From Oscillospiraceae bacterium (GTDB taxonomy: Bacteria; Bacillota; Clostridia; Oscillospirales; Oscillospiraceae): a stretch of DNA of 64,000 nucleotides. This document shows, in pieces, positions 1 to 64,000 of the stretch. The stretch is taken from contig SVLJ01000015.1 in NCBI GenBank assembly GCA_015067995.1, positions 511-64,510 of the forward strand, in the 5' to 3' direction. Below the pieces are notes generated by a model. That model was not told the origin of the DNA. It searched no databases and saw only the letters and a program-made list of their open reading frames with translations. Numbering within the stretch: the first letter of the stretch is position 1; the number at the start of each line of letters is the position of its first letter. Both the position numbers and the translations under genes were made by a program.

Positions 1-301
1 CTTTTCTATCCTGAATACCATTAAGACAAACATCTAATGGATAGTCAAGAAAAATAACGGTATCACACTTTTGCATTCTCAATTCCATTGTGGAACCATA
101 ATTGCCATCAATTATCCACTCACTATTTTCGATTATTTTTAGTAGTCTATCAAGAAAAACGGATTTTCCAACAGTTGTTTTGTCTGCGTTCCAGAACAAC
201 ATATCTAAATGATACAATGGAATATTTGTGATTTTGTGTAATGACTTGGAAAAGGTGCTCTTACCGCTTCCGGGGCAACCAATTACAATAATTTTTTTCA
301 T
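1..301 (-). CDS. P-loop NTPase, adenylate-kinase/topology-modulation-like (3' end runs off the window)
   Basis: Absent from the ORF track because the window edge truncates it. The reverse complement from the ATG at 301-299 reads MKKIIVIGCPGSGKSTFSKSLHKITNIPLYHLDMLFWNADK..., with Walker A GCPGSGKST. The region is AT-rich. Confidence 0.75.
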   Translation of the reverse strand, partial: MKKIIVIGCPGSGKSTFSKSLHKITNIPLYHLDMLFWNADKTTVGKSVFLDRLLKIIENSEWIIDGNYGSTMELRMQKCDTVIFLDYPLDVCLNGIQDRK

Positions 302-548
302 ATCTCACTTGCCTTACAAATTCAAGTTTGCTTTTTTATTTATTCTACCATATTCTTCTGCTTGTATCAACGCTTGGCAAAATCTACAAAGATTTATTCA
401 GCGACAATTAGGGTAAGAGGGACTCGTTTTAGTCCCAATTTACTTTTGGACTGACGGGTTACATCTTTGGCAGTTTCACTAAGTATTGATGCAGGCCGAA
501 AAATATGATAAAGTAAACTGAACGATAAATAAGAATTTGTAGGTGTGA

Positions 549-1046
549 ATGATGAAAACTTTATATATGATTGGTGGTACTATGGGAGTTGGAAAAACAA
601 CTGTGTGCCAACTGCTCAAACAGAATTTACCGAATAGCGTATTTCTTGACGGAGATTGGTGTTGGGACGCAAGTCCGTTCCAAGTAACCGATGAAACAAA
701 AGCAATGGTGACGAATAATATTTGTTACTTACTCAATAATTTCCTGAAATGTTCTGCATACGAGAATATCATCTTTTGTTGGGTGATGCACGAGCAGAGT
801 ATTATCGATTCCATACTTGAGAAGCTGGATACACAAAACTGTGAGGTGAAATGCATCTCGCTTGTATCGAATGAAAAGACTCTGTGTGAAAGATTATCAA
901 TGGATGTAGAAAGAGGTATTCGTTCTGAAGATGTAATTGAGAGAAGCATAGCAAGAATACCGATGTATCAAGCACTCAATACCATTAAGATTGATACCAA
1001 CGCAAAAACCGTAGCTATGATTGCCAATGAGATAAAGCAGTTGTAA
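549..1046 (+). CDS. P-loop ATPase/kinase-like protein (AAA_33-like)
   Basis: 165-aa ORF with Walker A GGTMGVGKTT near the N-terminus. AGGTG RBS lies upstream. AT-rich like the neighbouring gene. Confidence 0.7.
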   Translation: MMKTLYMIGGTMGVGKTTVCQLLKQNLPNSVFLDGDWCWDASPFQVTDETKAMVTNNICYLLNNFLKCSAYENIIFCWVMHEQSIIDSILEKLDTQNCEVKCISLVSNEKTLCERLSMDVERGIRSEDVIERSIARIPMYQALNTIKIDTNAKTVAMIANEIKQL

Positions 1047-1079
1047 TACTGTCAAATTCCAATTTGTCAGTCTGTGAGA

Positions 1080-1115
1080 GCGGACTCCATCCTTCCCGGG
1101 TGGAGTCCGCTTTCT
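1080..1115. terminator. bidirectional intrinsic terminator between convergent genes
   Basis: Stem GCGGACTCCA (1080-1089) pairs with TGGAGTCCGC (1101-1110), followed by TTTCT. Confidence 0.6.
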
Positions 1116-1120
1116 GCCGC

Positions 1121-2494
1121 TCAGTTCGTTTCCGGCGGATATGCGCGGATCTCCCGTGCCACAGTGCCGGAGAGGAGCAGCAGACAGATAAGGTTGGGGA
1201 AGCACATCAGTGCGTTGCAGATATCCGACAGATGCCACAGAAGCTCCGTGTTCCAGACGCAGCCCAGAAAGACGAACAGGATGAAGACTGCCCGATACAG
1301 CGGAACGGCTCTGGCACCTGCCAGAAACACCAGTGCCTGTTCTCCCATGTACTCCCAGCCGGGAATGGTGGAAAAACCGAACAGAACCAGACAGGCGCAC
1401 ACCAGCAGTGCACCCGGCTGTCCCAGCTGACTGCGGAAGACCAGAATGGTCAGCTGCGCGCCGGTGACCGGAGCGCCTGTGCTGTCTGTTGTACCCAGAA
1501 CACCGGACACACAAACCACAAGACCGGTGACGGTGCAGAGGATGATGGTGTCGATCACCGGGGCGGTCATGGCGATATAGCCCTGCTGAACGGGATGCAC
1601 GCCGTCTGCCGCCGCTGCGGAGATGGCGGCGGAACCCATGCCCGCCTCGTTGGAGTAGCAGCCCCGGGCGATACCGTATCGGGCGGCGGTGAAGGAGGAA
1701 ATGGTGGTGCCGGCTGCACCGCCTATGACGGCGGTGGGGGTGAAGGCCGCCCGCAGCATCATGAGGAGGCTTTCCGGCAGTGTGCCGATGTTGCGGAGGA
1801 TCACCCACAGACTTCCGGCGAGAAAGAGAACGGACATCACGGGAACGGCAGCGGAGGACAGGGCGGAGATTCGCCGGATACCGCCGGAGATCACAGCCAG
1901 CGTCAGCAGAGAGAGTACAGCGGCTGCGCCTTTTCGCGGTGCGCCGCACATCAGCTCCAGTGCGTCGGTGATGGCGGCTGACTGGGTCATGCCGCCTACG
2001 CCGAAGGAGGCCAGCACTGTGAAAGCGGAAAAGGCGGCGGCCAGAAAAGTCCCCAGCTGTCTGGGCCGCAGGGCGGTGCGCATCACGTACATGGGGCCGC
2101 CCCGCACCTGCCCGTCACTTCCCCGCACCCGATAGCGGGAGGCGAGCATGCTTTCGGCGAAGGCGGTGGAGACGCCGAACAGCGCGGAGATCTCCATCCA
2201 TACCAGTGCGCCGGGACCGCCGCATACCAGTGCCGTGGAGACGCCGGCCAGATTTCCGGTGCCCAGCGTAGCGGCCAGTGCCGTCATCAGGGATGCCAGC
2301 GGGGAAACGCCGCCGGCGGTTTTCTTCCGGGAACCGGGTGAGAAAATACTTCGCATGGCCCGCCCCAGAGACCGCCACGGGCGAAAGCCGGTGCGTATGG
2401 TCAGATAGGCGCCGGTACCCACCAGAAACAGCTGGGTGCCAAGTCCCCAGACCATAGCGTTGATCTGACTGACGATTTCGGGAAACTGCATCAT
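1121..2494 (-). CDS. alanine/glycine:cation symporter (AGCS family)
   Basis: ORF 1121..2557, trimmed to the MMQFPEIVSQINAMVWG start at 2494. It is multi-pass hydrophobic with AGCS-type motifs (GGPGALVWMEISALFG, SNEAGMGSAAI) and is a paralogue of 20463..21857. Confidence 0.85.
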   Translation of the reverse strand: MMQFPEIVSQINAMVWGLGTQLFLVGTGAYLTIRTGFRPWRSLGRAMRSIFSPGSRKKTAGGVSPLASLMTALAATLGTGNLAGVSTALVCGGPGALVWMEISALFGVSTAFAESMLASRYRVRGSDGQVRGGPMYVMRTALRPRQLGTFLAAAFSAFTVLASFGVGGMTQSAAITDALELMCGAPRKGAAAVLSLLTLAVISGGIRRISALSSAAVPVMSVLFLAGSLWVILRNIGTLPESLLMMLRAAFTPTAVIGGAAGTTISSFTAARYGIARGCYSNEAGMGSAAISAAAADGVHPVQQGYIAMTAPVIDTIILCTVTGLVVCVSGVLGTTDSTGAPVTGAQLTILVFRSQLGQPGALLVCACLVLFGFSTIPGWEYMGEQALVFLAGARAVPLYRAVFILFVFLGCVWNTELLWHLSDICNALMCFPNLICLLLLSGTVAREIRAYPPETN

Positions 2495-2600
2495 GAACCC
2501 CTCCTGCCGGACTTTGGATTGTCCTACACTATGCGGCAGCGGAGGGGGAACATGCATGAAAAGCGCCTGCTCCGCCTTTCGGCGGGGCAGGCGTTGCTGC

Positions 2601-3287
2601 TTATTCTTCGATCTCTTCCATCAGACGCATACCGGCGGTGTCGGTGACCGGCAGGGAGAAGACGATGGCTCCGGCTTTGGTACCGGTGCCTGCCTCGTCC
2701 ATAATGGCACGCATGATGTCGTTTTTCTGATCCTTGCGGACCACAATGAAGATCATTTCCTTCTCGGGGACCAGGGTGACACCCATGAATTTCTGAGCCA
2801 GATGGGTGCCAGTGCCCTTGGCATGGATCACTGTGCCGCCGGCGGCATGCACCTTGCGGGCGGCATCCATGATCAGCTCGGTATAGCCCTGATTGGAAAT
2901 GGTGACCAGCAGTTCGTACTTGGTGTCTTTCAAAGTCGATTCCTCTCCTTTTACATAGTCCTGACCGGCGGTGAGATAATTCAGTGCCTTTCTGCCGCCG
3001 ATGCTGCTGAGGGGCACAAGGAAGGTGATGCCGATGCCTGGGATGTCAATGTTCATTTTCAGCCGGAGCTGGCGCTTGACATCTTTCCACTTGGTGTCGG
3101 TGATGATGTGGAACAGAACACTCTTGTCGGAGCCGTCCAGACCGAAATAATCCAGAATTTCGCTGGAGGCTGTGCCGCAGCCCAGTGTAACTACGGAGAC
3201 GGGCAGGCCCATTTCCTCGTAGAAGCTGATGAATTTTTTGGACAGCTTGCGGCTGGTGATGGTTACCATCAAAGACAATTCATTCAT
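2601..3287 (-). CDS. tandem P-II-like signalling protein (two PII-like halves)
   Basis: 228 aa. The second half, ELLVTISNQGYTELIMDAARKVHAAGGTVIHAKGTG...KEMIFIVVRKDQ...GAIVFSLPV, fits the PII fold pattern, and the first half is a diverged copy. GGGAGGG RBS. Adjacent to the DUF1538 gene, as is typical. Confidence 0.7.
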   Translation of the reverse strand: MNELSLMVTITSRKLSKKFISFYEEMGLPVSVVTLGCGTASSEILDYFGLDGSDKSVLFHIITDTKWKDVKRQLRLKMNIDIPGIGITFLVPLSSIGGRKALNYLTAGQDYVKGEESTLKDTKYELLVTISNQGYTELIMDAARKVHAAGGTVIHAKGTGTHLAQKFMGVTLVPEKEMIFIVVRKDQKNDIMRAIMDEAGTGTKAGAIVFSLPVTDTAGMRLMEEIEE

Positions 3288-3304
3288 AGTTCAGCCCTCC
3301 CGGA

Positions 3305-4822
3305 TCAAAGCTCAATGATGGCATCATCCAGATCAGACAGCTGGAATTCGCCGGAGATACCTTTGCGCCGCTTGATCACGGTGACAAGACCAAGGATCTG
3401 GATGGTGATCAGTGGCGTCATGGCGACCATAGCCACAACACCGAAGGCATCAGTGGTCAGATTGCCGCCAACTGCCACACAGGCGCCCTGTGCCAGAGGC
3501 AGCAGGAAGGTGGCGGTCATGGGGCCGGAGGCCACGCCGCCGGAGTCAAAGGCAATGGCGGTGAAAATTTTGGGGACAACAAAGCTCAGTCCCAGTGCAA
3601 TGGCGTAGCCGGGAATCAGGAACCACAGGATGGGGATGCCGGTGAGGACGCGGGTCATAGCCAGTGCCACAGAAGCCGCCACGCCCAGAGACAGGCTCAG
3701 GCCCATGGCCTTGGCGGAGATGGCGCCGTCGGTGATTTCCTCAACCTGATTATTCAGCACATAGACGGCAGGCTCGGCCTTGACGATGAAGTAGCCGATG
3801 ATGGCGCCGATGGGGATCAGCAGATAGCGGTAGGACTGTCCGGCGATGACGCTGCCCAGATAAGTACCTGCGGGCATGAAGCCCACGTTGGCGCCGGTGA
3901 GGAACAGCACCAGACCAATGTAAGTATACATCAGACCAATGAGGATTTTGCCCAGATTTCTGCCGGACAGGTGCAGAGAGAAAATCTGGAACAGACCGAA
4001 GAAAGCGATGATGGGGAACAGGGAAATGGCGATCTCCTGCAGGTAGGCGGGCAGCTCCTTGGCGAAGATCTGCCACAACTCCACGGTATCCCGGATCTGG
4101 ATATTCTGGATCATTTCCGGTGTGCTTTCACCGGGATTGAAGATCAGGCCCAGCAGCAGCACTGCCAGGATGGGGCCCACGGAGCACAGTGCTACCAGGC
4201 CGAAGCTGTCATCCGCGGCATGGCGGTCGTTTCGGATGGCGGAGATGCCGACGCCCAGTGCCATGATGAAGGGGACGGTCATGGGGCCGGTGGTAACACC
4301 GCCGGAGTCAAAGGCGATGGCCCGGAAGTCGCCGGGCACAAAAAACGCCAGTATAAATACGATGATGTACAGCACCACCAGCAGGTGGGACAGGGCAACG
4401 CTCAGCAGCATGCGCAGAATGGCCACCACCAGGAAAAGACCCACGCCAATGGCCACGGCCAGAATCAGCGTCTGGTTGGGGATGGAGGGAACCAGCTCTG
4501 CCAGCACCTGCAGGTCAGGCTCGGAAATGGTGATGATAACGCCCAGTATGAAGCTGAGAAGCACAATGAACCAGACTTTCTTCGTCTGCGTCATTTTGGC
4601 GCCGACCTTTTCGCCCATGGGCGTCATGGACATCTCCGCGCCCAGTGTAAAAAACATCATGCCCACCATAACCAGCAGAGCGCCCATCAGGAAGCTCAGC
4701 AGAATGCTGGGAGACAGCGGTGCCAGCGTAAAGCTCAGTGCCAGAACAATGACGATGACCGGGACCACTGCCGCCAGCGCCTCGGACATCTTGTGCTGCA
4801 TCTTAGGATTCCAGAATTTCAA
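3305..4822 (-). CDS. DUF1538 family membrane protein (internally duplicated)
   Basis: 505 aa, polytopic. The motif AFDSGGV(T/A)(T/S)GPMT occurs twice (AIAFDSGGVTTGPMTVPF and AIAFDSGGVASGPMTATF). TTG start with GAGGTG RBS. Confidence 0.8.
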   Translation of the reverse strand: MKFWNPKMQHKMSEALAAVVPVIVIVLALSFTLAPLSPSILLSFLMGALLVMVGMMFFTLGAEMSMTPMGEKVGAKMTQTKKVWFIVLLSFILGVIITISEPDLQVLAELVPSIPNQTLILAVAIGVGLFLVVAILRMLLSVALSHLLVVLYIIVFILAFFVPGDFRAIAFDSGGVTTGPMTVPFIMALGVGISAIRNDRHAADDSFGLVALCSVGPILAVLLLGLIFNPGESTPEMIQNIQIRDTVELWQIFAKELPAYLQEIAISLFPIIAFFGLFQIFSLHLSGRNLGKILIGLMYTYIGLVLFLTGANVGFMPAGTYLGSVIAGQSYRYLLIPIGAIIGYFIVKAEPAVYVLNNQVEEITDGAISAKAMGLSLSLGVAASVALAMTRVLTGIPILWFLIPGYAIALGLSFVVPKIFTAIAFDSGGVASGPMTATFLLPLAQGACVAVGGNLTTDAFGVVAMVAMTPLITIQILGLVTVIKRRKGISGEFQLSDLDDAIIEL

Positions 4823-4936
4823 TTGATCACCTCGCTGGGATTTTTAGAAAGGCACATACAAAATCAGTTTACCATAACGACCTGTAAAAAGAGAAGTCTT
4901 TGCAAAAAATTAACGGATCATTAACACACCGGAAAA

Positions 4937-4968
4937 ATTGGCCACAGGGGATTTCCCCTGTGGCCAAT
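4937..4968. terminator. intrinsic terminator downstream of fbp
   Basis: ATTGGCCACAGGGGA-TTTC-CCCTGTGGCCAAT hairpin. On the minus strand it is followed by TTTTCC. Confidence 0.7.
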
Positions 4969-4987
4969 GGATGGATATGGGCTGCGC

Positions 4988-6979
4988 TCAGCGCTTGTGA
5001 TCCTCGGCAATGGCACCGCTGCGGTAAGCAGCCAGCAGAGCCATCAGGTCATCAATCTGTTCCTGCAGTTGGCGGCCAATGTCTGTTTCGGCGATCTTCT
5101 GGCGGTTGTCCATGCGCTCGAAAATCTGTGTGGTGGAGGCAATGTCGCGGTTGTTGCGGATGGCGTCTGCCTGACCTGCGAAGGGTTCGTGGGCCACCAG
5201 CCGCAGACAGTTGGAGTTATAAATGAGAGTGTAGCCGGCAATACCGGTGGTTTTCTGATATGCTTTGCAGAAGCCACCGTCGATGACCAGCAGCTTGCCG
5301 CCGCCCTTGATGGGACTTTCCCCCTTCTTGGACTTCACGGGGATATGTCCGTTGATGATGTGACAGTGAGGCTCTGTGAGGCCGAACTCTGCCAGCAGAG
5401 CGTCGCAGACGGCCGGGTCCTGATAATAGCGGTAATAGGCGTTCTTAGGCTCGGTCCAGACATCCTCATCCTCGATGAAGCGGCGCTCGAAGGTGGTCAT
5501 CCGGTCGCGGCCGAAAATGGGACTGTTGCGGCCTGCCCACAGCCACCACAGAAAGTCCATACCGAACTGCCGTTCGGGGGAGCCGATCTTGCTGTAGTAA
5601 GCCCGACGGGCGGTGGCGTCGGCGTAGTCCAGAAAAGCCTTGCCGGACAGATTGTCGCAGCCGATGGAGAAGGACATGAGATCGCCGTCCTCGGTCATGG
5701 GGATGCAGCCGTGAAGCAGCAGGTTGCCGTTGTACACACGATACAGGCTGCCCTGAGAATAGAGGAAGCGGATGTGCCGCTGAAGCTTTTCACTGTGGCG
5801 GAAGGAGCGGGTCAGCTGATTGATGAGGGCATCCTCTTCGGGAGTGAGAGTATAGGGGTCGGCGGGATCCACCGTTGGGAAGTCGGTGTCCAGCATGGGA
5901 TGGATCTGACCGTTGATGGTGATGGTTTTGCTCTCGTAATCGATCTTGTCCAGCAGCAGGCGATCCTCCATGCCGAAGCAGGGATTGCGGAGGATCTTCT
6001 GCCCCTCCAGCTTGAAAAGGATCATGGTGATGGCCTTGTGCATCTGCGCGGCCAGCAGCTTGTCTTTTTCGGAATATTCCTGAGTGTCATCCTTGCTGAT
6101 CTTTACCTGGAACTGTGTGATGTCACAGTCGCGGTAGACCTCGCCTGCAAATACGGCCAGGGGACGCAGGGAGATGCCGTAACCGGTCTCGATGATGTCC
6201 AGATTGTTGTAGCGCAGGGAGTTGAGCAGCACGGTAGCCACCAGCGTCCGGGAGCCGGAAGCGGCGCCCATCCACAGCACGTCATGGTTGCCCCACTGGA
6301 CATCCACGCTGTGATGGTTCAGCAGCTCATCCATAATGATATCGGCGCCGGGGCCGCGGTCATAGATATCGCCCACCAGATGCAGCCGATCCACTGCCAG
6401 CCGCTGGATCAGCTTGCACAGCCGGATCAGGAAGCTGGAGGCGCGGTCCAGATCGATAATGGTGGAGATGATGTTTTCGTAATAGTCCCGCTTGTCATTG
6501 TCCTGATAGTTGGTGTGGATCAGCTCGTCGATGATATAGGCGTACTCCGGCGGCATGGCCTTGCGGACCTTGGAGCGGGTATACTTGGAGCTGACCAGAC
6601 AGCACACTTCAATGAGGCGGTGGAAAGTGATGCGATACCACTCCCGCAGGTCGGGGACGTCCCGCTCGATCTCCTCCAGCTTTTCTGTGGGATAATAGAT
6701 CAGCGTAGCCAGCTGATCCAGTTCCGCTCTGGTCATGGTAGTGCCGAAGAGCTGATCCAGCTTTTCCCGTACCACGCCGGAGGCGGAATTGAGAATGTGC
6801 TGAAAAGCTTCGTATTCCCCATGGACGTCGGAAATGAAATGTTCCGTGCCCTTGGGCAGATTCTGTATAGCGTGGAGGTTGATGATCTCGGTGCTGGCGG
6901 CCTGTACGTTGGGATACTGCTTGGCCAGCATCTTCAGGTAGTGCAGGTGTTCCGGACGGTAAGAACTCTTTCCGGTCAT
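4988..6979 (-). CDS. fbp: fructose-1,6-bisphosphatase, class 3 (Firmicutes type)
   Basis: 663 aa. The N-terminus, YLKMLAKQYPNVQAASTEIINLHAIQNLPKGTEHFISDVHGEYEAF, is characteristic of class-III FBPase. AGGAGG RBS. Confidence 0.93.
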   Translation of the reverse strand: MTGKSSYRPEHLHYLKMLAKQYPNVQAASTEIINLHAIQNLPKGTEHFISDVHGEYEAFQHILNSASGVVREKLDQLFGTTMTRAELDQLATLIYYPTEKLEEIERDVPDLREWYRITFHRLIEVCCLVSSKYTRSKVRKAMPPEYAYIIDELIHTNYQDNDKRDYYENIISTIIDLDRASSFLIRLCKLIQRLAVDRLHLVGDIYDRGPGADIIMDELLNHHSVDVQWGNHDVLWMGAASGSRTLVATVLLNSLRYNNLDIIETGYGISLRPLAVFAGEVYRDCDITQFQVKISKDDTQEYSEKDKLLAAQMHKAITMILFKLEGQKILRNPCFGMEDRLLLDKIDYESKTITINGQIHPMLDTDFPTVDPADPYTLTPEEDALINQLTRSFRHSEKLQRHIRFLYSQGSLYRVYNGNLLLHGCIPMTEDGDLMSFSIGCDNLSGKAFLDYADATARRAYYSKIGSPERQFGMDFLWWLWAGRNSPIFGRDRMTTFERRFIEDEDVWTEPKNAYYRYYQDPAVCDALLAEFGLTEPHCHIINGHIPVKSKKGESPIKGGGKLLVIDGGFCKAYQKTTGIAGYTLIYNSNCLRLVAHEPFAGQADAIRNNRDIASTTQIFERMDNRQKIAETDIGRQLQEQIDDLMALLAAYRSGAIAEDHKR

Positions 6980-7287
6980 GACAAATCCTCCTTGAGTGTG
7001 ATTTTGCGGGTTGTTGCCTTCAGTATATCACATGGGCAAAGGAAAGAAAAGGAAAGATTCTGCCTGAAAAACGGGCAAACGTTTGCTTTTGAAAACAAAA
7101 ATTTTCCAGAAAGAACAAACAGAATCCCTCCTTTGCGGCGGCGCGCTGTGATACAATCCATTCGGGGTTCGATGTTCTGGAAAGGAACGTGGATTATCTG
7201 TGTGAAATTGACAAAATTACACTGCATGAGAAATAACGTTAAGGCGGAATGCACAAAAAAACCTGCGCCGATTTGACGCGGCTAACC

Positions 7288-7316
7288 TTGACGCTTTTTC
7301 CATATCGGGCTATAAT
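7288..7316 (+). promoter_or_regulatory. sigma-A-type promoter of the glycogen operon
   Basis: TTGACG (7288-7293), 17 nt spacer, TATAAT (7311-7316). It lies about 100 nt upstream of glgB. Confidence 0.6.
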
Positions 7317-7417
7317 ATGAAGTTAGATAGATAGAATACCAAAGGGATGGAAGGCAGCGGCCGTACACTGTGGCCGCCAACAGACGAAGGGTGGACAAGC
7401 CCGGAGAGGAGCATTCC

Positions 7418-9358
7418 ATGACAGAACAGGAGTATACCAGAAAGTATTATGCCGGAGAACTGACGGACGGCTGGCGCTGGTTCGGCGCACATCCTGCGGT
7501 GCGGGACGGTGCGGAGGGGTGGACCTTCCGCCTCTGGGCGCCCAAGGCGCAGCGGGTGTCGGTGGTAGGCAATTTCAACAACTGGGATGAGAGCAGTCAT
7601 CCTCTGGAGTACCGGGACGGCATCTGGTCCGGCTTTATTCCGGGCCTGCAGCAGATGGACATTTACAAGTATGCCGTGGCCGGTGCCGACGGGCGTACCC
7701 GCCTGAAGGCAGACCCCTACGGCTTCCATTCGGAGCTGCGGCCTGACACGGCCTCCAAACTCTATGACATCAGCGGCTTTCGCTGGACGGATAAGGCATT
7801 CCGCAATCGCAGAAAGAAAAAGCAGGTCTATTCTTCCCCGCTGAATATCTACGAGGTGCATTTGGGCTCCTGGAAAAAGAAACCGGACGGCACGCTTTAC
7901 AACTATCGGGAGCTGGCGGTGGAGCTGGCAGAGTATGTGAAGGATATGGGCTACACCGCCATCGAACTGCTGCCGGTGACGGAGTATCCGCTGGACATGT
8001 CCTGGGGCTATCAGTGTACCGGATATTTTGCGGCCACCTCCCGCTACGGCACGCCGGAGGATTTGATGTGGTTTGTTAACCACATGCATGAGAAGGGCAT
8101 CGCGGTGATTCTGGACTGGGTTCCGGCTCATTTCTGCAAGGATGTTCACGGCCTCATCGACTTTGACGGCACTTATTGCTATGAATACACCGACCCCAAT
8201 AAGCATGAGAATGAGGGCTGGGGCACCCGGGTCTTCGATTTCGGCAAGGCGGAAGTGCTGAGCTTCCTGCTGTCCTCCGCCCGCTTCTGGCTGGAGGAGT
8301 ATCACATGGACGGCATCCGTGTGGACGCCGTGGCCTCCATGCTCTATCTGGATTATGGACGGGAAGGGAAGCCATGGTCTCCCAACCGCTACGGCGGACG
8401 TGAGAATCTGGAGGCCATCGAGTTCCTGAAAAAGCTCAATACCATGGCGTTCTCTGTGGACCCGGATGTGCTGATGATCGCAGAGGAATCCACCTCCTTC
8501 GCCGGTGTTACCAGGCCGGTGGACCTGGGTGGTCTTGGGTTCAATCTGAAATGGAACATGGGCTGGATGAACGATATGTGCCACTACCTGAAGATGGACC
8601 CCTGGTTCCGCCAGCATCATCACAAGGACATCACCTTCTCTCTGATGTACGCCTTTAACGAGAATTTCGTGCTGCCCATGTCCCACGACGAAGTGGTGCA
8701 TATGAAGGGCAGTGTGGTGAATAAAATGCCCGGAGACTATGAAACGCAGCTGCGTGCCCTCCGTGGCTTTTACGCGTATCTGCTGGGTCATCCCGGCAAG
8801 AAGCTGATGTTTATGGGCGCGGAGATCGGCCAGTGGCACGAGTGGGATGACGCCGGGCAGCTGGACTGGTACCTGTTGGGCGATAATGAGATCAACCGCC
8901 GGACCAGGGCCTTCTTCAAGGCGGCCAACGAGTTCTACGCCAAACAGCCCGCCCTGTGGGAGATCGATTTCAGCTGGGAAGGCTTTGAGTGGCTGGTGGC
9001 GGACGACAACCAGAACAACGTGGTGGTTTTCCTCCGCAAGGACAAGGAAGGCAACGAACTGCTGTGTGCCGTGAACTTCTCACCCAATGCCTATGAGAAT
9101 TATCGTGTGGGCGTGCCTGCCCGGAAACGGTATGTGCCGTTGCTGAACACGGATGATCCGGCCTTCGGCGGTAGCGGCTTCGGCAACGAGAAGGCTGTGC
9201 CGGTGGAGAAGATCCCCTCCCACGGCAAGGAGCAGTCCATCAGTATCCGCATCCCGCCCTTCGGCGGCGTGTTCTTCAAGAGCTGGGGCAAGATTCAGCA
9301 GAAGAAGGAAGAAGCTGCCGACAAGCCGGTGAAGAAACCGGCCAGGAAAACCAAGTGA
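7418..9358 (+). CDS. glgB: 1,4-alpha-glucan branching enzyme
   Basis: ORF 7370..9358, trimmed to the MTEQEYTRKYY start with GGAGAGGA RBS. Carries GH13 branching-enzyme motifs (DWVPAHF, GIRVDAVASMLY, MIAEES, HDEVVH). Confidence 0.95.
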   Translation: MTEQEYTRKYYAGELTDGWRWFGAHPAVRDGAEGWTFRLWAPKAQRVSVVGNFNNWDESSHPLEYRDGIWSGFIPGLQQMDIYKYAVAGADGRTRLKADPYGFHSELRPDTASKLYDISGFRWTDKAFRNRRKKKQVYSSPLNIYEVHLGSWKKKPDGTLYNYRELAVELAEYVKDMGYTAIELLPVTEYPLDMSWGYQCTGYFAATSRYGTPEDLMWFVNHMHEKGIAVILDWVPAHFCKDVHGLIDFDGTYCYEYTDPNKHENEGWGTRVFDFGKAEVLSFLLSSARFWLEEYHMDGIRVDAVASMLYLDYGREGKPWSPNRYGGRENLEAIEFLKKLNTMAFSVDPDVLMIAEESTSFAGVTRPVDLGGLGFNLKWNMGWMNDMCHYLKMDPWFRQHHHKDITFSLMYAFNENFVLPMSHDEVVHMKGSVVNKMPGDYETQLRALRGFYAYLLGHPGKKLMFMGAEIGQWHEWDDAGQLDWYLLGDNEINRRTRAFFKAANEFYAKQPALWEIDFSWEGFEWLVADDNQNNVVVFLRKDKEGNELLCAVNFSPNAYENYRVGVPARKRYVPLLNTDDPAFGGSGFGNEKAVPVEKIPSHGKEQSISIRIPPFGGVFFKSWGKIQQKKEEAADKPVKKPARKTK

Positions 9359-9478
9359 TCCTTCGCGGCCGGACGGCCGCGTACATAAAATCATAAAACC
9401 GAGAGAACCGTGTTCCCGCGCATCAAGAAGAGAGGAACGCAGTAAGCACCGTTCCTCAATGAAAGGAGACGATTCCCC

Positions 9479-10687
9479 ATGAAAAAGGAATGCATCGCCA
9501 TGCTGCTGGCCGGCGGCCAGGGAAGCCGCCTGTATGTCCTTACCAGCGAAATGGCAAAGCCCGCCGTACCCTTCGGCGGAAAGTACCGCATTATTGATTT
9601 TCCCCTGTCCAACTGCACCAACTCCGGTATCGACACCGTGGGCGTGCTGACCCAGTATCGTCCCCTGGAGCTGAACAGCCATATCGGCAGCGGTCAGCCC
9701 TGGGATCTGGATGCCTCCACCGGCGGCGTACATATCCTGCCTCCTTATCAGGGCGCCAAGGGCGGCACCTGGTACAAGGGCACTGCCAATGCCATTTATC
9801 AGAACATCGGTTTTGTGGACAACTATGATCCTGAGTACGTGGTCATTCTGTCCGGCGACCATATCTATAAGATGGACTATGCCGACATGGTGCAGAAGCA
9901 TAAGGAAGCTGCCGCGGCCTGTACCATCTCCGTCATGGAGGTGCCCTGGAGCGATGCATCCCGTTTCGGCATCATGAGTGTCAACGAAGCCGGCCAGATC
10001 ACTGAGTTTGCCGAGAAACCCAAGGAGCCCAAGAGCAATCTGGCCTCCATGGGCATCTACGTGTTCACCTGGGCCGATCTGCGCCGCTACCTCACCGAGG
10101 ATGAGGCCGATCCTGCTTCCGAGAACGACTTCGGCAAGAATATCATCCCCAAGATGCTGAACGACGGCATGAAGATGCAGTCCTACCGTTTCGACGGCTA
10201 CTGGAAGGACGTTGGCACACTGGAGTCTCTGTGGGATGCCAACATGGATATGCTTTCTCCCGATTCCGGTCTGGATCTGCTGGATGAGAGCTGGCCCATC
10301 TACGCCCGCAGCATGTCTGCTCCCGCTGCGTTCCTGGGCAGCAATGCCAAGGTCAATCACAGCGCTTTCAACCGCGGCTGCGAGCTGGAGGGCATTGTGG
10401 AAAATTCCGTTCTGTCTCAGGGTGTCACCGTGGCGCCCGGTGCAGAAGTCAGCTATTCTGTTTTGTTCCCCGGCGTCACCGTGGAAGCGGGCGCTGTGGT
10501 GAAATACGCCATTTTGGGCGAAGGCTGCAGGGTGGGTGCAGGCTGCAAGGTGGGCTGCGATCCTGCTGAGGCCGATCCCGACAAGTGGGGACTGGCTGTG
10601 GTGGCTCCCGGCTGCCAGCTGGAAGCCGGCCGCGTGGTGGCTCCCAAGATCATGCTGAACAAGAACGGTGAGGAGGTGTCCCGATGA
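9479..10687 (+). CDS. glgC: glucose-1-phosphate adenylyltransferase
   Basis: 402 aa. N-terminus [40 protein letters not shown], followed by a C-terminal left-handed beta-helix. Confidence 0.95.
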
Positions 10688-11799
10688 AAAACATGCACGG
10701 CATTATTTTCTCCTACGAGAAGCGCAATGACCTGCGGGAACTGGCGGACATCCGCACCGCGGCATCCATTCCCTTCGGCGGCCGCTACCGTGCCGTTGAC
10801 TTTGCACTGTCCAACTTCATGAACGCCGGCATCACCGACGTGGGCGTGGTGCTCCATGGCCGTTATCAGAGTCTGCTGGACCATCTGGGTACCGGAAAGG
10901 ACTGGGACCTGAGCCGTAAGCGCGGCGGCCTGAAGATCCTGCCTCCCTTCGCATATCGTCAGTCCTGGGGCGGTGAGACTGCCTTCCGCGGCAAGATGGA
11001 AGCACTGGCCGGCGTCCGCTCCTACCTCAACGAGATCCGTCAGGATTACGTTGTGATGATGGACGGCGATCTGGTGGTGAACCTGCCGCTGAAGGACGTG
11101 CTGGAGAAGCACATCGCCACCGGTGCGGACATCACCGTGGTCTGCGGAAACGACAGTTTCAAGGTGGATAACGGCATGTACATCCAGCTGGATGACAATG
11201 GCCGTGTCACCGACGTGCTGCAGCGCCTGAATACTCCTGTGGGCTACCGCAGTCTGGACGTGTGCGTCATCTCCACCAAGCTGCTGCTGGAACTGGTGGA
11301 CGAGTGTGCCAGCCGTGACCAGTACAGCTGGCGGACCGACGTCCTGCAGGCCCGGAAGGACACCCTGCACATCCACAGCTATATCTGGACCGGCTTTGCT
11401 GCCCAGATCCGCTCCGTGCAGGAGTACTATGACCGCAGCATGCAGCTGCTGAACTCCGATGTGCGCCATGAGCTGTTCTGCGCTGAGCGTCCCATCCATG
11501 CCAAAAGCGAGGATAAGTCTTCCTCCTACATCGGTCCCGACGGCAAGTGCCTGAATTCTCTGGTGGCCGACGGCTGCAGTGTCAACGGTGTTGTCATCAA
11601 CTCCATCCTGTTCCCCGGCGTTGTGGTGGAAGAGGGCGCTGTTGTCCAGAACTGCATCCTGTTCAAGGACGTGCAGGTGGGCCGCAACACCAAGCTCAGC
11701 TATGTCATTGCCGACAAGCGTTCTCAGTTCCAGGCTGACCGTACCTTGATGGGTCATGCCACTTATCCGCTGGTCATTGCCAAGGATACCAAGGTCTGA
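10684..11799 (+). CDS. glgD: glucose-1-phosphate adenylyltransferase regulatory subunit
   Basis: 371 aa paralogue lacking the GGxGxR motif ([37 protein letters not shown]). Its start overlaps the glgC stop (ATGA). Confidence 0.9.
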
Positions 11800-11935
11800 T
11801 TTCACAAAAGTTCCGGCGGTAATGGCCGCCGGAACTTTTTGGACTTGAAAAAAACGATTTCCTGTGTTAGAATCGCGTAGAAAAAGTGCAGAAAAACGAT
11901 TTACCATTCCGTGTAGGAAGGATAGAGGAGTATTT

Positions 11936-13678
11936 ATGAAGATTTTGTACGCAGCATCGGAAGCAGTTCCGTTTTGTAAAACTGGTGGTCTGGCTGACGT
12001 GGCCGGCTCTCTGCCTCCTGCGCTGGCTGCTGCCGGCGCTGAAGTGGCGGTGGTGCTGCCCCTGTATGAGCGCGTCCGCGAGAAATTCGGCCAGCAGCTG
12101 GAGTTTGTCTGCAGCGAATACATTGATCTGGCCTGGCGCAGCTGCTACTGCGGCCTGTTCCGTGTCCGTCAGGACGGTGTTACCTGGTATTTCATCGACA
12201 ACGAACAATATTTCCTGCGGGGCCAGCTGTACGGCTATGATGACGACGGCGAGCGCTTCGGCTTCTTTTCCCGGGCTGTGGTGAAGATGCTGGATCACAT
12301 GGACTTCTGGCCCGACGTGATCCATTGCAATGACTGGCAGACCTCCCTGATCCCGGTATATCTGAAGGATGAGGGAGTCCGTGATGACCGCTATTTCGGC
12401 ATCCGCACGGTTCTGTCCGTCCACAATGTGGAATATCAGGGCCGTTACGATCCTTACCGTCTGGGTGACCTCTTCGGCCTGGACAGCGGCTGGGCAGAGG
12501 ATGGTACGCTGATGATGGACGGCAGCCTGAATTTGCTGAAGGGCGCCATCCTGTGTGCCGATGCGGTGAATGCGGTGTCTCCTTCCTATGCCGAGGAGCT
12601 GAAGCTCAGCTACTATGCCCACGGCATGGAGTCCATTATGCAGCGCTGCAGCTATAAGCTCAGCGGCGTGCTCAACGGTATCGATGTGGTTCGCTATGAC
12701 CCCGCCAACGACGGCTCTATCGCCGCCAACTACAGCACCGCCGATCTCTCCGGCAAGGCTGTGAACAAGGCACACCTGCAGAAGCTGGCCGGCCTGCACG
12801 AGGATCCCAACGTGCCCATCATCGGCATGGTGTCCCGTCTGGTGGATCACAAGGGCCTGGATCTGGTGCGCACCGTGTTCCAGGACATCATGGAGCTGCC
12901 TGTGCAGTTGGTGGTGCTGGGTACCGGCGACCAGAAGCACGAGGACTTTTTCCGCTGGGCAGCCGAGATGTATCCCGGTCGTGTGTCCGTCACGCTGGCC
13001 TACAGCGAGGCTCTGTCCTCCGCCATTTACGCCGGTGCCGATCTGTTCCTGATGCCCTCCAAGAGTGAGCCCTGCGGCCTCAGCCAGATGATCGCCATGC
13101 GTTACGGCACGGTGCCCATCGTTCGCGAGACCGGCGGCCTGAAGGACACCGTCCACGCCTACGAGGACTGGCGTGATTTCGGCAACGGCTTCAGCTTTGC
13201 CAATTACAGCGCTGACGATATGCTTTATACCATTCGTCTGGCTGTCCGTCTGTACCATGAGAACCGCGATGCTTATGTCCGTCTGCAGAAGCGCGCCATG
13301 GAAGAGGACTTCAGCTGGAACCGCAGCGCCCGCCAGTATCTGAACATTTATGAGAACATCACCGGTCTGCGCATGGAGCAGCCGGAGGAGACCGTTCCCG
13401 CAGCGGAAGAGATTCCTGCTGTGGAGGAGACTCCCGTTGTGGAGGAGGCTCCTGTGAAAAAGACCCGCACCCGCAAGACTGCTGCCAAGAAGGCAGAGGA
13501 CGGCGAGACTGCGGTGAAGAAGACGCGCAAGACCGCTTCCAGAAAGGCAGAGGATGGCGAGACTGCGGTGAAGAAGACACGCAAGACCGCCGCCAAGAAG
13601 ACCGAAGACGGCGAGAGCGCAGAAAAGAAATCCCGTAAGACTGCCGCTAAGAAGAAAGTAGAGGAAAACGACGCATGA
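11936..13678 (+). CDS. glgA: glycogen synthase with about 100-aa acidic/basic repeat tail
   Basis: ORF trimmed to MKILYAASEAVPFCKTGGLADV with RBS GAGGAG. The GT5 core ends around residue 480. Then come EE/P-rich and KKTRKTAAKK-type repeats. Confidence 0.93.
   Translation: MKILYAASEAVPFCKTGGLADVAGSLPPALAAAGAEVAVVLPLYERVREKFGQQLEFVCSEYIDLAWRSCYCGLFRVRQDGVTWYFIDNEQYFLRGQLYGYDDDGERFGFFSRAVVKMLDHMDFWPDVIHCNDWQTSLIPVYLKDEGVRDDRYFGIRTVLSVHNVEYQGRYDPYRLGDLFGLDSGWAEDGTLMMDGSLNLLKGAILCADAVNAVSPSYAEELKLSYYAHGMESIMQRCSYKLSGVLNGIDVVRYDPANDGSIAANYSTADLSGKAVNKAHLQKLAGLHEDPNVPIIGMVSRLVDHKGLDLVRTVFQDIMELPVQLVVLGTGDQKHEDFFRWAAEMYPGRVSVTLAYSEALSSAIYAGADLFLMPSKSEPCGLSQMIAMRYGTVPIVRETGGLKDTVHAYEDWRDFGNGFSFANYSADDMLYTIRLAVRLYHENRDAYVRLQKRAMEEDFSWNRSARQYLNIYENITGLRMEQPEETVPAAEEIPAVEETPVVEEAPVKKTRTRKTAAKKAEDGETAVKKTRKTASRKAEDGETAVKKTRKTAAKKTEDGESAEKKSRKTAAKKKVEENDA
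13493..13654 (+). repeat. three in-frame tandem 54-bp repeats in the glgA 3' end
   Basis: 13493-13546, 13547-13600 and 13601-13654 encode AEDGETAVKKTRKTASRK, AEDGETAVKKTRKTAAKK and TEDGESAEKKSRKTAAKK. A partial copy, KKTRTRKTAAKK, lies just upstream. Confidence 0.9.
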
Positions 13679-16101
13679 TGCCCTTTAGCAAGGAAACCCT
13701 GAAAAAAGAATTGACCGGTAAGCTGATGATCCACTTCGGCAAGACCGCCGAGGAGGCCAGCAACGAGGAAATGATGAAGGCCAGTGCTCTGGCTCTGCGA
13801 GACGTGATGGCCGTGCGCGAGGTGGAGACCCGCAAGGTCACTGTCAAGGCCGGCAAGAAGCAGGTGCACTACCTGTCTCTGGAGTTCCTGATGGGACGCA
13901 GCCTGATGAAGAATGCCTATAATCTGGGTGTGCTGCCCCAGCTTCGTGAGGCACTGGAGGAACTGGGCTTCAAGGCAGCGGATATCTTTGAGGTGGAGCC
14001 GGACGCAGGTCTGGGCAACGGCGGCCTTGGCCGTCTGGCTGCCTGCTATCTGGATTCCATGACCACGCTGGAGATTCCCGCCACCGGCTATTCCATTTGC
14101 TACGATCTGGGTATCTTCAAACAGAAGATTGTGGATGGCCAGCAGGTGGAGCTGCCCGACAACTGGCGCAATCTGGGTGCATCCTGGCTGCTGCCCCGTC
14201 CCGAAGAGGCACAGCATGTGCTCTTCGGCGGCCAGCTGCGTGAGTTCTGGGACAACGGCCATCTGCACATCGTGCAGGAGGGCGCCACCGTCATCACCGC
14301 CGTCCCCTGCGACATGGTGGTGGCAGGTTATGACACCAAGCACACCAACGTTCTGCGCCTGTGGGACGCCCGTTCCAGCAAGCCTGCAGATATGTCCCTC
14401 TATTCCAGCGGTGAGTATCTGAAGGCGGTGGAGGACGCTGCCATGGCAGAGGTTATTGCCAAGGTGCTCTATCCCGCCGACAACCATCCCGAGGGCAAGT
14501 CCCTGCGCCTGAAGCAGCAGTATTTCTTCGTGTCCGCCACGGTGCAGAATATTGTCAAGCGGCATCTGGAAGCTTACGGCACGCTGATGAACTTCCACGA
14601 GAAGAACGTCATTCAGATCAACGATACCCATCCCGCTCTGGTGGTGCCGGAGCTGATGCGCATCCTCATTGACGAGGCCGGTATGGACTGGGATACCGCA
14701 TGGGATATTACCCGCCAGTCCGTGGCCTACACCAACCACACCGTTCTGGCGGAGGCACTGGAGCGCTGGCCCCAGACGCTGGTGCAGTCCCTGCTGCCCC
14801 GCGTGTGGCAAATTCTGGTGGAGATCGCTACCCGCTGGCAGCGTCGCTGCGAGAAGTTCTATCCCAACGATCCGGGGAAGGTGCGGGATATGGCCGTCAT
14901 ATGGGACGGCGAGGTTCGCATGGCCAACCTCTGCATTGCCGGCGGCATGGCTGTCAACGGCGTCAGCGCCCTGCATTCCGACATCCTGCGTCAGGATGTG
15001 TTCCGCAATGCCTGCGGCATGGAGCCGGATAAGTTCCGGAACGTTACCAACGGCGTGGATCATCGCCGCTGGCTCAGCGAGATCAACCCCGGCCTGGACA
15101 GTCTGATCTGCGAGCTCACCGGCGGCAATGATTATCTCTCCAAGCCGCTGACTCTGCGCAAGCTGGATGATTATGCCGATGATGCTGCCGTGCTGCAGCG
15201 TTTGGAGGAGATCAAGCGCGCCAATAAGGAGTCCTTCGCCAGATATGTGAAGAAGACGCAGGGCGTGATCCTGAACCCCGATGCCATCTTCGATGTGCAG
15301 GTGAAGCGCCTGCATGAGTATAAGCGTCAGTTGCTGAATGCATTGCATATCATCTCCCTGTATCAGCAGCTGCAGGACGATCCCAATTCCATCACCACGC
15401 CCAGAACCTTCCTGTTCGGCGCAAAGGCTGCTCCCGGCTATTACGTTGCCAAGCGGATCATCCACCTCATCAACTCCCTGTCCGACCAGATCGCCAACGA
15501 TCCTATCTGCAAGGATAAGCTGCAGGTGGTGTTCCTGGAGAACTACCGTGTCTCTCTGGCAGAGCGCCTGCTGCCTGCCTCCGAGGTTTCTCAGCAGATT
15601 TCCACTGCCGGCAAAGAGGCCAGCGGTACCGGCAACATGAAGTTCATGATGAACGGCGCTCTTACCGTGGGTACGCTGGACGGCGCCAATGTGGAGATGC
15701 ACGAGGTGCTGGGCGATGAAAATATGTTCCTCTTCGGCCTGCATGCCGACGAGGTGGCAGAGCTGAAGCGGTCCGGCTATGTGCCTCAGCGGATCTACGC
15801 CAGAAATGAGAAACTGTGCCGTGCGCTGGACAGCCTGCGCACCGGCTTCCGCGATGGTGTCAGCTATGAGGATCTGTATGCCCGCCTGCTCTCCGGTGCC
15901 GGCGGCCCGGCAGACGAATATCTGCTGCTGGCTGACTTTGACGCATATTGCGATGCAGAGCGCCGCATGGCGGAAACCTATCTGGATCGCCGTCAGTGGA
16001 ACACCATGAGCCTGCACAATGTGGCACGTTCCGGTATCTTCGCGGCGGACCGTTCCATCGCCGAGTATGCCGACAACATCTGGGGTGTTTCCCACAGATA
16101 A
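13675..16101 (+). CDS. glgP: glycogen/maltodextrin phosphorylase
   Basis: 808 aa with GT35 signatures (LGNGGLGRLAAC, and EASGTGNMKFMMNG at the PLP lysine). The start overlaps the glgA stop. Confidence 0.95.
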   Translation: MMPFSKETLKKELTGKLMIHFGKTAEEASNEEMMKASALALRDVMAVREVETRKVTVKAGKKQVHYLSLEFLMGRSLMKNAYNLGVLPQLREALEELGFKAADIFEVEPDAGLGNGGLGRLAACYLDSMTTLEIPATGYSICYDLGIFKQKIVDGQQVELPDNWRNLGASWLLPRPEEAQHVLFGGQLREFWDNGHLHIVQEGATVITAVPCDMVVAGYDTKHTNVLRLWDARSSKPADMSLYSSGEYLKAVEDAAMAEVIAKVLYPADNHPEGKSLRLKQQYFFVSATVQNIVKRHLEAYGTLMNFHEKNVIQINDTHPALVVPELMRILIDEAGMDWDTAWDITRQSVAYTNHTVLAEALERWPQTLVQSLLPRVWQILVEIATRWQRRCEKFYPNDPGKVRDMAVIWDGEVRMANLCIAGGMAVNGVSALHSDILRQDVFRNACGMEPDKFRNVTNGVDHRRWLSEINPGLDSLICELTGGNDYLSKPLTLRKLDDYADDAAVLQRLEEIKRANKESFARYVKKTQGVILNPDAIFDVQVKRLHEYKRQLLNALHIISLYQQLQDDPNSITTPRTFLFGAKAAPGYYVAKRIIHLINSLSDQIANDPICKDKLQVVFLENYRVSLAERLLPASEVSQQISTAGKEASGTGNMKFMMNGALTVGTLDGANVEMHEVLGDENMFLFGLHADEVAELKRSGYVPQRIYARNEKLCRALDSLRTGFRDGVSYEDLYARLLSGAGGPADEYLLLADFDAYCDAERRMAETYLDRRQWNTMSLHNVARSGIFAADRSIAEYADNIWGVSHR

Positions 16102-16118
16102 ACCTGCTTTTCCAGACA

Positions 16119-16155
16119 CAGCGCCGCTTTTTCCACAACGGAAAAGGCGGCGCTT
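16119..16155 (+). terminator. terminator after glgP
   Basis: Imperfect long hairpin AGCGCCGCTTTTTCC...GGAAAAGGCGGCGCT. Confidence 0.55.
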
Positions 16156-16209
16156 GCCGTCTGAGACAGAAAAAAGATGCATTTGTATACAATTTCCGCG
16201 AAAAAGCGT

Positions 16210-16238
16210 TTGACTTTTTCCAGTGACTGGGATATGAT
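16210..16238 (+). promoter_or_regulatory. sigma-A-type promoter
   Basis: TTGACT (16210-16215), 17 nt spacer, TATGAT (16233-16238), upstream of the zinc-ribbon gene. Confidence 0.5.
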
Positions 16239-16300
16239 AAGCGCAGTGTGCGGCATTTGCATGACCGCACGATCACGTTTATGTCGAAGAGAGGTATCCC

Positions 16301-16567
16301 ATGTACAACGACAAGACTCTGGTCTGCAAGGATTGCGGACAGGAATTCGTGTTCACCGCCGGTGAGCAGGAGTTCTATGCTGAAAAAGGCTTCACCAACG
16401 AACCCCAGCGCTGCAAGAGCTGCCGCGATGCCCGTAAGGGTAAGACCGGCGCACCCGCCCGCCCCATGTTCGACGCTGTCTGCGCCGAGTGCGGCAAGGC
16501 TTGCAAGGTCCCCTTTGAGCCCCGCAACGATCGCCCCGTCTACTGCAGCGACTGCTTCAGAAGATAA
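16301..16567 (+). CDS. zinc-ribbon domain protein (two CxxC...CxxC units)
   Basis: 88 aa. CKDCGQEFVFTAGEQEFYAEKGFTNEPQRCKSC and CAECGKACKVPFEPRNDRPVYCSDC match the CxxC-N-CxxC zinc-ribbon family that is common in Clostridia. Confidence 0.8.
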   Translation: MYNDKTLVCKDCGQEFVFTAGEQEFYAEKGFTNEPQRCKSCRDARKGKTGAPARPMFDAVCAECGKACKVPFEPRNDRPVYCSDCFRR

Positions 16568-16573
16568 TGAAAC

Positions 16574-16612
16574 GGAAGACCGCTCCTTCAGGAGCGGTCT
16601 TCGTTCTGTTTT
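16574..16612 (+). terminator. rho-independent terminator
   Basis: GGAAGACCGCTCC-TTCA-GGAGCGGTCTTC followed by GTTCTGTTTT. Confidence 0.8.
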
Positions 16613-16719
16613 ATAACGGCGGGATGGAAATAATTTTCCTGGGCACCGACCGTGAAAGCATTGCATTCTCCCCCAAAACCCGCTATACTTTTGAAGAATC
16701 TTTACTTGGAGGAACCTGA

Positions 16720-17865
16720 ATGAAACGAACCCTTCTCTGCGCCCTTCTGGCGCTGTCCCTGCTGCTGACCGTCGGCTGCGGCAGTCAGAACGCATCTTCT
16801 TCCGCGCCTGCCGCATCTTCCGGCGCTGTCTCTTCCGGTACGGCTGACGCCATTCCGGAATATAAGACGCCGAATTACAGTATTGGTCTGCTGGACAACG
16901 GCTTTTACGAGGGTGTTACCGCGCTGGATCATGTGACCCTTCCCGCGCTGGAGGGATTGGTGATTCCCAAGGATGTCCAGACTGTGGAAGAGACAGCCGT
17001 GCAGGCGGAGATTGCCGTCCTGATGGAGAGCTATGCATATACCGAGGAGATCCGTGACCGTGCCGTGAAGGACGGCGATCGGGTGAATATCGACTATGTG
17101 GGCCGTGTCAACGGTGTGGCCTTTGACGGCGGAAATACCCAGGGCGCCGGCACGGTGGTGACGGCAGGCAGCACCGAATATGTGGACGATTTCCTCACCC
17201 AGATCATCGGAGCCAAGCCCGGTGACACCGTCATGGTGGAAGTGACCTTCCCCACGCCCTATACCAACCCTGATCTGGCCGGTAAGGACGCCGTATTTGA
17301 GACGGTCATCAACTATATCGAAGGCGATACCATTACCCCGGAACTGACGGATGCATTTGTCAAGGAGAATCTGCAGGAGCGCTACGGTTATACCGGCGCG
17401 GCGAATATGCAGGAAGAGATTCGTCAGATGCTGCGCAAGGATCAGGTGACGGCCTATGTGCTGGAAGACCTGTATGCCAAGTGCTCCTTTAAAGACGTGC
17501 CGGAGAAGCTGGTGGATGACCAGTGCGAATTCATGCGCGTGGAGCTGGGCAACATTGCCCACTATAACAATGCACCTCTGGGCATGATCCTGAGCTATTA
17601 TGGCTGGACTACCCTGGACGAGGCTTACGCCGCCAACCGGCCGGAGTTTCTGATGTATATTGAGCAGTATCTCATGTGTCAGGCAGTGGCGGAGAAGCTG
17701 AATATGGTTGTGGATGATACAGCCATTGAGAATTATTTTGCCACCGTAGTGGGCGGCTCCAACCCGGCAACCTATATCTCCTATTACGGAAAAGGCTATG
17801 TGGCGCAGGATGTGCTGGTGGATATGGTGACCACCTATCTGCTGGACAACGCTGCCTATCAGTAA
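16720..17865 (+). CDS. lipoprotein with FKBP-type peptidyl-prolyl isomerase (trigger-factor-like) domain
   Basis: Lipobox LLLTVGC. The FKBP-like core is DGDRVNIDYVGRVNGVAFDGGNTQG...FLTQIIGAKPGDTVMVEVTFP. Confidence 0.7.
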   Translation: MKRTLLCALLALSLLLTVGCGSQNASSSAPAASSGAVSSGTADAIPEYKTPNYSIGLLDNGFYEGVTALDHVTLPALEGLVIPKDVQTVEETAVQAEIAVLMESYAYTEEIRDRAVKDGDRVNIDYVGRVNGVAFDGGNTQGAGTVVTAGSTEYVDDFLTQIIGAKPGDTVMVEVTFPTPYTNPDLAGKDAVFETVINYIEGDTITPELTDAFVKENLQERYGYTGAANMQEEIRQMLRKDQVTAYVLEDLYAKCSFKDVPEKLVDDQCEFMRVELGNIAHYNNAPLGMILSYYGWTTLDEAYAANRPEFLMYIEQYLMCQAVAEKLNMVVDDTAIENYFATVVGGSNPATYISYYGKGYVAQDVLVDMVTTYLLDNAAYQ

Positions 17866-17947
17866 GCCACTTGCCAAACGGACGGAAACCGTGCTACAAT
17901 AGCAAAAACCATCCCCCGCGGATTTTACATTGACGGAGGAAAACACA

Positions 17948-18448
17948 ATGGGCCGAATCAGCAAGGAAAACTATTATCTGGATATTGCTGCCACCGTTCT
18001 GGAGCGTTCCACCTGCCTGCGGCGGGTATACGGTGCCATCATTGTCAACAATGACGAGATCATTTCCACCGGCTACAACGGTGCCCCCCGTGGCCGTGCC
18101 AACTGCACGGAGCTGGGCTATTGCACCCGTGAGGCCATGAAGATTCCCAGAGGTCAGCGCTACGAGCTGTGCAGAAGCGTCCATGCCGAGGCCAACGCCA
18201 TCATTTCCGCCGCACGGCGCGACATTGTGGGTGGTACGCTGTATCTGGTGGGTCGCGATGCCCAGACCGGCGAGCTGCTCAGTGACGCTACGTCCTGCTC
18301 CATGTGCCGCCGGCAGATCATCAACTCTGGTCTGGAGCGTGTGGTGATCCGTAAAACCCCCACCGAGTTTGAGGTGGTGGAGGTGGAGGAGTGGATTCGT
18401 GAGGACGACTCCCTGCCCAATCTGGACGAGATTCTGGACCGTCAGTAA
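17948..18448 (+). CDS. dCMP/cytidine deaminase family protein
   Basis: Trimmed to MGRISKENYYLDIA with RBS GGAGGA. Zinc motifs HAEANAI and CSMCRRQI are present. Confidence 0.85.
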   Translation: MGRISKENYYLDIAATVLERSTCLRRVYGAIIVNNDEIISTGYNGAPRGRANCTELGYCTREAMKIPRGQRYELCRSVHAEANAIISAARRDIVGGTLYLVGRDAQTGELLSDATSCSMCRRQIINSGLERVVIRKTPTEFEVVEVEEWIREDDSLPNLDEILDRQ

Positions 18449-18511
18449 CAACAAAGAGGGATCGCGGCGGCATTAGCCGCGGCGGTCCTTTTCCTGAGAG
18501 GAGAAGGATTT

Positions 18512-18961
18512 ATGGTATCTATGGCACAGCGCATTGAAGAGCTGCGCAACGAAAAGGGAATGAGCCGCCCGGAACTGGCCAGCGCGCTGGGACTGCCCAG
18601 ACTGGCCGTCGAGAAATTTGAGACCGGCCGCCAGACCCCTACACAGGATCAGCAGAGCAAGCTGGCGTCCTTCTTTGGTGTCTCTCTGATGTATCTGCGG
18701 GGCGAAAACAACGACCGCATCCGCATGGAGGACTGGATGAGCGGCGCCTTCACGGACGAGCCCAAGCCGGCACCTGCACCGGTGCGTCCTGCACCCAAGG
18801 CGGCAGCCTCCGGTGAACCGGGCGGCATGTTCGACGCCTTCCTTTCCAGCAAGAAGTTTCAGGAGGCTCTGAAGGCTGCGGCGCTGGAGGCGCTGAAGAC
18901 GCCGGAGGGTCAGAAGCTGCTGGGCGAGGCCATCCGCAGAGAATTGAGAAAAATGCAGTAA
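18512..18961 (+). CDS. XRE-family helix-turn-helix protein
   Basis: The N-terminal segment IEELRNEKGMSRPELASALGLPRLAVEKFETGRQTPTQDQQSKLASFFGV is a typical HTH_3 domain. The C-terminal region is Ala/Pro-rich. Confidence 0.75.
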   Translation: MVSMAQRIEELRNEKGMSRPELASALGLPRLAVEKFETGRQTPTQDQQSKLASFFGVSLMYLRGENNDRIRMEDWMSGAFTDEPKPAPAPVRPAPKAAASGEPGGMFDAFLSSKKFQEALKAAALEALKTPEGQKLLGEAIRRELRKMQ

Positions 18962-18969
18962 AAAAGAGA

Positions 18970-19008
18970 AACCGCCGTCTTCGGAAAGTTCCGGAGACGG
19001 CGGTTTTG
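18970..19008. terminator. bidirectional terminator
   Basis: AACCGCCGTCT...AGACGGCGGTT, flanked by an A-run on the left and a T-run on the right, between convergent genes. Confidence 0.8.
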
Positions 19009-19010
19009 CG

Positions 19011-19322
19011 TCAAAGAACCAGATACAGCAGGAAATCCACGGCGATGGCAGCCAATACGCAGACCATTACCGGGCATTTCCGCCATGCCAGCAGGGCGGC
19101 GGTGAGTCCGCCTGCAATGCCGATGACGGGGTTGGACGGGTCGGTGGACCACACGCCGGGGAAGATCATGGCGGTCATGGCGGTGTAGGGGATCAGCCGG
19201 AGGAATTTTTCCGTTCGGCGGCCAAAGTGTATTTTTTCAATCAAAACAGCCGGGATGGCGCGGGGAATATAGGTCACTGCTGCCATGCCCAGAATCAGGA
19301 GCCAGAGCTTACTGCTGCCCAT
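19011..19322 (-). CDS. azlD: branched-chain amino acid export protein AzlD
   Basis: Trimmed to the MGSSKLWLLILGMAAVTYIPRAIP start with RBS AAGGGGG. Small hydrophobic protein that overlaps the azlC stop. Confidence 0.8.
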   Translation of the reverse strand: MGSSKLWLLILGMAAVTYIPRAIPAVLIEKIHFGRRTEKFLRLIPYTAMTAMIFPGVWSTDPSNPVIGIAGGLTAALLAWRKCPVMVCVLAAIAVDFLLYLVL

Positions 19323-20016
19323 GCTGTTCCCCCTTTCCGTCGATATCCACAAAGAAGGTACCCAGCCATGCGCACACCAGTGTGGAGGCGATCAGCGCCC
19401 AGCTGGAGGGGATCACCTGTGTGAGCAGGGTGTTGCATACGGCTGTCAGCGCGGCCAGCGCCAGCATCCGCCGGTTTCCGGTGAGACTGGGGGTCAGGAT
19501 GCCGATGAACATGGCATAAATGGCGATGCCAAGGCTGGCGCTGACAATGTCGGGCAGGAGACTGGAGGCCAGCGCGCCTGCCAGTGTGCTGAGATTCCAT
19601 GCGGAATAGATCACGGCCACCAGCCCCAGAAAGAAGGAAATGGTGTGGTGTTCCTCCTGCTCCGTGGTAAAGATGGCGAAGGTCTCATCCGTTACGCCGA
19701 AGGCGGCCAGCAGCTTCCATGCGGCCTTTTCGCCCCGCAGAGGGTGCATCACGCAGGTGCTCATGATCAGATGCCGCAGATTCAGAATGAAGGTGGCAAG
19801 AATCATGGCCAGCAGTCCGGCACCTTGTGCGTACATACCCACCGCCATCATCTGGCTGGCTCCGGCGCAGACCAGCAGAGACATGCCGCTGGTCTGGGCC
19901 ACGGTCAATCCCGCCTGCCTTGCCATAACGGCAAAGGCGATGCCCACCGGCACCGTCCCCAGAATCACGGGGACGGCGGCACGCACGCCAGAAAGAAATT
20001 CGCGTTTCAAAGACAT
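19309..20016 (-). CDS. azlC: AzlC family branched-chain amino acid permease
   Basis: 235 aa. The sequence FLSGVRAAVPVILGTVPVGIAFAVMARQAGL is typical of AzlC. Confidence 0.85.
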   Translation of the reverse strand: MSLKREFLSGVRAAVPVILGTVPVGIAFAVMARQAGLTVAQTSGMSLLVCAGASQMMAVGMYAQGAGLLAMILATFILNLRHLIMSTCVMHPLRGEKAAWKLLAAFGVTDETFAIFTTEQEEHHTISFFLGLVAVIYSAWNLSTLAGALASSLLPDIVSASLGIAIYAMFIGILTPSLTGNRRMLALAALTAVCNTLLTQVIPSSWALIASTLVCAWLGTFFVDIDGKGEQHGQQ

Positions 20017-20140
20017 GCCTCCTCACTTTTGGATATTTTGTAGTATATCAGCGCAGCTCGGAAAGGGCAAGAACAGAATGTTTGTCTGTATTGGGAAAAC
20101 AATCATCTGCGGACAAGGGACGTTTTGGTGAAAACGATGA

Positions 20141-20169
20141 TTGACTTTACTGCGGCGGCGTGGTAAGGT
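20141..20169 (+). promoter_or_regulatory. promoter of the riboswitch-controlled symporter gene
   Basis: TTGACT (20141-20146), 17 nt spacer, TAAGGT (20164-20169). Confidence 0.5.
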
Positions 20170-20201
20170 AGTAGCACAATTCCATAACGGCATGTGAAGT
20201 T

Positions 20202-20412
20202 CTTAGGGGAATGGCGAAAGCCTGCCGAAGGAGTAAAACTCTCAGGCGCCCGTGTTCGGGTGAGGACTAAGAATGGATGTGGCTCTGGAGAATCCCGGAA
20301 ACGGGTACCGAAGGTGCAAGACAGCCTGCATTGGCTGTTGAATCTCTCAGGTAAAAGGACAGAGAAGGAAACGGAACACAGAAGGTTTCTGTGGGTGTTT
20401 TCCATTGTTTTC
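20202..20412 (+). promoter_or_regulatory. tandem glycine riboswitch (two aptamers plus terminator-type expression platform)
   Basis: Aptamer 1 spans 20202-20271: CTTAG-GGGAA...GCCGAAGGAGTAA...CTCAGGCG...GAGGAC-TAAG. Aptamer 2 spans 20284-20364: CTCTGGAGAA...ACCGAAGGTGCAA...CTCTCAGGTAAAAGGACAGAG. A hairpin CACAGAA/TTCTGTG followed by a T-rich tract comes next. The downstream gene is a known glycine-riboswitch target class. Confidence 0.88.
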
Positions 20413-20462
20413 TTCGGAGCAGCATCACCGCTGTTCCGTTTATTTCTTGGGAGGAAAACATC

Positions 20463-21857
20463 ATGGGAAATCTGGAAACCGCTATTTACAACGTCGTATG
20501 TGACATCAACAACTATCTGTCCAGCTATGTCCTCATCGTTTTGCTGGTGGGCGTGGGCCTGTGGTACAGCATTCAGACCCGCTTTGTGCAGGTGCGCTGC
20601 TTCGGCGAGGGCTGGAAGCGCTTTTTCGGTGGTCTGAGCCTTCGCGGCGGCAAGCAGAGCAGCGGCATGACCTCTTTCCAGGCACTGGCCACCGCCATTG
20701 CCGCACAGGTGGGTACCGGCAATATCGTGGGTGCATCCGGCGCTATCCTCACTGGCGGCCCCGGCGCCATCTTCTGGATGTGGGTCATCGCCTTCCTGGG
20801 TATGGCCACCATCTATGCGGAAGCCACGCTGGCTCAGAAGACCCGTACTGCAGACAAGGACGGCAATATCCACGGCGGTCCTGTGTACTACATCACCACG
20901 GCCTTCAAGGGCGGCTTCGGTAAGTTCCTGGCAGCCTTCTTCGCCATTGCCACTGTACTGGCACTGGGCTTCATGGGCAGCATGGTGCAGTCCAACTCCA
21001 TTGGTTCCACCATTGAAACCGCATTCGGCATCCCCGCATGGGTCTCCGGCCTGGTGCTGGTTGCCATCTGCGCAGTGATTTTCCTGGGCGGCGTGCAGCG
21101 TCTGGCATCCGTTACCGAGAAGCTGGTGCCTGTCATGGCAGTGATTTTCCTGCTGGGCGGTCTGGCCATTCTGGCAGCTCGTATTTCCTATGTGCCCGCT
21201 ACCTTCGCAATGATCTTTAAGTATGCGTTCCAGCCTCAGGCCATTCTGGGCGGTGCGTTCGGCGCAGGCATCAAGGCCGCCATCTCTCAGGGTGCCAAGC
21301 GCGGCCTGTTCTCCAATGAAGCTGGTATGGGCTCTACTCCTCATGCTCACGCCCAGGCCAACGTGGAAAAGCCTCACGATCAGGGCGTGGTAGCCATGAT
21401 CGGTGTGTTTATCGACACCTTCGTTGTTCTGACCCTCAACGCACTGGTGATCATCTCCACCCTGTATGCCGCCGACGGCCCTCTGGCCGAATGCGGCGCA
21501 GCTGCCGCCAGCACCGTCATCAGCAAGACCAATTTGGCACAGACCGCCTTTGGCACCATTTTCGGTGCAGATCTGGGCGCCATGTTCGTGGCTGTCTGCC
21601 TGTTCTTCTTCGCATTCTCCACCATTCTCAGCTGGAACCTCTTCGGTAAGATCAACGCCGAGTATCTGTTTGGCAAGAAGGGCGTCAAGGTGTATTCCGT
21701 GGTGGCGCTGGTCTTCATCTTCCTGGGCACTGTCACCAGCAACGATCTGGTGTGGGAGCTGACGGATGCATTCAACTATCTGATGGTGCTGCCCAACGCT
21801 CTGGCCCTGTTTGCCCTGACCAAAATGGTCAAGGACTCTGTGCCCAGCAGCAAATAA
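20463..21857 (+). CDS. alanine/glycine:cation symporter (AGCS family)
   Basis: ORF trimmed to MGNLETAIYNVV with RBS GGGAGG. AGCS motifs present (GGPGAIFWMWVIAFLGM, SNEAGMGSTPHAH). Confidence 0.9.
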   Translation: MGNLETAIYNVVCDINNYLSSYVLIVLLVGVGLWYSIQTRFVQVRCFGEGWKRFFGGLSLRGGKQSSGMTSFQALATAIAAQVGTGNIVGASGAILTGGPGAIFWMWVIAFLGMATIYAEATLAQKTRTADKDGNIHGGPVYYITTAFKGGFGKFLAAFFAIATVLALGFMGSMVQSNSIGSTIETAFGIPAWVSGLVLVAICAVIFLGGVQRLASVTEKLVPVMAVIFLLGGLAILAARISYVPATFAMIFKYAFQPQAILGGAFGAGIKAAISQGAKRGLFSNEAGMGSTPHAHAQANVEKPHDQGVVAMIGVFIDTFVVLTLNALVIISTLYAADGPLAECGAAAASTVISKTNLAQTAFGTIFGADLGAMFVAVCLFFFAFSTILSWNLFGKINAEYLFGKKGVKVYSVVALVFIFLGTVTSNDLVWELTDAFNYLMVLPNALALFALTKMVKDSVPSSK

Positions 21858-21872
21858 AAGCATTTGAAACGA

Positions 21873-21915
21873 GGAGAGAGTGCCTGCGTAAGCGGGCACT
21901 CTCCCTCTTCGTCTT
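21873..21915 (+). terminator. rho-independent terminator
   Basis: GGAGAGAGTGCC...GGCACTCTCC followed by a CT-rich/T-rich tract. Confidence 0.7.
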
Positions 21916-22029
21916 CTTGGGGCCTCACGGATCTCACCCCTACGGGGTGCTCATCCCTTACCATGATAAAAGCCAGCCCCGCAAAGCAGGACTGGCTTTT
22001 ATGAAGACTAACCCTAATTTTAATACAAA

Positions 22030-22099
22030 TGCACCCCCTTTTGAGGTAAGGGGGTGCAAAGTCATTTTAGGGGGTGCATTTTTAGGTCAGGGGGGTGCA
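22030..22099. repeat. GGGGGTGCA repeat array (three direct copies plus one inverted)
   Basis: Inverted copy TGCACCCCC at 22030-22038. Direct copies at 22050-22058, 22070-22078 and 22091-22099, spaced 20 and 21 bp apart. A related CACCCC/GGGGTGC hairpin lies at 21935-21950. Confidence 0.85.
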
Positions 22100-22133
22100 A
22101 AGAATTTCGAATTTATAAAGCCATTCAAGCTAA

Positions 22134-22838
22134 TTAGTATATGTTATTGGGATTATTAAGTTTTTCTGTTATATGACGCACGATTGCTTTGTGAAGCTCG
22201 TCGTATGCAGGACCTTCGTTTTTCCAAATCAGTTGATTTGCTTTGTTGATACCATCGTACATTTGCTCTATTTGCTCTTCATTCAAAGGAAGCGACACAT
22301 TATGAAAATACTCGTCGATAACTTGGGTAAGAAGATCGACATATCGATTTGCACCAATTGTTTTTAATGCTTCTATTGTGTATGAAAGATTGCTTGATGC
22401 AAGAACCTCTTGAATGTCATCCATAATGCTATAACTGAAATTCAAACACAGAGCAAGAACTTGCCCATCCGGGGACAACTGATCAATGCTATCATTAGAA
22501 ACAGCATTCATAAAACGATCGAAATGAAAAGAAGGAAGTTGGTCAGATGTATCATCATTATCAATAAAGAATTCATTATATGAATCAGTACGCCATCCAC
22601 CTGCTCTTTTTATCAAGATATTATAATCAATTGTGTTGCTATTGATAATTACAGCATTTCTTTCAAAAGAATTATTGTCTTCAAGATAATAAATATCTGC
22701 TTCGGGAACATCAACGTTAAGTGTCTTGCCATTTTTAATGGTGCCCACAAACTCGCTGTTGATATAGATGTTGTATGGCAAAAGTGCTCCTGCAAATGCA
22801 GCTTTTCTGAAAATATTAAATCGAACATGCTTCACCAA
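22134..22838 (-). CDS. hypothetical protein, AT-rich orphan (possible DMP19/DUF4375-like C-terminal half)
   Basis: ORF 22134..22898, trimmed to a TTG start at 22838, 6 nt after GGGAGG. The C-terminal half, QLSPDGQVLALCLNFSYSIM...TIEALKTIGANRYVDLLTQVIDEYF, resembles the DMP19-like pattern. This is recollection only. Confidence 0.55.
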   Translation of the reverse strand: MVKHVRFNIFRKAAFAGALLPYNIYINSEFVGTIKNGKTLNVDVPEADIYYLEDNNSFERNAVIINSNTIDYNILIKRAGGWRTDSYNEFFIDNDDTSDQLPSFHFDRFMNAVSNDSIDQLSPDGQVLALCLNFSYSIMDDIQEVLASSNLSYTIEALKTIGANRYVDLLTQVIDEYFHNVSLPLNEEQIEQMYDGINKANQLIWKNEGPAYDELHKAIVRHITEKLNNPNNIY

Positions 22839-22888
22839 ATCGCACCTCCCGAGTGATAACATTAGTTTTATTATACCATAATCATAAT

Positions 22889-22970
22889 GAACGTTCAATA
22901 ATTCAACGATTACCCCTGTAAATCAACGATTATAGCTATGATTTAACGATTATCTGTGTTTTAACGATTT
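22889..22970. repeat. phased AACGATT direct repeats upstream of the orphan gene
   Basis: CAACGATTA at 22904-22912 and 22924-22932, TAACGATTA at 22944-22952 and TAACGATTT at 22962-22970, spaced 20, 20 and 18 bp. A GAACGTTC palindrome sits at 22889-22896. Confidence 0.85.
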
Positions 22971-23083
22971 GAAGTGGAATTAAATTGTCATTTTAGAGAT
23001 TTCTCTCCCAAAAAGTTCTCAAAATGCTGATTTTGGGTATAAAATAACCGTCATTCCGTTGTATCAGAATGACGGTTATTCTT

Positions 23084-23172
23084 TGGCGGAGAGTAAGGGA
23101 TTCGAACCCCTGTGGCGTTGCCGCCTAACGGTTTTCAAGACCGCCCCGTTGTGACCACTTCGGTAACTCTCC
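23084..23172 (-). tRNA. tRNA-Ser (anticodon UGA)
   Basis: The reverse complement reads GGAGAGTTACCGAAGTGGTCACAACGGGGCGGTCTTGAAAACCGTTAGGCGGCAACGCCACAGGGGTTCGAATCCCTTACTCTCCGCCA. It has a long variable arm, anticodon loop CTTGAAA, GGTTCGAATCC T-loop and an encoded CCA. Confidence 0.93.
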
Positions 23173-23224
23173 GTATGTTATTTTGAAAAGAAAACGTCGT
23201 TGCGAACTGAAGTCCGCAACGACG

Positions 23225-23318
23225 TGGCGCAGAAGGAGGGATTTGAACCCTCGCGGCGTTTTTTAGACACCCTACTCCCTTAGCAGGGGAGCCCCTTCGG
23301 CCTCTTGGGTACTTCTGC
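23225..23318 (-). tRNA. tRNA-Ser (anticodon GCU)
   Basis: The reverse complement reads GCAGAAGTACCCAAGAGGCCGAAGGGGCTCCCCTGCTAAGGGAG...GGGTTCAAATCCCTCCTTCTGCGCCA. Features are anticodon loop CTGCTAA, a 5-bp variable-arm stem and an encoded CCA. Confidence 0.9.
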
Positions 23319-23514
23319 ATACCGTGGACGGAGCGCCGACATCCGAACACTTATGGTATATTATCATAAGGATGTGTGCTTTGTCAACGGGAAATTCATG
23401 GAGATTGTAATTTTCCTTGCAGGAAAAGGATTCTCACAGCCTTCTTTCTTTACAAGCCGGAGAGGATTTGCTATACTGGCACAATCATATCATTTCCCCT
23501 GGGAGGAATTTCTT

Positions 23515-24681
23515 ATGAAAATGTATGTCCGGCGTGTGCTGCTGATCTGTATTCTGGCAGTGCTTATGGCAACGGCGGTCTTGGCCGCACCGGAGCAGGA
23601 ATATCCCACCGGTGTCAGCGGCGAGGCTACCTGGACACTGAAGGGCGACACCATGTACATCACCGGACAGGGTATGCTGTCCGGCGTCAGCAATGCGGAC
23701 TGTCAGCCGTGGGAGTACTTCCAGGATCAGATTCGCCATGTAGTGGTGGAAGATGGCGTCACCCTCATCGGCGATGTGATCTTTGCCCACACCTACAATC
23801 TGGAGACCGTCACCATTGCCGACAGCGTGACGGAGATCTGCGAGGGCGCTTTCCGCAACTGCTACGCACTGAAAACCGTCAAGCTGCCTGCCAATCTGCA
23901 GAGGCTGGGCAACTTTGTGTTCGCCTACTGCGAGAAGCTGGAATCTGCGGAACTGCCGGACAGCCTCACCGAGATGGGCGGCAGCGTGTTTACCGGCTGT
24001 TCCTCCATGACCAGCGTCAGGCTGCCCAATGACCTGTACGATGTGCAGCAGATGAATTTCGATTCCTGTATGTCTCTGACGGAAGTGACCATCCCGGCAG
24101 GTGTGGGTTTCCTGCGTCATGCATCCTTTCCCAACTGCTTCAATCTGAAAAAAGTGGTGTTCGAGGGCGACCAGCCCCATACCAACGGCGATCCCTTCTA
24201 TATGGGGCCTGCTGATCTGGTGGTCTATTGTTACAACGATGCCAAGGGCTGGGACGATGCGCTTTTCTATACGTATCCCGTGGTAAAGTTGGATCGCGGC
24301 GCTCAGCCTCCGGAGGAGGAGAAACCTGCGGATGATCTGACGATTCCGGATGATGGTGGGGACAAAAAGCCGGAACAAAAGCCGGAAGAGCCAACGAGTG
24401 GGGAAACCGAGACTCTTGCCCCGCCGGATGCCATGCCCGGCGTGACAGTTCCTGCTGATCAGCCGACATCGCCCTCCGGCAGCGCTGTGGATCTGCCGGT
24501 GCAGGCAGAGGATGCGGTTGCGCAGCTGCCGGAACCCCCTGCAGCAGAGCAGCCTCCGGAAGAGCAGCCCGAAAAACAGCCGGGCATGACGCCTGTGCTT
24601 TTGGTCGGCGCTGCGGCTGTGGCGGTGTGCTGCGTGTGTGCTCTGCTGATGAGCCGCAGAAAAGTGAAAAGAGAGAAATAA
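23515..24681 (+). CDS. cell-surface leucine-rich-repeat (BspA-type) protein with C-terminal membrane anchor
   Basis: Trimmed to MKMYVRRVLLICILAVLMATAVLA (signal peptide, RBS GGGAGG). Repeated units have the form I(A/P)DSVTEI..GAF..C..L..V.LP. A Pro/Glu-rich linker is followed by a TM helix and then RRKVKREK. Confidence 0.8.
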   Translation: MKMYVRRVLLICILAVLMATAVLAAPEQEYPTGVSGEATWTLKGDTMYITGQGMLSGVSNADCQPWEYFQDQIRHVVVEDGVTLIGDVIFAHTYNLETVTIADSVTEICEGAFRNCYALKTVKLPANLQRLGNFVFAYCEKLESAELPDSLTEMGGSVFTGCSSMTSVRLPNDLYDVQQMNFDSCMSLTEVTIPAGVGFLRHASFPNCFNLKKVVFEGDQPHTNGDPFYMGPADLVVYCYNDAKGWDDALFYTYPVVKLDRGAQPPEEEKPADDLTIPDDGGDKKPEQKPEEPTSGETETLAPPDAMPGVTVPADQPTSPSGSAVDLPVQAEDAVAQLPEPPAAEQPPEEQPEKQPGMTPVLLVGAAAVAVCCVCALLMSRRKVKREK

Positions 24682-24720
24682 GAAATATCCGGCGGGTTAC
24701 AGCGCCGGATATTTCTTATT
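24680..24720 (+). terminator. rho-independent terminator
   Basis: AAGAAATATCCGGCG...CGCCGGATATTTCTT followed by ATTT. Confidence 0.75.
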
Positions 24721-24829
24721 TACAGTCCGTTCACGATGATATTGCTGACAAACCGGAAAAACTGTGATATGATGTAAAAGTTAAATTGCGTTATTTTGCC
24801 CATTTGACAGAGAAGGGGGGGAGTGGCCT

Positions 24830-26158
24830 GTGAAAAAAGCGCTTCGGAAGGCGGCGACTGCTGTGTGGATCGCCTTGCTGCTGCTTGTCGGCACCGGCTG
24901 TTCCTTCCGACTGGTGGCTTCGCCGGAGGATCTGTATACGCTGCCTAATCTACCGGCGGAATACACAACGCTGGGTGAAAGAATCCAAAGCTTGCTTTTC
25001 TCCGGTATGGAATATGCGGCGCCGGTGTCCGGCACTCACACGCAGAATGTCCAGCTGATGGACCTGAACAGCGACGGTGCCCAGGAGGCGGTGGTGTTTC
25101 TGCGGAACTCTGCAGAGGAGCAGCCGCTGCGCATCCACATCTTTACTTCCGGCACCGACGGTTATGAAGAAGCGGCGGTGATTTCCGGCAGTGGAAGCAG
25201 CATTTACAGTTTCAATGCTTGTGATATAGATGGTGACGGCCGTATGGAACTGCTGGTGGGCTGGGAGACCGGCATGGAGATGCGTGCGCTGACGGTGTAT
25301 GCTTTCCACAGCGGCCAGCTGCGCGAGCTGGCGCGTACCGGCTATGGCCGTTATGCAGTGGCGGATCTGAATCAGGATGCCGTACAGGAGCTGACCGTGT
25401 TTTGCACGGATGAGCAGGGTGCTGCCGTGGCAGATCTCTATGTGTGGAAGGATGGACTGGAAAAGGCTTCGTCCTGTCCCCTCTCCTTTGGCCTTGCAGA
25501 ACTCAATGACGGCAGCGTGGTGACAGGCGCTCTGCGGGACGGCACTGCGGCGCTGTTTGTCAGCGGCGTCAGAGGCAATGCCATGGCAGCTGATATTTTA
25601 AGGATGGAGCGGGAACAGCTGGTGAACGCGGTGCGTTCTGAGTTTACCGGTATGACTGCGGAGATATTCCGCTACCGCGGCTTGCTGCCGGAGGATATCA
25701 ACGGTGACGGTGTCACCGAAGTTCCTGCGGTGGTGATGATCTCCGACACGGAGGATTACCGCGTGGATTGGTACAGCTACGAAGCAGAAGGACTGCGTAC
25801 AGCGACGCTGTCTACCTACTACAACACCGCTGACGGCTGGTATCTGGAGCTGCCGCCTGAATGGATCGAGACCGTCACGGTAAGCAGAAGCAGGTACAGC
25901 GAAGACGAGATCGCGGTGACATTCAGCCGCCGGGAAGAAAATGTACTGCCGATTTTGCGAATTTGTGCCATTTCCGGCAGCGGGCGGGAACAGAAGGCGG
26001 CTCGCGGCAATCGCCTGATTCTGAGCCGTCAGGCGGATACGATCTATACCGTTGAGCTGATGGCGGGCAATGCCGGTTGGCCGGGGACGGTTACAGAGGA
26101 CCAGCTGCGCAGCAGCTTCCATTTGGTGGAACGAAAGTGGGCGGCAGGAGATAACTGA
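24830..26158 (+). CDS. lipoprotein with FG-GAP/VCBS-like calcium-binding repeats
   Basis: GTG start. Lipobox LLVGTGC. Repeated units DLNSDGAQE, DIDGDGRME, DLNQDAVQE and DINGDGVTE. Confidence 0.65.
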   Translation: MKKALRKAATAVWIALLLLVGTGCSFRLVASPEDLYTLPNLPAEYTTLGERIQSLLFSGMEYAAPVSGTHTQNVQLMDLNSDGAQEAVVFLRNSAEEQPLRIHIFTSGTDGYEEAAVISGSGSSIYSFNACDIDGDGRMELLVGWETGMEMRALTVYAFHSGQLRELARTGYGRYAVADLNQDAVQELTVFCTDEQGAAVADLYVWKDGLEKASSCPLSFGLAELNDGSVVTGALRDGTAALFVSGVRGNAMAADILRMEREQLVNAVRSEFTGMTAEIFRYRGLLPEDINGDGVTEVPAVVMISDTEDYRVDWYSYEAEGLRTATLSTYYNTADGWYLELPPEWIETVTVSRSRYSEDEIAVTFSRREENVLPILRICAISGSGREQKAARGNRLILSRQADTIYTVELMAGNAGWPGTVTEDQLRSSFHLVERKWAAGDN

Positions 26159-26200
26159 CGCCATATGTCAGATTTGAACGCGGAAGGAGCGTGACAGTCA

Positions 26201-26887
26201 ATGAAGAAGGTTCTGGTACTGGAGGACGAGGCCAGTATCCGCGGTTTTATTGTGATCAATCTCAGTCGTGCCGGCTACACTGTGGTGGAGGCGGAGAGCG
26301 GCGAGGAAGCGCTGGAAAAACTCCGGGAAAACCCGGATGCGCGGGTGGCGCTGCTGGATGTGATGCTGCCCGGCATCGACGGCTTCGAGGTGTGCCGCCG
26401 TATCCGTGCCACCAATACCAAGATCGGCATTATCATGCTCACGGCCCGGGCGCAGGAAATGGACAAGGTGACCGGCCTGATGACCGGCGCGGATGACTAT
26501 GTGACCAAGCCCTTCTCACCGGCGGAACTGACCGCCAGAGTCGATGCCCTGTTTCGCCGTACCGGCGGGGATGAGCAGACTGCTGCGGGTGAGATCCGTC
26601 AGGCGCCATTCCTTCTGAACACCCGCAACCGAACACTGGAAAAGAACGGGGAACGGATCAAGCTGACGCAGGTGGAGTATTCCATCATGAAAACCTTTAT
26701 GGAGAATCCGGGAAAAGCGCTTTCCCGTGAAGAGATTCTGGATATGGTCTGGGGTCGTGACTATTTCGGAGAACTGAAGATCGTAGATGTGAATATCCGC
26801 CGTCTGCGTCTGAAAATCGAGGACAACGTGCAGAACCCCACTTACATTACCACGGTATGGGGTTACGGCTACAAGTGGGGCTTCTGA
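26201..26887 (+). CDS. OmpR-family response regulator
   Basis: The receiver domain (VLVLEDE...LLDVMLPGIDGF...TARAQE) is followed by a winged-helix domain (LTQVEYSIMKTF...IRRLRLKIE...ITTVWGYGYKW). Confidence 0.92.
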   Translation: MKKVLVLEDEASIRGFIVINLSRAGYTVVEAESGEEALEKLRENPDARVALLDVMLPGIDGFEVCRRIRATNTKIGIIMLTARAQEMDKVTGLMTGADDYVTKPFSPAELTARVDALFRRTGGDEQTAAGEIRQAPFLLNTRNRTLEKNGERIKLTQVEYSIMKTFMENPGKALSREEILDMVWGRDYFGELKIVDVNIRRLRLKIEDNVQNPTYITTVWGYGYKWGF

Positions 26888-26928
26888 GGAGGCCGTGCCT
26901 GCGGAATTGATGTGAGAGGAGGGGCGCC

Positions 26929-28362
26929 ATGAAGCGCAGTAAGAGGCTGCACAGCAGAATGCGGCACATCCGTGGTCTGCGTCAGCGTTGGATCTTGAAC
27001 ACGGTGGCGCCCATTGCCGTACTTCTGGTGCTGCTGGTGACGGTGGCCGGCTTCGGTGTGGCCAACTATTACTATAGCAGCATGCGCAACGGCCTGGAGC
27101 TGAAGGCGCAGGAGGCCGGCGGCACCATCAACAGCTACTTCATGAACAGCTATGCGGAGTATGAACGCTTCACCGTCAGCTTCATCAGCGGCTTTGAGGA
27201 AAAAGAGGACATCGAACTGCAGATCATTTCCAGCAGCGGCAAGATCCGCACTTCCACCTCGGGCCTGACGGCAGGCATGTCGCCGGGCACGCCGGATATC
27301 CAGCGGGTGATGACCACTGGAAAGTCCGCGGTTTACCACGGTGCAGACTATCAGACCGGGCAGGAGATCCTGGCGGTTTCCTATCCGCTGATCTTCAGCG
27401 GACGGGTGGTTGGTGCTCTGCGGTATGTAACGGCGCTGGAACAGATGAACCGTCAGATTCTGGTGTCGGTTGCGGTGATTGCATTGCTGGCGGTGCTGAC
27501 GCTGCTGCTGGTGATCGGCTCCAACCTGATCTTCATCAACAACGTGGTGGAGCCGGTGGCCGTGGTGTCTGACACGGTGCAGCGGATTTCCGCCGGCAGC
27601 TACGGCGTCCAGATCGATGCGCAGTACCGCGACGAGCTGGGCGAACTGGTGCGCAGCATCAACGATATGTCTCTGAAGCTGAGCCACAGTGAAAAGGTCA
27701 AAAGTGAATTCATCTCATCTGTATCCCATGAACTGCGTACGCCGCTGACGGCTATCAACGGCTGGGTAGAGACCATGCTGGAGGACCGTGACCCGGAGCA
27801 GCTGCGCCGTGGTCTGGGCATCGTGCTGAAGGAATCACGCCGCCTGACCACCATGGTGGAGGAACTGCTGGAATTCTCCAAGATGGAGGATGGCCGTTTC
27901 ACCTTGCAGGTGGAGGAAGTGGACGTGCAGGCGGAGTTTGAAGACACCATTTTTACCTACCGTGAGCTGTTTGCCCAGGAGGGGATCGTGCTGGAGTACG
28001 ATCCCGCCGATGATCTGCTGCCTACGCTGGACGGCGATCCGGAGCGTCTTAGACAGGTGTTCTGCAACGTGCTGGACAATGCTGCCAAGCACGGCGGCAG
28101 CGGTAAGCGCATCACGGCGTCCATCCGGCAGGAGGACGATGCGGAGGTCATCCGCGTCCGGGATTATGGTCCCGGCGTTCCCGTGGAGGAGCTGCCCTAT
28201 ATCAAGAAGAAATTCTACAAGGGCTCTTCCAAAGCACGCGGAAGCGGCATCGGTCTTGCGGTGTGCGATGAGATCATCCGACTCCATGGCGGCGAGTTTA
28301 CCATCGGAAACGCGGAGGGCGGCGGCTGCGAGGTGACCATTCGCCTCCCAGCGGAAAAATAA
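26929..28362 (+). CDS. sensor histidine kinase (TM-HAMP-HisKA-HATPase)
   Basis: H-box FISSVSHELRTPLTAING, N-box VLDNAAKHG, and G-boxes RDYGPGV and GSGIGLAVC. Confidence 0.92.
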   Translation: MKRSKRLHSRMRHIRGLRQRWILNTVAPIAVLLVLLVTVAGFGVANYYYSSMRNGLELKAQEAGGTINSYFMNSYAEYERFTVSFISGFEEKEDIELQIISSSGKIRTSTSGLTAGMSPGTPDIQRVMTTGKSAVYHGADYQTGQEILAVSYPLIFSGRVVGALRYVTALEQMNRQILVSVAVIALLAVLTLLLVIGSNLIFINNVVEPVAVVSDTVQRISAGSYGVQIDAQYRDELGELVRSINDMSLKLSHSEKVKSEFISSVSHELRTPLTAINGWVETMLEDRDPEQLRRGLGIVLKESRRLTTMVEELLEFSKMEDGRFTLQVEEVDVQAEFEDTIFTYRELFAQEGIVLEYDPADDLLPTLDGDPERLRQVFCNVLDNAAKHGGSGKRITASIRQEDDAEVIRVRDYGPGVPVEELPYIKKKFYKGSSKARGSGIGLAVCDEIIRLHGGEFTIGNAEGGGCEVTIRLPAEK

Positions 28363-28438
28363 GAAAAAATCGAACAGATGTTGCATTATTTTGAAAAGAG
28401 TAGTATTCTGTTAACAGCACTACTGGAAAGGATTTCCC

Positions 28439-29404
28439 ATGTCTGAAGAGAATAAGAGTTGTTTTCGCACCAGCATCGGCGGACAGGCCCTCATCGAGGG
28501 TATCCTGATGCGCGGCCCCAAGAAACAGGCCGTGGTGGTTCGTGATCTGGAAGGCAATCTGGTGGAAAAGGTGGAGGAACTGAAGCTGGTTCGTGACCGG
28601 TATCCCATTCTGGGTGTGCCGCTGATCCGCGGCTCTGCGACGTTCATCGATTCCATGGTCAAGGGCGTGCAGGCGCTGATGTACTCGGCGGAGTTCTATC
28701 CCGAGGAGGAGATGAACAAGCCCAGCAAATTTGAGCTGTGGCTGGAGAAGAAGCTCTCCAGCAAGGCGCTGGAAAAGGCCGTCATTGCACTGGCAGTGGT
28801 GATGGGCATTGGTCTGTCCGTATTTCTGTTCATGGTGCTGCCCACCTTCCTCACTGGCGGTATCCTGCATTTCTTCCCCGGCTTCCCCCTGTGGGGCCGC
28901 AATGTGGTGGAAGGCGTACTGAAGATCGGCATCTTCCTGCTGTATCTGGCGTTGTGCTGCCGTATGAGCGATATCCGCAGGGTGTTCCAGTACCACGGCG
29001 CGGAACATAAGACCATTTTCTGCTACGAGGCCGGACTGCCTCTGACAGTGGAAAATGTCCGGGCGCAGAAGCGCCATCATCCCCGCTGCGGCACCAGCTT
29101 CCTGTTTGTGGTGATTTTTGTGTCCATCCTGTTGTCCAGCGTGGTATTCGGCATTTGGCCCATGACGGCGGCGTGGATGCGCACGCTGGTGCATCTGGCG
29201 CTGCTGCCGCTGGTGGTGGGTGTGACCTACGAATTCAACCGCTGGGTGGGACGGCATGACAACGCCCTGACCCGGTTCCTGTCTGCGCCGGGCATGTGGC
29301 TGCAGAACTTTACCACCTATGAGCCGGAGGACGGCATGATCGAGGTGGCCATCCGTGCCATGGAGCTGGTGATCCCGGAAACACAGGGCACCGACAAGTG
29401 GTGA
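28439..29404 (+). CDS. DUF1385 family membrane protein (prmC-associated)
   Basis: IGGQALIEGILMRGP at the N-terminus and YHGAEHKTI centrally. It sits immediately upstream of prmC, as is usual for this family. Confidence 0.85.
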   Translation: MSEENKSCFRTSIGGQALIEGILMRGPKKQAVVVRDLEGNLVEKVEELKLVRDRYPILGVPLIRGSATFIDSMVKGVQALMYSAEFYPEEEMNKPSKFELWLEKKLSSKALEKAVIALAVVMGIGLSVFLFMVLPTFLTGGILHFFPGFPLWGRNVVEGVLKIGIFLLYLALCCRMSDIRRVFQYHGAEHKTIFCYEAGLPLTVENVRAQKRHHPRCGTSFLFVVIFVSILLSSVVFGIWPMTAAWMRTLVHLALLPLVVGVTYEFNRWVGRHDNALTRFLSAPGMWLQNFTTYEPEDGMIEVAIRAMELVIPETQGTDKW

Positions 29405-29435
29405 TCGGGAAAGAAGAAAACGGAGCGACAACGCA

Positions 29436-30302
29436 ATGGCTATCACATACAACAACTTATATCTGGACATCCGGAAGAAGCTGCGGCAGGCGGATGCGGC
29501 AGATCCCACGCTGGAGGCCCGTGAGCTTGTGTGCTTTGCCACCGGCAAGACCCGGGAAGAACTGTTCCGTGACGGCGGTCTGTATTTGTCGCCGGAGCTG
29601 GAAAAGCAGGTCTGGGATCTGGTGCAGCGTCATCTGGACGGCGAACCGGTGGCCTATCTCATCGGCGAGTGGGAGTTCTACGGCCTGCCGCTGGATATCT
29701 CCCCCGATGTACTGATTCCCCGGCCGGACACGGAGGTGCTGGCGAAGCTGGCCATCGACTACTGCAATACGCTGCCGGAATGCCGGGCGCTGGATCTTTG
29801 CGCCGGCAGCGGCTGTGTGGGTCTGGCGTTGGCTGCCCATGCGCCCCATTCCCGGGTAGTGCTGGGCGATATCAGCGAGGGAGCATTGCGGATCTGCCGC
29901 CAGAATATCCGGCGCAGCGGCCTCTCCGGGCGGGTGGTGCCCATGCGTATCAACGCCATGGAAAAGCCCAACGCTAATCTGGGCGAGTTCCACTGCATCG
30001 TGTCCAACCCGCCCTACATACCCAGCGGCGACATTCCGGGACTGGAACCTTCCGTCCGGGATTACGAACCCCATCTGGCGCTGGACGGCGGCGAGGACGG
30101 CCTGGAATTCTATTGTGCCATTACCCAGCTGTGGAAGGATGCACTGCTGCCCGGCGGACGGCTGTACTATGAGGTAGGCATCGGCCAGGCGGATACAGTG
30201 CTGCGGATCATGCGGGCGGTGGGCTTCGGCGACATTCAAGTGGAGAAGGATCTCAACGGCATCCCCAGAGTGGTGTACGGAACTCTGTGCACAGAAGTTT
30301 AA
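29436..30302 (+). CDS. prmC: release-factor glutamine N5-methyltransferase
   Basis: SAM motif [12 protein letters not shown] and catalytic NPPY (VSNPPYIP). Confidence 0.92.
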
Positions 30303-30349
30303 GTATACAAGCCGGACGGAGGTTCGGAGACGATAAAGGAGATGGAATT

Positions 30350-31439
<1,090 letters not shown>

Positions 31440-31453
<14 letters not shown>

Positions 31454-32063
31454 GCGCATTGAGGCATCCGGGCGGAAACGCGGACGGGTGCTGGTATACC
31501 TGACGGACGGCGCCTGCCTGAAGATCACGGAGCAGGAACTGCTGGACTTCGGACTGCGTGCCGGTGATGAGGTGGACGAGGAAATGCGCCGCCGTCTGAG
31601 AACTGCCGCCGGTGTGTCCGATACCCGTGCTGCGGCTGCTGAGCTGATGGGACGGCGCGCCATGTCCCGCCGTGATCTGGAGCGGAAGCTGCAGGAGCGG
31701 GGGGCATCCCGGACGGAGTCACGGTATGCTGCGGAGTGGATGGAGGCCATCGGTGCCATCAATGATGCAGAGTATGCCGCCATGCTGGTGCGTCACTGCG
31801 GACAGCAGGGCTATGGGCCCGGTCGTGTACGGGAAAAGCTGCGTGAAAAGGGCGTCCCCCGTGAGCTGTGGGAGGACGCACTGAAGCAGCTGCCGCCGCC
31901 GGAGGAACAGATTGAAGCCTTTCTGAACAGCAAACTCCACGGTGAAGTGCCGGATGTGCAGCAGCAGAAAAAGCTGGCTGCGGCTCTGGCGCGCCGGGGT
32001 TTTGGCTGGAGCGATGTCCGGGCGGCGCTGAGCCGCTGGGGTGCGGAGCTTCCGGATGAATAA
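31440..32063 (+). CDS. recX: recombination regulator RecX
   Basis: 207 aa, overlaps the recA 3' end. Helical-repeat protein in the canonical position downstream of recA. Confidence 0.85.
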
Positions 32064-32088
32064 CGAAAATAATAGTGAGGAGATCACC

Positions 32089-33408
32089 TTGAAATACAAT
32101 GTTGCGTTTATTTCCCTTGGCTGCGCCAAAAACCAGGTAAACTGCGAGCAGATGATGGCATCCTGCCAGGCGGCAGGCCACAATGTCACAACCGATCCCG
32201 AGGGGGCCGATGTGGCGGTGGTGAACACCTGCGGATTCCTGTCCAGCGCCTGTGAGGAGGCCATTGAAAACATTCTGGAGATGGGTCGCCTGAAGCTGGA
32301 GGGCAAGCTGCAGAAGATCATCGTTACCGGCTGTATGGCTCAGCGCTACAAGAAGGATGTGGCGGAGGAGCTGCCGGAGGTGGACGCTGTCCTTGGCACC
32401 GGCAGCTACGGTGACATCGTCACCGCGGTGGAGACGGTGATGGGCGGCGAGAAGATGTGTGCCTTCGGCAGCATCCACACTGCGCCTCAGGGTGGTGCCC
32501 GGATTTTGTCCACACCCCCGTGGTATGCGTATCTGCGTATTGCCGAGGGGTGCGATAACCACTGTGCCTACTGCGTCATTCCCTCCCTGCGGGGCAAATA
32601 CCGTTCCCGCCCTATGGACGAGGTGCTGACCGAAGCGGCCGAGCTTGCCTCTGCCGGTGTGAAGGAACTGCTGGTCATTGCGCAGGACATCACACGCTAC
32701 GGCAGTGACTGGGACGGCAAGCACCATCTGGCGGAGCTGCTGCGCGAGCTGTGCAAGCTGGACTTCCACTGGATCCGCCTGCATTATCTCTATCCCGATG
32801 AGATTGATGATGAGCTCATCGAAACCATTGCCGCCGAGCCCAAGATCCTCAAATACATCGACCTGCCCATGCAGCACTGCAATGACGTGATCCTGAAGGC
32901 CATGAACCGGCGGGATACCAAGGCGCAGCTGCTGGCTCTGGTGGCAAAGCTCCGTGACCGCATCCCCGGTCTGGTGCTGCGCACCTCCCTGATCGCCGGC
33001 CTTCCTTATGAGGATGAGGCTGCCTTTGAGGAGCTGGGGAACTTCCTGCGGGAAGTGAAGATTGAGCGTGCTGGTGTGTTCCCCTTCTCTCCGGAGGATG
33101 GCACCCGTGCCGCGCTGATGGAGCATGTGGACGAGGAAGAAGCCGCCCGCCGTGCGGAACTGCTGGTGGATGTGCAGTCCGACATTATCGACGAGTACAA
33201 CGAGTCGGTGCTGGGCACTGTCCGCGAGGTGCTGTGCGAGGGCTTTGACGGCCAGGCGCAGATGTTCGTGGGCCGCAGCTATGCCGAGTCCCCGGAAATT
33301 GACGGCCGTATTTACTTCACCGCCGACTGTGAGGTGGAGGCCGGTACCTTCGTGGAGGTGCGGCTCACCGGCACCATGGACGGCGAGCTGACCGGTGAAC
33401 TGGTGTAA
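32089..33408 (+). CDS. rimO: ribosomal protein S12 methylthiotransferase
   Basis: TTG start 6 nt after GAGGAG gives (M)KYNVAFISLGCAKNQVN. Radical-SAM motif CDNHCAYC and a C-terminal TRAM domain. The ORF track begins earlier, at 32041. Confidence 0.9.
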   Translation: MKYNVAFISLGCAKNQVNCEQMMASCQAAGHNVTTDPEGADVAVVNTCGFLSSACEEAIENILEMGRLKLEGKLQKIIVTGCMAQRYKKDVAEELPEVDAVLGTGSYGDIVTAVETVMGGEKMCAFGSIHTAPQGGARILSTPPWYAYLRIAEGCDNHCAYCVIPSLRGKYRSRPMDEVLTEAAELASAGVKELLVIAQDITRYGSDWDGKHHLAELLRELCKLDFHWIRLHYLYPDEIDDELIETIAAEPKILKYIDLPMQHCNDVILKAMNRRDTKAQLLALVAKLRDRIPGLVLRTSLIAGLPYEDEAAFEELGNFLREVKIERAGVFPFSPEDGTRAALMEHVDEEEAARRAELLVDVQSDIIDEYNESVLGTVREVLCEGFDGQAQMFVGRSYAESPEIDGRIYFTADCEVEAGTFVEVRLTGTMDGELTGELV

Positions 33409-33428
33409 GAGAAAAGGAGAAGAGAGAT

Positions 33429-33962
33429 ATGAATCTGCCCAACAAACTGACTCTGCTGCGAATTGTCCTGATCCCCGTGTTCATGGGCGTGCTGTATTGG
33501 GGTGCCGCTGCCGGCAGCGCCATTGCCACATGGATCGCTTTGGCGGTGTTTATCATTGCCAGCTTCACCGATCTGCTGGACGGCAAGATTGCCCGCAAGT
33601 ACAATCTGGTAACGGACTTCGGCAAGTTTGCCGACCCTCTGGCAGACAAGATGCTCACCACTGCCGCTCTGCTGTGGTTTGTGGAGAACGGCCAGATGCC
33701 CGCGTGGGCGCTGCTGATCGTGCTGGTACGTGAATTCGCCGTCAGCGGTCTGCGGATGGTGGCCAGCGACAAGGGGCGCGTCATCGCTGCAGGCTGGTCC
33801 GGCAAGGTGAAGACCGCCTCCACCATGGTCTGCATCGTGCTGATGTTCCTGCCCATCCCCGCCATTCTGAATACCATCTGCGTCTGGGTCATCGCCCTGA
33901 CCACCCTGTATTCCGGCGTGGAGTATTTCGTCCAGAACAAGGACATCATTGCCTCTGCCTGA
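33429..33962 (+). CDS. pgsA: CDP-diacylglycerol--glycerol-3-phosphate 3-phosphatidyltransferase
   Basis: CDP-alcohol phosphotransferase motif DLLDGKIARKYNLVTDFGKFADPLADK. Confidence 0.92.
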   Translation: MNLPNKLTLLRIVLIPVFMGVLYWGAAAGSAIATWIALAVFIIASFTDLLDGKIARKYNLVTDFGKFADPLADKMLTTAALLWFVENGQMPAWALLIVLVREFAVSGLRMVASDKGRVIAAGWSGKVKTASTMVCIVLMFLPIPAILNTICVWVIALTTLYSGVEYFVQNKDIIASA

Positions 33963-33975
33963 CTTCGTGAAAAAT

Positions 33976-34016
33976 GCGCCTGCGCCGGGAACTTCCCGGC
34001 GCAGGCGCTGCTTTTC
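33976..34016. terminator. bidirectional terminator
   Basis: GCGCCTGCGCCGGGA-ACT-TCCCGGCGCAGGCGC, with A-run and T-run flanks, between convergent genes. Confidence 0.8.
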
Positions 34017-34024
34017 GTGTGAAT

Positions 34025-35059
34025 TCAATCTATCAGAACTTCTGCCTGATCCTCCAGAAGCTTGGCACGGAAGCACATCCGCCACTCTACTGTTTCCAGC
34101 GGAAGGAAATGGAGGGATGAGCAGGCGCTGCGGCGCAGAAGAGGGGTGCTGCTGTCAGGCAGCGTCACAGTGTCAGACCCCTTCGGACTGCGGATGATGC
34201 CAAACACAGAGCCGTGGGAGCCCTTGCGTCTGCCGCCGTTTTTGGGACGTGGCTGGTCGCCGTCGCAGCAGTCCTGCAGGAAAACGCCGTTCTGCGGCAG
34301 ATCCGGCTGTACGGCATACTCTATGGTCATGCAGTGGGTGGGATATTCCATCTCATTATCCGGAATGTGATGAGAGATGTCCGCAGCCTCCGTGTTCAGT
34401 ACCGTTAGCCGATGTTCCGCACCGGTGACGGGATGGGTGAAACAGACCGCATCTCCGGCCATGGCGGTGAATCGGATGCCGTAGAACTCTGTGTCGTCTG
34501 CAATCATGGTCAGCAGCATAGAGCGAACAGCGGGTTTTCGACTGAGCCACGGGAAGGATATCCGGTGTACGGCCCAGTTTTCCCGGAGATCCAGTTCATA
34601 ATGCTCCAGCACGCGGCGGATATTGCGGTTTTCTGCGTCCGGCTCTGCCGCTGCCAGCGTGGGACACCAACAGCCGCTGCTGCCGTGGTTCCAATGCAGC
34701 TCTTTACCGTTTACCGTCAGGCTGGGGCGCAGGTCAAAGGTCAGGGGATTCTCCAGACGGATGCACTCCTGTTCTTCACCGGTGAGTCCGGCGTGAAGGC
34801 GAGGCACCCATTTGTCACGGAAGTCCTCCATAGCCTGCCGTTCCACCCGGGCGCAGAGGTCCAGCACCACACCGCCGCCGCAGAGATAGACGGCGGGAAT
34901 GTGCCACTCCGCATTGCCCCAGCAAAAGACCCGGTCAACACGCAGCTCCTGTCCCGGCCGGGTGTTGCGATGGCTGCCGTCCCCATAAAGGGTGCTGCCA
35001 AAGCGAACGCTCCAGTCCGGAACTTTTGCAGCTGGAGCCGGTTTTGGGAATTTCACCAT
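34025..35059 (-). CDS. hypothetical protein (no family recognised)
   Basis: Long ORF with host-like composition. Start moved to the second ATG, 6 nt after GAGGA. Rich in Cys/Trp/His, with no motif I can name. Confidence 0.6.
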   Translation of the reverse strand: MVKFPKPAPAAKVPDWSVRFGSTLYGDGSHRNTRPGQELRVDRVFCWGNAEWHIPAVYLCGGGVVLDLCARVERQAMEDFRDKWVPRLHAGLTGEEQECIRLENPLTFDLRPSLTVNGKELHWNHGSSGCWCPTLAAAEPDAENRNIRRVLEHYELDLRENWAVHRISFPWLSRKPAVRSMLLTMIADDTEFYGIRFTAMAGDAVCFTHPVTGAEHRLTVLNTEAADISHHIPDNEMEYPTHCMTIEYAVQPDLPQNGVFLQDCCDGDQPRPKNGGRRKGSHGSVFGIIRSPKGSDTVTLPDSSTPLLRRSACSSLHFLPLETVEWRMCFRAKLLEDQAEVLID

Positions 35060-35077
35060 AAACATTCCTCACTGAAA

Positions 35078-35112
35078 GCAATGCCCGGTATCGTGTTGGC
35101 GATACCGGGCAT
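35078..35112 (-). terminator. terminator downstream of the zinc-ribbon gene
   Basis: AATGCCCGGTATCG...CGATACCGGGCATT hairpin. Confidence 0.6.
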
Positions 35113-35123
35113 TTGAATCGGAT

Positions 35124-35642
35124 TTACTCACCCATGGGTGCGCCGCACTTGGGGCAGAAGCGGCTGTCGGTAATCTCGCCGCAGATGGGGCACTTCTTGC
35201 CGGCCACCTTTTCCACGACCTCTTCCACAGCTTCGGCCACTTCCTCCGCGACTTCTTCTGCGGCCTCTGCCACTTCCTCTGCGACTTCCTCCACAGCGTC
35301 TTCCACGGAGACAGCGGTGGTCTCTGCCACGACTTCCTTGTCCTTGGAGGGCTTGCTGGCTTCCAACTCGGCGATCTTCACCTTGGAAGCGGCAACGGCG
35401 TCCACCATGGGCTTCACAGCCTCGGGGATCTCGCCTTCGTACTGGGTGGCGAACCACTCGCCGATGGCACGGTAGTTCTTCTCGATCTCGCGCTGCTCGC
35501 CTGCGATGGCCATGTTGATCTTGGCCAGCTCAGCGGTATCCTTTGCCTTCTCGGAGGCGACTGCCGCAACGTCCTTCGCCTTCTCGGCGGTGACAGCGGC
35601 TGCGTCCTTTACCTTCTTGCTGAAATCTTCCCAAAATGCCAT
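35124..35642 (-). CDS. coiled-coil/acidic-repeat protein with C-terminal zinc ribbon
   Basis: Trimmed to MAFWEDFSKKVKDAAAV. Contains EEVAE-type acidic repeats and ends in CPICGEITDSRFCPKCG. Confidence 0.7.
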   Translation of the reverse strand: MAFWEDFSKKVKDAAAVTAEKAKDVAAVASEKAKDTAELAKINMAIAGEQREIEKNYRAIGEWFATQYEGEIPEAVKPMVDAVAASKVKIAELEASKPSKDKEVVAETTAVSVEDAVEEVAEEVAEAAEEVAEEVAEAVEEVVEKVAGKKCPICGEITDSRFCPKCGAPMGE

Positions 35643-35759
35643 ATACAAAAACTCCTTTCGTATTTTGTGGTCATGTACGGTTGATGGTAACAGTATAGCG
35701 GGAGCGGGGGCAAAACGCAACTGATTTTCAAGTTGTTTACAGTTCCCTAATATTTTGTC

Positions 35760-37268
35760 TTACTCAATTTCGATCCAGCCTGCGGCGCGCTCCACAGCTC
35801 TCTGCCAGCGGCGGTATCTGGCGGCACAGGTTTCGGCGTCCAGCTGGGGCAGGAAGATGTGCTGACTGCGGCGCAGCTGCTCCAGCTCGTCCAGATCCTT
35901 CCATACGCCTGCCGCCAGACCTGCCAGCGATGCGGCACCAAAGGCTGTGCTCTCCACCTGTACCGGACGATCCACGCTCAGCTGCAGCAGGTCTGCCTGT
36001 GTCTGCATCAGAATATCGCTGACAGATGCGCCGCCATCCACGCGAAGGGTGGTGATGGGGCAGGGAGCGTCCGTCTGCATGGTCTTCACCAGATCCGTCA
36101 CCTGATAGGCGATGGAATCCAGTGTGGCTCGGGCAATGTGTGCCTGTGTGGTGCCCCGGGTGATGCCCACGATGGTGCCCCGGGCATACATGTCCCAGTA
36201 CGGTGCTCCCAGACCGGTGAAGGCCGGTACCAGAATGACGCCGCCGGAATCCGGCACGCATTCTGCCAGATGGTTGCAGTGTGCCGGGTTTTCGATGAGC
36301 TTCAGCTCCTGCTGCAGCCACTGGATGGCGCTGCCTGCGTTGAAGACGCTGCCTTCCATGGCGTAGGTGGTCTCGCCGTGGATGCTCCATGCCACGGAGG
36401 TCACCAGACCGTTTTTGGACTGCACCGGCTGATTGCCCACATTCATTAGAGTGAAGCAGCCTGTACCGTATGTATTCTTGGCTTGACCGGGTGTGAAGCA
36501 GGCCTGCCCGAACAGCGCCGCTGCCTGATCGCCTGCGCTGCCGCAGATGGGGATGCCTGCCAGATCCTCCAGACCGGGGATGTTTTCAGCGATACAGCCA
36601 TACTGCTGGCTGGAGGGAACGGGCTGAGGCAGCATGCTCATGGGAATATCCAGCAGACGGCACAGTTCCTCATCCCAGCGGAGGGTATTGATGTTGAACA
36701 GCATGGTGCGGGATGCGTTGGAGTAGTCAGTGACATGTGCCTTGCCGCCGGTGAGATTCCAGATCAGCCAGGTGTCCACCGTTCCGGCCAGCAGCTCGCC
36801 GCGCTCTGCGCGGGCACGGACACCGGGCACATTGTCCAGGATCCAGCGCAGCTTGGTGCCGGAAAAGTAGGCATCGATGAGCAGGCCGGTTTTTTCCGTG
36901 ATGGCGGGGCCGTAGCCTCCGGCTTTCAGTTCCTCACACAGCGGCGCCGTCCGTCGGCACTGCCAGACGATGGCGTTGTATACCGGCTGACCGGTGGCCC
37001 TGTCCCAGACGATGGTGGTCTCCCGCTGATTGGTAATGCCCACGGCGGCGATGCATTTGGGATCCACATGGGCATAGTGGATGGTCTCAGCCAGCGCACG
37101 ACGCTCCGTGGCCCAGATCTCCATGGGATCATGCTCTACCCAGCCGGGCTGGGGATAGATCTGGCGGAAGGGATGCTGCACCCGGGCGACGATGCCGCCA
37201 GTGCGGTTGAAGAGAATAGCGCGGGACGAGGTGGTGCCCTGATCCAGAGCGGCTACGTAGGTTTCCAT
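35760..37268 (-). CDS. glpK: glycerol kinase
   Basis: This is the C-terminal 502 codons of track ORF 35760..38213, starting at METYVAALDQGTTSSRAILF with RBS AGGGGGA. FGGY kinase motifs are present throughout. Confidence 0.95.
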   Translation of the reverse strand: METYVAALDQGTTSSRAILFNRTGGIVARVQHPFRQIYPQPGWVEHDPMEIWATERRALAETIHYAHVDPKCIAAVGITNQRETTIVWDRATGQPVYNAIVWQCRRTAPLCEELKAGGYGPAITEKTGLLIDAYFSGTKLRWILDNVPGVRARAERGELLAGTVDTWLIWNLTGGKAHVTDYSNASRTMLFNINTLRWDEELCRLLDIPMSMLPQPVPSSQQYGCIAENIPGLEDLAGIPICGSAGDQAAALFGQACFTPGQAKNTYGTGCFTLMNVGNQPVQSKNGLVTSVAWSIHGETTYAMEGSVFNAGSAIQWLQQELKLIENPAHCNHLAECVPDSGGVILVPAFTGLGAPYWDMYARGTIVGITRGTTQAHIARATLDSIAYQVTDLVKTMQTDAPCPITTLRVDGGASVSDILMQTQADLLQLSVDRPVQVESTAFGAASLAGLAAGVWKDLDELEQLRRSQHIFLPQLDAETCAARYRRWQRAVERAAGWIEIE

Positions 37269-37358
37269 GGAAATCCCCCTATCTTTTTCTCCTGAAGAGT
37301 GGTATGATTTTCTAAAATGTATTTGCCAATAGTATAGCATAGGAAGGAGCGGTTTCCA

Positions 37359-38312
37359 ATGGTGAAAAACGAGTTCTTTTATCCCTCTGCCGACGGAAAG
37401 ACCCAAATTCATGCCGTGGAATGGCTGCCGGACGGCGAGGTGCTGGCAGTGCTGCAGATCGCCCACGGCGTGGCAGAATATGCCCTTCGCTATGAGTCCT
37501 TTGCCCGTTATCTGACGGAGCGCGGCTTTGCGGTGGTGGGGAACGACCACATCGGCCACGGCCGGTCGGTGGCGAAGGGGTCTATGCCGCTGTATTTCGG
37601 TCCGAAAGGCAGCTGGAACTGGGTGGTGGAGGACATTCATCGCCTGCGGGAGGATATGGGCAGAAAGTATCCCGATAAGCCGTATTTCATGTTGGGGCAT
37701 TCCATGGGCTCCTTCCTGCTGCGGACATACCTGATTCAATATCCCGGTACGGTGGATGCCGCTGTCATTATGGGTACCGGTCAGCAGCCTGCGGTGATGA
37801 CAACCGGAGGTCAGCTGCTGGCTCCGCTGCTGGCAGGAAAGAATGGCTATGATCAGCCCAGCGATCTGGTGGAGAAACTGGCCTTCGGCGGCTATAATAA
37901 GCAGTTCTCGCCTAACCGCACCGGATATGACTGGCTTTCTGCCAATGAAGAGAATGTCAACCGCTATATTGCTGATCCTCTCTGCGGCGGCAAGGCATCC
38001 GTGGGCCTGTTCCGGGAGATGCTGTGGGGGCTTGGTTTTATCCGCAGTTCTGCGAATCTGAAGAAGATGGATGTCAACACTCCGGTTCTTTTTGTGTCCG
38101 GCGCATGTGATCCGGTGGGGGCCAATGGGAAGGGCGTCCGGCAGGCATACGAAAGCTTCCGGAAAGCCGGCGTGGCGGATGTGACGCTGCGTCTGTATCC
38201 CGGTATGCGCCATGAGATCCTCAATGAAAACGGCAGCGAACAGGTTTGTCTGGACATTTACGAGTGGCTGGGAACCAAGGCTATCATGCCGCTCTCCGGT
38301 CAGGGACTGTGA
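37359..38312 (+). CDS. alpha/beta hydrolase (lysophospholipase/monoacylglycerol-lipase-like)
   Basis: HGVAEYALRYESFARYLTERGFAVVGNDHIGHGRS and nucleophile elbow GHSMGS. Confidence 0.85.
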   Translation: MVKNEFFYPSADGKTQIHAVEWLPDGEVLAVLQIAHGVAEYALRYESFARYLTERGFAVVGNDHIGHGRSVAKGSMPLYFGPKGSWNWVVEDIHRLREDMGRKYPDKPYFMLGHSMGSFLLRTYLIQYPGTVDAAVIMGTGQQPAVMTTGGQLLAPLLAGKNGYDQPSDLVEKLAFGGYNKQFSPNRTGYDWLSANEENVNRYIADPLCGGKASVGLFREMLWGLGFIRSSANLKKMDVNTPVLFVSGACDPVGANGKGVRQAYESFRKAGVADVTLRLYPGMRHEILNENGSEQVCLDIYEWLGTKAIMPLSGQGL

Positions 38313-38811
38313 AGGTGACGTCCTTTGTCACCGTCAGATAACGGACGGTGAAAAGGCCGTCTCCTGTGACAAGGAGCATGGCCGACAGGGTCCATATGGG
38401 CGGGATGGCGGCGATGAGCATGTCCAGCACCGGCTGAATGACCAGCACTGCGGCGGTGACCAGCAGCCCCCATGCGATGCTGAAGGAAAGGCATACCCGA
38501 CCGTGTATATGAAAGCGCAGGGGAGAGTAGTCCCAGAACTGCACGCCCAGAGCGCGGTCATAGACCCAGTGGACAGCGTATTCCGCAGCTGTGGTGACGA
38601 TGCCGCCCCAGAGGGGCAGCCACGGCAGCTGCAGAAGCTGCGGCGGCAGTGCCAGCACCGCTGTCACTGCAAATCCGTATACGGGGCATAGGGGCAGCAG
38701 CCGGAAGCAGCGGCGAACCTGATTGTCGGACCGGACAGCGGCTGCGAAAAGCCGCTCCAGAAGATACCCGAAAAAGCTGTATGCTGTGAAATTCCAGAAC
38801 CATTCCGTCAT
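38284..38811 (-). CDS. small polytopic membrane protein (DUF1113/CmpB-like)
   Basis: Trimmed to MTEWFWNFTAYSFFGYLLERLF with RBS GGAGGGG. Contains the FWDYS motif. Confidence 0.6.
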   Translation of the reverse strand: MTEWFWNFTAYSFFGYLLERLFAAAVRSDNQVRRCFRLLPLCPVYGFAVTAVLALPPQLLQLPWLPLWGGIVTTAAEYAVHWVYDRALGVQFWDYSPLRFHIHGRVCLSFSIAWGLLVTAAVLVIQPVLDMLIAAIPPIWTLSAMLLVTGDGLFTVRYLTVTKDVTFTVPDRRAA

Positions 38812-38881
38812 GTGAATCCCCTCCATGGGGTCAGTTTTTCCGTTGACGGAGAAGACCATGCACGGAAAAAGAAGGAAGGAA

Positions 38882-39478
38882 ATGTCGATGGAGAATTGGG
38901 AAAGTTTGCGGCAGGAATGCCTGCAGTGCCAGAACTGCTCTCTGGCCGGTCACCGAACCCATGTGGTGTTCGGCACAGGCACAGAGAATGCAAAAATCCT
39001 GCTGGTGGGCGAAGGCCCCGGCAAGAACGAGGATGAACAGGGCATCCCCTTTGTGGGTAAGGCCGGTGCGCTTCTGGATGACATGCTGGCCATCATCGGT
39101 CTGAATCGTGAGAAAGTATATATTGCCAATACGGTGAAATGCCGCCCGCCGGATAACCGTGACCCTCTCAACGAGGAAAAGGCGGCCTGCCGCAGCTGGC
39201 TGAATCGGCAGATCGCCCTGCTGCAGCCGAAGATCCTCATCTGTCTGGGTCGCCACGCCGCCAGGGAACTGATTCGGGAGGATTTTCAGATCAGCAGTGA
39301 GCACGGCCAGTGGTTTGAAAAGAATGGTGTGCGAATGACCGCTATCTTCCATCCCGCAGCTCTGCTGCGGGACGACGGAAAAGGCCCGGAAACCTTTGAG
39401 GATCTGAAGGAGATCCAGCGCATGATCCGTCAGGTCTGTCCGGAGGTGCTGGAGGGCTGGACGCCCGGTGCATTCTGA
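38882..39478 (+). CDS. uracil-DNA glycosylase, family 4
   Basis: CQNCSL...VVFGTGTENAKILLVGEGPGKNEDEQGIPFVGKAGALLD is the family-4 UDG signature. The start is ambiguous: 38858, 38882 or 38888. Confidence 0.85.
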   Translation: MSMENWESLRQECLQCQNCSLAGHRTHVVFGTGTENAKILLVGEGPGKNEDEQGIPFVGKAGALLDDMLAIIGLNREKVYIANTVKCRPPDNRDPLNEEKAACRSWLNRQIALLQPKILICLGRHAARELIREDFQISSEHGQWFEKNGVRMTAIFHPAALLRDDGKGPETFEDLKEIQRMIRQVCPEVLEGWTPGAF

Positions 39479-39572
39479 GAGATAAACCGTAAACCTGTCA
39501 ACCAGCAAGCGGTTGACAGGTTTGCGGTTTCGTGTTATGGTCATACAAGATGATTGCAGAGGAGGCGAGACC

Positions 39573-40115
39573 ATGACACATCGGGCGGGTAAGTGGAGTG
39601 CCCGGGATATGACGGCCATTGCGCTGATGGCGGTGCTGATGTGCTTGTGTACGTGGATCGCTGTTCCCGGTGCAGTGCCATTTACCCTTCAGACTTTTGC
39701 CGTGTTTGCGGCAGTGGAGCTGCTGGGAGCGCAGCGTGCGTTCTGGTCTGTGGCGGTGTATCTGCTGATGGGTGCGGTCGGTTTGCCGGTATTTTCCGGT
39801 ATGACCGGCGGCTTCGGTATTCTGATGGGACAGACCGGCGGCTATCTCTGGGGATTTTTGCTGCTGCCGCTGATCTGCCGCGGTGTGGCTGCGGTGGCGG
39901 GGCAGGGACAGATCGTCCGGATTACAGGCATGGCACTGGGTATGCTGGCCTGCTACGGGTTGGGTACGGCATGGTTCGTGTTTGTCAGCGGCGGAACAGG
40001 CTGGAGCACCGCGTTGACCATGTGTGTGCTGCCCTTTCTGCTGCCGGATGCCATCAAGCTGGCGCTGGCGGTGAGCTTTGCCGGTGGCCTGCGGAAGCGG
40101 CTGCCGATTCCATAG
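39573..40115 (+). CDS. bioY: biotin transporter BioY
   Basis: Trimmed to MTHRAGKWSARD with RBS GGAGG. Contains PFTLQTFAVFAAVELLG...GGYLWGFLLLP. Confidence 0.85.
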   Translation: MTHRAGKWSARDMTAIALMAVLMCLCTWIAVPGAVPFTLQTFAVFAAVELLGAQRAFWSVAVYLLMGAVGLPVFSGMTGGFGILMGQTGGYLWGFLLLPLICRGVAAVAGQGQIVRITGMALGMLACYGLGTAWFVFVSGGTGWSTALTMCVLPFLLPDAIKLALAVSFAGGLRKRLPIP

Positions 40116-40124
40116 CATATAGAA

Positions 40125-40163
40125 GCAGCCGGTGGAGCTTGCTCCACCGGCTGCGTTTTCGTT
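40125..40163. terminator. bidirectional terminator between bioY and cysS
   Basis: GCAGCCGGTGGAGC-TT-GCTCCACCGGCTGC followed by GTTTTCGTTT. Confidence 0.8.
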
Positions 40164-40168
40164 TGCAC

Positions 40169-41614
40169 TCAGATGCGCTTCCAGGAAGCGCCGTCCTTCA
40201 TATCCACGATCTCAATGCCCTGTGCTTTCAGTTCATCACGGATACGGTCGGCCTCGGCAAAGTTCTTGGCCTTCTTGGCCTCATAGCGTGCCATCACCAG
40301 TGCGTCAATGGCGGGATCGCCTTCGCCGGTGACAGTATAGCCGCACTCAGCCTTGGCGGTCTGCTGGGCAGCCAGCTCTGCCCGCTTGGCGGCAGCCTTC
40401 TCCAGCAGGCTCAGGCTCAGCACCTCATCATAGCTGCCGATGAGTGCCAGCTTGGTGGCGTCGTTGGTCTTGGCCTTCAGCACGTCGAAGATGGCGGTGA
40501 CGCCCATGGAGGTGTTCAGGTCGTTGCCCATCTGCTGCAGGAACTTGCCCCTGTAGGTATCAAAGGCTTCCTGCTCCACCTCGCCCTCGGGTTTCAGAGC
40601 GGCAATGCGGGCAATGAGCTTGTTGAAGGCGGTCACGGCGTTGTCCAGGTTCTCCCAGCTGAACACCAGTGCCTTGCGGTAGTGGCTCTGGAGGCAGAAG
40701 TAGCGATAGGCCAGAGGATCGTAGCCCTTTTCCTTCAGCAGGGAGACGGTGAGGAACTCGCCCTTGGACTTGGACATCTTGCCGGTGTCGGTATTCAGGT
40801 GTGCCACATGGAACCACTGCTTGCACCAGGGATGGCCGATGAAGCTTTCGGACTGGGCGATCTCGTTGGTGTGGTGGGGGAAGGCATTGTCGATGCCGCC
40901 GCAGTGGAGATCCAGATACTCGCCGTTGTGCTTCAGGGAGATGCCGGTGCACTCAATGTGCCAGCCGGGATAGCCCACGCCCCAGGGAGAATCCCACTTC
41001 AGCGCCTGATCCTCGAACTTGGACTTGGTGAACCACAGCACGAAGTCATTCTTGTTGCGTTTGTTGGAGTCCTCCTCCACGCCCTCACGGACGCCAACAG
41101 CCAGATCTTCCTCATCGTGGTCATTGAACACATAGTAGCGATCCAGCTTGGAAGAGTCGAAGTAGACGTTGCCGCCGGCCACATAAGCGTATTCCTTCTC
41201 GATGAGGCCGGAGACGATCTTGATATAATCGTCGATACAGTTGGTGGCGGGTTCCACCACATCGGGGGTCTTGATGTTCAGAGCTTCGCAGTCGGCAAAG
41301 AATGCATCGGTGTAGTACTTGGCGATCTCCATGACGGACTTGTTTTCCCGCTTGGCGCCCTTGAGCATCTTGTCCTCGCCGGTATCGGCGTCAGAGGCCA
41401 GATGCCCGACGTCGGTGATGTTCATGACGCGGTTGACGTCATACCCGGAGTAGCGCAGGAACTTTTCCAGCACGTCCTCCATGATATAGCTGCGCAGGTT
41501 TCCAATGTGGGCGAAATGATACACAGTGGGGCCGCAGGTGTACATCTCCACATGGCCGGGGGTATGGGTCTGAAACTCTTCTTTCTTATGGGTGGCGGAA
41601 TTGTATAAATACAT
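40169..41614 (-). CDS. cysS: cysteine--tRNA ligase
   Basis: HIGN motif (TVYHFAHIGNLR) and KMSKS motif (GKMSKSKG). Confidence 0.96.
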   Translation of the reverse strand: MYLYNSATHKKEEFQTHTPGHVEMYTCGPTVYHFAHIGNLRSYIMEDVLEKFLRYSGYDVNRVMNITDVGHLASDADTGEDKMLKGAKRENKSVMEIAKYYTDAFFADCEALNIKTPDVVEPATNCIDDYIKIVSGLIEKEYAYVAGGNVYFDSSKLDRYYVFNDHDEEDLAVGVREGVEEDSNKRNKNDFVLWFTKSKFEDQALKWDSPWGVGYPGWHIECTGISLKHNGEYLDLHCGGIDNAFPHHTNEIAQSESFIGHPWCKQWFHVAHLNTDTGKMSKSKGEFLTVSLLKEKGYDPLAYRYFCLQSHYRKALVFSWENLDNAVTAFNKLIARIAALKPEGEVEQEAFDTYRGKFLQQMGNDLNTSMGVTAIFDVLKAKTNDATKLALIGSYDEVLSLSLLEKAAAKRAELAAQQTAKAECGYTVTGEGDPAIDALVMARYEAKKAKNFAEADRIRDELKAQGIEIVDMKDGASWKRI

Positions 41615-41639
41615 AATTCAGTTCTCCTTGGTATGAATT

Positions 41640-42287
41640 TTATTCGTTCTCGTTCATGCGGCTTTCCAGCTCCTCCACCCGCTTGGCCAGTGCAGCCAGC
41701 TTTTCCAGAGTGGGGTTGTTGACGCTGGTCTGATCCACATCGTCTGCGTAATGGGTGGCGCGTCCGGCGATGCGGACGATCTGCGCGGGGATACCCACGG
41801 CAGTGGCGTGTTCGGGAACTTCCGTCAGTACCACTGCGTTGGCTGCGATACGGGCGCCGTCGCCTACCTTGAAGGGGCCCAGCACCTTGGCACCGGTAGA
41901 GATCAGCACGTTGTTGCCGATGGTGGGGTGGCGCTTGCCCTGATCCTTACCGGTACCGCCCAGGGTGACGCCGTGATAGATCAGGCAGTCATCACCGATC
42001 TCGGCGGTCTCACCGATGACGATGCCCATGCCATGGTCGATGACCAGCCGACGTCCGATGGTGGCGCCGGGATGGATCTCGATACCCGTCCAGAAGCGGC
42101 TCCATTGGGAGACGCATCGGGCGATAAAGGGCATGTGATGACAGTGGAAATAATGGGCGATGCGGTGATAGATAGTGGCGTGTACGCCGGGGTAGAGGAG
42201 GAAAATCTCCAGCTTGCTGCGGGCTGCCGGGTCACGGGCCTGATAGGCCTCCAGCAGTTCGGTCAGTTGATTTGCCATGTTGGACAC
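41640..42287 (-). CDS. cysE: serine O-acetyltransferase
   Basis: Hexapeptide-repeat region IHPGATIGRRLVIDHGMGIVIGETAEIGDDCLIYHGVTLGG. Confidence 0.93.
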   Translation of the reverse strand: MSNMANQLTELLEAYQARDPAARSKLEIFLLYPGVHATIYHRIAHYFHCHHMPFIARCVSQWSRFWTGIEIHPGATIGRRLVIDHGMGIVIGETAEIGDDCLIYHGVTLGGTGKDQGKRHPTIGNNVLISTGAKVLGPFKVGDGARIAANAVVLTEVPEHATAVGIPAQIVRIAGRATHYADDVDQTSVNNPTLEKLAALAKRVEELESRMNENE

Positions 42288-42299
42288 ACTCCTGTTTTG

Positions 42300-42590
42300 C
42301 AGTAGGGGTTAAGACAACAGATCTCGGACCTGTGCCTTACGGGAAATAAAAAAGCCTCCCGTACCCCGTTGGGCACAAGAGGCGTTCAGAAACGCGGTTC
42401 CACTCTTGCATTCACTCATGCCGGCCAGTCAGCCGGTCAGCCGATAACGGCGGCCAGCCGGGGGCCATTACGCCCCGCGCTCCCGGATGCACTTCCCGAT
42501 TTCCGCAGCAGGCACGCTTCCAGCCGATGACGCACCCTCTCTGTTCCTTGGAATGACCGGTACTCTTTCCGTTCACTGCGCAATAAAGGA
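42300..42590 (-). promoter_or_regulatory. T-box leader (cysteine specifier UGC) of cysE-cysS
   Basis: Reading the minus strand: AGAGAGGGTGCG stem I, then a specifier loop GGGAAGUGCAUCC with UGC at 42492-42490. The T-box sequence AGUGGAACCGCG lies at 42405-42394. A terminator stem at 42384-42355 is followed by a U-run. Confidence 0.85.
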
Positions 42591-42602
42591 TTCTCCACAG
42601 TA

Positions 42603-42631
42603 TATTACCAGAGGCCTGACGCCGTGTCAAG
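42603..42631 (-). promoter_or_regulatory. promoter of the T-box/cysES operon
   Basis: On the minus strand: TTGACA (42631-42626), 17 nt spacer, TAATAT (42608-42603). Confidence 0.6.
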
Positions 42632-42634
42632 TAT

Positions 42635-43222
42635 TTACACCGACATGGGCACCAGGATCTGATCCAGCCGCAGGCCTTCCTCCACTCGGCGTGTCAGCGC
42701 CTGGCGGCAGCGAAGAAATCTCTCGAACATTTGCCGCGCATAGTCGGCATCTCCATAGACCTTCCAGCAACCGGACAGCTTGCAGTTGTGTCCTTTGTGA
42801 ATGCGAAAGCCTTCTACATCTGCTACGGGATATCCCAAAAACAGACCGATCTCATGGGGAAACTCATCCTGCGCCAGACGATGGCACAGGTGATTCAGCA
42901 GTGCGTCTGTTTTTATGGGCTGCCCCGCAGGGTAGCCCTCTTTGGCCAGCGCAGTCTGTACATCCGGCTGAGAAAGGCACTGCTCCAACCGCTGGGGACG
43001 AAAGACCAGCATCAGCAGTCGGCTGCCGCAGGGACGCAGAATGCGCAGGCAGATGCCAAGACGGGCAAAACTCTCTGTATAGTGCTGCAGAAATTCTGCG
43101 GTGTTCCGTGCCGGAGGTTCCCAGCAGATCATGTCTGCCGCCTTGATACCCACCAGAGACGGTGCGCAGTGCCATGCGAGGGTCAGCTCAAAGCTCCGGT
43201 GAGCGGAAGAAAAGACAGTCAT
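42635..43222 (-). CDS. DUF3793-like protein
   Basis: 195 aa. FPHEIGLFLGYPVADVEGFRIHKGHNCKLSGCWKVYGD matches my recollection of the DUF3793 signature. AGGAGG RBS. Confidence 0.65.
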   Translation of the reverse strand: MTVFSSAHRSFELTLAWHCAPSLVGIKAADMICWEPPARNTAEFLQHYTESFARLGICLRILRPCGSRLLMLVFRPQRLEQCLSQPDVQTALAKEGYPAGQPIKTDALLNHLCHRLAQDEFPHEIGLFLGYPVADVEGFRIHKGHNCKLSGCWKVYGDADYARQMFERFLRCRQALTRRVEEGLRLDQILVPMSV

Positions 43223-43237
43223 TATGGCCTCCTTCTT

Positions 43238-43322
43238 GCGGGTTAGTAGGAACTAACCCGCCTGTCAGCAGAAAGCAGGCTGCTGCCTGCCACACAAGGT
43301 TAGTTAAAACTAACCTTGTGTG
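43238..43322. promoter_or_regulatory. two related perfect palindromes (GGTTAGT-N4-ACTAACC cores) in the DUF3793 gene 5' region
   Basis: 43238-43261 is GCGGGTTAGT-AGGA-ACTAACCCGC. 43291-43322 is CACACAAGGTTAGT-TAAA-ACTAACCTTGTGTG. The second overlaps the predicted transcription start. Confidence 0.8.
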
Positions 43323-43323
43323 T

Positions 43324-43352
43324 AAAATACCATACCACCTGTCAACGGTCAA
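43324..43352 (-). promoter_or_regulatory. candidate promoter of the DUF3793 gene
   Basis: On the minus strand: TTGACC (43352-43347), 17 nt spacer, TATTTT (43329-43324). Confidence 0.45.
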
Positions 43353-43700
43353 GAGGATTTTGAGCAGCACTGCTCTCTGGTGGTATGGTTTCCTGTCGAA
43401 AAGAGATTATGCAATTATAAAAACGTCGATTTGTCGGGAAATCCTTCCTGTAGATGCCATGGCATGGTGAGAGTTGCCTTCGTCGATGATAAACGCGGCG
43501 CCGCCACTCTGGGGGACTGGTGATGGCTGCCGATATGCTAAAGACAGCCTCGGCTCCGGCGTGTGCCGCGCCGGTACAGAGAAGTTCCAGGAGGTCGGCG
43601 AACTGAACCTGAAAGAGGCGCTAAGTGACTATTGTCCCCAAGACCTGGAAGGGAACCGTCCAGTGCGTCATGGACACTAAGGCTGAGAAGTAAATGCGTA

Positions 43701-43738
43701 AATAAGGACGGAAGCGACAACTCGCTTCCGTCCTTATT
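43701..43738. terminator. strong bidirectional terminator (17-bp stem)
   Basis: AATAAGGACGGAAGCGA-CAAC-TCGCTTCCGTCCTTATT, with T-rich flanks on both strands. It lies just downstream of the SASP fragment. Confidence 0.8.
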
Positions 43739-43752
43739 ATCTTTGGAGAAGA

Positions 43753-43872
43753 TTACAGGTTCTTCTCGTAGGACTCGATCATCTTCTTGACCATCTGGCC
43801 GCCGACGCTGCCGGCCTCGCGGGAGGTCAGGTGACCGTTGTAGCCTTCCTTCAGGTCAACGCCGACCTCCTT
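43753..43872 (-). pseudogene. 3' fragment of an alpha/beta-type small acid-soluble spore protein gene
   Basis: It encodes ...EVGVDLKEGYNGHLTSREAGSVGGQMVKKMIESYEKNL*. This matches the C-terminal half of alpha/beta SASPs (TxRxxGxVGG core). Upstream the frame becomes AT-rich nonsense, and no N-terminal half is present. Confidence 0.8.
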
Positions 43873-43978
43873 TGATGTTAAAAAACATATTGAAATTTTC
43901 GGTTGAACCTCGATCCATGTGTTGACGGACACTTTCGAGGTTAGAAAAATGATGTTCATTATTTCAGGATTCTATTGA

Positions 43979-45646
43979 TTAGCTTGCTTCGTCGCGGCTG
44001 ACCTCGCGTACCGGCTCGCCAGAAATATCTCCGATGAAGCGATAGAAAATCCTGATTTCTTGTTTGTACGGTGTCTTGGGCCCAGCAATCGTAGTTCCTT
44101 CAGGAAGGATACGCTCGCTCACCTCAATTCGATCTATAAAAGTACGAACGATATCTTGTGTCAGGGTTTCAATGTGCGTGGCCTGCTTGACCAATTTGAA
44201 GAAGTCGCGATAATTGTCAGTGACTTGTGATGCAGCCTCGATTGAATCCCGTAACTCAGCAATCTTTGAGCTGTTGGTTTTGGATTCTTCATCGAGAGAT
44301 CTCACCATGCGCTCCAACCGCTCATCATCAATACGCCCTGAAACATTGTCCATATAAAGCTTTGTAATCATATCATCGATTTGCTTCTGGCGTTTCTCGA
44401 TGTTTCTGATCATGCTTTTGGCCTGCTGTTCTTTTTGTCCGCCTTGAGCTTCAGCTTGAACTTGACGAATGATTTCGTCCATTTCCTCATCGGTCAGGCT
44501 AATAAATTCGTTCAGTTCCTTGGTAATAATCTCAAGAAAATCCGTGTACTTGATTCTAGCGGGATGGTCACAATGTTTCGGACTTCGCTTGGGCAAGTTG
44601 TTGCATTGGAGATACCAATATTTTTCGCGCTCCCCTTTATAGACAGAGCCGGCACTACACATAGCAGTACCACAATGCGCACAGAATGCAATGCCTCCAA
44701 AGATGCTACGCCTAACGTGCTCATACTTCTGCCATTCCTTTGCAGATGCTTTCAGATTCCGTTGAACAGCATCAAAGACATCTTGAGACACTAACGGTGG
44801 ATGTGTGTTCATTGTGATATGCCACTCACTGCGATCCAGCGCAACCTTCCTCTTCGCTTTAAGGCTAACCTTTTTGCTACGGCCCAAAAGTGTATGACCG
44901 AGATAAACCTCGTTTCGGAGAATACGTTTGACAGTAACATAATTCCACGCATCCGATGCTCTTGCAGCACCCTTTTCTCCAAACTCTCCAGTATATTCGA
45001 CGCGATATTTCAATGGCGGAATAACCTTTTCAGCATTCAGCTGGTCACAAATTGCACGGGTCGATTTACCTTCGCTTGCCAGTTGAAATATCATCTGAAC
45101 GATTGGGGCGGTTGCTTCGTCTGGAATGAGTTTTGACTTGTCACGAGGATTCTTAGCATAGCCGTAAGGAGGGCAAGCCGCATATTCGCCTGCCTTCTTT
45201 TTGGCGTTCAAAATGTTTTTAACTTTCTTGGAAGTGTCGCGCAAATACACGTCGTTCATTGCAAACTGGAACGGTGCAAGTGTATTGTCCTTTTCGGAAT
45301 CAAAATTGTCGTGGATTGCAATATAATGAATTCCATTCTCAGGGAAGAAAGTTTCTGCATAATACGAGGACTCACGCATATCACGGCCCAGACGAGAAAG
45401 ATCTTTGGTCAAGACCATGGTTACTTCCTTCTTCTGCAAATAGCGAAGCATTTCATTGAATCCAGGGCGATCAAAATTTCCTCCAGAAAAACCATCGTCA
45501 ACGAACTCGCGAATAATGGTTATTCCGTGACGCTCACAATATTGGCGGATTGCAATTCTTTGGTTCTGGATACTAGATGACTCTCCGCACTTGAATTCTT
45601 CTTCGGATAATCGCAAGTAGACGTACGCTAATAATAAGGCTGTCAA
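43979..45646 (-). CDS. large serine recombinase (integrase)
   Basis: 555 aa, TTG start after GGAGGA. Resolvase catalytic domain (YLRLSEEE...DDGFSGGNFDRPGF...TKDLSRLGRD), a recombinase domain, and a zinc ribbon (CAHCGTAMC...YLQC) followed by a coiled coil. Confidence 0.93.
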   Translation of the reverse strand: MTALLLAYVYLRLSEEEFKCGESSSIQNQRIAIRQYCERHGITIIREFVDDGFSGGNFDRPGFNEMLRYLQKKEVTMVLTKDLSRLGRDMRESSYYAETFFPENGIHYIAIHDNFDSEKDNTLAPFQFAMNDVYLRDTSKKVKNILNAKKKAGEYAACPPYGYAKNPRDKSKLIPDEATAPIVQMIFQLASEGKSTRAICDQLNAEKVIPPLKYRVEYTGEFGEKGAARASDAWNYVTVKRILRNEVYLGHTLLGRSKKVSLKAKRKVALDRSEWHITMNTHPPLVSQDVFDAVQRNLKASAKEWQKYEHVRRSIFGGIAFCAHCGTAMCSAGSVYKGEREKYWYLQCNNLPKRSPKHCDHPARIKYTDFLEIITKELNEFISLTDEEMDEIIRQVQAEAQGGQKEQQAKSMIRNIEKRQKQIDDMITKLYMDNVSGRIDDERLERMVRSLDEESKTNSSKIAELRDSIEAASQVTDNYRDFFKLVKQATHIETLTQDIVRTFIDRIEVSERILPEGTTIAGPKTPYKQEIRIFYRFIGDISGEPVREVSRDEAS

Positions 45647-45671
45647 AACGGTCCTCCATTCCCAGCACTAA

Positions 45672-45866
45672 CTACGGTTTAATTATACGATAATCAGGGC
45701 TCGAATTCAAAACTCCATTTTTTAGTAACCCGTTTGAAATCTCAGTTACAAGGATCTCGGATAGAGTCCTTTGCGTCCCGAACTTTCTACGAACAATAAA
45801 CTGTCGATTTTCGACATGATAAGTGGTTGAGTTCTCCAGAGGCTGGTTACTCTTGTCTTCGTTCAT
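45672..45866 (-). CDS. small TnpW-like protein upstream of the recombinase
   Basis: 64 aa. TTYHVENRQFIVRRKFGTQRTLSEILVTEIS resembles the small TnpW-type proteins that accompany serine-recombinase transposons. This is recollection only. Confidence 0.4.
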   Translation of the reverse strand: MNEDKSNQPLENSTTYHVENRQFIVRRKFGTQRTLSEILVTEISNGLLKNGVLNSSPDYRIIKP

Positions 45867-45904
45867 TCAATCATCCTTTCCTTTGTAAGATATTTGTATT
45901 ATTG

Positions 45905-45928
45905 CCAGGTTATATAGAATTAACCTTG
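45905..45928. promoter_or_regulatory. palindrome AGGTTA-N8-TAACCT upstream of the tnpW-like/recombinase operon
   Basis: CCAGGTTATATAGAATTAACCTTG. It shares GGTTA-N8-TAACC and the arm TAACCTTGT with the palindrome at 43291-43322. Confidence 0.7.
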
Positions 45929-46180
45929 TTCCATACACTCCCCATGCGCCCGGATCATTTCCTGCGCTCAAATTTAGACCGCGTTTTTTCAGGCTCCACT
46001 ATGTAGATTTCTGTCTGTAGGCGCGCAGATGCACACTATCTACAGCTCCTGTATCACTTCCGGATGGGGCTATTGTGCCAGCAATCAATGCGGCATTTTC
46101 AAGGTACAATGTAAGTGCGGTAGAATCACCTCTAACACAGGAATGAGAAAAATTTCATTCTGCGTGGAGTGGAAATATAA

Positions 46181-46212
46181 ATACCAAAACACAATATCTT
46201 GTGTTTTGGTAT
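46181..46212. other. perfect 13-bp-stem hairpin
   Basis: ATACCAAAACACA-ATATCT-TGTGTTTTGGTAT. On the minus strand it is followed by TTATATTT, so it may be a terminator or insulator. It abuts the -35 box of the next promoter. Confidence 0.7.
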
Positions 46213-46240
46213 TGACAGAAACTAAATATTGTGCTACGCT
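46212..46240 (+). promoter_or_regulatory. candidate promoter of the leader transcript
   Basis: TTGACA (46212-46217), 17 nt spacer, TACGCT (46235-46240). Confidence 0.45.
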
Positions 46241-46245
46241 TCATC

Positions 46246-46503
46246 TGTAATTGATTCTATGTGCGTTCCTCTTTTGAGGGTAGGCTATGCCTACTGGCGA
46301 GTTCGCTTGCATTGCACACGTTTTGCTTGGATTGAACGAAACATCAGCGGGATTGTTGCGCCCTTCGGCCGACGACTGCTGATTATTTTATTTTTATCGC
46401 GGAGAATTTCTCCGTATTCGCTAAGAGCGAGAATGACTGTGCCCACCATACGGTGAGCAAAACTGGTATGCACCAGATAACGGTCATTCTCGCTCTTTTT
46501 TTG
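46246..46503 (+). ncRNA. candidate structured leader/sRNA (about 255 nt) ending in a 15-bp-stem terminator
   Basis: No credible ORF. Local hairpins at 46280-46294, 46343-46380 and 46398-46414. A terminal stem, 46423-46437 paired with 46483-46497, is followed by T7 at 46496-46502. It sits directly upstream of the yqaJ operon. Confidence 0.45.
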
Positions 46504-46560
46504 TTTTCGCCCAAACGCCGACAGGCTTTGAGGATAAATCAACAGAAAGGAGCCGTAGCA

Positions 46561-46689
46561 ATGAACCGCAGCAGTCATTTGAAACCGTGGGAGTTCCCAC
46601 ACCGCCCGACTGGTCCGCCGTGGTGCGATCAATCAAACAGGAAGCATAGGAAACGTGGTACGCCTGTGAAAGGGGGCGTCAGTATTTGA
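46561..46689 (+). CDS. possible 42-aa basic peptide, translationally coupled to yqaJ
   Basis: AAAGGAG RBS lies 8 nt before the ATG. The peptide reads MNRSSHLKPWEFPHRPTGPPWCDQSNRKHRKRGTPVKGGVSI. Its stop overlaps the TTG start of the next gene. Confidence 0.35.
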   Translation: MNRSSHLKPWEFPHRPTGPPWCDQSNRKHRKRGTPVKGGVSI

Positions 46690-47735
46690 CACAGAGCAAA
46701 ACATACGAACCGAATATCCTTGTAGACACATCAGATCTGCCCCGGGACGAGTGGCTGAAATATCGTCGTCTCGGAATCGGCGGCAGTGATGCAGCGGCGA
46801 TCCTTGGTATATCGCCATTCCGCACGGCCAGAGACCTCTATTACGATAAGCTGAACATTGTAACAGCGGACGATGAGGGAAACTGGGTTGCGATGGAGAT
46901 GGGGAATCTATTGGAACCTCTGGTCGCCAAAATCTTTGCCAAAAAGACCGGGCTGAAAGTATTCCAGCGCAAGTGCATGTTTCAGCATCCGCATTATCCG
47001 TGGATGCTGGCCGATCTGGATTACCTCGTGGAACTGCCAGACGGCAGCATTGCCATCTTGGAAATCAAGACCACGAACTATAATGCCAAAGACAACTGGT
47101 GGTACAACGGCAAAGAGATCGTTCCCATCTACTACGAATCCCAGGGGCGCCATTACATGAGCGTCATGAATATCGACCGCGTCTATTTCTGCTGCCTGTA
47201 TGGTAACAATGAGGACGAGGCGATCATTCGACACATTGACCGTGATATGGACTATGAAGCTGAACTGATTGCTTTGGAGCAGACCTTCTGGCATGAGAAC
47301 GTGCTTGCAAAGGTACCGCCTCCCTACACCGAGGATGGCGAGCTGATTTTGGAGAGCCTGCGCCGGAAGCTGGGGCCGTCTGAAAAAGATGCGCCGCCTG
47401 CTATTCTCTCGATGCCGCAGTATCCAAAAATTGCACGCTATATTGAGCTTCAAAAGCAGAAAAGTGAGGTCAACAAATCGCTGGAACAAATCAAAAGCGA
47501 AATGACCCGACTGAAAGGGCTTCTGGTTGAGGCAATGGGAACAAGCTGTCAGGCAACCTACGAGGACACCGACAGGCGGTTCACCGTTACATTCAATCCT
47601 GTTCGAACGCCCGGTATAACCAAGGAGGGCCTTGAACGAATGAAGGAGGTGCATCCGGACATTTACGAAGAGTATGTCACAATCTCCGAGAGCAGGAGAT
47701 TTTATATCAAAGAGACAAAGCCGAAAGCGGCTTAG
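46686..47735 (+). CDS. YqaJ-like viral recombinase exonuclease (PD-(D/E)XK)
   Basis: Contains EWLKYRRLGIGGSDAAAILGISPFRTARDLYYDK and LEIKTT. The C-terminal extension is coiled-coil. Confidence 0.85.
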   Translation: MTQSKTYEPNILVDTSDLPRDEWLKYRRLGIGGSDAAAILGISPFRTARDLYYDKLNIVTADDEGNWVAMEMGNLLEPLVAKIFAKKTGLKVFQRKCMFQHPHYPWMLADLDYLVELPDGSIAILEIKTTNYNAKDNWWYNGKEIVPIYYESQGRHYMSVMNIDRVYFCCLYGNNEDEAIIRHIDRDMDYEAELIALEQTFWHENVLAKVPPPYTEDGELILESLRRKLGPSEKDAPPAILSMPQYPKIARYIELQKQKSEVNKSLEQIKSEMTRLKGLLVEAMGTSCQATYEDTDRRFTVTFNPVRTPGITKEGLERMKEVHPDIYEEYVTISESRRFYIKETKPKAA

Positions 47736-47761
47736 TTGTCCCACGGAGGTGAAGCAACGAT

Positions 47762-50050
47762 ATGGGTATTGTTGCGGCATTTGATAAAGTGTTATTTTTT
47801 AACGCTGCCAGCAAATACTCTGTCCTGCGGCTCAAGACCGCAGACATTATGATTCCGCAGGAAGCACGCAGCCCATTTACTTACCGCGATCACCTGATCC
47901 GGTTCGTTGCAGTAGGCTATGACCTGCCTCAGACCGATGCCGTGAACTTCGAGTATGACGGCACCTGGACGAAGGGCACGCATGGTTGTCAGCTGCAGGT
48001 TGAGCGGTGGAGCGAGATCATTCCGCCAACGCTTGAAGGTATCCGGGGTTATCTGGCGTCCGGCCTTTTGAAAGGCATTGGAGAAAAGACGGCTGATGCC
48101 ATCGTCCTGCGCTTTGGGCTCAAGTCTTTGGATGTGATTGAAAACCATCCAGAGAAGCTGTTGGAGATTCGAGGTATTACGGAAGATAGGCTGGAGGACA
48201 TCAAGAACGGCTATGCGGAGAGCAAAGTCATGCGTGACCTGATGACCATTCTGGCCCCGTTCAAGGTCACCCCTGCAACGGCGATGAAGATCTATCAGCA
48301 CTTCGGCCCTGGCGGTGTTTCTCTGATACGGCAAAGTCCGTATCGCCTCTGCCAGATTCCCGGCTTTGGTTTCCGCAGAGTAGATGCCATCGTTCAGAAA
48401 TCGGGCGGAAACCTTCACGACCCCATGCGCGTACAGGGAGCCCTGTTCTATGCGCTGGAGCGGTCCCGAAGTGAAGGCGGCCACCTCTATGTTGAGGCGG
48501 AGAATCTGATCCGAAGCACGCTGCTGCTCCTGAACGAAAAAATCCCCCCGACCGAGGGGAGATTGAGTCAGCAGCAAATCGAGAAGGAATTGAGCAATAT
48601 GATTTTGTCTGATGTGGTGGTATCCAATAAGGGCAATATCTACCTGCCCCATGTGTTCAAACAGGAGAGCGAGACCGCCTGTAAGGTCGTAAAGATGCTG
48701 TTGGAGGAACCCGAACCGGTCGATCTGACACCCGTGTTGGAGCGGGTCAAGGGACAACTCGGCATCATCCTCTCCCAGCGTCAGAGCGAAGGTGTAGAGA
48801 TGGCGTTCAGGCATAACCTGTCCATTATCACCGGCGGCCCCGGCACTGGTAAAAGTACCATCCTGAAAGCCGTGATCGAGGCCTATCGCAGTCTCTACCC
48901 GAGGAAGAATATCATGCTTGGCGCACCCACGGGCAAAGCCAGTCGCCGCATGGCGGAAACAACCGGCCTTGCTACCGCGCAGACGCTGCACAGCCTTTTG
49001 GGCCTGCATGGTGAAGATGCCGGATGGCAGAAGAAAAAACCGCTGGAAGCAGACCTGCTCATTGTGGATGAGTCATCCATGATGGATATGTGGCTTGCAT
49101 ACCAGCTCTTTGCCCGTATTGCACCCGGAACAAAAGTGCTGCTGGTTGGTGACGCTGACCAGCTTGAAAGTGTGGGTGCCGGCAATGTGTTTCACGAGTT
49201 GATCAACAGCGGTCTTGTTCCTGTTACGGTTCTCAATGAGATTTTCCGTCAGGCAAAGGACAGCCTGATTGCTTACAACGCCAAGTTCATCAATGAGGAA
49301 AACAGCAACCTCTACTATGGCCCTGACTTCGCATTCATTAAGGCGGAAAGCCAGACAGAGGTAGCAGAACTGATCCGAAGCCTATACCGTCAGGAAATTG
49401 CGCAAAGCGGTATGGAGCAGGTACAGATCCTTTCCCCCTTCCGCTCTGAAGGAGAAGCTTCTTCCAATGGCCTTAACGAGGCCATCCGAGATGAGGTCAA
49501 TCCTGCGGCGGAGGAAATCCCGGAGGTCATATTCGGCGGGAAGCTATTCCGGCTGAATGACCGAGTTATGCAGACGAAAAATAACTACGATGTAGCCCTG
49601 TTTGACCGCAACGGGAAAAAAGTTGCCATGGGTGTTTTCAATGGCGACATTGGAACCATTTGCGGGATCAAGGAAAAGACAGTCACAATCAACTTCGATG
49701 GCCGTTATGCAAACTACCCGCTAGAAAGCCTGACCGAATTGGAATTGTCTTATGCTATGACCATCCATAAGGCTATGGGCAGTGAGTACGACACGGTCAT
49801 CATTCCTATGCTGCCGGCACACAAGATCCTCTTGACCCGGAATCTGATCTATACCGCTATTACCCGTGCCAAGCGCAGAGTGCTGTTGGTCGGTCAGAAA
49901 AAAGCCCTGTTCATGGCGATCCACAAGACCAACAAAGGTAAACGCAATACCCTGCTGGGTGAGAGAATGACGCTTTACTACAAGGCGCTTACGCATAGCG
50001 ATCCCCCGATCAGTCAGTCTGGGGACGAACAACTGAAAAAAGCCAGTTGA
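47762..50050 (+). CDS. RecD-like SF1B DNA helicase (RecD2/TraA-like)
   Basis: N-terminal HhH region (GIGEKTADAIV), Walker A GGPGTGKST and Walker B LLIVDESSM. The C-terminal signature is YAMTIHKAMGSEYDTVI...TAITRAKRRVLLVG. Confidence 0.9.
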   Translation: MGIVAAFDKVLFFNAASKYSVLRLKTADIMIPQEARSPFTYRDHLIRFVAVGYDLPQTDAVNFEYDGTWTKGTHGCQLQVERWSEIIPPTLEGIRGYLASGLLKGIGEKTADAIVLRFGLKSLDVIENHPEKLLEIRGITEDRLEDIKNGYAESKVMRDLMTILAPFKVTPATAMKIYQHFGPGGVSLIRQSPYRLCQIPGFGFRRVDAIVQKSGGNLHDPMRVQGALFYALERSRSEGGHLYVEAENLIRSTLLLLNEKIPPTEGRLSQQQIEKELSNMILSDVVVSNKGNIYLPHVFKQESETACKVVKMLLEEPEPVDLTPVLERVKGQLGIILSQRQSEGVEMAFRHNLSIITGGPGTGKSTILKAVIEAYRSLYPRKNIMLGAPTGKASRRMAETTGLATAQTLHSLLGLHGEDAGWQKKKPLEADLLIVDESSMMDMWLAYQLFARIAPGTKVLLVGDADQLESVGAGNVFHELINSGLVPVTVLNEIFRQAKDSLIAYNAKFINEENSNLYYGPDFAFIKAESQTEVAELIRSLYRQEIAQSGMEQVQILSPFRSEGEASSNGLNEAIRDEVNPAAEEIPEVIFGGKLFRLNDRVMQTKNNYDVALFDRNGKKVAMGVFNGDIGTICGIKEKTVTINFDGRYANYPLESLTELELSYAMTIHKAMGSEYDTVIIPMLPAHKILLTRNLIYTAITRAKRRVLLVGQKKALFMAIHKTNKGKRNTLLGERMTLYYKALTHSDPPISQSGDEQLKKAS

Positions 50051-50052
50051 AA

Positions 50053-50092
50053 TGAGATGAAATGCAGAATGGAGCATTTTCATCTCTTATTT
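50053..50092 (+). terminator. hairpin plus T-run after the helicase gene
   Basis: GAGATGAAA...TTTCATCTC followed by TTATTTTATTT. Confidence 0.55.
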
Positions 50093-50115
50093 TATTTATG
50101 AAGGGAGCAAACGAA

Positions 50116-51216
50116 ATGAACTACCCCACCAATGCTGTTATCAACTCTGTCCCGGCTGCCAGCGAACTGCGTAAAGTCGCTGGTTTTAATCCGCTGAAAT
50201 TCCTGCGTCGGACAACTTCCGAGCGTACCGGCGAGAAAGTGCTGAAACTGGACTTGTCCTATAAGCGGCTGTGGTTCCGACTGGCCTGCCCCAACGGCAG
50301 AATGGTTGTTAAGCCGCTTCGGGTCAATGACCAGATGGCAGTCTTTGAGGCCATGGTCTATGCCAGCAAGGATGATCCGGAACCTTTGGCTCGTTTTACT
50401 TCCACGGTGTCTGCACAGGAAGTTCCGGACGGTAAATTCGTTCAGGCTGCGCAGGACGCAGCACTCAACGAAGCTCTGGAGAACGCGGGATTTGGTATCC
50501 AGCTTTGTGACCTTGTGGAAGGTGCCGGTACTGCCCGATACGGCTCTGAGGTGCCGCTGTCCGCAGTCATAGAAGCTCGTAATGCCGCACCTGCACAGCC
50601 GCAGGCAATCAAGCAGTCTGCTCCGGTTGCCGAGGTGAGAAGTGCGGAGACCAAGACGGCGCCTGCGCAGACTCCCAGTACTGCGCCGAAAGCTGTAGAA
50701 GCGGCGAAACCCGTGGTAGCAGAAACCCCTGTTTCCGCGCCTGAACCCGTCACTCAGTCGATTGAGGCCGCACCTGTCATGCAGGAACAGCCCGCAGAGC
50801 AGCAGGCGCCTGATATGAGCGCCATGAACGAGCTGCTGGGCAAGCAGTCTTCTGCTGTTGTGACGGACTTCCCGATGTCTGCCCCTGCGGCTCAGGAAGA
50901 AGTGGCTGTTGCTGCGGAACCCCAGGCACCTGCCATTGCTGTTCCCGAAGAGCCCGCTGCGCCTGCTGCAGAGCCTGCGGCCCCCGGCTATACGCCCGAC
51001 ATGACCGTTGAGGAGATCTGTGAGCGCATGACGCTGGATGAAGCACGCAACTATGTGGTGAACAGCGGCGTTTGCAAGGGCTGGACTTTGGCACAGGTTG
51101 CCGAGCGCAGAGCGCCCAGCCTGCGGTTCTATGTTTTCTCTGATAATGGCGACAATGTGCTCAAGGCAGCCGCTACTCTCGTTTTGAATGACATGGGTAT
51201 GCGCAAAGCCGGATAA
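50116..51216 (+). CDS. putative single-strand annealing protein (Rad52/Sak-like N-domain) with Ala/Pro-rich linker and conserved C-terminal tail
   Basis: Trimmed to MNYPTNAVIN with RBS AAGGGAG. YKRLWFRLACPNGRMV...KFVQAAQDAALNEALENAGFGIQL resembles the Rad52-type annealing fold. Its position next to a YqaJ exonuclease supports this. No search was run. Confidence 0.4.
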   Translation: MNYPTNAVINSVPAASELRKVAGFNPLKFLRRTTSERTGEKVLKLDLSYKRLWFRLACPNGRMVVKPLRVNDQMAVFEAMVYASKDDPEPLARFTSTVSAQEVPDGKFVQAAQDAALNEALENAGFGIQLCDLVEGAGTARYGSEVPLSAVIEARNAAPAQPQAIKQSAPVAEVRSAETKTAPAQTPSTAPKAVEAAKPVVAETPVSAPEPVTQSIEAAPVMQEQPAEQQAPDMSAMNELLGKQSSAVVTDFPMSAPAAQEEVAVAAEPQAPAIAVPEEPAAPAAEPAAPGYTPDMTVEEICERMTLDEARNYVVNSGVCKGWTLAQVAERRAPSLRFYVFSDNGDNVLKAAATLVLNDMGMRKAG

Positions 51217-51254
51217 CAGTTGAACTGCCGCAAGGCAGGGAGAGATGGAAGGAG

Positions 51255-52952
51255 TTGGTTCCTATAGATTCCAGGGACTTCCCCTTTACCATCATGGATG
51301 TGGCCTCCCTCCTCCGCCTGAACATCAGGCGGAGGGGGCCGGGTCACGTTTATGCGGATTGTCCTATCTGCGGTGACCGCCGTGGCAAGATGAATATGAA
51401 TCTGGCGAAGAATGTCTGGCGCTGCAACTACTGCAATGAAGGCGGCGGAATGCTGGCGCTGTATGCCAAAGTCTATGGCATCAGCAACTCAGACGCCTAT
51501 CGTGAAATCTGTGAGACACTCCAGACAGAGGGATTTGCACCGGAGTACACGGTAACAGCGCAGACACAGCCTGCCGAACAGCCGCAGTCGGAACGAGCCT
51601 CCGTACAGGAGATCCATCAGACCTACTCCATGCTGCTCGCTATGTTGTCACTGTCACCGGCCCATCAGGAACATCTGCGCATCAAGCGCGGATTGTCCAG
51701 TGAGCAGATCGAACGGTTTGGCTTCAAAAGCACACCGCCGCCCTATCTCTGTCGCTCGATTACGGAACGGCTGATGAAGCAGGGATGTACGGTCAAGGGA
51801 GTCCCAGGGTTCTATGTAAATGACAAAGGCCACTGGACAGTCAAGTTTCACCAGAGAACTGCTGGATTTCTGATCCCTGTCCGTGGTGTGGACGGACTGA
51901 TTCACGGTATTCAGATTCGCCTCAACCACCCAATCAAAGATGAAAACGACCCACCGGAAAAGGAAGGGACAAAGTATCTGTGGCTCTCCTCCAGCGGAAA
52001 GAACATGGGTACATCTTCCGGCAGCCCGGTACATTTCATCGGTGACCCCTGTGCCCGTGTGGTGTATGTCATTGAGGGTGGATTGAAAGCGTATATCTGC
52101 CATGCCTTAATGGGACGGACCTTTGTGGCAACAGCAGGTGCCAACAATGTGTCACAGCTGGATGCTCTGTTCGCCTTTCTGCAAAAGAATGGCACAGAGG
52201 AGATCATCGAAGCAGAAGATATGGATAAATACCGCAACGCGATGGTTGATAAAGGTGCATCCAAAATCTATTTGATGGCAAGAAAATATGGCCTGAACTG
52301 CCGCCGGTTAACCTGGAACCCGAACTATAAGGGTATGGATGACTGGCAGCTTGCTCTGCGCCGAAAAAAGACAGAAACGAAGGAGGATCAGAGAATGAAT
52401 TTCAAGGAGCAATACCTATCGGGTCTTTGTGGTATCGACCACATTGATGCCTGTATTGAGCAATGGCACCAACTGCCTGAAGATGGTGTACGGCTGACCG
52501 ACTATCTGGGCCTGACCCAGCAGGAATACGATGTGTTTCTGCAGACCGATTTGTCTACCACCTTTCAGCAGATTCTGGACGGCCAGCGCCGCCATCAGAG
52601 ATTTCGGATCTACCAGTTGGACTTTGAGGACGGTAAGACAAAGCCTTTCGCATTTTCTGGCATTGACGCCCTGCATAAGGCCGGCTATGAACAACCGCCT
52701 GCATCTGAATATCGTCTTGTGCACGATGGCGAGTTGATCTGCCCCAAGGAGCAAGCTGCAGATGAGGTGCTGGCAACGCTGGTTCAGCGATTCAGCAGCA
52801 CTCTTCCGGAGCATTATGCCGGTCGCAGCATCTCCGCTTCCGATGTGGTCGAGTTGTATGGGAATGACGGCAGAAGCTATTTCTACCGAGACATATCATC
52901 TTTCGTACCGGTCAAGTTTTCTCCCATGCTGGCAAAGCCGATGAGAAAATGA
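51255..52952 (+). CDS. polyvalent primase-like protein: Zn-ribbon + Toprim + YodL-like C-terminal domain
   Basis: Zinc ribbon CPICGDRRGKMNMN...WRCNYCNEGGG. Toprim acidic motifs are VIEGGLKA and EAEDMDKYRN. The C-terminal part is FRIYQLDFEDGKTKPFAF...GRSISASDVVELYGNDGRSYFY. The start codon is uncertain. Confidence 0.7.
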   Translation: MVPIDSRDFPFTIMDVASLLRLNIRRRGPGHVYADCPICGDRRGKMNMNLAKNVWRCNYCNEGGGMLALYAKVYGISNSDAYREICETLQTEGFAPEYTVTAQTQPAEQPQSERASVQEIHQTYSMLLAMLSLSPAHQEHLRIKRGLSSEQIERFGFKSTPPPYLCRSITERLMKQGCTVKGVPGFYVNDKGHWTVKFHQRTAGFLIPVRGVDGLIHGIQIRLNHPIKDENDPPEKEGTKYLWLSSSGKNMGTSSGSPVHFIGDPCARVVYVIEGGLKAYICHALMGRTFVATAGANNVSQLDALFAFLQKNGTEEIIEAEDMDKYRNAMVDKGASKIYLMARKYGLNCRRLTWNPNYKGMDDWQLALRRKKTETKEDQRMNFKEQYLSGLCGIDHIDACIEQWHQLPEDGVRLTDYLGLTQQEYDVFLQTDLSTTFQQILDGQRRHQRFRIYQLDFEDGKTKPFAFSGIDALHKAGYEQPPASEYRLVHDGELICPKEQAADEVLATLVQRFSSTLPEHYAGRSISASDVVELYGNDGRSYFYRDISSFVPVKFSPMLAKPMRK

Positions 52953-53200
52953 CCATGGACGTAAAGAAGATGGAGCAGTTGGAAGCAATGCTGACTACTT
53001 GCCGTGACCTGGGGATCGATGTGCGATACCGCCCGGAATACGGACATTTTACAGCGATGGTCTGGGAAGGCTGGGACCACTCTTACAATGAGGATCTGGC
53101 CCGCTCTATCCAGGAAACAATCAAAGAACAGACAGCTCAGTACCCGAACCTTGTGTGCTATTGTTTTGACCCGTTCAGCACACTGGTTTATACGGTCTGA
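52949..53200 (+). CDS. hypothetical protein
   Basis: 83-aa ORF whose start overlaps the upstream stop (ATGA). Same strand and composition as its neighbours. Confidence 0.5.
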   Translation: MTMDVKKMEQLEAMLTTCRDLGIDVRYRPEYGHFTAMVWEGWDHSYNEDLARSIQETIKEQTAQYPNLVCYCFDPFSTLVYTV

Positions 53201-53213
53201 GGCTACATGAAGA

Positions 53214-53250
53214 AAGGGACGCAGTTGGCAAGAGCCATGCTGTGTCCCTT
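53214..53250 (+). terminator. hairpin plus T-tract between sub-operons
   Basis: GGGACGCAG...CTGTGTCCC followed by TTTTCACTT. Confidence 0.5.
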
Positions 53251-53277
53251 TTCACTTATTAAAAAGGAGGTTTTTCA

Positions 53278-54171
53278 ATGGGAATCTTTGCTGAGATGGA
53301 TATGATGCAGCGCAACGGAGACGATCCGTTTTCCGCTGATACGGAGCAGCCGGCTTTTGGTGAGCCGGAAACCATGTGCGATACGCAGTCGGCCTTTGCA
53401 CCCGATGTTGCGCCAGAAACCGAGCCAGAACCGACACCTGCAATGCCTGAAATATCTGCGGCACCTGTTGCGGAGAAAGCGGAAGATCAGGCATCAAAGG
53501 ATGACGATGAGGAGGCCAAACGGCTCGCCCATGAAGAGGCGGAAGCCAAGCGCAAAGCAGAATTCGAAGCCCGGCAGAAGGCCAAAAAGGATGCCGAGCA
53601 GGCCCAGCTTGCGCGAATCGCATCCATGACAGAACAGGAACTGATGGCGGAATCCATGAAGCGCATCAGCACAGACACAGAGCGATTGACCCGACGCAAT
53701 ATGAAGGAATGTATTTCCGAGCATATTCAAACGCTGTGCCTGTCTGACCGGGCCTTTGCAGAGCGGGTCATGCATCCTCGCAAGACTATGATCCACTGTA
53801 TCTGGTACATCAACCGGAAAGCACAGGAGTTTGTCGAGCAGGAAATGAAGGACAACGGCATTAAGCCTGACCGCAACGGTATCTATGGCTGTGACGTACC
53901 GGACGATCTCTGCTATCAGTGGGCGGAAGACTACTTCAACGACCCCAACGCCAAGGAGGATCAGGAAGAGGAAGAAAAGTTTGTGCCCAAGCCCTACGTC
54001 GGCAAGAGCAAGACACCTTCCAAAACTGCTGCCAAGGGTAAAGGCAAGAAAGATGCTGCAAAGTCAACTGCGGAGAAAAAGCCTGTGGACAAGAAACCCG
54101 AGCAGCCCAAAACGGCTGATGTAGGTCAAATGACGCTGGGTGATTTCGGAATGTTGGGGGCAAGTGCATGA
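53278..54171 (+). CDS. PcfK-like / AcrIIA9-family-like protein
   Basis: Charged coiled-coil N-terminal half. The core HPRKTMIHCIWYINRKAQEFVE...GIYGCDVPDDLCYQWAEDYFND is followed by a Lys-rich tail. This resembles PcfK-like proteins of conjugative elements, from recollection. Confidence 0.5.
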   Translation: MGIFAEMDMMQRNGDDPFSADTEQPAFGEPETMCDTQSAFAPDVAPETEPEPTPAMPEISAAPVAEKAEDQASKDDDEEAKRLAHEEAEAKRKAEFEARQKAKKDAEQAQLARIASMTEQELMAESMKRISTDTERLTRRNMKECISEHIQTLCLSDRAFAERVMHPRKTMIHCIWYINRKAQEFVEQEMKDNGIKPDRNGIYGCDVPDDLCYQWAEDYFNDPNAKEDQEEEEKFVPKPYVGKSKTPSKTAAKGKGKKDAAKSTAEKKPVDKKPEQPKTADVGQMTLGDFGMLGASA

Positions 54172-54719
54172 TGATTGCCTACAAAGGATTTGAACCCGGC
54201 TTAATTTGCCGAGGATACCATTTTGTGATGGGGCTGAACATTACCGATAAGGCTAATTGCAGAGCCAACGGCTTCCATTGTGCGGAAGATCCGTTGGACT
54301 GCCTGACCTACTACTCCGATATGGAGCATTCGGAATACTATCTGGTCAATGCCGGTGGTGATGTGGATGAGGATGAACACGATTCCAAGATTTCCTGTAC
54401 GGAGCTGACGATCCTGCGTAAGCTCAGCCGCACAGAGTTCTTTCTCCATGCGCTGGCGTACATGGTGGATCATCCGAAACGGAAGTGGAACAGCAAAGTC
54501 AACGAAGAAACCGGAGAAGCAAGTTGTGGTTATGCCGTTGTGCGTGGCATCGACCCCAAAGCCAGTGGGCAAATGGGCGATGTCCTTGCACTTGCCAAAG
54601 AAGATCCGCGTACCGGAAAAATCATTCAGGTTGGGCTGACCCAAGTGGATGGTATCAAGGTGCTGCCCGGAAAGTGGTACGACATTGACTTCTCTGAAAG
54701 AGAGGTGATTTTGACATGA
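54168..54719 (+). CDS. conserved phage/ICE protein (DUF7666-like)
   Basis: MMIAYKGFEPGLICRGYHFVMGLN...NGFHCAEDPLDCLTYY matches the KGF...C...GFH.C..PLD pattern I associate with that family. Confidence 0.4.
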   Translation: MMIAYKGFEPGLICRGYHFVMGLNITDKANCRANGFHCAEDPLDCLTYYSDMEHSEYYLVNAGGDVDEDEHDSKISCTELTILRKLSRTEFFLHALAYMVDHPKRKWNSKVNEETGEASCGYAVVRGIDPKASGQMGDVLALAKEDPRTGKIIQVGLTQVDGIKVLPGKWYDIDFSEREVILT

Positions 54720-56887
54720 AAAAGAATGACCTGCTTACACTTCCTATCCTAAAAGCGACGCCTGCCATGATGCGTATGGCCGCAGAGGATATCCCCAAGA
54801 AGACGACCTATAAATACTGGAACGGCAGCTATACCCGGGAAGAGAGCAAATACGACTTGTTCATGCGCGGCGCTGTCCGTGAGGACATTTTGCTCGTTGC
54901 ACTCTATCTCCCCAAGAGTATGCGTCTGGGCAGCCGAATGCCTGCGTATACCGTGTTCATGGATAAGAAAGCGGACAGCTGGATTACCTATGACTATGAG
55001 AAAAAGCGCTGGCTGACTGCAAAGCTGGATCGTCTCTTTTGGGAAGAGTCTTATTACGTGCGTACTGCCCGGTGGATCTCGGAAAAGGATGCCAAGATAG
55101 TTCTGAACTATCTCGGAACCCAGACTGGTGATTACTGGGGCATCCTAAAATACCAGCAGGGTGTTCGTGCCGACGAGCTGAAAGTGCGCCATCGCCGCGA
55201 GACAGACCCGTGGGACGCAGATCTCTCCCAGACACCCGCAAAGCCCAAGGATTGGGACAAGTGGGTTGGCAAGGTCGGCATCCCAGAGCACTTCATCTTC
55301 TACCAGTACAGCAAGAAGGGCGCGAAAACGGGATACTGCTCCTACTGTGAAAAGGATGTCCCCATCCGGGAACCCAAACACAACAAAGAGGGGCGCTGTC
55401 CCTGCTGCCGGCATAAAATCACATTTAAGTCCATGGGTAAGGCCGGCACGATTGATACCAAGGACCATTTAGTGTATCTGATGCAGCGGTGCAAGGATGG
55501 TATGATGCTTCGGCTGTTCAAAGCCAGCAGACGCTATCGAAAGGGCGACTATAAGAATCCCAGTCAGTGCGCCTTTGAAATTCGCCGTGTGATCTATGAC
55601 CGCTACGGCTATCCGCTTCGCGCCTACTACTGGGATGTCTACCGTCAGACAAATACCCGGTGGATCAAGGGCGGGCACATGAGTGCCACGGCCTATTACT
55701 ATCACGACTACAATGGCCGTGTCTATGGCAAAACTTTGCCCGACCTGATGCGACGCGGGCTCAGCAGAACAGGATTCATGGAGTATCTGAAACGCAAAGT
55801 TACAGTTGACCCTGAACGATACTTTATTGTTCTCAAGGGATTGCCCCAGATGGAGATGTTCTCGAAAGCTGGTCTGCCCAGACTGACAGACGAGTGCTTG
55901 CATCCCTCCTACGATTTTAGGGAAACGCTTCGTCTCCGTGACGGTACCAGCTTGACGAAAATCCTGGGCATTGATGCGCAGGAACTCAAACGTCTGCGTG
56001 AAAACAATGGTGGCACAGAGTTTCTGAACTGGCTCCAATATGAGAAGTCCACAGATAAGGAGATCCCCGACAAGGTGATCACCTGGTTCTGTGAACACAA
56101 GCTCAAGAGTGGTGACTTCAAGTTTATTGCTGACCGCATGAGCATGGTGCAGATCTACAACTACCTTCGCCGCAACATGAGCAAAGAGCAGATGGAGTGC
56201 CGTGAGGTCATCACGACATGGGCAGACTATCTCTCCATGGCCACCCGTTTTGGAATGGACACATCGGACGAGATCGTGTACCGCCCCACCAAGTTGAAGC
56301 TGCGGCACGACGAGTTGGCGGCCCGTAGTATCAGCAAGGATATTGCGATACAGGCTGGCGAGGTTTTGCAGAAATTCCCCCATGTGGAGATGATCTGTAA
56401 GTCCCTTGCCAGAAAGTACGAATATGCCGGTAAAGACTATGTGATCAAAGCTCCCTCCAATATTGAGGAGATCATTGTGGAGGGCAATAACCTTCACCAT
56501 TGCATAGCCAACAGCGACCGCTACTGGGAACGCATTGAGCGGCATGAGAGCTATCTTCTGTTCCTGCGTAAAGCGGATGAGCCGGAGCAGGCCTACTACA
56601 CCATGGAGATTGAACCTGGCGGCACTGTGCGTCAGATTCGTACCTACTATGACCGTCAGAACAAGGACATTGATAAGGCCAGAGCGTTCCTTTGTGAATG
56701 GCAGGCTGAAGTGACCAAGCGCCTGACGGAAGATGACCGCAAGAAGGCCAAGAAAAGCCGTGTGCTCCGTGAGCAGGAGTTCATCCAGCTGCGCAACGAC
56801 CAGGTGAAGATCCATACCGGACATCTGGCCGGACGCCTGCTGGTGGAAGTGCTGACTGCCGACCTCATGGAAAATGTGGCCGCGTAA
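54716..56887 (+). CDS. PcfJ-like protein
   Basis: 723 aa with an internal zinc ribbon, CSYCEKDVPI...CPCCRHK. The C-terminal PcfJ signature is EGNNLHHCIANSDRYWERIERHESYLLFLRKADEPEQAYYTMEIEPGGTVRQIRTYYDRQN. Confidence 0.75.
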   Translation: MKKNDLLTLPILKATPAMMRMAAEDIPKKTTYKYWNGSYTREESKYDLFMRGAVREDILLVALYLPKSMRLGSRMPAYTVFMDKKADSWITYDYEKKRWLTAKLDRLFWEESYYVRTARWISEKDAKIVLNYLGTQTGDYWGILKYQQGVRADELKVRHRRETDPWDADLSQTPAKPKDWDKWVGKVGIPEHFIFYQYSKKGAKTGYCSYCEKDVPIREPKHNKEGRCPCCRHKITFKSMGKAGTIDTKDHLVYLMQRCKDGMMLRLFKASRRYRKGDYKNPSQCAFEIRRVIYDRYGYPLRAYYWDVYRQTNTRWIKGGHMSATAYYYHDYNGRVYGKTLPDLMRRGLSRTGFMEYLKRKVTVDPERYFIVLKGLPQMEMFSKAGLPRLTDECLHPSYDFRETLRLRDGTSLTKILGIDAQELKRLRENNGGTEFLNWLQYEKSTDKEIPDKVITWFCEHKLKSGDFKFIADRMSMVQIYNYLRRNMSKEQMECREVITTWADYLSMATRFGMDTSDEIVYRPTKLKLRHDELAARSISKDIAIQAGEVLQKFPHVEMICKSLARKYEYAGKDYVIKAPSNIEEIIVEGNNLHHCIANSDRYWERIERHESYLLFLRKADEPEQAYYTMEIEPGGTVRQIRTYYDRQNKDIDKARAFLCEWQAEVTKRLTEDDRKKAKKSRVLREQEFIQLRNDQVKIHTGHLAGRLLVEVLTADLMENVAA

Positions 56888-56948
56888 ATGAAAAGAGCCT
56901 GGTGCGTCCGAGCGGATGCACCAGGCCACGATAAAGGAGAATGATTGT

Positions 56949-57125
56949 ATGACAGAACATGAATATCAGCTGATCCAGGAAGGACTCCACAAGAAGCTCA
57001 ACAAGCACACCCAACTCAGTAATCGTGAGGAAGGTTATAACAACGGCATTCTGTGCGCCATGTCCAAAGTACGAGAAATCTACAAACGATATGGCGCGGC
57101 ACCGACTGGAGGTGTGAAGCAGTGA
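56949..57125 (+). CDS. hypothetical small protein
   Basis: 58 aa from MTEHEYQLIQEGL, with AAAGGAGA RBS 8 nt upstream. Confidence 0.5.
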   Translation: MTEHEYQLIQEGLHKKLNKHTQLSNREEGYNNGILCAMSKVREIYKRYGAAPTGGVKQ

Positions 57126-57370
57126 AACAGCTTGGCAACCTTGCCATTGTCTGCGCTAAGCGCCCGGAGGTGCTGATGCAGATACACGGCGGCATCGTGA
57201 CCGTTCACGTCGGCTGCGGGCCGGAACGAGCCAGTCTGCATACTGCTTGGGACGATGACGCAGGAGTTTCCCGCATTGTCCATGAGCTCAACTTTGGGAA
57301 ATACCGTGAGATGAAAACCAAGATGGTACAGGTAGGTACTGTCTGCGAAAGAAAGGAAGTGGCAGCATGA
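57122..57370 (+). CDS. hypothetical small protein
   Basis: GTG start overlaps the previous stop (GTGA), preceded by GGAGGTG. 82 aa. Confidence 0.45.
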   Translation: MKQLGNLAIVCAKRPEVLMQIHGGIVTVHVGCGPERASLHTAWDDDAGVSRIVHELNFGKYREMKTKMVQVGTVCERKEVAA

Positions 57371-57690
57371 TTGAAAATCTGAACCAGCTGAAACGCGAGT
57401 TTCAGAAGAACCCCCGTTTTGAGATCATCGACCATTGGAAAAAAGAATGTGTCGGTGAGGTACGCAAGGTCGTCGCCGTGAATACCGTCAGCTTCCACAG
57501 CGTGGTGGATGGTCAGCCTGAGCATAAGAACAGTCAGGCAAACGGCGGAAAGGGCGTTGTCCTCTGGTGGGAAAAGGCCGCAGACTGGGCATTTCAGAAC
57601 GGCGTTTGCTCCGTCTATTTCAAAGGCAAGGAGCATGTGCATGAGAATCTGATTATGTCCTTCCGCCTGCTCCCCGAGGAGGTGGCGTAA
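57367..57690 (+). CDS. hypothetical protein
   Basis: 107 aa. Its start overlaps the previous stop and its stop overlaps the ligA start. Confidence 0.5.
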   Translation: MIENLNQLKREFQKNPRFEIIDHWKKECVGEVRKVVAVNTVSFHSVVDGQPEHKNSQANGGKGVVLWWEKAADWAFQNGVCSVYFKGKEHVHENLIMSFRLLPEEVA

Positions 57691-59693
57691 TGGAACAGAA
57701 TATGACCGCCTACCAGCGCGTACATCACTTGACCACGGTGTTGAACCGGTATCGCCATGAGTATTATAACCTCAATGCCCCCACAGTCGAAGACCAGGTG
57801 TATGACCGCCTGTTCGATGAATTGGCCGCATTGGAAAAAGAGACCGGTATCCGGATGGGCAACTCTCCCACCCAGACGGTTGGCTATCCTGCCGTGAGCA
57901 AGTTGAAGAAAACGACGCACACCATCCCGCTTCTTTCCCTTGATAAGACGAAGAGCAGCGAGGAACTGCTGGCCTTCATGGGCGAGCAGGGCGTGCTGCT
58001 GATGCTCAAGTTGGACGGCTTGACCATCAAGCTGACCTACGAAAACGGTGTCCTGCAGGAGGCCTCCACCCGTGGCGATGGTGATGAGGGTGAAATCGTC
58101 ACCCACAATGTGACCGGAATCACTGGCATCCCGTCCCACATTCCCTTTAAGGGGCGTCTGGTGGTGACTGGCGAGGCATTCATTCGTCCCAGCGACTTTG
58201 CCGTATTGCAGGCAACGCTGGTAGACAGCAATGGCAAGCCGTATAAGAATGGCCGCAATCTGGCGGCCGGCTCTGTCCGCCTGCTGGATGCCAAAGTCTG
58301 CAAAGAGCGCAGGATCAACTTCATGGCGTTCAGCGTTCTGGAGGGTTTTGATAATCTTGCCCTCAAGAGTGAACGCCTTATGCAGTTGTGGAGCCTCGGC
58401 TTTACCGTCTGCCACTACCTCAAAAGCAATCGTAAGATGAAGCTGGAGGAGTTGGATATGGGAATCAAGATGCTGCAGGACTACGCAAAGAAATATGATG
58501 TACCCATTGACGGTATCGTAATGAGCTACAATGATGTGGCCTACTCCAAGAGCTGCGGCCGCACGGAACATCACTACAAGGATGGCCTTGCGTTCAAGTT
58601 TGAAGATGACCTCTTTAAGACCAAGCTGCAGACCATTGAATGGACACCCACACGCACCGGTGAAATCTCTCCCGTTGCCATCTTTGATACGGTGGAGATT
58701 GACGGCTGCTCGGTGTCCCGGGCGAGCCTTCATAATCTGTCTTTCATCGAGGCGCTGGAGCTGAGACCCGGCAATCGGATCATCGTCTCCAAGCGGAATA
58801 TGATTATCCCCCATGTAGAGGAAAACCTTGACCGCGGAGCTTTTGATTTGCAGAGCGTGATCCCGGCCAAGTGTCCCTGCTGTGGTGAGCCGACCCGTAT
58901 CCATATCAACGGTGAAACAAACGGTACCAAGACGCTGTTCTGCGATAATCCCGCCTGCGAGACTCGCCGACTGCGCCAGTTCGTACACTTCGTTGGTGAA
59001 AAGGCCATGAACATTGAGGGCCTGTCTGAAGGAACGCTGGAGAAGCTCATTGGCCGTGGGTTCCTCCACAGCTTTATGGACATCTACCAGCTGGACCGAT
59101 ATAAGGACGAGGTCATTAAGATGGACGGCTATGGTGAGCGATCCTGGCAGCGCCTTTGGGACGCGATCCAGCGCAGTCGGGATACCACCTTCGAGCGGTA
59201 CATGATTGCCATGGACATCCCAATGGTGGGCAATACTGCAAGCCGCACACTGAGCCGGCAGTTCAATGCCAGTCTGGAAGCATTTGAGGACGCCATTTTC
59301 CAGCAGTTTGATTTCACGCAGCTGCCGGACTTTGGAGAAACGCTTCATAAGAACATCCATGCATGGTTCCAGAGCGAGGAAAACTGGTACACCTGGGCGG
59401 AGCTTCGCAACTTCGTGACGATTGCGCCGCCTGTAGCACCGGTACCGATTGCTGTTCCCGGCAACCCCTTTATGGGCAAGACCGTCGTGGTCACCGGAAA
59501 GGTGGAGCCGTACAGCAGAACCGGTATCAATGCCAAAATTGAGGCTCTGGGTGCCCGTGCAGGCAGTTCCGTGAGCAGCAAGACCGATTATCTGATCTGT
59601 GGAGAGAACGCGGGAAGCAAGCTGGAAAAGGCTCAGTCTCTGGGCATTACCGTGCTGACTCCTGCGGAGTTCTTCCGAATGATCGGCGAATAA
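57690..59693 (+). CDS. ligA: NAD-dependent DNA ligase (element-encoded paralogue)
   Basis: Domain Ia is YRHEYYNLNAPTVEDQVYDRLFDEL. The adenylation lysine lies in KLDGLT. OB fold and a C4 zinc finger (CPCCGEPT...CDNPAC) follow, then HhH repeats and a BRCT domain (KTVVVTGKV...SSKTDYLICGENAGSKLEKAQSLGI). Confidence 0.92.
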   Translation: MEQNMTAYQRVHHLTTVLNRYRHEYYNLNAPTVEDQVYDRLFDELAALEKETGIRMGNSPTQTVGYPAVSKLKKTTHTIPLLSLDKTKSSEELLAFMGEQGVLLMLKLDGLTIKLTYENGVLQEASTRGDGDEGEIVTHNVTGITGIPSHIPFKGRLVVTGEAFIRPSDFAVLQATLVDSNGKPYKNGRNLAAGSVRLLDAKVCKERRINFMAFSVLEGFDNLALKSERLMQLWSLGFTVCHYLKSNRKMKLEELDMGIKMLQDYAKKYDVPIDGIVMSYNDVAYSKSCGRTEHHYKDGLAFKFEDDLFKTKLQTIEWTPTRTGEISPVAIFDTVEIDGCSVSRASLHNLSFIEALELRPGNRIIVSKRNMIIPHVEENLDRGAFDLQSVIPAKCPCCGEPTRIHINGETNGTKTLFCDNPACETRRLRQFVHFVGEKAMNIEGLSEGTLEKLIGRGFLHSFMDIYQLDRYKDEVIKMDGYGERSWQRLWDAIQRSRDTTFERYMIAMDIPMVGNTASRTLSRQFNASLEAFEDAIFQQFDFTQLPDFGETLHKNIHAWFQSEENWYTWAELRNFVTIAPPVAPVPIAVPGNPFMGKTVVVTGKVEPYSRTGINAKIEALGARAGSSVSSKTDYLICGENAGSKLEKAQSLGITVLTPAEFFRMIGE

Positions 59694-59703
59694 CACATGA
59701 ATT

Positions 59704-59730
59704 GGGAGAGGGTCACAATGACCCTCTCCC
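59704..59730 (+). terminator. GC hairpin after ligA (no clear T-run)
   Basis: GGGAGAGGGTCA-CAA-TGACCCTCTCCC. Confidence 0.45.
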
Positions 59731-59755
59731 GCAGTTTACAGAAAGGAATTCTAAT

Positions 59756-59989
59756 ATGGCGAATATGAGTTACTGCCGCTTTACCAATACCAGAAGCGAT
59801 ATGGAAGACTGTCTGGAAGCTCTGCGTGATGAAACGCCGCTGAGCGACTTTGAAGTGCGTGCAGGCAAGGCAATGTTCAAGGATATTCTGGAAGTATGTC
59901 AGGCCTATGGCATTATTGACGCTTTTGACGGCGACGAGATCGACCGTCTGTTTGACAATTTGCTGGAGAAGGAGGATGAGGACGAATGA
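59756..59989 (+). CDS. hypothetical acidic small protein
   Basis: MANMSYCRFTNTRSDMEDCLEAL..., with GAAAGGAA RBS. Confidence 0.5.
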   Translation: MANMSYCRFTNTRSDMEDCLEALRDETPLSDFEVRAGKAMFKDILEVCQAYGIIDAFDGDEIDRLFDNLLEKEDEDE

Positions 59990-60381
59990 TCCCGACAATC
60001 ACACAGGATGCTCCCAACATTGTGCCCCGGCATTGGTGTTCCAAATGCGGCCGAAAGCTGGTACCGCATGACAACTTCTACAAGATGCTGCCAGATAATT
60101 TCTGCCCCGGGTGCGGTGAACAAATCGAATGGGACAAGGCTGTTCCGGTGAAGTGGGAGCCCATGAACTGCGATGTATGCGGTAAGCCCATGATCGTTGA
60201 TATGAACGGGCACATGGTTGCCGTTGGCTACTATGTGGGTACGACCACCTGCCGCAGCTGCATGGAAGAATACTGCTCCCAAACGAACTGTTTGGGCTGC
60301 AAGCGAGGCACCTACCCGGACTGCAAATACCAGTATTTGAAGCCCAAGCCGATGGTCGAGGAAGATGGCCATGGCGAATAA
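59986..60381 (+). CDS. cysteine-rich (multi zinc-ribbon) protein
   Basis: 131 aa with CSKCG, CPGCG, CDVCG, CRSC and CLGC pairs. Confidence 0.55.
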   Translation: MIPTITQDAPNIVPRHWCSKCGRKLVPHDNFYKMLPDNFCPGCGEQIEWDKAVPVKWEPMNCDVCGKPMIVDMNGHMVAVGYYVGTTTCRSCMEEYCSQTNCLGCKRGTYPDCKYQYLKPKPMVEEDGHGE

Positions 60382-60532
60382 GGAAGAAATGGATCCATTG
60401 TGCCGCGACTGCTGGAATGATGCCTGCAAGCGGGGTGGGAATGATTTCATGAAGAAGAAACTGCCCACATGCCGCTATATGAGCGAAAACCCGGAGATCA
60501 TGGACAATGACATTGAAGAGGAGGAACTGTAA
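60371..60532 (+). CDS. possible 53-aa Cys-rich peptide (not in ORF track)
   Basis: The ATG lies 6 nt after GAGGAAG and overlaps the previous gene's end. It reads MANKEEMDPLCRDCWNDACKRGGNDFMKKKLPTCRYMSENPEIMDNDIEEEEL. Confidence 0.35.
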   Translation: MANKEEMDPLCRDCWNDACKRGGNDFMKKKLPTCRYMSENPEIMDNDIEEEEL

Positions 60533-60673
60533 ATGAGTTATATCGGTGGTGGCCCGTATCATGCGGAGCCTTGCCCGGAGTGCGGCGCCATCCTTTGGAA
60601 TGGGCGCTGCGAAAATCCGGACTGTAAATATCATTGGACACCCAAGGAGGATGATGAAAGCAATGATGAATGA
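60533..60673 (+). CDS. possible 46-aa zinc-ribbon peptide (not in ORF track)
   Basis: The ATG directly follows the previous stop (TAAATG). It reads MSYIGGGPYHAEPCPECGAILWNGRCENPDCKYHWTPKEDDESNDE. Confidence 0.35.
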   Translation: MSYIGGGPYHAEPCPECGAILWNGRCENPDCKYHWTPKEDDESNDE

Positions 60674-61220
60674 GGCAACGAAACCGATCAAGCCCGGCTC
60701 TGAGCAGGATGATCCGGAGTATCCTTATCTCCTGTTCGTACAGGACAAAGGCTGGAAATACGCCGATGAAGGGCAGCGTCAGGCTGCCTATCTGCGGGAA
60801 ATTCAGGTGCGGCATAATAAGATTCTGAACGAGGAGGAGTTTGTGGCCGAGGCTGGCGAGAAGTATGCAGATGCAGCCAAGATGATTTACCCCAAGCTGG
60901 CCTTGTGGGCACGCTCCGGAATCATCACCACCAGAGAACTTTTCAACTATGCCCGACATCTTTGGTGCATGACGAATCCCGAAGCGCTGATCTATGTGCA
61001 GGTTGGAGCCAAGCGATGGGCAGTGAACAACTGTGATAAAGAGATCTCCGCCGAGCGGGCGCTGGAAATCGTCTGCCGAGAGTGGTGTTTTGATAAGGCA
61101 CAAGTTCATATTCAGGCGCCGGCTTACTATGAAAGCACGGACTGGAACTACATCCGTTTCCAGTGCGGCCCTCTGAGTTGGGTCATGCAGAACGGAGAGC
61201 TGGAGCAACAATATAACTGA
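60663..61220 (+). CDS. hypothetical protein
   Basis: Track ORF 60546..61220, trimmed to an ATG about 12 nt after AAGGAGG (MMNEATKPIKPGSEQDD...). The start is uncertain. Confidence 0.5.
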   Translation: MMNEATKPIKPGSEQDDPEYPYLLFVQDKGWKYADEGQRQAAYLREIQVRHNKILNEEEFVAEAGEKYADAAKMIYPKLALWARSGIITTRELFNYARHLWCMTNPEALIYVQVGAKRWAVNNCDKEISAERALEIVCREWCFDKAQVHIQAPAYYESTDWNYIRFQCGPLSWVMQNGELEQQYN

Positions 61221-61229
61221 GGACGAAAA

Positions 61230-61268
61230 AGCGGTTCACCCAACAGGGTGAACCGCTGCTTTTATTTG
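61230..61268. terminator. bidirectional terminator between convergent genes
   Basis: AGCGGTTCACCC-AACA-GGGTGAACCGCT, with an A-run upstream and GCTTTTATTT downstream. Confidence 0.8.
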
Positions 61269-61273
61269 TCCAC

Positions 61274-62302
61274 TTATTCTCGGAGCAGATTGATATATTC
61301 GAAAATCTGCTGTTTCAAATTAGCACACACTTCGTCCAATGTGGCGTCTGCCAATGGTTCAAGAGCAAAATAGCAAGTGTTCCAAACAGTATCATCCTGT
61401 TTATGTTTTGGGATTTGCAGGAAACGCTTGCGGAAATCTTCCGGCTGTTGCCAGTCCTTGTTGGAGATACCTACCCAGAACGGTGTCTCAACGGAAATAT
61501 CGCTTTTCCACAAGTTGCGATCATACAACAAAGAGACAATGAAATCATCGACAGTAAGCTTTCGTTCATATCCTGCCCGATATGCGGAGGCCTTTCCCTT
61601 GTGAGATGCCGTGACGCTGCCATCTGCGACGATCAGTTTGGCCGTTTCATCGATCACTTCATAGTAACGTTCAAATCTCTTGGCGTTTTCCGCGGTCAGC
61701 TCTGTGCTCTCAAACGGAATGAATGCATCGCTGTCCATTTGGGCGCAGTACCCTTCGAGCTGATGGATGTCCGAAAGGTATTCGATTGCAGAAGAAGATG
61801 CAACCTTATGTAAGTGATTAAGAATCTCTGCCCATGTCATAATAGACATGGCAATGCCATCCACGCGGACACAGTGTTCGTGGACTGTTTGGACTTCGCG
61901 TGTGGCACACAAGTCTTTCAGCTTCATCCACAGGCTGGTCATTCTAGCCTTTGGACAAATAAAGATGAGCCCCTGTCCCTGTTTTTCCTTCAGACGATCA
62001 AGATAGCTTAATGGTTGATTATGGGTCAAGCCGGCATAGAACTTCATCTCACATAGTACACGCTCACGGCCTACAGAATCGATACCTGCCATATCAGGAC
62101 GCTCTTGATCTTCGCCTACTGCCTGGCAGAAATACCGCAGGTCGTCGTCAAGATCAATCCCCAAACTGGTTGAAAGCAGATGCGTAAAAGCACTGTTCAA
62201 AGCATCGGACTGTGACAGTAAGTATTGCAGAGCGATGGTTGCAATATCTTCCTGAGAACCTCTAATCCTTGAATATAAATGTGCAAGCAAAGATTGCGCC
62301 AC
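61274..62302 (-). CDS. PD-(D/E)XK nuclease-like protein, orphan cargo gene
   Basis: 342 aa. Candidate motif ERPDMAGIDSVGRERVLCEMKFYAGL (D ... E-x-K). Opposite strand and AT-richer than the neighbouring block. No family name recognised. Confidence 0.5.
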   Translation of the reverse strand: MAQSLLAHLYSRIRGSQEDIATIALQYLLSQSDALNSAFTHLLSTSLGIDLDDDLRYFCQAVGEDQERPDMAGIDSVGRERVLCEMKFYAGLTHNQPLSYLDRLKEKQGQGLIFICPKARMTSLWMKLKDLCATREVQTVHEHCVRVDGIAMSIMTWAEILNHLHKVASSSAIEYLSDIHQLEGYCAQMDSDAFIPFESTELTAENAKRFERYYEVIDETAKLIVADGSVTASHKGKASAYRAGYERKLTVDDFIVSLLYDRNLWKSDISVETPFWVGISNKDWQQPEDFRKRFLQIPKHKQDDTVWNTCYFALEPLADATLDEVCANLKQQIFEYINLLRE

Positions 62303-62404
62303 AGTTAATCCCCCAATCTGAAGTACTGATTGAAAAAATTATACTTCCAAATCAGACATATGTAAAGTTTGCAATGCGTGGCGCTTTTACTCTTGGCGAT
62401 TTTA

Positions 62405-62433
62405 TTGAAGTTTAAGATGACATTTGCTAAAAT
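62405..62433 (+). promoter_or_regulatory. candidate promoter
   Basis: TTGAAG (62405-62410), 17 nt spacer, TAAAAT (62428-62433). Confidence 0.45.
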
Positions 62434-62495
62434 GTATCTAACTGGCTAATAAGGTCTGAATGCTCAGATATATGGGCGTTGAAGAAGGTGTTTTC

Positions 62496-64000
62496 ATGAA
62501 AATAAAGCAAATTGTTTCACGCATGACGCTTGCTGCGATTATGCTGGGGCTGCTGACCGGCTGCAGTGCAGACAATACACTGGGAAGTATTCCGGACAGG
62601 ACACCGGAGAATCCGATGGCGGCAACGCTCCTCTCGGCGGAGGAAGACGCCCGATTAAAAGAAGATCTGCAAAAGGATATTGATGCCATTCTCAATACAG
62701 AAACAGAGATTATTCACTCTGACACCTATATCCCCGGAGAGACTTACACTGGCAATGCCTACTATGTCTCAGCTGATGGCGATGACAATAACGACGGCCT
62801 CACCCCAGAGACTGCGTGGCAATCTGTCGCAAAGGTGGGACAGGAATCCATGGCAGGAGGTATCCTCCAATTTGGTGATGCAGTATTCTTCCGTCGCGGT
62901 GATCTGTTCCGTTCTTTTGATTATGACCCCGGCACAAACCCATTTACTTGCCGTATTGATGGCATCACCTACTCAGCCTATGGTGAAGGCGCAAAACCGA
63001 TCATCACAAGCTCTCCCGAAAATGGCGCAGGCGCAGAAAAATGGCAGCTTGTTTATGAAGGGGAAAACGGCACAAGAATCTGGCAGTTCTATCACGATCT
63101 GACCGACATTGCCTCCATCGTTTTCGATGACGATAGTGTTGCGGAGCGCGTCTACGAGTGGTGCGCCAGCGAATCCGTGGGAGAAGGCAGTGAGTATGTC
63201 TCTTGTACGCTGAACGGCTGGTGGATGCATGAGGATGTGGGGGCCGAGGTGATGGATGAACTTCTTCCGCTGGAGGAAACTCTGGTGGAGGATATGACCT
63301 TTGTTAGCCGTCCGGCCCGTTGGCCTGCAAATGAATTTATGAATTCCAGCGCGACAGGCCCTCTCTATCTCCGCTGTGACAGAGGAAACCCCGGCGAGTT
63401 GTATGATTCTGTTGAGTTTTCCGGCTTTGAGATCAGGGGTCTGATTTCCGTGGAGGCCAGTGATATCGTTTTTGATAACCTCAGCCTGCGCTACACAGGC
63501 ACATCCTTTATCAAAAATGACCCGAGCTGGAAAGCAAATAAAAATACGGTGATTCAGAACTGTGAATTTGCCTACGGCGGCGGAAGCGTGTCCTTCTATC
63601 GGATCACAGACAGCGGCGCAAAAATTGTCGAGGTCCAGGGGGACGGTATCTACTGCGTTGTCCGCAACGCGACGATTAGAAATAATTATATGCACGACAA
63701 CCTCTGTAGTTCGGTGTGTTTTGAGGACGCTGTCCCCTCTTATCCGAACCCGACCGACGATTACGGCTACTGTCATATTCTGGACAATGTTTTTGTCGAC
63801 ACTCTGGGAATGAATCTTGACTGCTCTGAGCGGGAATCCTCCGATGCCCTCAAACATTTAGATTCGCTGATTGTGCGCGGTAATCAGGCTTGGCGCACAG
63901 GCAGTACATCTGACGACCAGTTTATCTATTCCTGCGGTGCTTTGATCCTGTATTCCAATTTCTTTGATGAATGCATCATTGAGGATAATGTGTTCTACGG
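62496..64000 (+). CDS. lipoprotein with right-handed beta-helix (pectate-lyase-like) region; 3' end beyond window
   Basis: Absent from the ORF track because it is open to the window end. From the ATG at 62496 it reads MKIKQIVSRMTLAAIMLGLLTGCSADN... (lipobox LLTGC). Later come YYVSADGDDNNDGLTPETAW and repeated N-x-x-x-N/D beta-helix-like segments. Confidence 0.7.
   Translation, partial: MKIKQIVSRMTLAAIMLGLLTGCSADNTLGSIPDRTPENPMAATLLSAEEDARLKEDLQKDIDAILNTETEIIHSDTYIPGETYTGNAYYVSADGDDNNDGLTPETAWQSVAKVGQESMAGGILQFGDAVFFRRGDLFRSFDYDPGTNPFTCRIDGITYSAYGEGAKPIITSSPENGAGAEKWQLVYEGENGTRIWQFYHDLTDIASIVFDDDSVAERVYEWCASESVGEGSEYVSCTLNGWWMHEDVGAEVMDELLPLEETLVEDMTFVSRPARWPANEFMNSSATGPLYLRCDRGNPGELYDSVEFSGFEIRGLISVEASDIVFDNLSLRYTGTSFIKNDPSWKANKNTVIQNCEFAYGGGSVSFYRITDSGAKIVEVQGDGIYCVVRNATIRNNYMHDNLCSSVCFEDAVPSYPNPTDDYGYCHILDNVFVDTLGMNLDCSERESSDALKHLDSLIVRGNQAWRTGSTSDDQFIYSCGALILYSNFFDECIIEDNVFY

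What the first reader, a model, noticed from the sequence alone, without database searches (positions are those of the whole stretch)
43753..64000. Alpha/beta-type SASP gene cut in two by a large-serine-recombinase element
Minus-strand positions 43753-43869 encode EVGVDLKEGYNGHLTSREAGSVGGQMVKKMIESYEKNL. This matches the C-terminal half of alpha/beta small acid-soluble spore proteins (TxRxxGxVGG core).

Immediately 5' of it, three things point to an insertion junction. The reading frame turns into AT-rich nonsense. Base composition changes abruptly at about 43870. A 555-aa large serine recombinase ends about 105 bp away. This is the geometry of an attL junction.

The missing N-terminal 25-35 codons, which should include the GPR cleavage motif, do not appear anywhere up to 64000. 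The element is therefore longer than 20 kb and its right end lies outside the window.

There is a twist. The known intervening elements in sporulation genes (skin in sigK, SPbeta in spsM) interrupt mother-cell genes and are excised only in the terminal mother cell. SASP genes are forespore genes, so excision there would remove the element from the germ line. This is therefore either plain inactivation of one SASP paralogue or a different regulatory logic.
Basis: partly seen in the sequence, partly recalled or inferred. Interest (0 to 1): 0.7.

Follow-up and report, generated by a model that had tools for sequence, protein, structure and literature searches.

The report
Conjugative element inserted in spore-protein gene
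A large mobile DNA element that looks conjugative has used a serine recombinase to insert itself precisely into a gene for a DNA-protecting spore protein in a gut Oscillospiraceae bacterium, and several related and unrelated mobile elements use the same spot in this gene family.

Summary
Window 43753-43869 (-) encodes the last 38 residues of an alpha/beta-type SASP (Pfam PF00269, E 3.7e-18). A 555-aa large serine recombinase (LSR) ends 109 nt from the break.

A strain 99.93% identical to the window carries the intact 65-aa gene, and identity to the window stops exactly at 43869. The missing 5' half was found on other contigs of the same species, joined to the element's other end. The two junctions rebuild the intact gene base for base around a GA crossover. 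The two element arms form a 21/31 inverted repeat, as expected of an LSR attP.

The far arm carries VirB4-like and VirD4-like conjugation ATPases and a sortase. The element is therefore most likely an integrative conjugative element (ICE) of at least about 56 kb, not a skin- or SPbeta-like prophage.

The identical recombinase sits in at least five different SASP loci. Recombinases 52-53% identical, and two other element types, also use this GA.

Best reading: SASP genes serve as a conserved, probably dispensable landing site, and this copy is simply inactivated. Nothing points to sporulation-timed excision. No paper in the held library describes this target.

The parts
43753..43869 (-). 3' half of an alpha/beta-type SASP gene: codons 28-65 plus the stop codon. 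This is the B' arm of attB.
   Evidence: Pfam PF00269 positions 22-59/59, E 3.7e-18. Identical to codons 28-65 of the intact allele L010.
43698..43738 (-). The SASP gene's own intrinsic terminator hairpin.
   Evidence: Fold of -29 kcal/mol, z -8.2 (4th sequence). Sequence shown.
43868..43869 (-). GA crossover dinucleotide of attL. These are the first two bases of the Glu28 codon.
   Evidence: attB is GCCGCT-GA-GGTCGGC (L010). attL is CATCAAAG-GA-GGTCGGC (window). attR is GCCGCT-GA-TTTTCGGG (L062, L064)..
43870..43909 (-). P arm of attP, the element-side half of attL.
   Evidence: Constant in every copy of the element whatever the host flank. Matches the reverse complement of the P' arm at 21 of 31 positions in register; 0 of 200,000 random 31-mers reach this.
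43753..43959 (-). 68-aa chimeric ORF: 30 element-derived residues followed by 38 SASP residues. It lacks the first 27 SASP residues and is presumed non-functional.
   Evidence: The exact protein is MBE6962511.1 (MAG, Ruminococcaceae/Oscillospiraceae bacterium), seen on 16 contigs.
43979..45646 (-). Large serine recombinase of 555 aa, TnpX/TndX-like with a DUF4368 C-terminus. It reads towards attL.
   Evidence: Pfam Resolvase, Recombinase, Zn_ribbon_recom and DUF4368. Best solved-structure match is the TnpX catalytic domain 2mhc (E 1.9e-25), followed by SPbeta SprA/YokA. The identical protein lies next to SASP halves in several hosts.
45672..45866 (-). 64-aa ORF 25 nt upstream of the recombinase gene. 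It is present in every copy. Function unknown; an accessory or directionality factor is only a guess.
   Evidence: Called in all loci. No Pfam or NCBIfam hit.
46686..47735 (+). YqaJ-like exonuclease.
   Evidence: PF09588, E 1e-25.
47762..50050 (+). RecD2-like SF1 helicase.
   Evidence: AAA_19, AAA_30, HHH_RecD2, SH3_13 and UvrD_C_2.
50062..51216 (+). 384-aa protein with no Pfam domain. It is 32% identical to the Slr1353_N-like protein of the small SASP-inserted elements.
51255..52952 (+). Primase-like protein: CHC2 zinc finger (weak) with a C-terminal YodL domain.
   Evidence: PF14191, E 2.9e-20. PF01807, E 1.1e-4, below its cut-off.
53278..54171 (+). PcfK-like protein.
   Evidence: PF14058, E 1.5e-17.
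54168..54719 (+). DUF7666 protein.
   Evidence: PF24703, E 8e-31.
54716..56887 (+). PcfJ-like protein.
   Evidence: PF14284, E 3.6e-29.
57690..59693 (+). NAD-dependent DNA ligase carried by the element.
   Evidence: DNA_ligase_aden, DNA_ligase_OB and BRCT.
59986..60381 (+). 131-aa zinc-ribbon protein. It is 46% identical to the 126-130-aa protein near attR in the small relatives.
61274..62302 (-). 342-aa protein of unknown function, part of the element.
   Evidence: No Pfam hit. Used as a handle to extend the element. Exact protein is MBE6962527.1.
43870..64000 (.). Left arm of the element (recombinase end). It runs off the window.
   Evidence: L025 continues 6.9 kb beyond 64000 at 99.8% identity. 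The far arm and attR are on L062, L064 and L068.

Best explanation
The window holds the attL junction and the first 20 kb of a large integrative element, most likely an ICE of at least about 56 kb. The element inserted into the coding sequence of an alpha/beta-type SASP gene in an Oscillospiraceae bacterium.

Its TnpX/TndX-like large serine recombinase recombined an imperfectly palindromic attP (...TTTTTTAACATCAAAG-GA-TTTTCGGGTTAAATCAC...) with an attB inside the SASP gene (...ATGGAAGCCGCCGCT-GA-GGTCGGCGTTGAC...). The exchange took place at the GA of the Glu28 codon. That codon lies in the stretch of the protein that corresponds, by analogy with Bacillus SASPs, to the GPR cleavage region.

The gene is split into two parts. 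Codons 1-27, with a sigmaG-like promoter, lie at attR. Codons 28-65 lie at attL, and this is the fragment in the window. This SASP copy is therefore inactive while the element is integrated. Precise excision would rebuild it.

Because the attB sequence is conserved across SASP genes, the same element can land in different SASP loci and in different host lineages. SASP genes usually occur in several copies, so losing one is probably cheap, although this was not shown for this host.

Shown here: both junctions, the empty site, the crossover dinucleotide, repeated use of the site, and conjugation genes on the attR arm.

Inferred: that the two arms are one element, that the cost to the host is low, and that excision is tied to conjugation rather than to sporulation.
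For: - SASP fragment and recombinase domains.
- Empty site: L010 is 99.93% identical to window 40903-43869, and identity ends at the GA.
- Intact locus with both flanks (SpoVT - SASP - DUF3793 - serine acetyltransferase - CysRS) on L054-L059. The exact intact protein is on 26 contigs.
- attR: L062 and L064 carry SpoVT and the SASP 5' half, 141 nt 100% identical to L010, joined at GA to element DNA. L064 comes from the same sample (3300018494) as the attL contig L003.
- B arm + GA + B' arm (82 nt) occurs exactly in L010. The attP arms match 21/31 in register; 0 of 200,000 random 31-mers and 2 of 200,000 shuffles reach this.
- The identical 555-aa recombinase with the identical P arm lies beside five different B' arms or 3' flanks: L011, L012-14, L015, L016 and L020. 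A close variant of the recombinase end, L051, adds a sixth in a goat-colon MAG. The identical P' arm lies in a quite different SASP gene in L068.
- The attR arm encodes a VirB4-like ATPase, a VirD4-like coupling protein (NF045973, 394 bits against a cut-off of 250) and a sortase. The left arm has PcfJ, PcfK and YodL domains.
- The best structural relative of the catalytic domain is TnpX.
- A strong terminator lies inside attR (-29.8 kcal/mol, z -9).
Against: - No single contig spans the element. At least about 15 kb of its middle is unseen.
- No relaxase has been seen in the parts read.
- The link between the arms rests on att-site logic and co-occurrence, not on continuity.
- The size estimate of at least 56 kb is indirect. 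The L002 contig holds about 56.3 kb on the element side, yet the exact attR stub is on no contig longer than 56,382 bp.
- The number of SASP paralogues in this host is unknown, so 'dispensable' is an assumption.
- Recombinase activity, excision and transfer are untested.
- The NCBI MAG that holds the window's proteins also holds a differently broken copy of the same SASP gene. That means either a strain mixture or an unresolved structure.
Confidence: 0.78

Rival explanations
1. The element is a developmentally regulated gene-intervening element like skin, SPbeta, vfbin or yin. Its excision would be timed by sporulation to rebuild the SASP gene, or to change SASP dosage.
For: It splits a sporulation gene in frame-precise fashion with an LSR, and precise excision would restore the ORF. 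That matches the known class (PMC4191935; PMC10747680). A conserved small ORF lies upstream of the recombinase gene and could be a directionality factor.
Against: - All described cases interrupt mother-cell genes and excise only in the terminal mother cell. SASPs act in the forespore (established knowledge), so mother-cell excision would not help, and forespore excision would remove the element from the germ line.
- The element carries conjugation genes rather than prophage remnants.
- A strong terminator insulates it from the sigmaG-like SASP promoter.
- The same element lies in several different SASP loci, as expected of a generic landing site.
Confidence: 0.06
2. The element is a temperate phage or phage-plasmid, not an ICE.
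For: YqaJ exonuclease, RecD2-like helicase and primase modules. A ParM-like partition protein (phrog_691, E 9e-30) and weak baseplate-like hits. Relatives occur in IMG/VR and in a 'Bacteriophage sp.' record.
Against: - The attR arm carries VirB4-like and VirD4-like ATPases and a sortase.
- PcfJ, PcfK and YodL are conjugative-element domains.
- No terminase, portal or capsid gene is seen in about 41 kb.
- No megablast match to 50,697 phage records.
- The clade is nearly absent from IMG/VR.
- The baseplate hits are short and weak (E 1e-4 to 1e-6 over 30-80 residues).
Confidence: 0.07
3. The DNA between attL and attR is a tandem or nested array of two or more elements. One possibility is a recombinase-plus-replication element next to a separate conjugative element, rather than one ICE.
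For: Nested or tandem arrangements occur at this site in L039-L041: a decayed recombinase followed by a second element end 7.5 kb further in. Small relatives (L037, L044, L048) carry the YqaJ-RecD2-primase module without any visible T4SS. The middle of the element is unseen.
Against: The outer arms pair as the two halves of one attP, 21/31. The same P arm and the same P' arm each recur unchanged in several hosts. Two accreted elements of the same att type would, however, look the same.
Confidence: 0.1

Closest known systems
Tn4451/Tn5397-type clostridial elements with TnpX/TndX large serine recombinases
   Same: The recombinase has Resolvase, Recombinase and zinc-ribbon domains plus a DUF4368 tail. 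Its catalytic domain is closest to the TnpX structure 2mhc. Exchange occurs at a GA dinucleotide, as I recall being reported for TnpX and TndX (from memory).
   Different: The target here is one defined site in SASP genes, used repeatedly. The element is much larger (at least about 56 kb) and has different cargo. Sequence identity to TnpX/TndX outside the catalytic domain was not measured.
Sporulation-gene intervening elements: skin in sigK, SPbeta in spsM, vfbin in spoVFB, vrin in spoVR, gin in gerE, yin in yabG
   Same: A mobile element sits inside the coding sequence of a sporulation gene. It is bounded by att sites, and precise excision rebuilds the gene (PMC4191935; PMC10747680). The skin and SPbeta recombinases, SpoIVCA and SprA, are large serine recombinases (PMC5499854 for SprA; SpoIVCA from memory).
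   Different: Those elements interrupt mother-cell genes, are prophages or prophage remnants, and excise under sporulation control in the mother cell only. This element interrupts a forespore gene, carries conjugation genes, and shows no sign of developmental control.
ICEs (conjugative transposons) of Clostridioides difficile 630 that carry the CD1110/CD1115-type transfer genes
   Same: The VirD4-like coupling protein passes the NCBIfam CD1115-family cut-off. The VirB4-like ATPase is close to the CD1110 family: 267 bits against a cut-off of 325.
   Different: The integration site, the recombinase end and the replication-type cargo differ. No relaxase has yet been seen here.
Mobile elements that integrate into conserved genes, for example IME_Rho_tet in MAFF2 ORFs or ICEs in rpsI (PMC12904643)
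   Same: A serine recombinase with inverted-repeat ends targets a short conserved ORF that exists in many copies or many hosts.
   Different: The target gene family differs (SASP) and so does the host group (Oscillospiraceae carrying sporulation genes such as SpoVT and GerA).

Membership tests
Alpha/beta-type small acid-soluble spore protein (PF00269) | Significant match to the family profile | tested here: met
   The fragment scores 65.7 bits against a cut-off of 22, E 3.7e-18, at profile positions 22-59/59.
Alpha/beta-type small acid-soluble spore protein (PF00269) | A full-length gene exists at this locus in relatives that lack the insert | tested here: met
   The 65-aa intact allele is on L010 (99.93% identical flank) and on L054-L059 with both flanks.
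Alpha/beta-type small acid-soluble spore protein (PF00269) | Forespore (sigmaG) expression | tested here: inconclusive
   GAATA-17 nt-CAAACTA lies upstream of the start codon (L062 10721-10749) and resembles the B. subtilis sigmaG consensus as I recall it. There are no expression data.
Large serine recombinase (integrase) | N-terminal resolvase catalytic domain, recombinase domain and zinc beta-ribbon domain | tested here: met
   PF00239 (92.6 bits), PF07508 (85.5 bits) and PF13408 (32.2 bits), all above their cut-offs.
Large serine recombinase (integrase) | Catalytic serine in the N-terminal YxRxS-type motif | tested here: met
   The sequence reads ...VYLRLS14EEE. Residues 7-118 align with TnpX residues 8-119, which places S14 opposite TnpX residue 15. 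That TnpX residue 15 is the catalytic serine is from memory.
Large serine recombinase (integrase) | attP and attB are unrelated except for a shared central dinucleotide; attP is an imperfect inverted repeat; integration makes no target duplication | tested here: met
   GA is the only shared core. The attP arms match 21/31, the attB arms 14/40. attR plus attL rebuild attB with no duplication.
Large serine recombinase (integrase) | Catalyses attP x attB recombination | not testable with these tools
   This needs an in vitro or in vivo assay.
Integrative conjugative element (ICE) | Integrase and att sites bounding the element in the chromosome | tested here: met
   attL is in the window; attR is on L062, L064 and L068.
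Integrative conjugative element (ICE) | Type IV secretion ATPase (VirB4) and coupling protein (VirD4) | tested here: met
   On the attR arm (L068): NF045973 at 394 bits against a cut-off of 250. The VirB4-like protein scores 275 and 267 bits, below the equivalog cut-offs, but has TraG P-loop and AAA_10 domains.
Integrative conjugative element (ICE) | Relaxase and oriT | tested here: inconclusive
   None is seen in the roughly 41 kb read. The middle of the element is unseen.
Integrative conjugative element (ICE) | Physical continuity of the recombinase arm and the T4SS arm | tested here: inconclusive
   No spanning contig was found. The link rests on att pairing and on one shared sample.
Sporulation-gene intervening element (skin/SPbeta class) | Inserted within the coding sequence of a sporulation gene, which precise excision would reconstitute | tested here: met
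Sporulation-gene intervening element (skin/SPbeta class) | The interrupted gene is expressed in the mother cell | tested here: not met
   The gene is an alpha/beta SASP. This family is forespore-expressed (established knowledge), and the promoter looks sigmaG-like. All described cases are mother-cell genes.
Sporulation-gene intervening element (skin/SPbeta class) | Excision is triggered during sporulation by a sporulation-controlled directionality factor | not testable with these tools
   No directionality factor was identified. The 64-aa ORF has no family match.

The most novel reading that the evidence does not exclude
The element, and the other element families that share this GA site, are not passive passengers. 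Excision and reintegration might be coupled to spore formation or germination. For example, the element could excise in the forespore, persist as an episome using its own replication and ParM-like partition genes, and reintegrate or transfer at outgrowth. Integration would then act as a heritable switch on SASP dosage and spore DNA protection in gut Oscillospiraceae.
Probability: 0.06. Interest if true: 0.8.

Novelty: new member of a known kind. Interest (0 to 1): 0.45.

Why it matters
This adds alpha/beta SASP genes to the list of conserved genes that mobile elements use as landing sites.

The site is heavily used in gut Oscillospiraceae. Truncated 31-35-aa SASP stubs left at such junctions occur on hundreds to more than a thousand contigs. 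In RefSeq they are annotated as ordinary SASPs in Neopoerus and Dysosmobacter.

It is also the first case I could find of a sporulation gene split by a recombinase-borne element where the gene belongs to the forespore rather than the mother cell. That shows splitting a sporulation gene need not imply developmental excision.

Practical consequences:
- The recombinase, with its defined attP and attB, is a candidate integration tool for Clostridia.
- Carriage of these elements may lower SASP dosage and so affect spore resistance.
- Counts of SASP genes used as sporulation markers will be distorted by these stubs.

Tried and rejected
- **First guess at attR was wrong.** A metagenome scan with the 5'-half DNA found only L031. 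Its P' arm (GA-GGTTGATGTGTAAAGG, RepA_N/DUF6017 end) looked like a partner through a 7-bp repeat. The true partner (L062, L064) pairs much better, so L031 belongs to a different element family at the same site.
- **Degenerate attL/attR pattern over 185,579 species genomes.** It found only three loci (L051, L052, L053). None had both ends on one contig, so it gave no size or pairing.
- **Walking the element.** Exact-protein look-ups reached about 7 kb past the window (L025) and 14 kb in from attR (L068).
- **Phage and plasmid databases.** Megablast of the 20-kb element part found no match.
- **IMG/VR.** Scans with the recombinase, with a recombinase alignment and with the att pattern found only one relative contig. 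Relatives of the attR-arm genes in IMG/VR (L065, L067) are not at SASP genes.
- **31-aa query.** A tandem duplicate of it worked.
- **SpoVT from a locus as a look-up handle.** A cluster-member id worked.
- **Replacement half-gene.** The element does not supply a substitute SASP 5' half at attL; the 109-nt spacer has no SASP-like coding. No SASP gene was found in the parts of the element that were read.
- **Literature.** Seven searches of the held library found no report of an element integrated in a SASP gene. This covers that library only.

Full report
**1. The observation**

On the minus strand, window 43753-43869 encodes EVGVDLKEGYNGHLTSREAGSVGGQMVKKMIESYEKNL followed by TAA. Pfam places this on the alpha/beta SASP model PF00269 at positions 22-59 of 59 (E 3.7e-18; 65.7 bits against a cut-off of 22). 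The last two thirds of the domain are therefore present and the first 21 profile positions are missing.

Upstream, the open frame continues as 30 residues unrelated to SASPs. G+C drops from 0.598 in the fragment to 0.33 in the next 109 nt and 0.448 in the recombinase gene. The host flank is 0.568.

The ORF at 43979-45646 (-) is a 555-aa large serine recombinase (LSR). It has Resolvase, Recombinase, zinc-ribbon and DUF4368 domains, all above their Pfam cut-offs. Its closest solved relative is the catalytic domain of TnpX (2mhc, E 1.9e-25), followed by SPbeta SprA/YokA.

tblastn with the full SASP and with its N-terminal 29 residues finds nothing else in the 64 kb.

**2. The empty site**

I looked up the neighbouring DUF3793 protein by exact sequence. 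This returned contigs with the same junction and one contig, L010, with an intact 65-aa gene: MSSKNNNKLNVPEARAAMDKFKMEAAAEVGVDLKEGYNGHLTSREAGSVGGQMVKKMIESYEKNL.

L010 is 99.93% identical to window 40903-43869, and the identity stops exactly at 43869. The exact intact protein is on 26 contigs.

Contigs L054-L059 show the undisturbed locus with both flanks: GerA ... FAD oxidoreductases - SpoVT - (137-aa ORF) - SASP - (three extra genes in some lineages) - DUF3793 - serine acetyltransferase - CysRS. The last three genes are the genes at window 40169-43222.

**3. The other junction**

A SpoVT variant (P0301, which carries an NCBI accession of the same MAG, locus tags E7445_, as the window's proteins) led to L062 and L064. 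There the SASP 5' half, 141 nt 100% identical to L010, runs ...GAAGCCGCCGCT-GA and then switches to TTTTCGGGTTAAATCACATATTAAAATC.... L064 comes from the same sample (3300018494) as L003, a contig that carries the window's attL.

The three sites compare as follows:
- attB: GCCGCT-GA-GGTCGGC
- attL: CATCAAAG-GA-GGTCGGC
- attR: GCCGCT-GA-TTTTCGGG

The crossover is therefore the GA that begins the Glu28 codon, at window 43868-43869.

Joining the B arm, GA and the B' arm gives an 82-nt string that occurs exactly in L010. The element-side arms match each other as an inverted repeat at 21 of 31 positions in register. This is reached by 0 of 200,000 random 31-mers from the element and by 2 of 200,000 shuffles. 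The attB arms match only 14/40. This is the expected anatomy of an LSR attP x attB pair. The break falls in ...KMEAAA|EVGV.... By analogy with the EIASEF site of Bacillus SASPs (from memory), this is the GPR cleavage region.

**4. What the element is**

Within the window, the left arm encodes the following:
- the recombinase and a conserved 64-aa ORF;
- a YqaJ exonuclease and a RecD2-like helicase;
- a primase-like protein with a YodL domain;
- PcfK-like, DUF7666 and PcfJ-like proteins;
- an NAD-dependent DNA ligase and a zinc-ribbon protein.

L025 continues 6.9 kb past the window. It adds two proteins of about 600 aa, a ParM-like partition protein, an HTH regulator, and YpsA- and IreB-like proteins.

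The attR arm (L062, L068) encodes a winged-helix protein with weak DnaD-like or replication-initiator similarity and several unknown proteins. These are followed by a 976-aa VirB4-like ATPase, a VirD4-like coupling protein that passes the NCBIfam CD1115-family cut-off (394 bits against 250), and a sortase.

No capsid, portal or terminase gene appears in about 41 kb. The 20-kb window part has no megablast match in 50,697 phage or 72,556 plasmid records. I therefore read the element as an ICE.

Its size is inferred. Contig L002 has about 56.3 kb on the element side of attL. The exact 39-aa attR stub, however, is on no contig longer than 56,382 bp. That contig therefore does not reach attR, and the element is at least about 56 kb. 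The two arms were not joined on one contig, and no relaxase has been seen.

**5. Site specificity**

The identical recombinase and P arm lie next to SASP 3' halves with five different B' arms or 3' flanks:
- the window type (L011);
- L012-14 and L017-19 (EVGVNLKQGYNGDLSS...);
- L015 and L009 (the orthologous locus in a sister lineage);
- L016 (DUF421 flank);
- L020.

A close variant of the recombinase end (L051) adds a sixth B' arm in a goat-colon Oscillospiraceae MAG.

The identical P' arm lies in a quite different SASP gene (MSSNKKTVVPSARDAMNQFKMEAAS|...) in L068.

Recombinases only 52-53% identical also sit at this position. L021 has a co-directional 3' half. L032 has the 5' half on the opposite strand, so that element is inserted the other way round. 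This fits orientation being set by the central dinucleotide alone.

**6. The same GA is used by other element types**

A homology search with a tandem copy of the N-terminal stub returned many 31-54-aa 'SASPs'. They end ...KMEAAAEV|DV followed by several different tails. Their contexts show two further element ends:
- a RepA_N/DUF6017 end of ICE-like elements (L031, L033, L052 in Neopoerus faecalis CMD_1836, L053 in an Oscillibacter MAG);
- small elements with the same YqaJ-RecD2-primase module, in the same order and orientation as the window's element (L037, L044, L048; 32-46% protein identity). A decayed, IS-ridden copy is in Dysosmobacter sp. Sow4_B12 (L043).

The scaffold L050 shows both ends of one such element around a scaffold gap. 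The 31-aa stubs are on 712 and at least 1000 contigs. They carry RefSeq SASP names WP_286148143.1 and WP_297878997.1.

**7. Regulation**

The SASP 5' half keeps a GAATA-17 nt-CAAACTA motif about 60-90 nt upstream of the start codon. This resembles the B. subtilis sigmaG consensus as I recall it.

Just inside attR, all three element-end types carry a strong hairpin followed by a T-run (-29.8, -16.8 and -35.5 kcal/mol; z -9.0, -3.7 and -8.6). This would stop transcription from the SASP promoter before it enters the element.

I found no recognisable directionality factor. The 64-aa ORF upstream of the recombinase has no family match.

**8. Interpretation**

Of its two options, the data favour plain inactivation. 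A conjugative element uses a conserved sequence in a gene family that is probably redundant as a portable landing site.

The known sporulation-gene intervening elements (skin, SPbeta, vfbin, vrin, gin, yin) all interrupt mother-cell genes and excise in the mother cell. This element fails that defining feature, and I do not file it with them.

Seven searches of the held library found no report of an element integrated in a SASP gene.

**9. Caveats**

- The element is not closed.
- The NCBI MAG with locus tags E7445_ holds both the window's chimera (MBE6962511.1) and a differently broken copy of the same gene next to SpoVT (MBE6962272.1). It is probably a strain mixture.
- All functional statements (recombinase activity, transfer, cost to spores) are inferences.

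Noticed in passing
L060 10812-11078 and L061 (JGI 3300031555 144-kb contig; ENA ERZ27248314): The same SASP gene is broken at a second point in other strains. Codons 1-56 are intact (...GGQMVK), then the sequence reads GGTCAAGAA|CAATTGTTCTGTACGAACAG. This is followed by a 308/318-aa ORF, a KAP NTPase/DUF6414 protein, an SLFN_AlbA_2/HATPase_c_4 protein and a beta-lactamase. The 88-aa chimera is MBE6962272.1, from the same MAG as the window's proteins.
   Followed up: partly
L004 1-65, matching window 53934-53998 and 43848: The contig starts with the reverse complement of the PcfK-like gene and joins SASP codon 36 through a 4-nt overlap (GAAG). This is either a 10.1-kb deletion that removes the recombinase and attL, locking the element in place, or an assembly chimera.
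   Followed up: partly
L031, L033, L052, L053; L037, L044, L048, L043; L032, L039-L041: At least three other kinds of element end occupy the same GA in SASP genes: RepA_N/DUF6017 ICE-like ends, small YqaJ-RecD2-primase elements, and recombinase-proximal ends in inverted orientation. L039-L041 look nested or tandem, with a decayed recombinase.
   Followed up: partly
Proteins P0241 (WP_286148143.1, Neopoerus faecalis) and P0256 (WP_297878997.1, Dysosmobacter sp.): 31-aa '...EVDV' stubs annotated in RefSeq as alpha/beta-type SASPs are truncated 5' halves at element junctions. They occur on 712 and at least 1000 contigs.
   Followed up: partly
L062 10930-10985; L031 about 300-340; L037 about 3760-3815: Every attR-end type carries a strong terminator-like hairpin within a few tens of bases of the junction, between the SASP promoter and the first element gene.
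   Followed up: yes
L050 2742-3039: A scaffold joins attR and attL of one small element across a run of 10 N. This gives both arms of its attP (GGGAACATCAAGG-GA-GGTTGATGTACCC) in one record.
   Followed up: yes
window 57690-59693 and L025 3218-4132: The element carries its own NAD-dependent DNA ligase. Just beyond the window it also carries a ParM-like partition protein, which is unusual cargo for an integrated element.
   Followed up: no
window 20275-20372; 23087-23172; 23228-23318: A glycine riboswitch and two tRNA genes lie in the host part of the window.
   Followed up: no
window 43223-43752: About 530 bp between the DUF3793 gene and the SASP terminator hold only a 64-68-aa ORF on the plus strand, with no recorded Pfam hit. 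It is called as a gene in most related contigs but absent from the calls in L005 and L009.
   Followed up: no
L012-L014 12600-21600: In another host, the SASP 3' half is followed within 1-2 kb by a further mobile element with two tyrosine integrases, a MobL relaxase and HTH proteins. SASP neighbourhoods may therefore be hot spots for mobile elements.
   Followed up: no

Follow-up and report, generated by a model that had tools for sequence, protein, structure and literature searches.

The question raised by this locus is what occupies the gap of about 0.7 kb (positions 45867 to 46560) in front of the DNA-processing genes of a mobile element, within the 64,000-nt stretch of Oscillospiraceae DNA analyzed here (the window). 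A preliminary description had noted an inverted repeat, a promoter-like site and a long stem in this gap, and had weighed a cis-acting leader or a separate small RNA against structures that act in single-stranded DNA. All three elements were found, with small corrections (Table 1). We consider it rather likely that the gap consists of an NrdR-type promoter followed by a folded leader RNA with two terminators, and the leader RNA probably gates transcription into the operon. The idea of a terminator-gated leader was supported, whereas a role of the upstream hairpin as an RNA or single-stranded DNA structure and the single-stranded DNA roles of the leader were not.

Table 1. Positions of the features in and around the gap (numbering of the window)
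Feature	Position	Strand	Remarks
Element U	45951..46110		Conserved non-coding block, ~150 bp; 130-220 bp upstream of first promoter cassette; adjoins recombinase/excisionase module
Perfect 15-bp inverted repeat	46180..46213		NrdR box 2 plus palindromic flanks; right end overlaps -35
NrdR box 2, ACACAATATCTTGTGT	46189..46204		Just upstream of -35; C4, A6, A8, T9, T11 and G13 all present (6/6)
-35 hexamer TTGACA	46212..46217	+	Within the 14-bp linker between NrdR boxes; TTGAC invariant in homologues
NrdR box 1, AAACTAAATATTGTGC	46219..46234		6/6 conserved positions; fills promoter spacer; 3' end gives TGn of extended -10
-10 hexamer TACGCT	46235..46240	+	TAnAnT in homologues
5' domain (D)	46246..46342	+	Basal stem P-1/P0 closing a three-hairpin junction, ~95 nt
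P0	46260-46265 with 46313-46318	+	UA to CG in 4 sequences
Hairpin P1	46268-46279	+	Compensatory changes in 86-sequence alignment
Hairpin P2	46280-46294	+	Compensatory changes in 86-sequence alignment
Hairpin P3	46297-46310	+	Compensatory changes in 86-sequence alignment
T1, terminator-like hairpin	46343..46397	+	Outer stem 46343-46350 with 46376-46383 (hairpin 46343-46383); U-rich tail UAUUUUAUUUUUAU
P5, small hairpin CGGAG-AAUUU-CUCCG	46400..46414	+	Between T1 and T2
T2, three-way-junction terminator	46423..46502	+	Basal stem 46423-46440 with 46480-46497, two inner hairpins, U-tract
Post-terminator block CGCCCAAACGCCGACAGGCUUUGAGGAUAAAUCAAC with hairpin P6	46508..46543	+	P6 = GCC 46517-46519 with GGC 46524-46526; conserved
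RBS AAAGGAG and small basic ORF (42 aa)	46546..46689	+	RBS 46546-46552, ORF 46561-46689; stop overlaps yqaJ TTG start at 46686
yqaJ-type exonuclease gene	46686..47735	+	First long gene of the controlled operon

Gut Clostridia carry the same arrangement upstream of yqaJ-recD-primase operons at more than 100 loci, the instances coming from human and animal gut Lachnospiraceae and Oscillospiraceae, and all 108 model matches were oriented as the downstream genes. These loci keep promoter, 5' domain, terminators and RBS together as a single conserved cassette, whose leader of about 315-320 nt runs in the order 5' domain, T1, P5, T2 with its U-tract, P6, RBS and small basic ORF. Cultured and sequenced carriers include Anaerotruncus colihominis DSM 17241, Pseudoflavonifractor capillosus ATCC 29799 and Acetatifactor muris DSM 23669. 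The cassette is modular: at two loci (L120 and L129) a short form with the 5' domain and T1 stands directly before a gene that looks SSB-like (a resemblance judged by eye, the gene having no family match), and several Lachnospiraceae elements carry cassettes in tandem pairs. In the window, yqaJ is followed by genes for a RecD2-like helicase, an unknown protein, a primase-YodL fusion, PcfK, a DUF7666 protein, PcfJ and an NAD-dependent ligase. We regard it as reasonably probable that the unit is a portable two-layer control cassette, a DNA operator plus an RNA leader, through which an integrated mobile element regulates its DNA-processing operon. A blastn comparison of the region with phage and plasmid collections gave no match.

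The promoter-like site, TTGACA-17-TACGCT, was confirmed at its reported place, with a spacer of 17 nt and, in addition, a TGn extended -10. A generic promoter scanner overlooked it because the -10 of the window matches the consensus at only 3/6 positions; the Anaerotruncus copy has 11/12 consensus matches, with the TG. By its sequence, the site reads as an ordinary duplex sigma-A promoter. Transcription would start near G46247, and the spacing from the -10 to a conserved UGUAAUUGA is constant in 83 of 84 promoters.

NrdR is regarded as a repressor specific to ribonucleotide reductase (RNR) genes, and its binding to DNA requires loading with both dATP and ATP. Its box is a 16-bp partial palindrome with conserved C4, A6, A8, T9, T11 and G13 (PMC13584703); two boxes usually lie 15-16 bp apart, and binding has been shown for spacings of 14-17 and 24-27 bp (PMC12051234). 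The promoter of the window is embedded in two such boxes, a predicted tandem NrdR operator, whose linker of 14 bp is inside the range shown to bind, at its lower edge. Among the homologous promoters, each box retains all six positions in 68 of 84 unique sequences, and the linker is 14 bp in 63/84 and 15 bp in 14/84 (14 or 15 bp in 77/84). The hairpin described earlier as 13 bp long at 46181-46212 is part of this operator. It is present and perfect, but its length is 15 bp (arms 46180-46194 and 46199-46213, with a 4-nt loop); it lies outside the transcript, and in homologues the 16-bp core is kept and the long stem is not. These data argue for a duplex-DNA operator, NrdR box 2, rather than an RNA or single-stranded DNA structure.

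The host itself encodes NrdR (TIGR00244, 214.9 bits, above the cut-off), its sole recognized RNR gene is nrdD, and the nrdD promoter carries two 6/6 boxes with a spacer of 26 bp. Only three box pairs of this kind occur genome-wide (in this cassette, at nrdD and in a terminator-like site), as against a mean of 0.7 in shuffled genomes. In an unbiased blastn search with the operator region or the box 2 stretch, at least 11 other genomes of the order gave matches that lie about 100 nt in front of nrdD orthologues. As NrdR binds only with dATP and ATP, host NrdR should close the cassette promoter at high dATP. The sigma-A type promoter within its tandem operator would thus form the first, DNA layer of control: host NrdR would keep the promoter shut as long as dATP is abundant and free it once DNA synthesis depletes the dATP pool, by the same logic as at the host nrdD.

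The cassette shares with the operators of RNR genes (nrdAB, nrdDG, nrdHIEF and nrdRJ) the two 16-bp boxes with six conserved positions, their overlap with promoter elements and a helical-phase spacer, which is 14 bp in the cassette (PMC13584703, PMC12051234, PMC9110341). Unlike them, it controls no RNR gene. It precedes the small ORF, yqaJ, the recD-like, primase and ligase genes and others rather than an RNR operon, so that the driven operon is one of exonuclease, helicase, primase and ligase, and its relatives drive SSB-like-looking or other operons. The linker is 14-15 bp, compared with 15-16 bp in RNR operators, and the operator is coupled to a structured leader that bears terminators, whereas the nrdD promoters examined have no such leader.

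The palindromes might instead be operators of a repressor encoded by the element, of the zygotic-induction type (compare Reg576 of p576), with the likeness to NrdR boxes a coincidence or mimicry. Repressor-controlled promoters are the norm for early or establishment operons of mobile elements (PMC6294495), the linker is 1-2 bp below that of typical NrdR sites, and the contig of the window stops before the end of the element, so an element repressor could lie beyond it. We nevertheless hold this explanation to be unlikely, given that six of six NrdR positions are present in the window and, per box, in 68/84 promoters across differing integrases and hosts, that nrdD of the host and of its relatives is preceded by the same class of sequence, and that no DNA-binding regulator was recognized beside the cassette.

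Downstream of this putative NrdR-controlled promoter, the 320-nt leader as a whole has a folding energy of -120.7 kcal/mol compared with -87.8 kcal/mol for shuffles (z = -7.3), none of 100 shuffles being as good. Two parts of it, T1 (46343-46383) and the conserved multi-helix 5' domain (46246-46342), had been missed in the preliminary description. The 5' domain begins with an invariant sequence, UGUAAUUGAUU, and its conserved 3' strand and linker, GCAUUGCACACG...UUG(U/A)A, pair with the 5' end in most homologues to form helix P-1. This helix is 95-98% paired in a model-based alignment of 86 distinct sequences; in the window itself, three mismatches weaken it. The domain folded into a four-way junction in 54 of 67 unique sequences and into a three-way junction in 12. 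An alternative P-1 register, taken from the minimum free energy fold of locus L009, was rejected at 75% paired versus 95% for the chosen register. A tRNA-like reading of the four-way junction was likewise discarded, with loop and junction lengths off the tRNA pattern and no match to a tRNA model.

The long stem reported as perfect, 15 bp and followed by T7 corresponds to T2. Both stem and T-run are present, and the arms are corrected to 18 nt with 94% complementarity, enclosing two small hairpins; the T-run extends to 46502, and the fold has -42.2 kcal/mol (z = -7.2). The basal stem of T2 is 94.8% paired with compensatory changes in 6/10 pairs, and T1 shows compensatory changes in 17/19 pairs. 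T2 has the stable GC-containing stem and the U-tract of an intrinsic terminator; T1 ends in U6-U8 in most homologues, the tail in the window being broken by A residues. At the position of P5, homologues have hairpins too, of different sequence. T2 lies about 160 nt after the 5' domain in 60 of 88 unique cassettes, and between this domain and the first RBS there is at least one terminator in all 88 and two in 60.

The pairing is strongly supported by covariation. In alignment A1, 95.2% of cells were paired versus 35-46% when slid, with 14 double-change pairs, a result reached by 0 of 500 shuffles. In alignment A5 (86 distinct sequences), 93.5% of cells were paired, a percentage inflated by the fitting of this alignment to the model, and double changes occurred in 34 of 50 pairs and 393 cells, again with 0 of 500 shuffles; slid controls overall gave 31-46% of cells paired. 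G·U outnumbers A·C in the leader by 202:58 on the + strand, and therefore the leader is an RNA.

This polarity bears on the proposal that the structures work as single-stranded DNA while the element is transferred or replicated, the candidate roles being an oriT inverted repeat, a single-strand origin and an Frpo-like promoter. The downstream primase, ligase, helicase, PcfJ/PcfK and YodL do resemble leading-region or establishment genes, and EGeRS1 of pLS20 is likewise repeated, structured and able to block read-through without a known mechanism (PMC8708921). The leader hairpins, however, tolerate G·U and not A·C, bear U-tracts and lie downstream of a canonical duplex promoter that has host-type operators, and hairpin pairing does not create the -35 and -10; moreover, no relaxase, T4SS or phage family was recognized among the proteins scanned from a complete homologue of about 30 kb. 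We thus consider a single-stranded DNA role of the leader very improbable. A DNA-level role is possible only for element U, which shows no strand bias and could be a DNA site, although it folds no better than shuffles.

Element U, the conserved non-coding block at 45951-46110, had been overlooked in the preliminary description. It occurs once per element, at 53 loci of which 14 are non-redundant, and its conservation runs across stop codons in all frames. Element U was rejected as a structured RNA, with z values of +0.75 (+ strand) and -0.56 (- strand) that are not better than shuffles and a G·U to A·C ratio of 14:13; Rfam gave no match to it. Two further candidates concerning the flanking module and the type of element were dismissed. 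A 64-aa ORF (45672-45866) considered as a repressor had no helix-turn-helix or family match and did not resemble the excisionase-like protein that occupies this position in locus L036. A phage identity found no backing in PHROG, where nine proteins of the element and its homologues had no match and only the excisionase-like protein of L036 was matched. Structural or T4SS Pfam families gave no match among the proteins scanned from the Anaerotruncus homologue.

The view that the leader is no common riboswitch held. No relevant Rfam family was found for the whole window at gathering thresholds or for 45500-46900 at E values up to 10, where the matches were only chance hairpins against miRNA and plastid models. 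As far as sequence comparison tells, the 5' domain is an RNA motif absent from Rfam and previously undescribed. A conserved multi-helix junction directly before intrinsic terminators, with variable hairpins around an invariant core and always coupled to a terminator, would also suit a riboswitch-type aptamer, for example for a nucleotide related to DNA synthesis, whose ligand controls the formation of T1 and T2; the products of the downstream genes use up dNTPs, NAD and ATP. We judge this improbable: no Rfam aptamer matched at E values up to 10, nucleotide conservation is concentrated in the basal stems instead of the junctions or loops, the domain shares no conserved mutually exclusive helix with T1 or T2, and each of the two independent terminators would need a platform.

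An exhaustive scan of A1 for conserved helices returned the described stems and trivial pairings of U-tracts with purine-rich segments such as the RBS, and no antiterminator helix against T1 or T2. Since no conserved alternative to the T1 or T2 stems emerged, there is no sign of a classical attenuator switch. The suggestion of a cis-acting attenuator or antitermination leader was nonetheless borne out in its general form by the joint conservation of promoter, domain, terminators and RBS at more than 100 loci and by the strong, RNA-strand-specific covariation. We propose a second, RNA layer of control, in which transcripts would start with the compact 5' domain of about 95 nt and then meet T1 and T2 before the first RBS. 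By default, most transcripts would stop at these terminators, and the 5' domain would act in cis so that RNA polymerase reads through, either alone (like put, EAR and canT) or with a protein partner. The domain precedes the terminators in 88/88 cassettes, and cis read-through is suggested by this positional logic. No strong sense-strand terminators were found in the window's operon before 61230, and processivity is therefore not obviously needed; the Anaerotruncus homologue has one sense terminator after ligA. A constitutive cis-antiterminator right before its own terminators would leave these terminators without purpose unless there is a second input. Tentatively, and with less confidence than in the cassette itself, we suggest that a family of mobile elements of gut Clostridia has captured the host dNTP sensor NrdR for the timing of its DNA-processing genes and has combined it with a new compact class of cis-antiterminator RNA, by which RNA polymerase would disregard both leader terminators, into a portable AND gate, usable in any host with NrdR.

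The 5' domain with T1 (about 140 nt) and the leader through T2 (about 255 nt) could also be stand-alone small RNAs, acting as trans regulators or primers, with the operon expressed by leaky constitutive read-through. They are discrete, stably folded units closed by strong terminators, the paired 5' end in most homologues would stabilize a small RNA, and several operons reuse the cassette. Against this, an RBS and genes in the same orientation always follow immediately, the post-terminator block and RBS are conserved together with the cassette, and no target complementarity was identified; we accordingly find small RNAs a quite unlikely explanation compared with a leader that gates the operon.

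The statement that only implausible ORFs precede yqaJ applies to 45867-46560, within which no Pfam match was found; the basic ORF with a strong RBS at 46561-46689 means that the region is not ORF-free up to yqaJ. A protein-coding reading of the gap was rejected, the internal ORFs having no Pfam match and the tblastx conservation of the upstream part crossing stops in all frames. A small ORF stands at the same place in yqaJ loci where it was called, with 36-59 codons (the longer calls begin at an upstream start codon) and 22-46% Lys+Arg, and that of the window matched nothing in Pfam or PHROG. As an obligatory partner of the 5' domain, in the manner of an N-like arginine-rich peptide, it is weakened by the existence of cassettes that lack it (the short forms at L120 and L129, and the leading cassettes in tandem pairs) and by a C-terminal conservation that partly coincides with the yqaJ RBS.

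The cassette was compared with the closest known regulatory systems. The put RNA of HK022 consists of two stem-loops, and EAR of Bacillus is a pseudoknot and an Rfam family. The cassette has in common with both a compact 5' structured RNA followed by terminators and a proposed cis action on RNA polymerase that needs no alternative terminator/antiterminator fold. It differs in its architecture of a basal stem and a three-hairpin junction, in the lack of any Rfam match at E values up to 10 in the region and in the absence of evident internal operon terminators in the window. Homology to the processive antitermination families put, EAR, canT and conAn2 was not found, with no Rfam match and a different architecture.

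canT of Tn916 is a cis-acting processive antiterminator RNA of about 450 nt (PMC11658703), and like the cassette it is a structured RNA encoded by a Firmicute integrative element near the main DNA-processing promoter, before blocking intrinsic terminators. It sits at the other end of its element and meets the terminators only after circularization, whereas RNA and terminators are contiguous in the cassette; the two have no sequence or structural similarity, and the function of the cassette is predicted. The pLS20 conjugation leader (cATT, conAn1/conAn2; PMC13401043, PMC8191782) resembles it as a leader of 300-450 nt with a terminator before the small first gene of a very long operon, conserved across related elements. 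The cassette was found to lack a long imperfect central stem that, as in cATT, competes with a terminator when it is extended, and its upstream segments have no conserved complementarity to the arms of T1 or T2 of the kind that a zipper-type attenuator would show; it carries two terminators versus one and a promoter under host-type NrdR boxes, and no relation of its small first ORF to ConAn1 was detected. The pLS20/p576 systems EGeRS2/Reg576, a repressor-operated sigma-A promoter, and EGeRS1, a structured sequence blocking read-through (PMC8708921, PMC6294495), are also conserved regulatory cassettes before several operons of one element. Unlike them, the present cassette joins both properties in one unit with a host NrdR-type operator, RNA-specific covariation and classical terminators.

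In the literature consulted, we found no paper on a conserved, widespread control of mobile-element replication or recombination operons by NrdR boxes. The 5' domain of the leader lends itself to study as a candidate new mechanism of antitermination or attenuation, a field to which canT, conAn and the zipper attenuator also belong, and the cultured carriers make the predictions directly testable. If the proposal is true, the NrdR regulon would extend beyond RNR genes, and the element would sense the DNA-synthesis state of many hosts without a sensor of its own.

The 0.7-kb gap separates two divergent modules, the recombinase side and the YqaJ operon side (see the table), in a draft genome assembled into 40 contigs (2.3 Mb). 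Within the window, the chromosomal stretch, which stops at 43959 (cysS, a hexapeptide acetyltransferase and an alpha/beta SASP), also holds a glycine riboswitch aptamer (61.9 bits, plus strand) and two tRNA genes (minus strand) at 20275-20372 and 23087-23318. The contig ends ~0.5 kb past the window, so the element is only partly visible; the homologous element in the complete genome of Anaerotruncus colihominis spans ~30 kb and carries the same operon together with genes for two large unknown proteins, a two-component system with an ABC transporter, a ParM-like actin, YpsA and a sigma-70 region-4 protein. Among the proteins scanned from it, none could be assigned to a relaxase, T4SS or phage structural family. 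Of the proteins of the element and its homologues that were compared with PHROGs, nine had no match, and matches came solely from an excisionase-like protein of the homologous locus L036.

The preliminary description of the gap as a structured region with a hairpin, a promoter-like site and a long stem was confirmed. The promoter-like site additionally carries a TGn motif, and the long stem, which encloses two small hairpins and precedes a T-run, has a folding energy of -42.2 kcal/mol (z = -7.2). The 320 nt between the -10 and the first start codon fold at -120.7 kcal/mol versus -87.8 ± 4.5 in shuffles (z = -7.3). The hairpin does exist as an inverted repeat, perfect over 15 bp, but is reinterpreted below as an NrdR box. 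Absent from that description were a terminator-like hairpin (T1), a small hairpin (P5) and a short basic ORF.

Features of the window and of homologous loci (L-numbers)
Feature	Position	Strand	Remarks
Large serine recombinase	43979-45646	minus	Resolvase, Recombinase, Zn_ribbon and DUF4368 domains
64-aa ORF	45672-45866	minus	adjoins recombinase
Element U	45951-46110; L014:3189-3341; L036:1332-1478; L084:1167-1331		non-coding
Inverted repeat	46180-46194 with 46199-46213		
NrdR box 2	46189-46204		all six positions present
Promoter	46212-46240		TTGACA-17-TACGCT
NrdR box 1	46219-46234		all six positions present; 14 bp from box 2
T1	46343-46383		U-rich tail
P5	46400-46414		
Long stem	46423-46440 with 46480-46497		basal stem of terminator T2
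Basic ORF	46561-46689		42 codons; strong RBS; stop overlaps yqaJ start
Tight operon	starts 46561	plus	small ORF, YqaJ exonuclease, RecD2-like helicase, unknown 384-aa protein, primase-YodL fusion, PcfK, DUF7666, PcfJ, NAD-dependent ligase
Bidirectional terminator	61230-61257		strong; 12-bp stem, 8 GC pairs; end of plus-strand operon
Short cassettes	L120:1400-2054; L129:4820-5471		IMG/VR contigs
Tandem cassettes	L036:1597-1900; L036:3449-3812		

A YqaJ search yielded 80 loci from Lachnospiraceae, Oscillospiraceae/Ruminococcaceae and a few others, and a DNA pattern taken from the leader added 22 IMG/VR contigs; in nearly all of them the 600 nt ahead of yqaJ are laid out alike. Conserved positions cluster in the promoter, the first 25 transcribed nt, GCAUUGCACACG with the adjoining linker, T1, the basal stem of a second terminator, T2 (GCGrGAAUGAC pairing with GUCAUUCyCGC), a post-terminator block and the RBS. 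The leader pattern is present in a single copy in the window's own genome and was not found in 400 other genomes sampled across the phylum. All carriers are Bacillota except L078, a complete cassette with yqaJ on a contig labelled as a Bacteroides thetaiotaomicron MAG, which points either to misbinning or to transfer across phyla. The recombinase adjoining the cassette is of the serine type in some elements and of the tyrosine type in others, indicating that the cassette travels with the DNA-processing genes and not with the integration module.

Alignment of the promoters revealed two conserved palindromes (atACtATATATaGtat and actCaAtATaTTGTGc), one ~10 nt upstream of the -35 and the other filling the spacer; the former is the hairpin of the preliminary description, of which only a 16-bp core is kept elsewhere. 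Since both consensus sequences resembled the NrdR box, this identity was tested. NrdR sites consist of two 16-bp boxes, 15-16 bp apart, with six highly conserved positions, C4, A6, A8, T9, T11 and G13 (PMC13584703); binding has been demonstrated with spacers of 14-17 and 24-27 bp (PMC12051234), and the DNA-binding form is the dATP/ATP-loaded tetramer, the protein being inactive with ATP only (PMC9110341). Each box scored 6/6 in 68 of 84 unique homologous promoters, with a linker of 14 bp in 63 and 15 bp in 14 of them. The host encodes NrdR (TIGR00244, 214.9 bits), and the sole ribonucleotide reductase detected in its genome is the anaerobic NrdD, whose promoter carries, immediately 5' of TTGACT-17-TACAAT, two 6/6 boxes 26 bp apart, a spacing of the long-spacer class described for Streptococcus pneumoniae. 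In this promoter (contig C4 of the host genome, 110330-110440; L141:2830-2935, minus strand), both boxes lie upstream of the -35. Genome-wide, only three such box pairs occur (the window promoter, nrdD and one terminator-like site), versus 0.7 on average in locally shuffled genomes. The third pair (contig C35, 36068-36113; both boxes 6/6, 14-bp spacer) lies between convergent genes, with one box within a GC-flanked hairpin followed by a T-run, and may be a chance occurrence or a further NrdR site. A blastn search with the operator region, run before the NrdR test, had given short matches across numerous genomes of the order; eleven of these matches precede an nrdD orthologue by ~100 nt, and another three lie within 750 nt. 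Taken together, the box matches, the host NrdR gene, the nrdD boxes, the genome-wide rarity and these blastn matches suggest that the host NrdR very probably represses the window promoter.

Transcription is predicted to start at ~G46247, 7 nt past the -10, and the RNA opens with the invariant UGUAAUUGAUU. The 5' domain (46246-46342) is organised by P0, a 6-bp helix (UGUGCG with UGCACA) closing hairpins P1 to P3; per-sequence folds gave a four-way junction in 54 of 67 unique sequences and a three-way junction without P2 in 12, with quite different hairpin sequences. In addition, a G·U-rich 10-bp helix, P-1, can form between the 5' end and the conserved linker (GUUAA-GU-UUGUA); it is 95-98% paired across sequences, nearly all changes being wobble-compatible (U-A to U·G, G·U to G-C); the window's own P-1 has three mismatches. 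An alternative register was poorer (75% paired).

The pairing was then set against controls. In a MAFFT alignment of 23 sequences, P-1, P0, T1, T2 and a further helix, P6, were 95.2% paired versus 35-46% with the partner slid, with compensatory changes at 14 pairs, values reached by 0 of 500 shuffles. A covariance model built from the 5' domain and T1 and run on the collected loci produced 108 matches, every one sense to the downstream genes. The 86 distinct sequences aligned by this model pair in 93.5% of cells, versus 31-46% when slid; the alignment having been fitted to the model, the percentage leans towards the structure, with which the slid controls and the folds computed independently for each sequence agree. 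Compensatory changes occur in 34 of 50 pairs (393 cells), including all of P1, P2 and P3 and 17 of 19 in T1. Predicted helices contain 202 G·U versus 58 A·C on the plus strand, as expected of a plus-strand RNA, and the proposal that the leader acts as single-stranded DNA (oriT, sso or Frpo-like) was not borne out. No Rfam family matches the leader, in line with the earlier remark that it is no common riboswitch. Covariation supports the leader as an RNA whose conserved 5' domain is new.

In each of the 88 unique cassettes, the 5' domain is separated from the first RBS by one or more hairpins with a U-tract; 60 cassettes have two, at fixed distances of ~+64 and ~+160, and some of those scored with one, the window included, have a T1 with an interrupted U-tract. 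The short cassettes, comprising NrdR boxes, promoter, 5' domain and T1 only, lie directly 5' of a gene for a 141-aa protein that is SSB-like by eye only and has no PHROG match. Several Lachnospiraceae elements (L036, L037, L039, L041, L051, L052, L057 and L081) carry two complete cassettes in tandem, 1.9 kb apart; behind the first are encoded a small zinc-ribbon-like protein and a 401-aa protein lacking any family match, and behind the second the basic ORF and yqaJ. At most yqaJ loci this ORF has 36-59 codons, a few longer calls stemming from an upstream start codon, and is translationally coupled to yqaJ behind a strong RBS. It has no family match, contains 22-46% Lys+Arg and frequently ends in ...PRRxRRG(A/C); its product could be an RNA- or DNA-binding peptide and is a candidate partner of the yqaJ cassettes only.

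The attenuator-leader reading was upheld in outline: the sequence shows a repressor-operated promoter followed by default termination ahead of the operon, whereas the way in which polymerase would pass T1 and T2 is inferred. No conserved helix competing with either terminator was found, a result that speaks against both a classical riboswitch and a zipper-type attenuator (PMC13401043). The closest likeness is to the cis-acting antiterminator RNAs put, EAR, Tn916 canT (PMC11658703) and pLS20 conAn2 (PMC8191782), as the 5' domain is compact, self-closed, at the transcript start and always before terminators. Were it a purely constitutive antiterminator, the neighbouring terminators would be pointless; moreover, no strong sense terminator lies inside the window operon before 61230, unlike in the Anaerotruncus homologue, which has one after the ligase gene. 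That terminator (L137:4712-4746) has a comparable 14-bp stem, and genes in the same orientation still follow it. Both arguments make a second input, a protein factor or ligand, likely.

Further upstream, element U (~150 bp) is conserved in 53 loci, in one copy per element, invariably 130-220 bp ahead of the first cassette, beside the recombinase/excisionase genes. Its invariant blocks include CATTTCCTGCGC, CCTGTATAAC and TTGTCAAGGTACA, and its inverted repeats covary without strand bias (14:13); its folding energy is no better than that of shuffles, and it has no Rfam match. U may be a protein-binding or origin-type DNA site, or an oriT, and it is the sole part of the region to which the earlier DNA-level ideas may apply.

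Conserved sequence and predicted structure point to a mobile-element cassette with putative NrdR binding and putative read-through. As far as our searches show, the combination of host-type NrdR operators on the DNA-processing operon of a mobile element with a new, covariation-supported leader RNA is undescribed in the literature searched.
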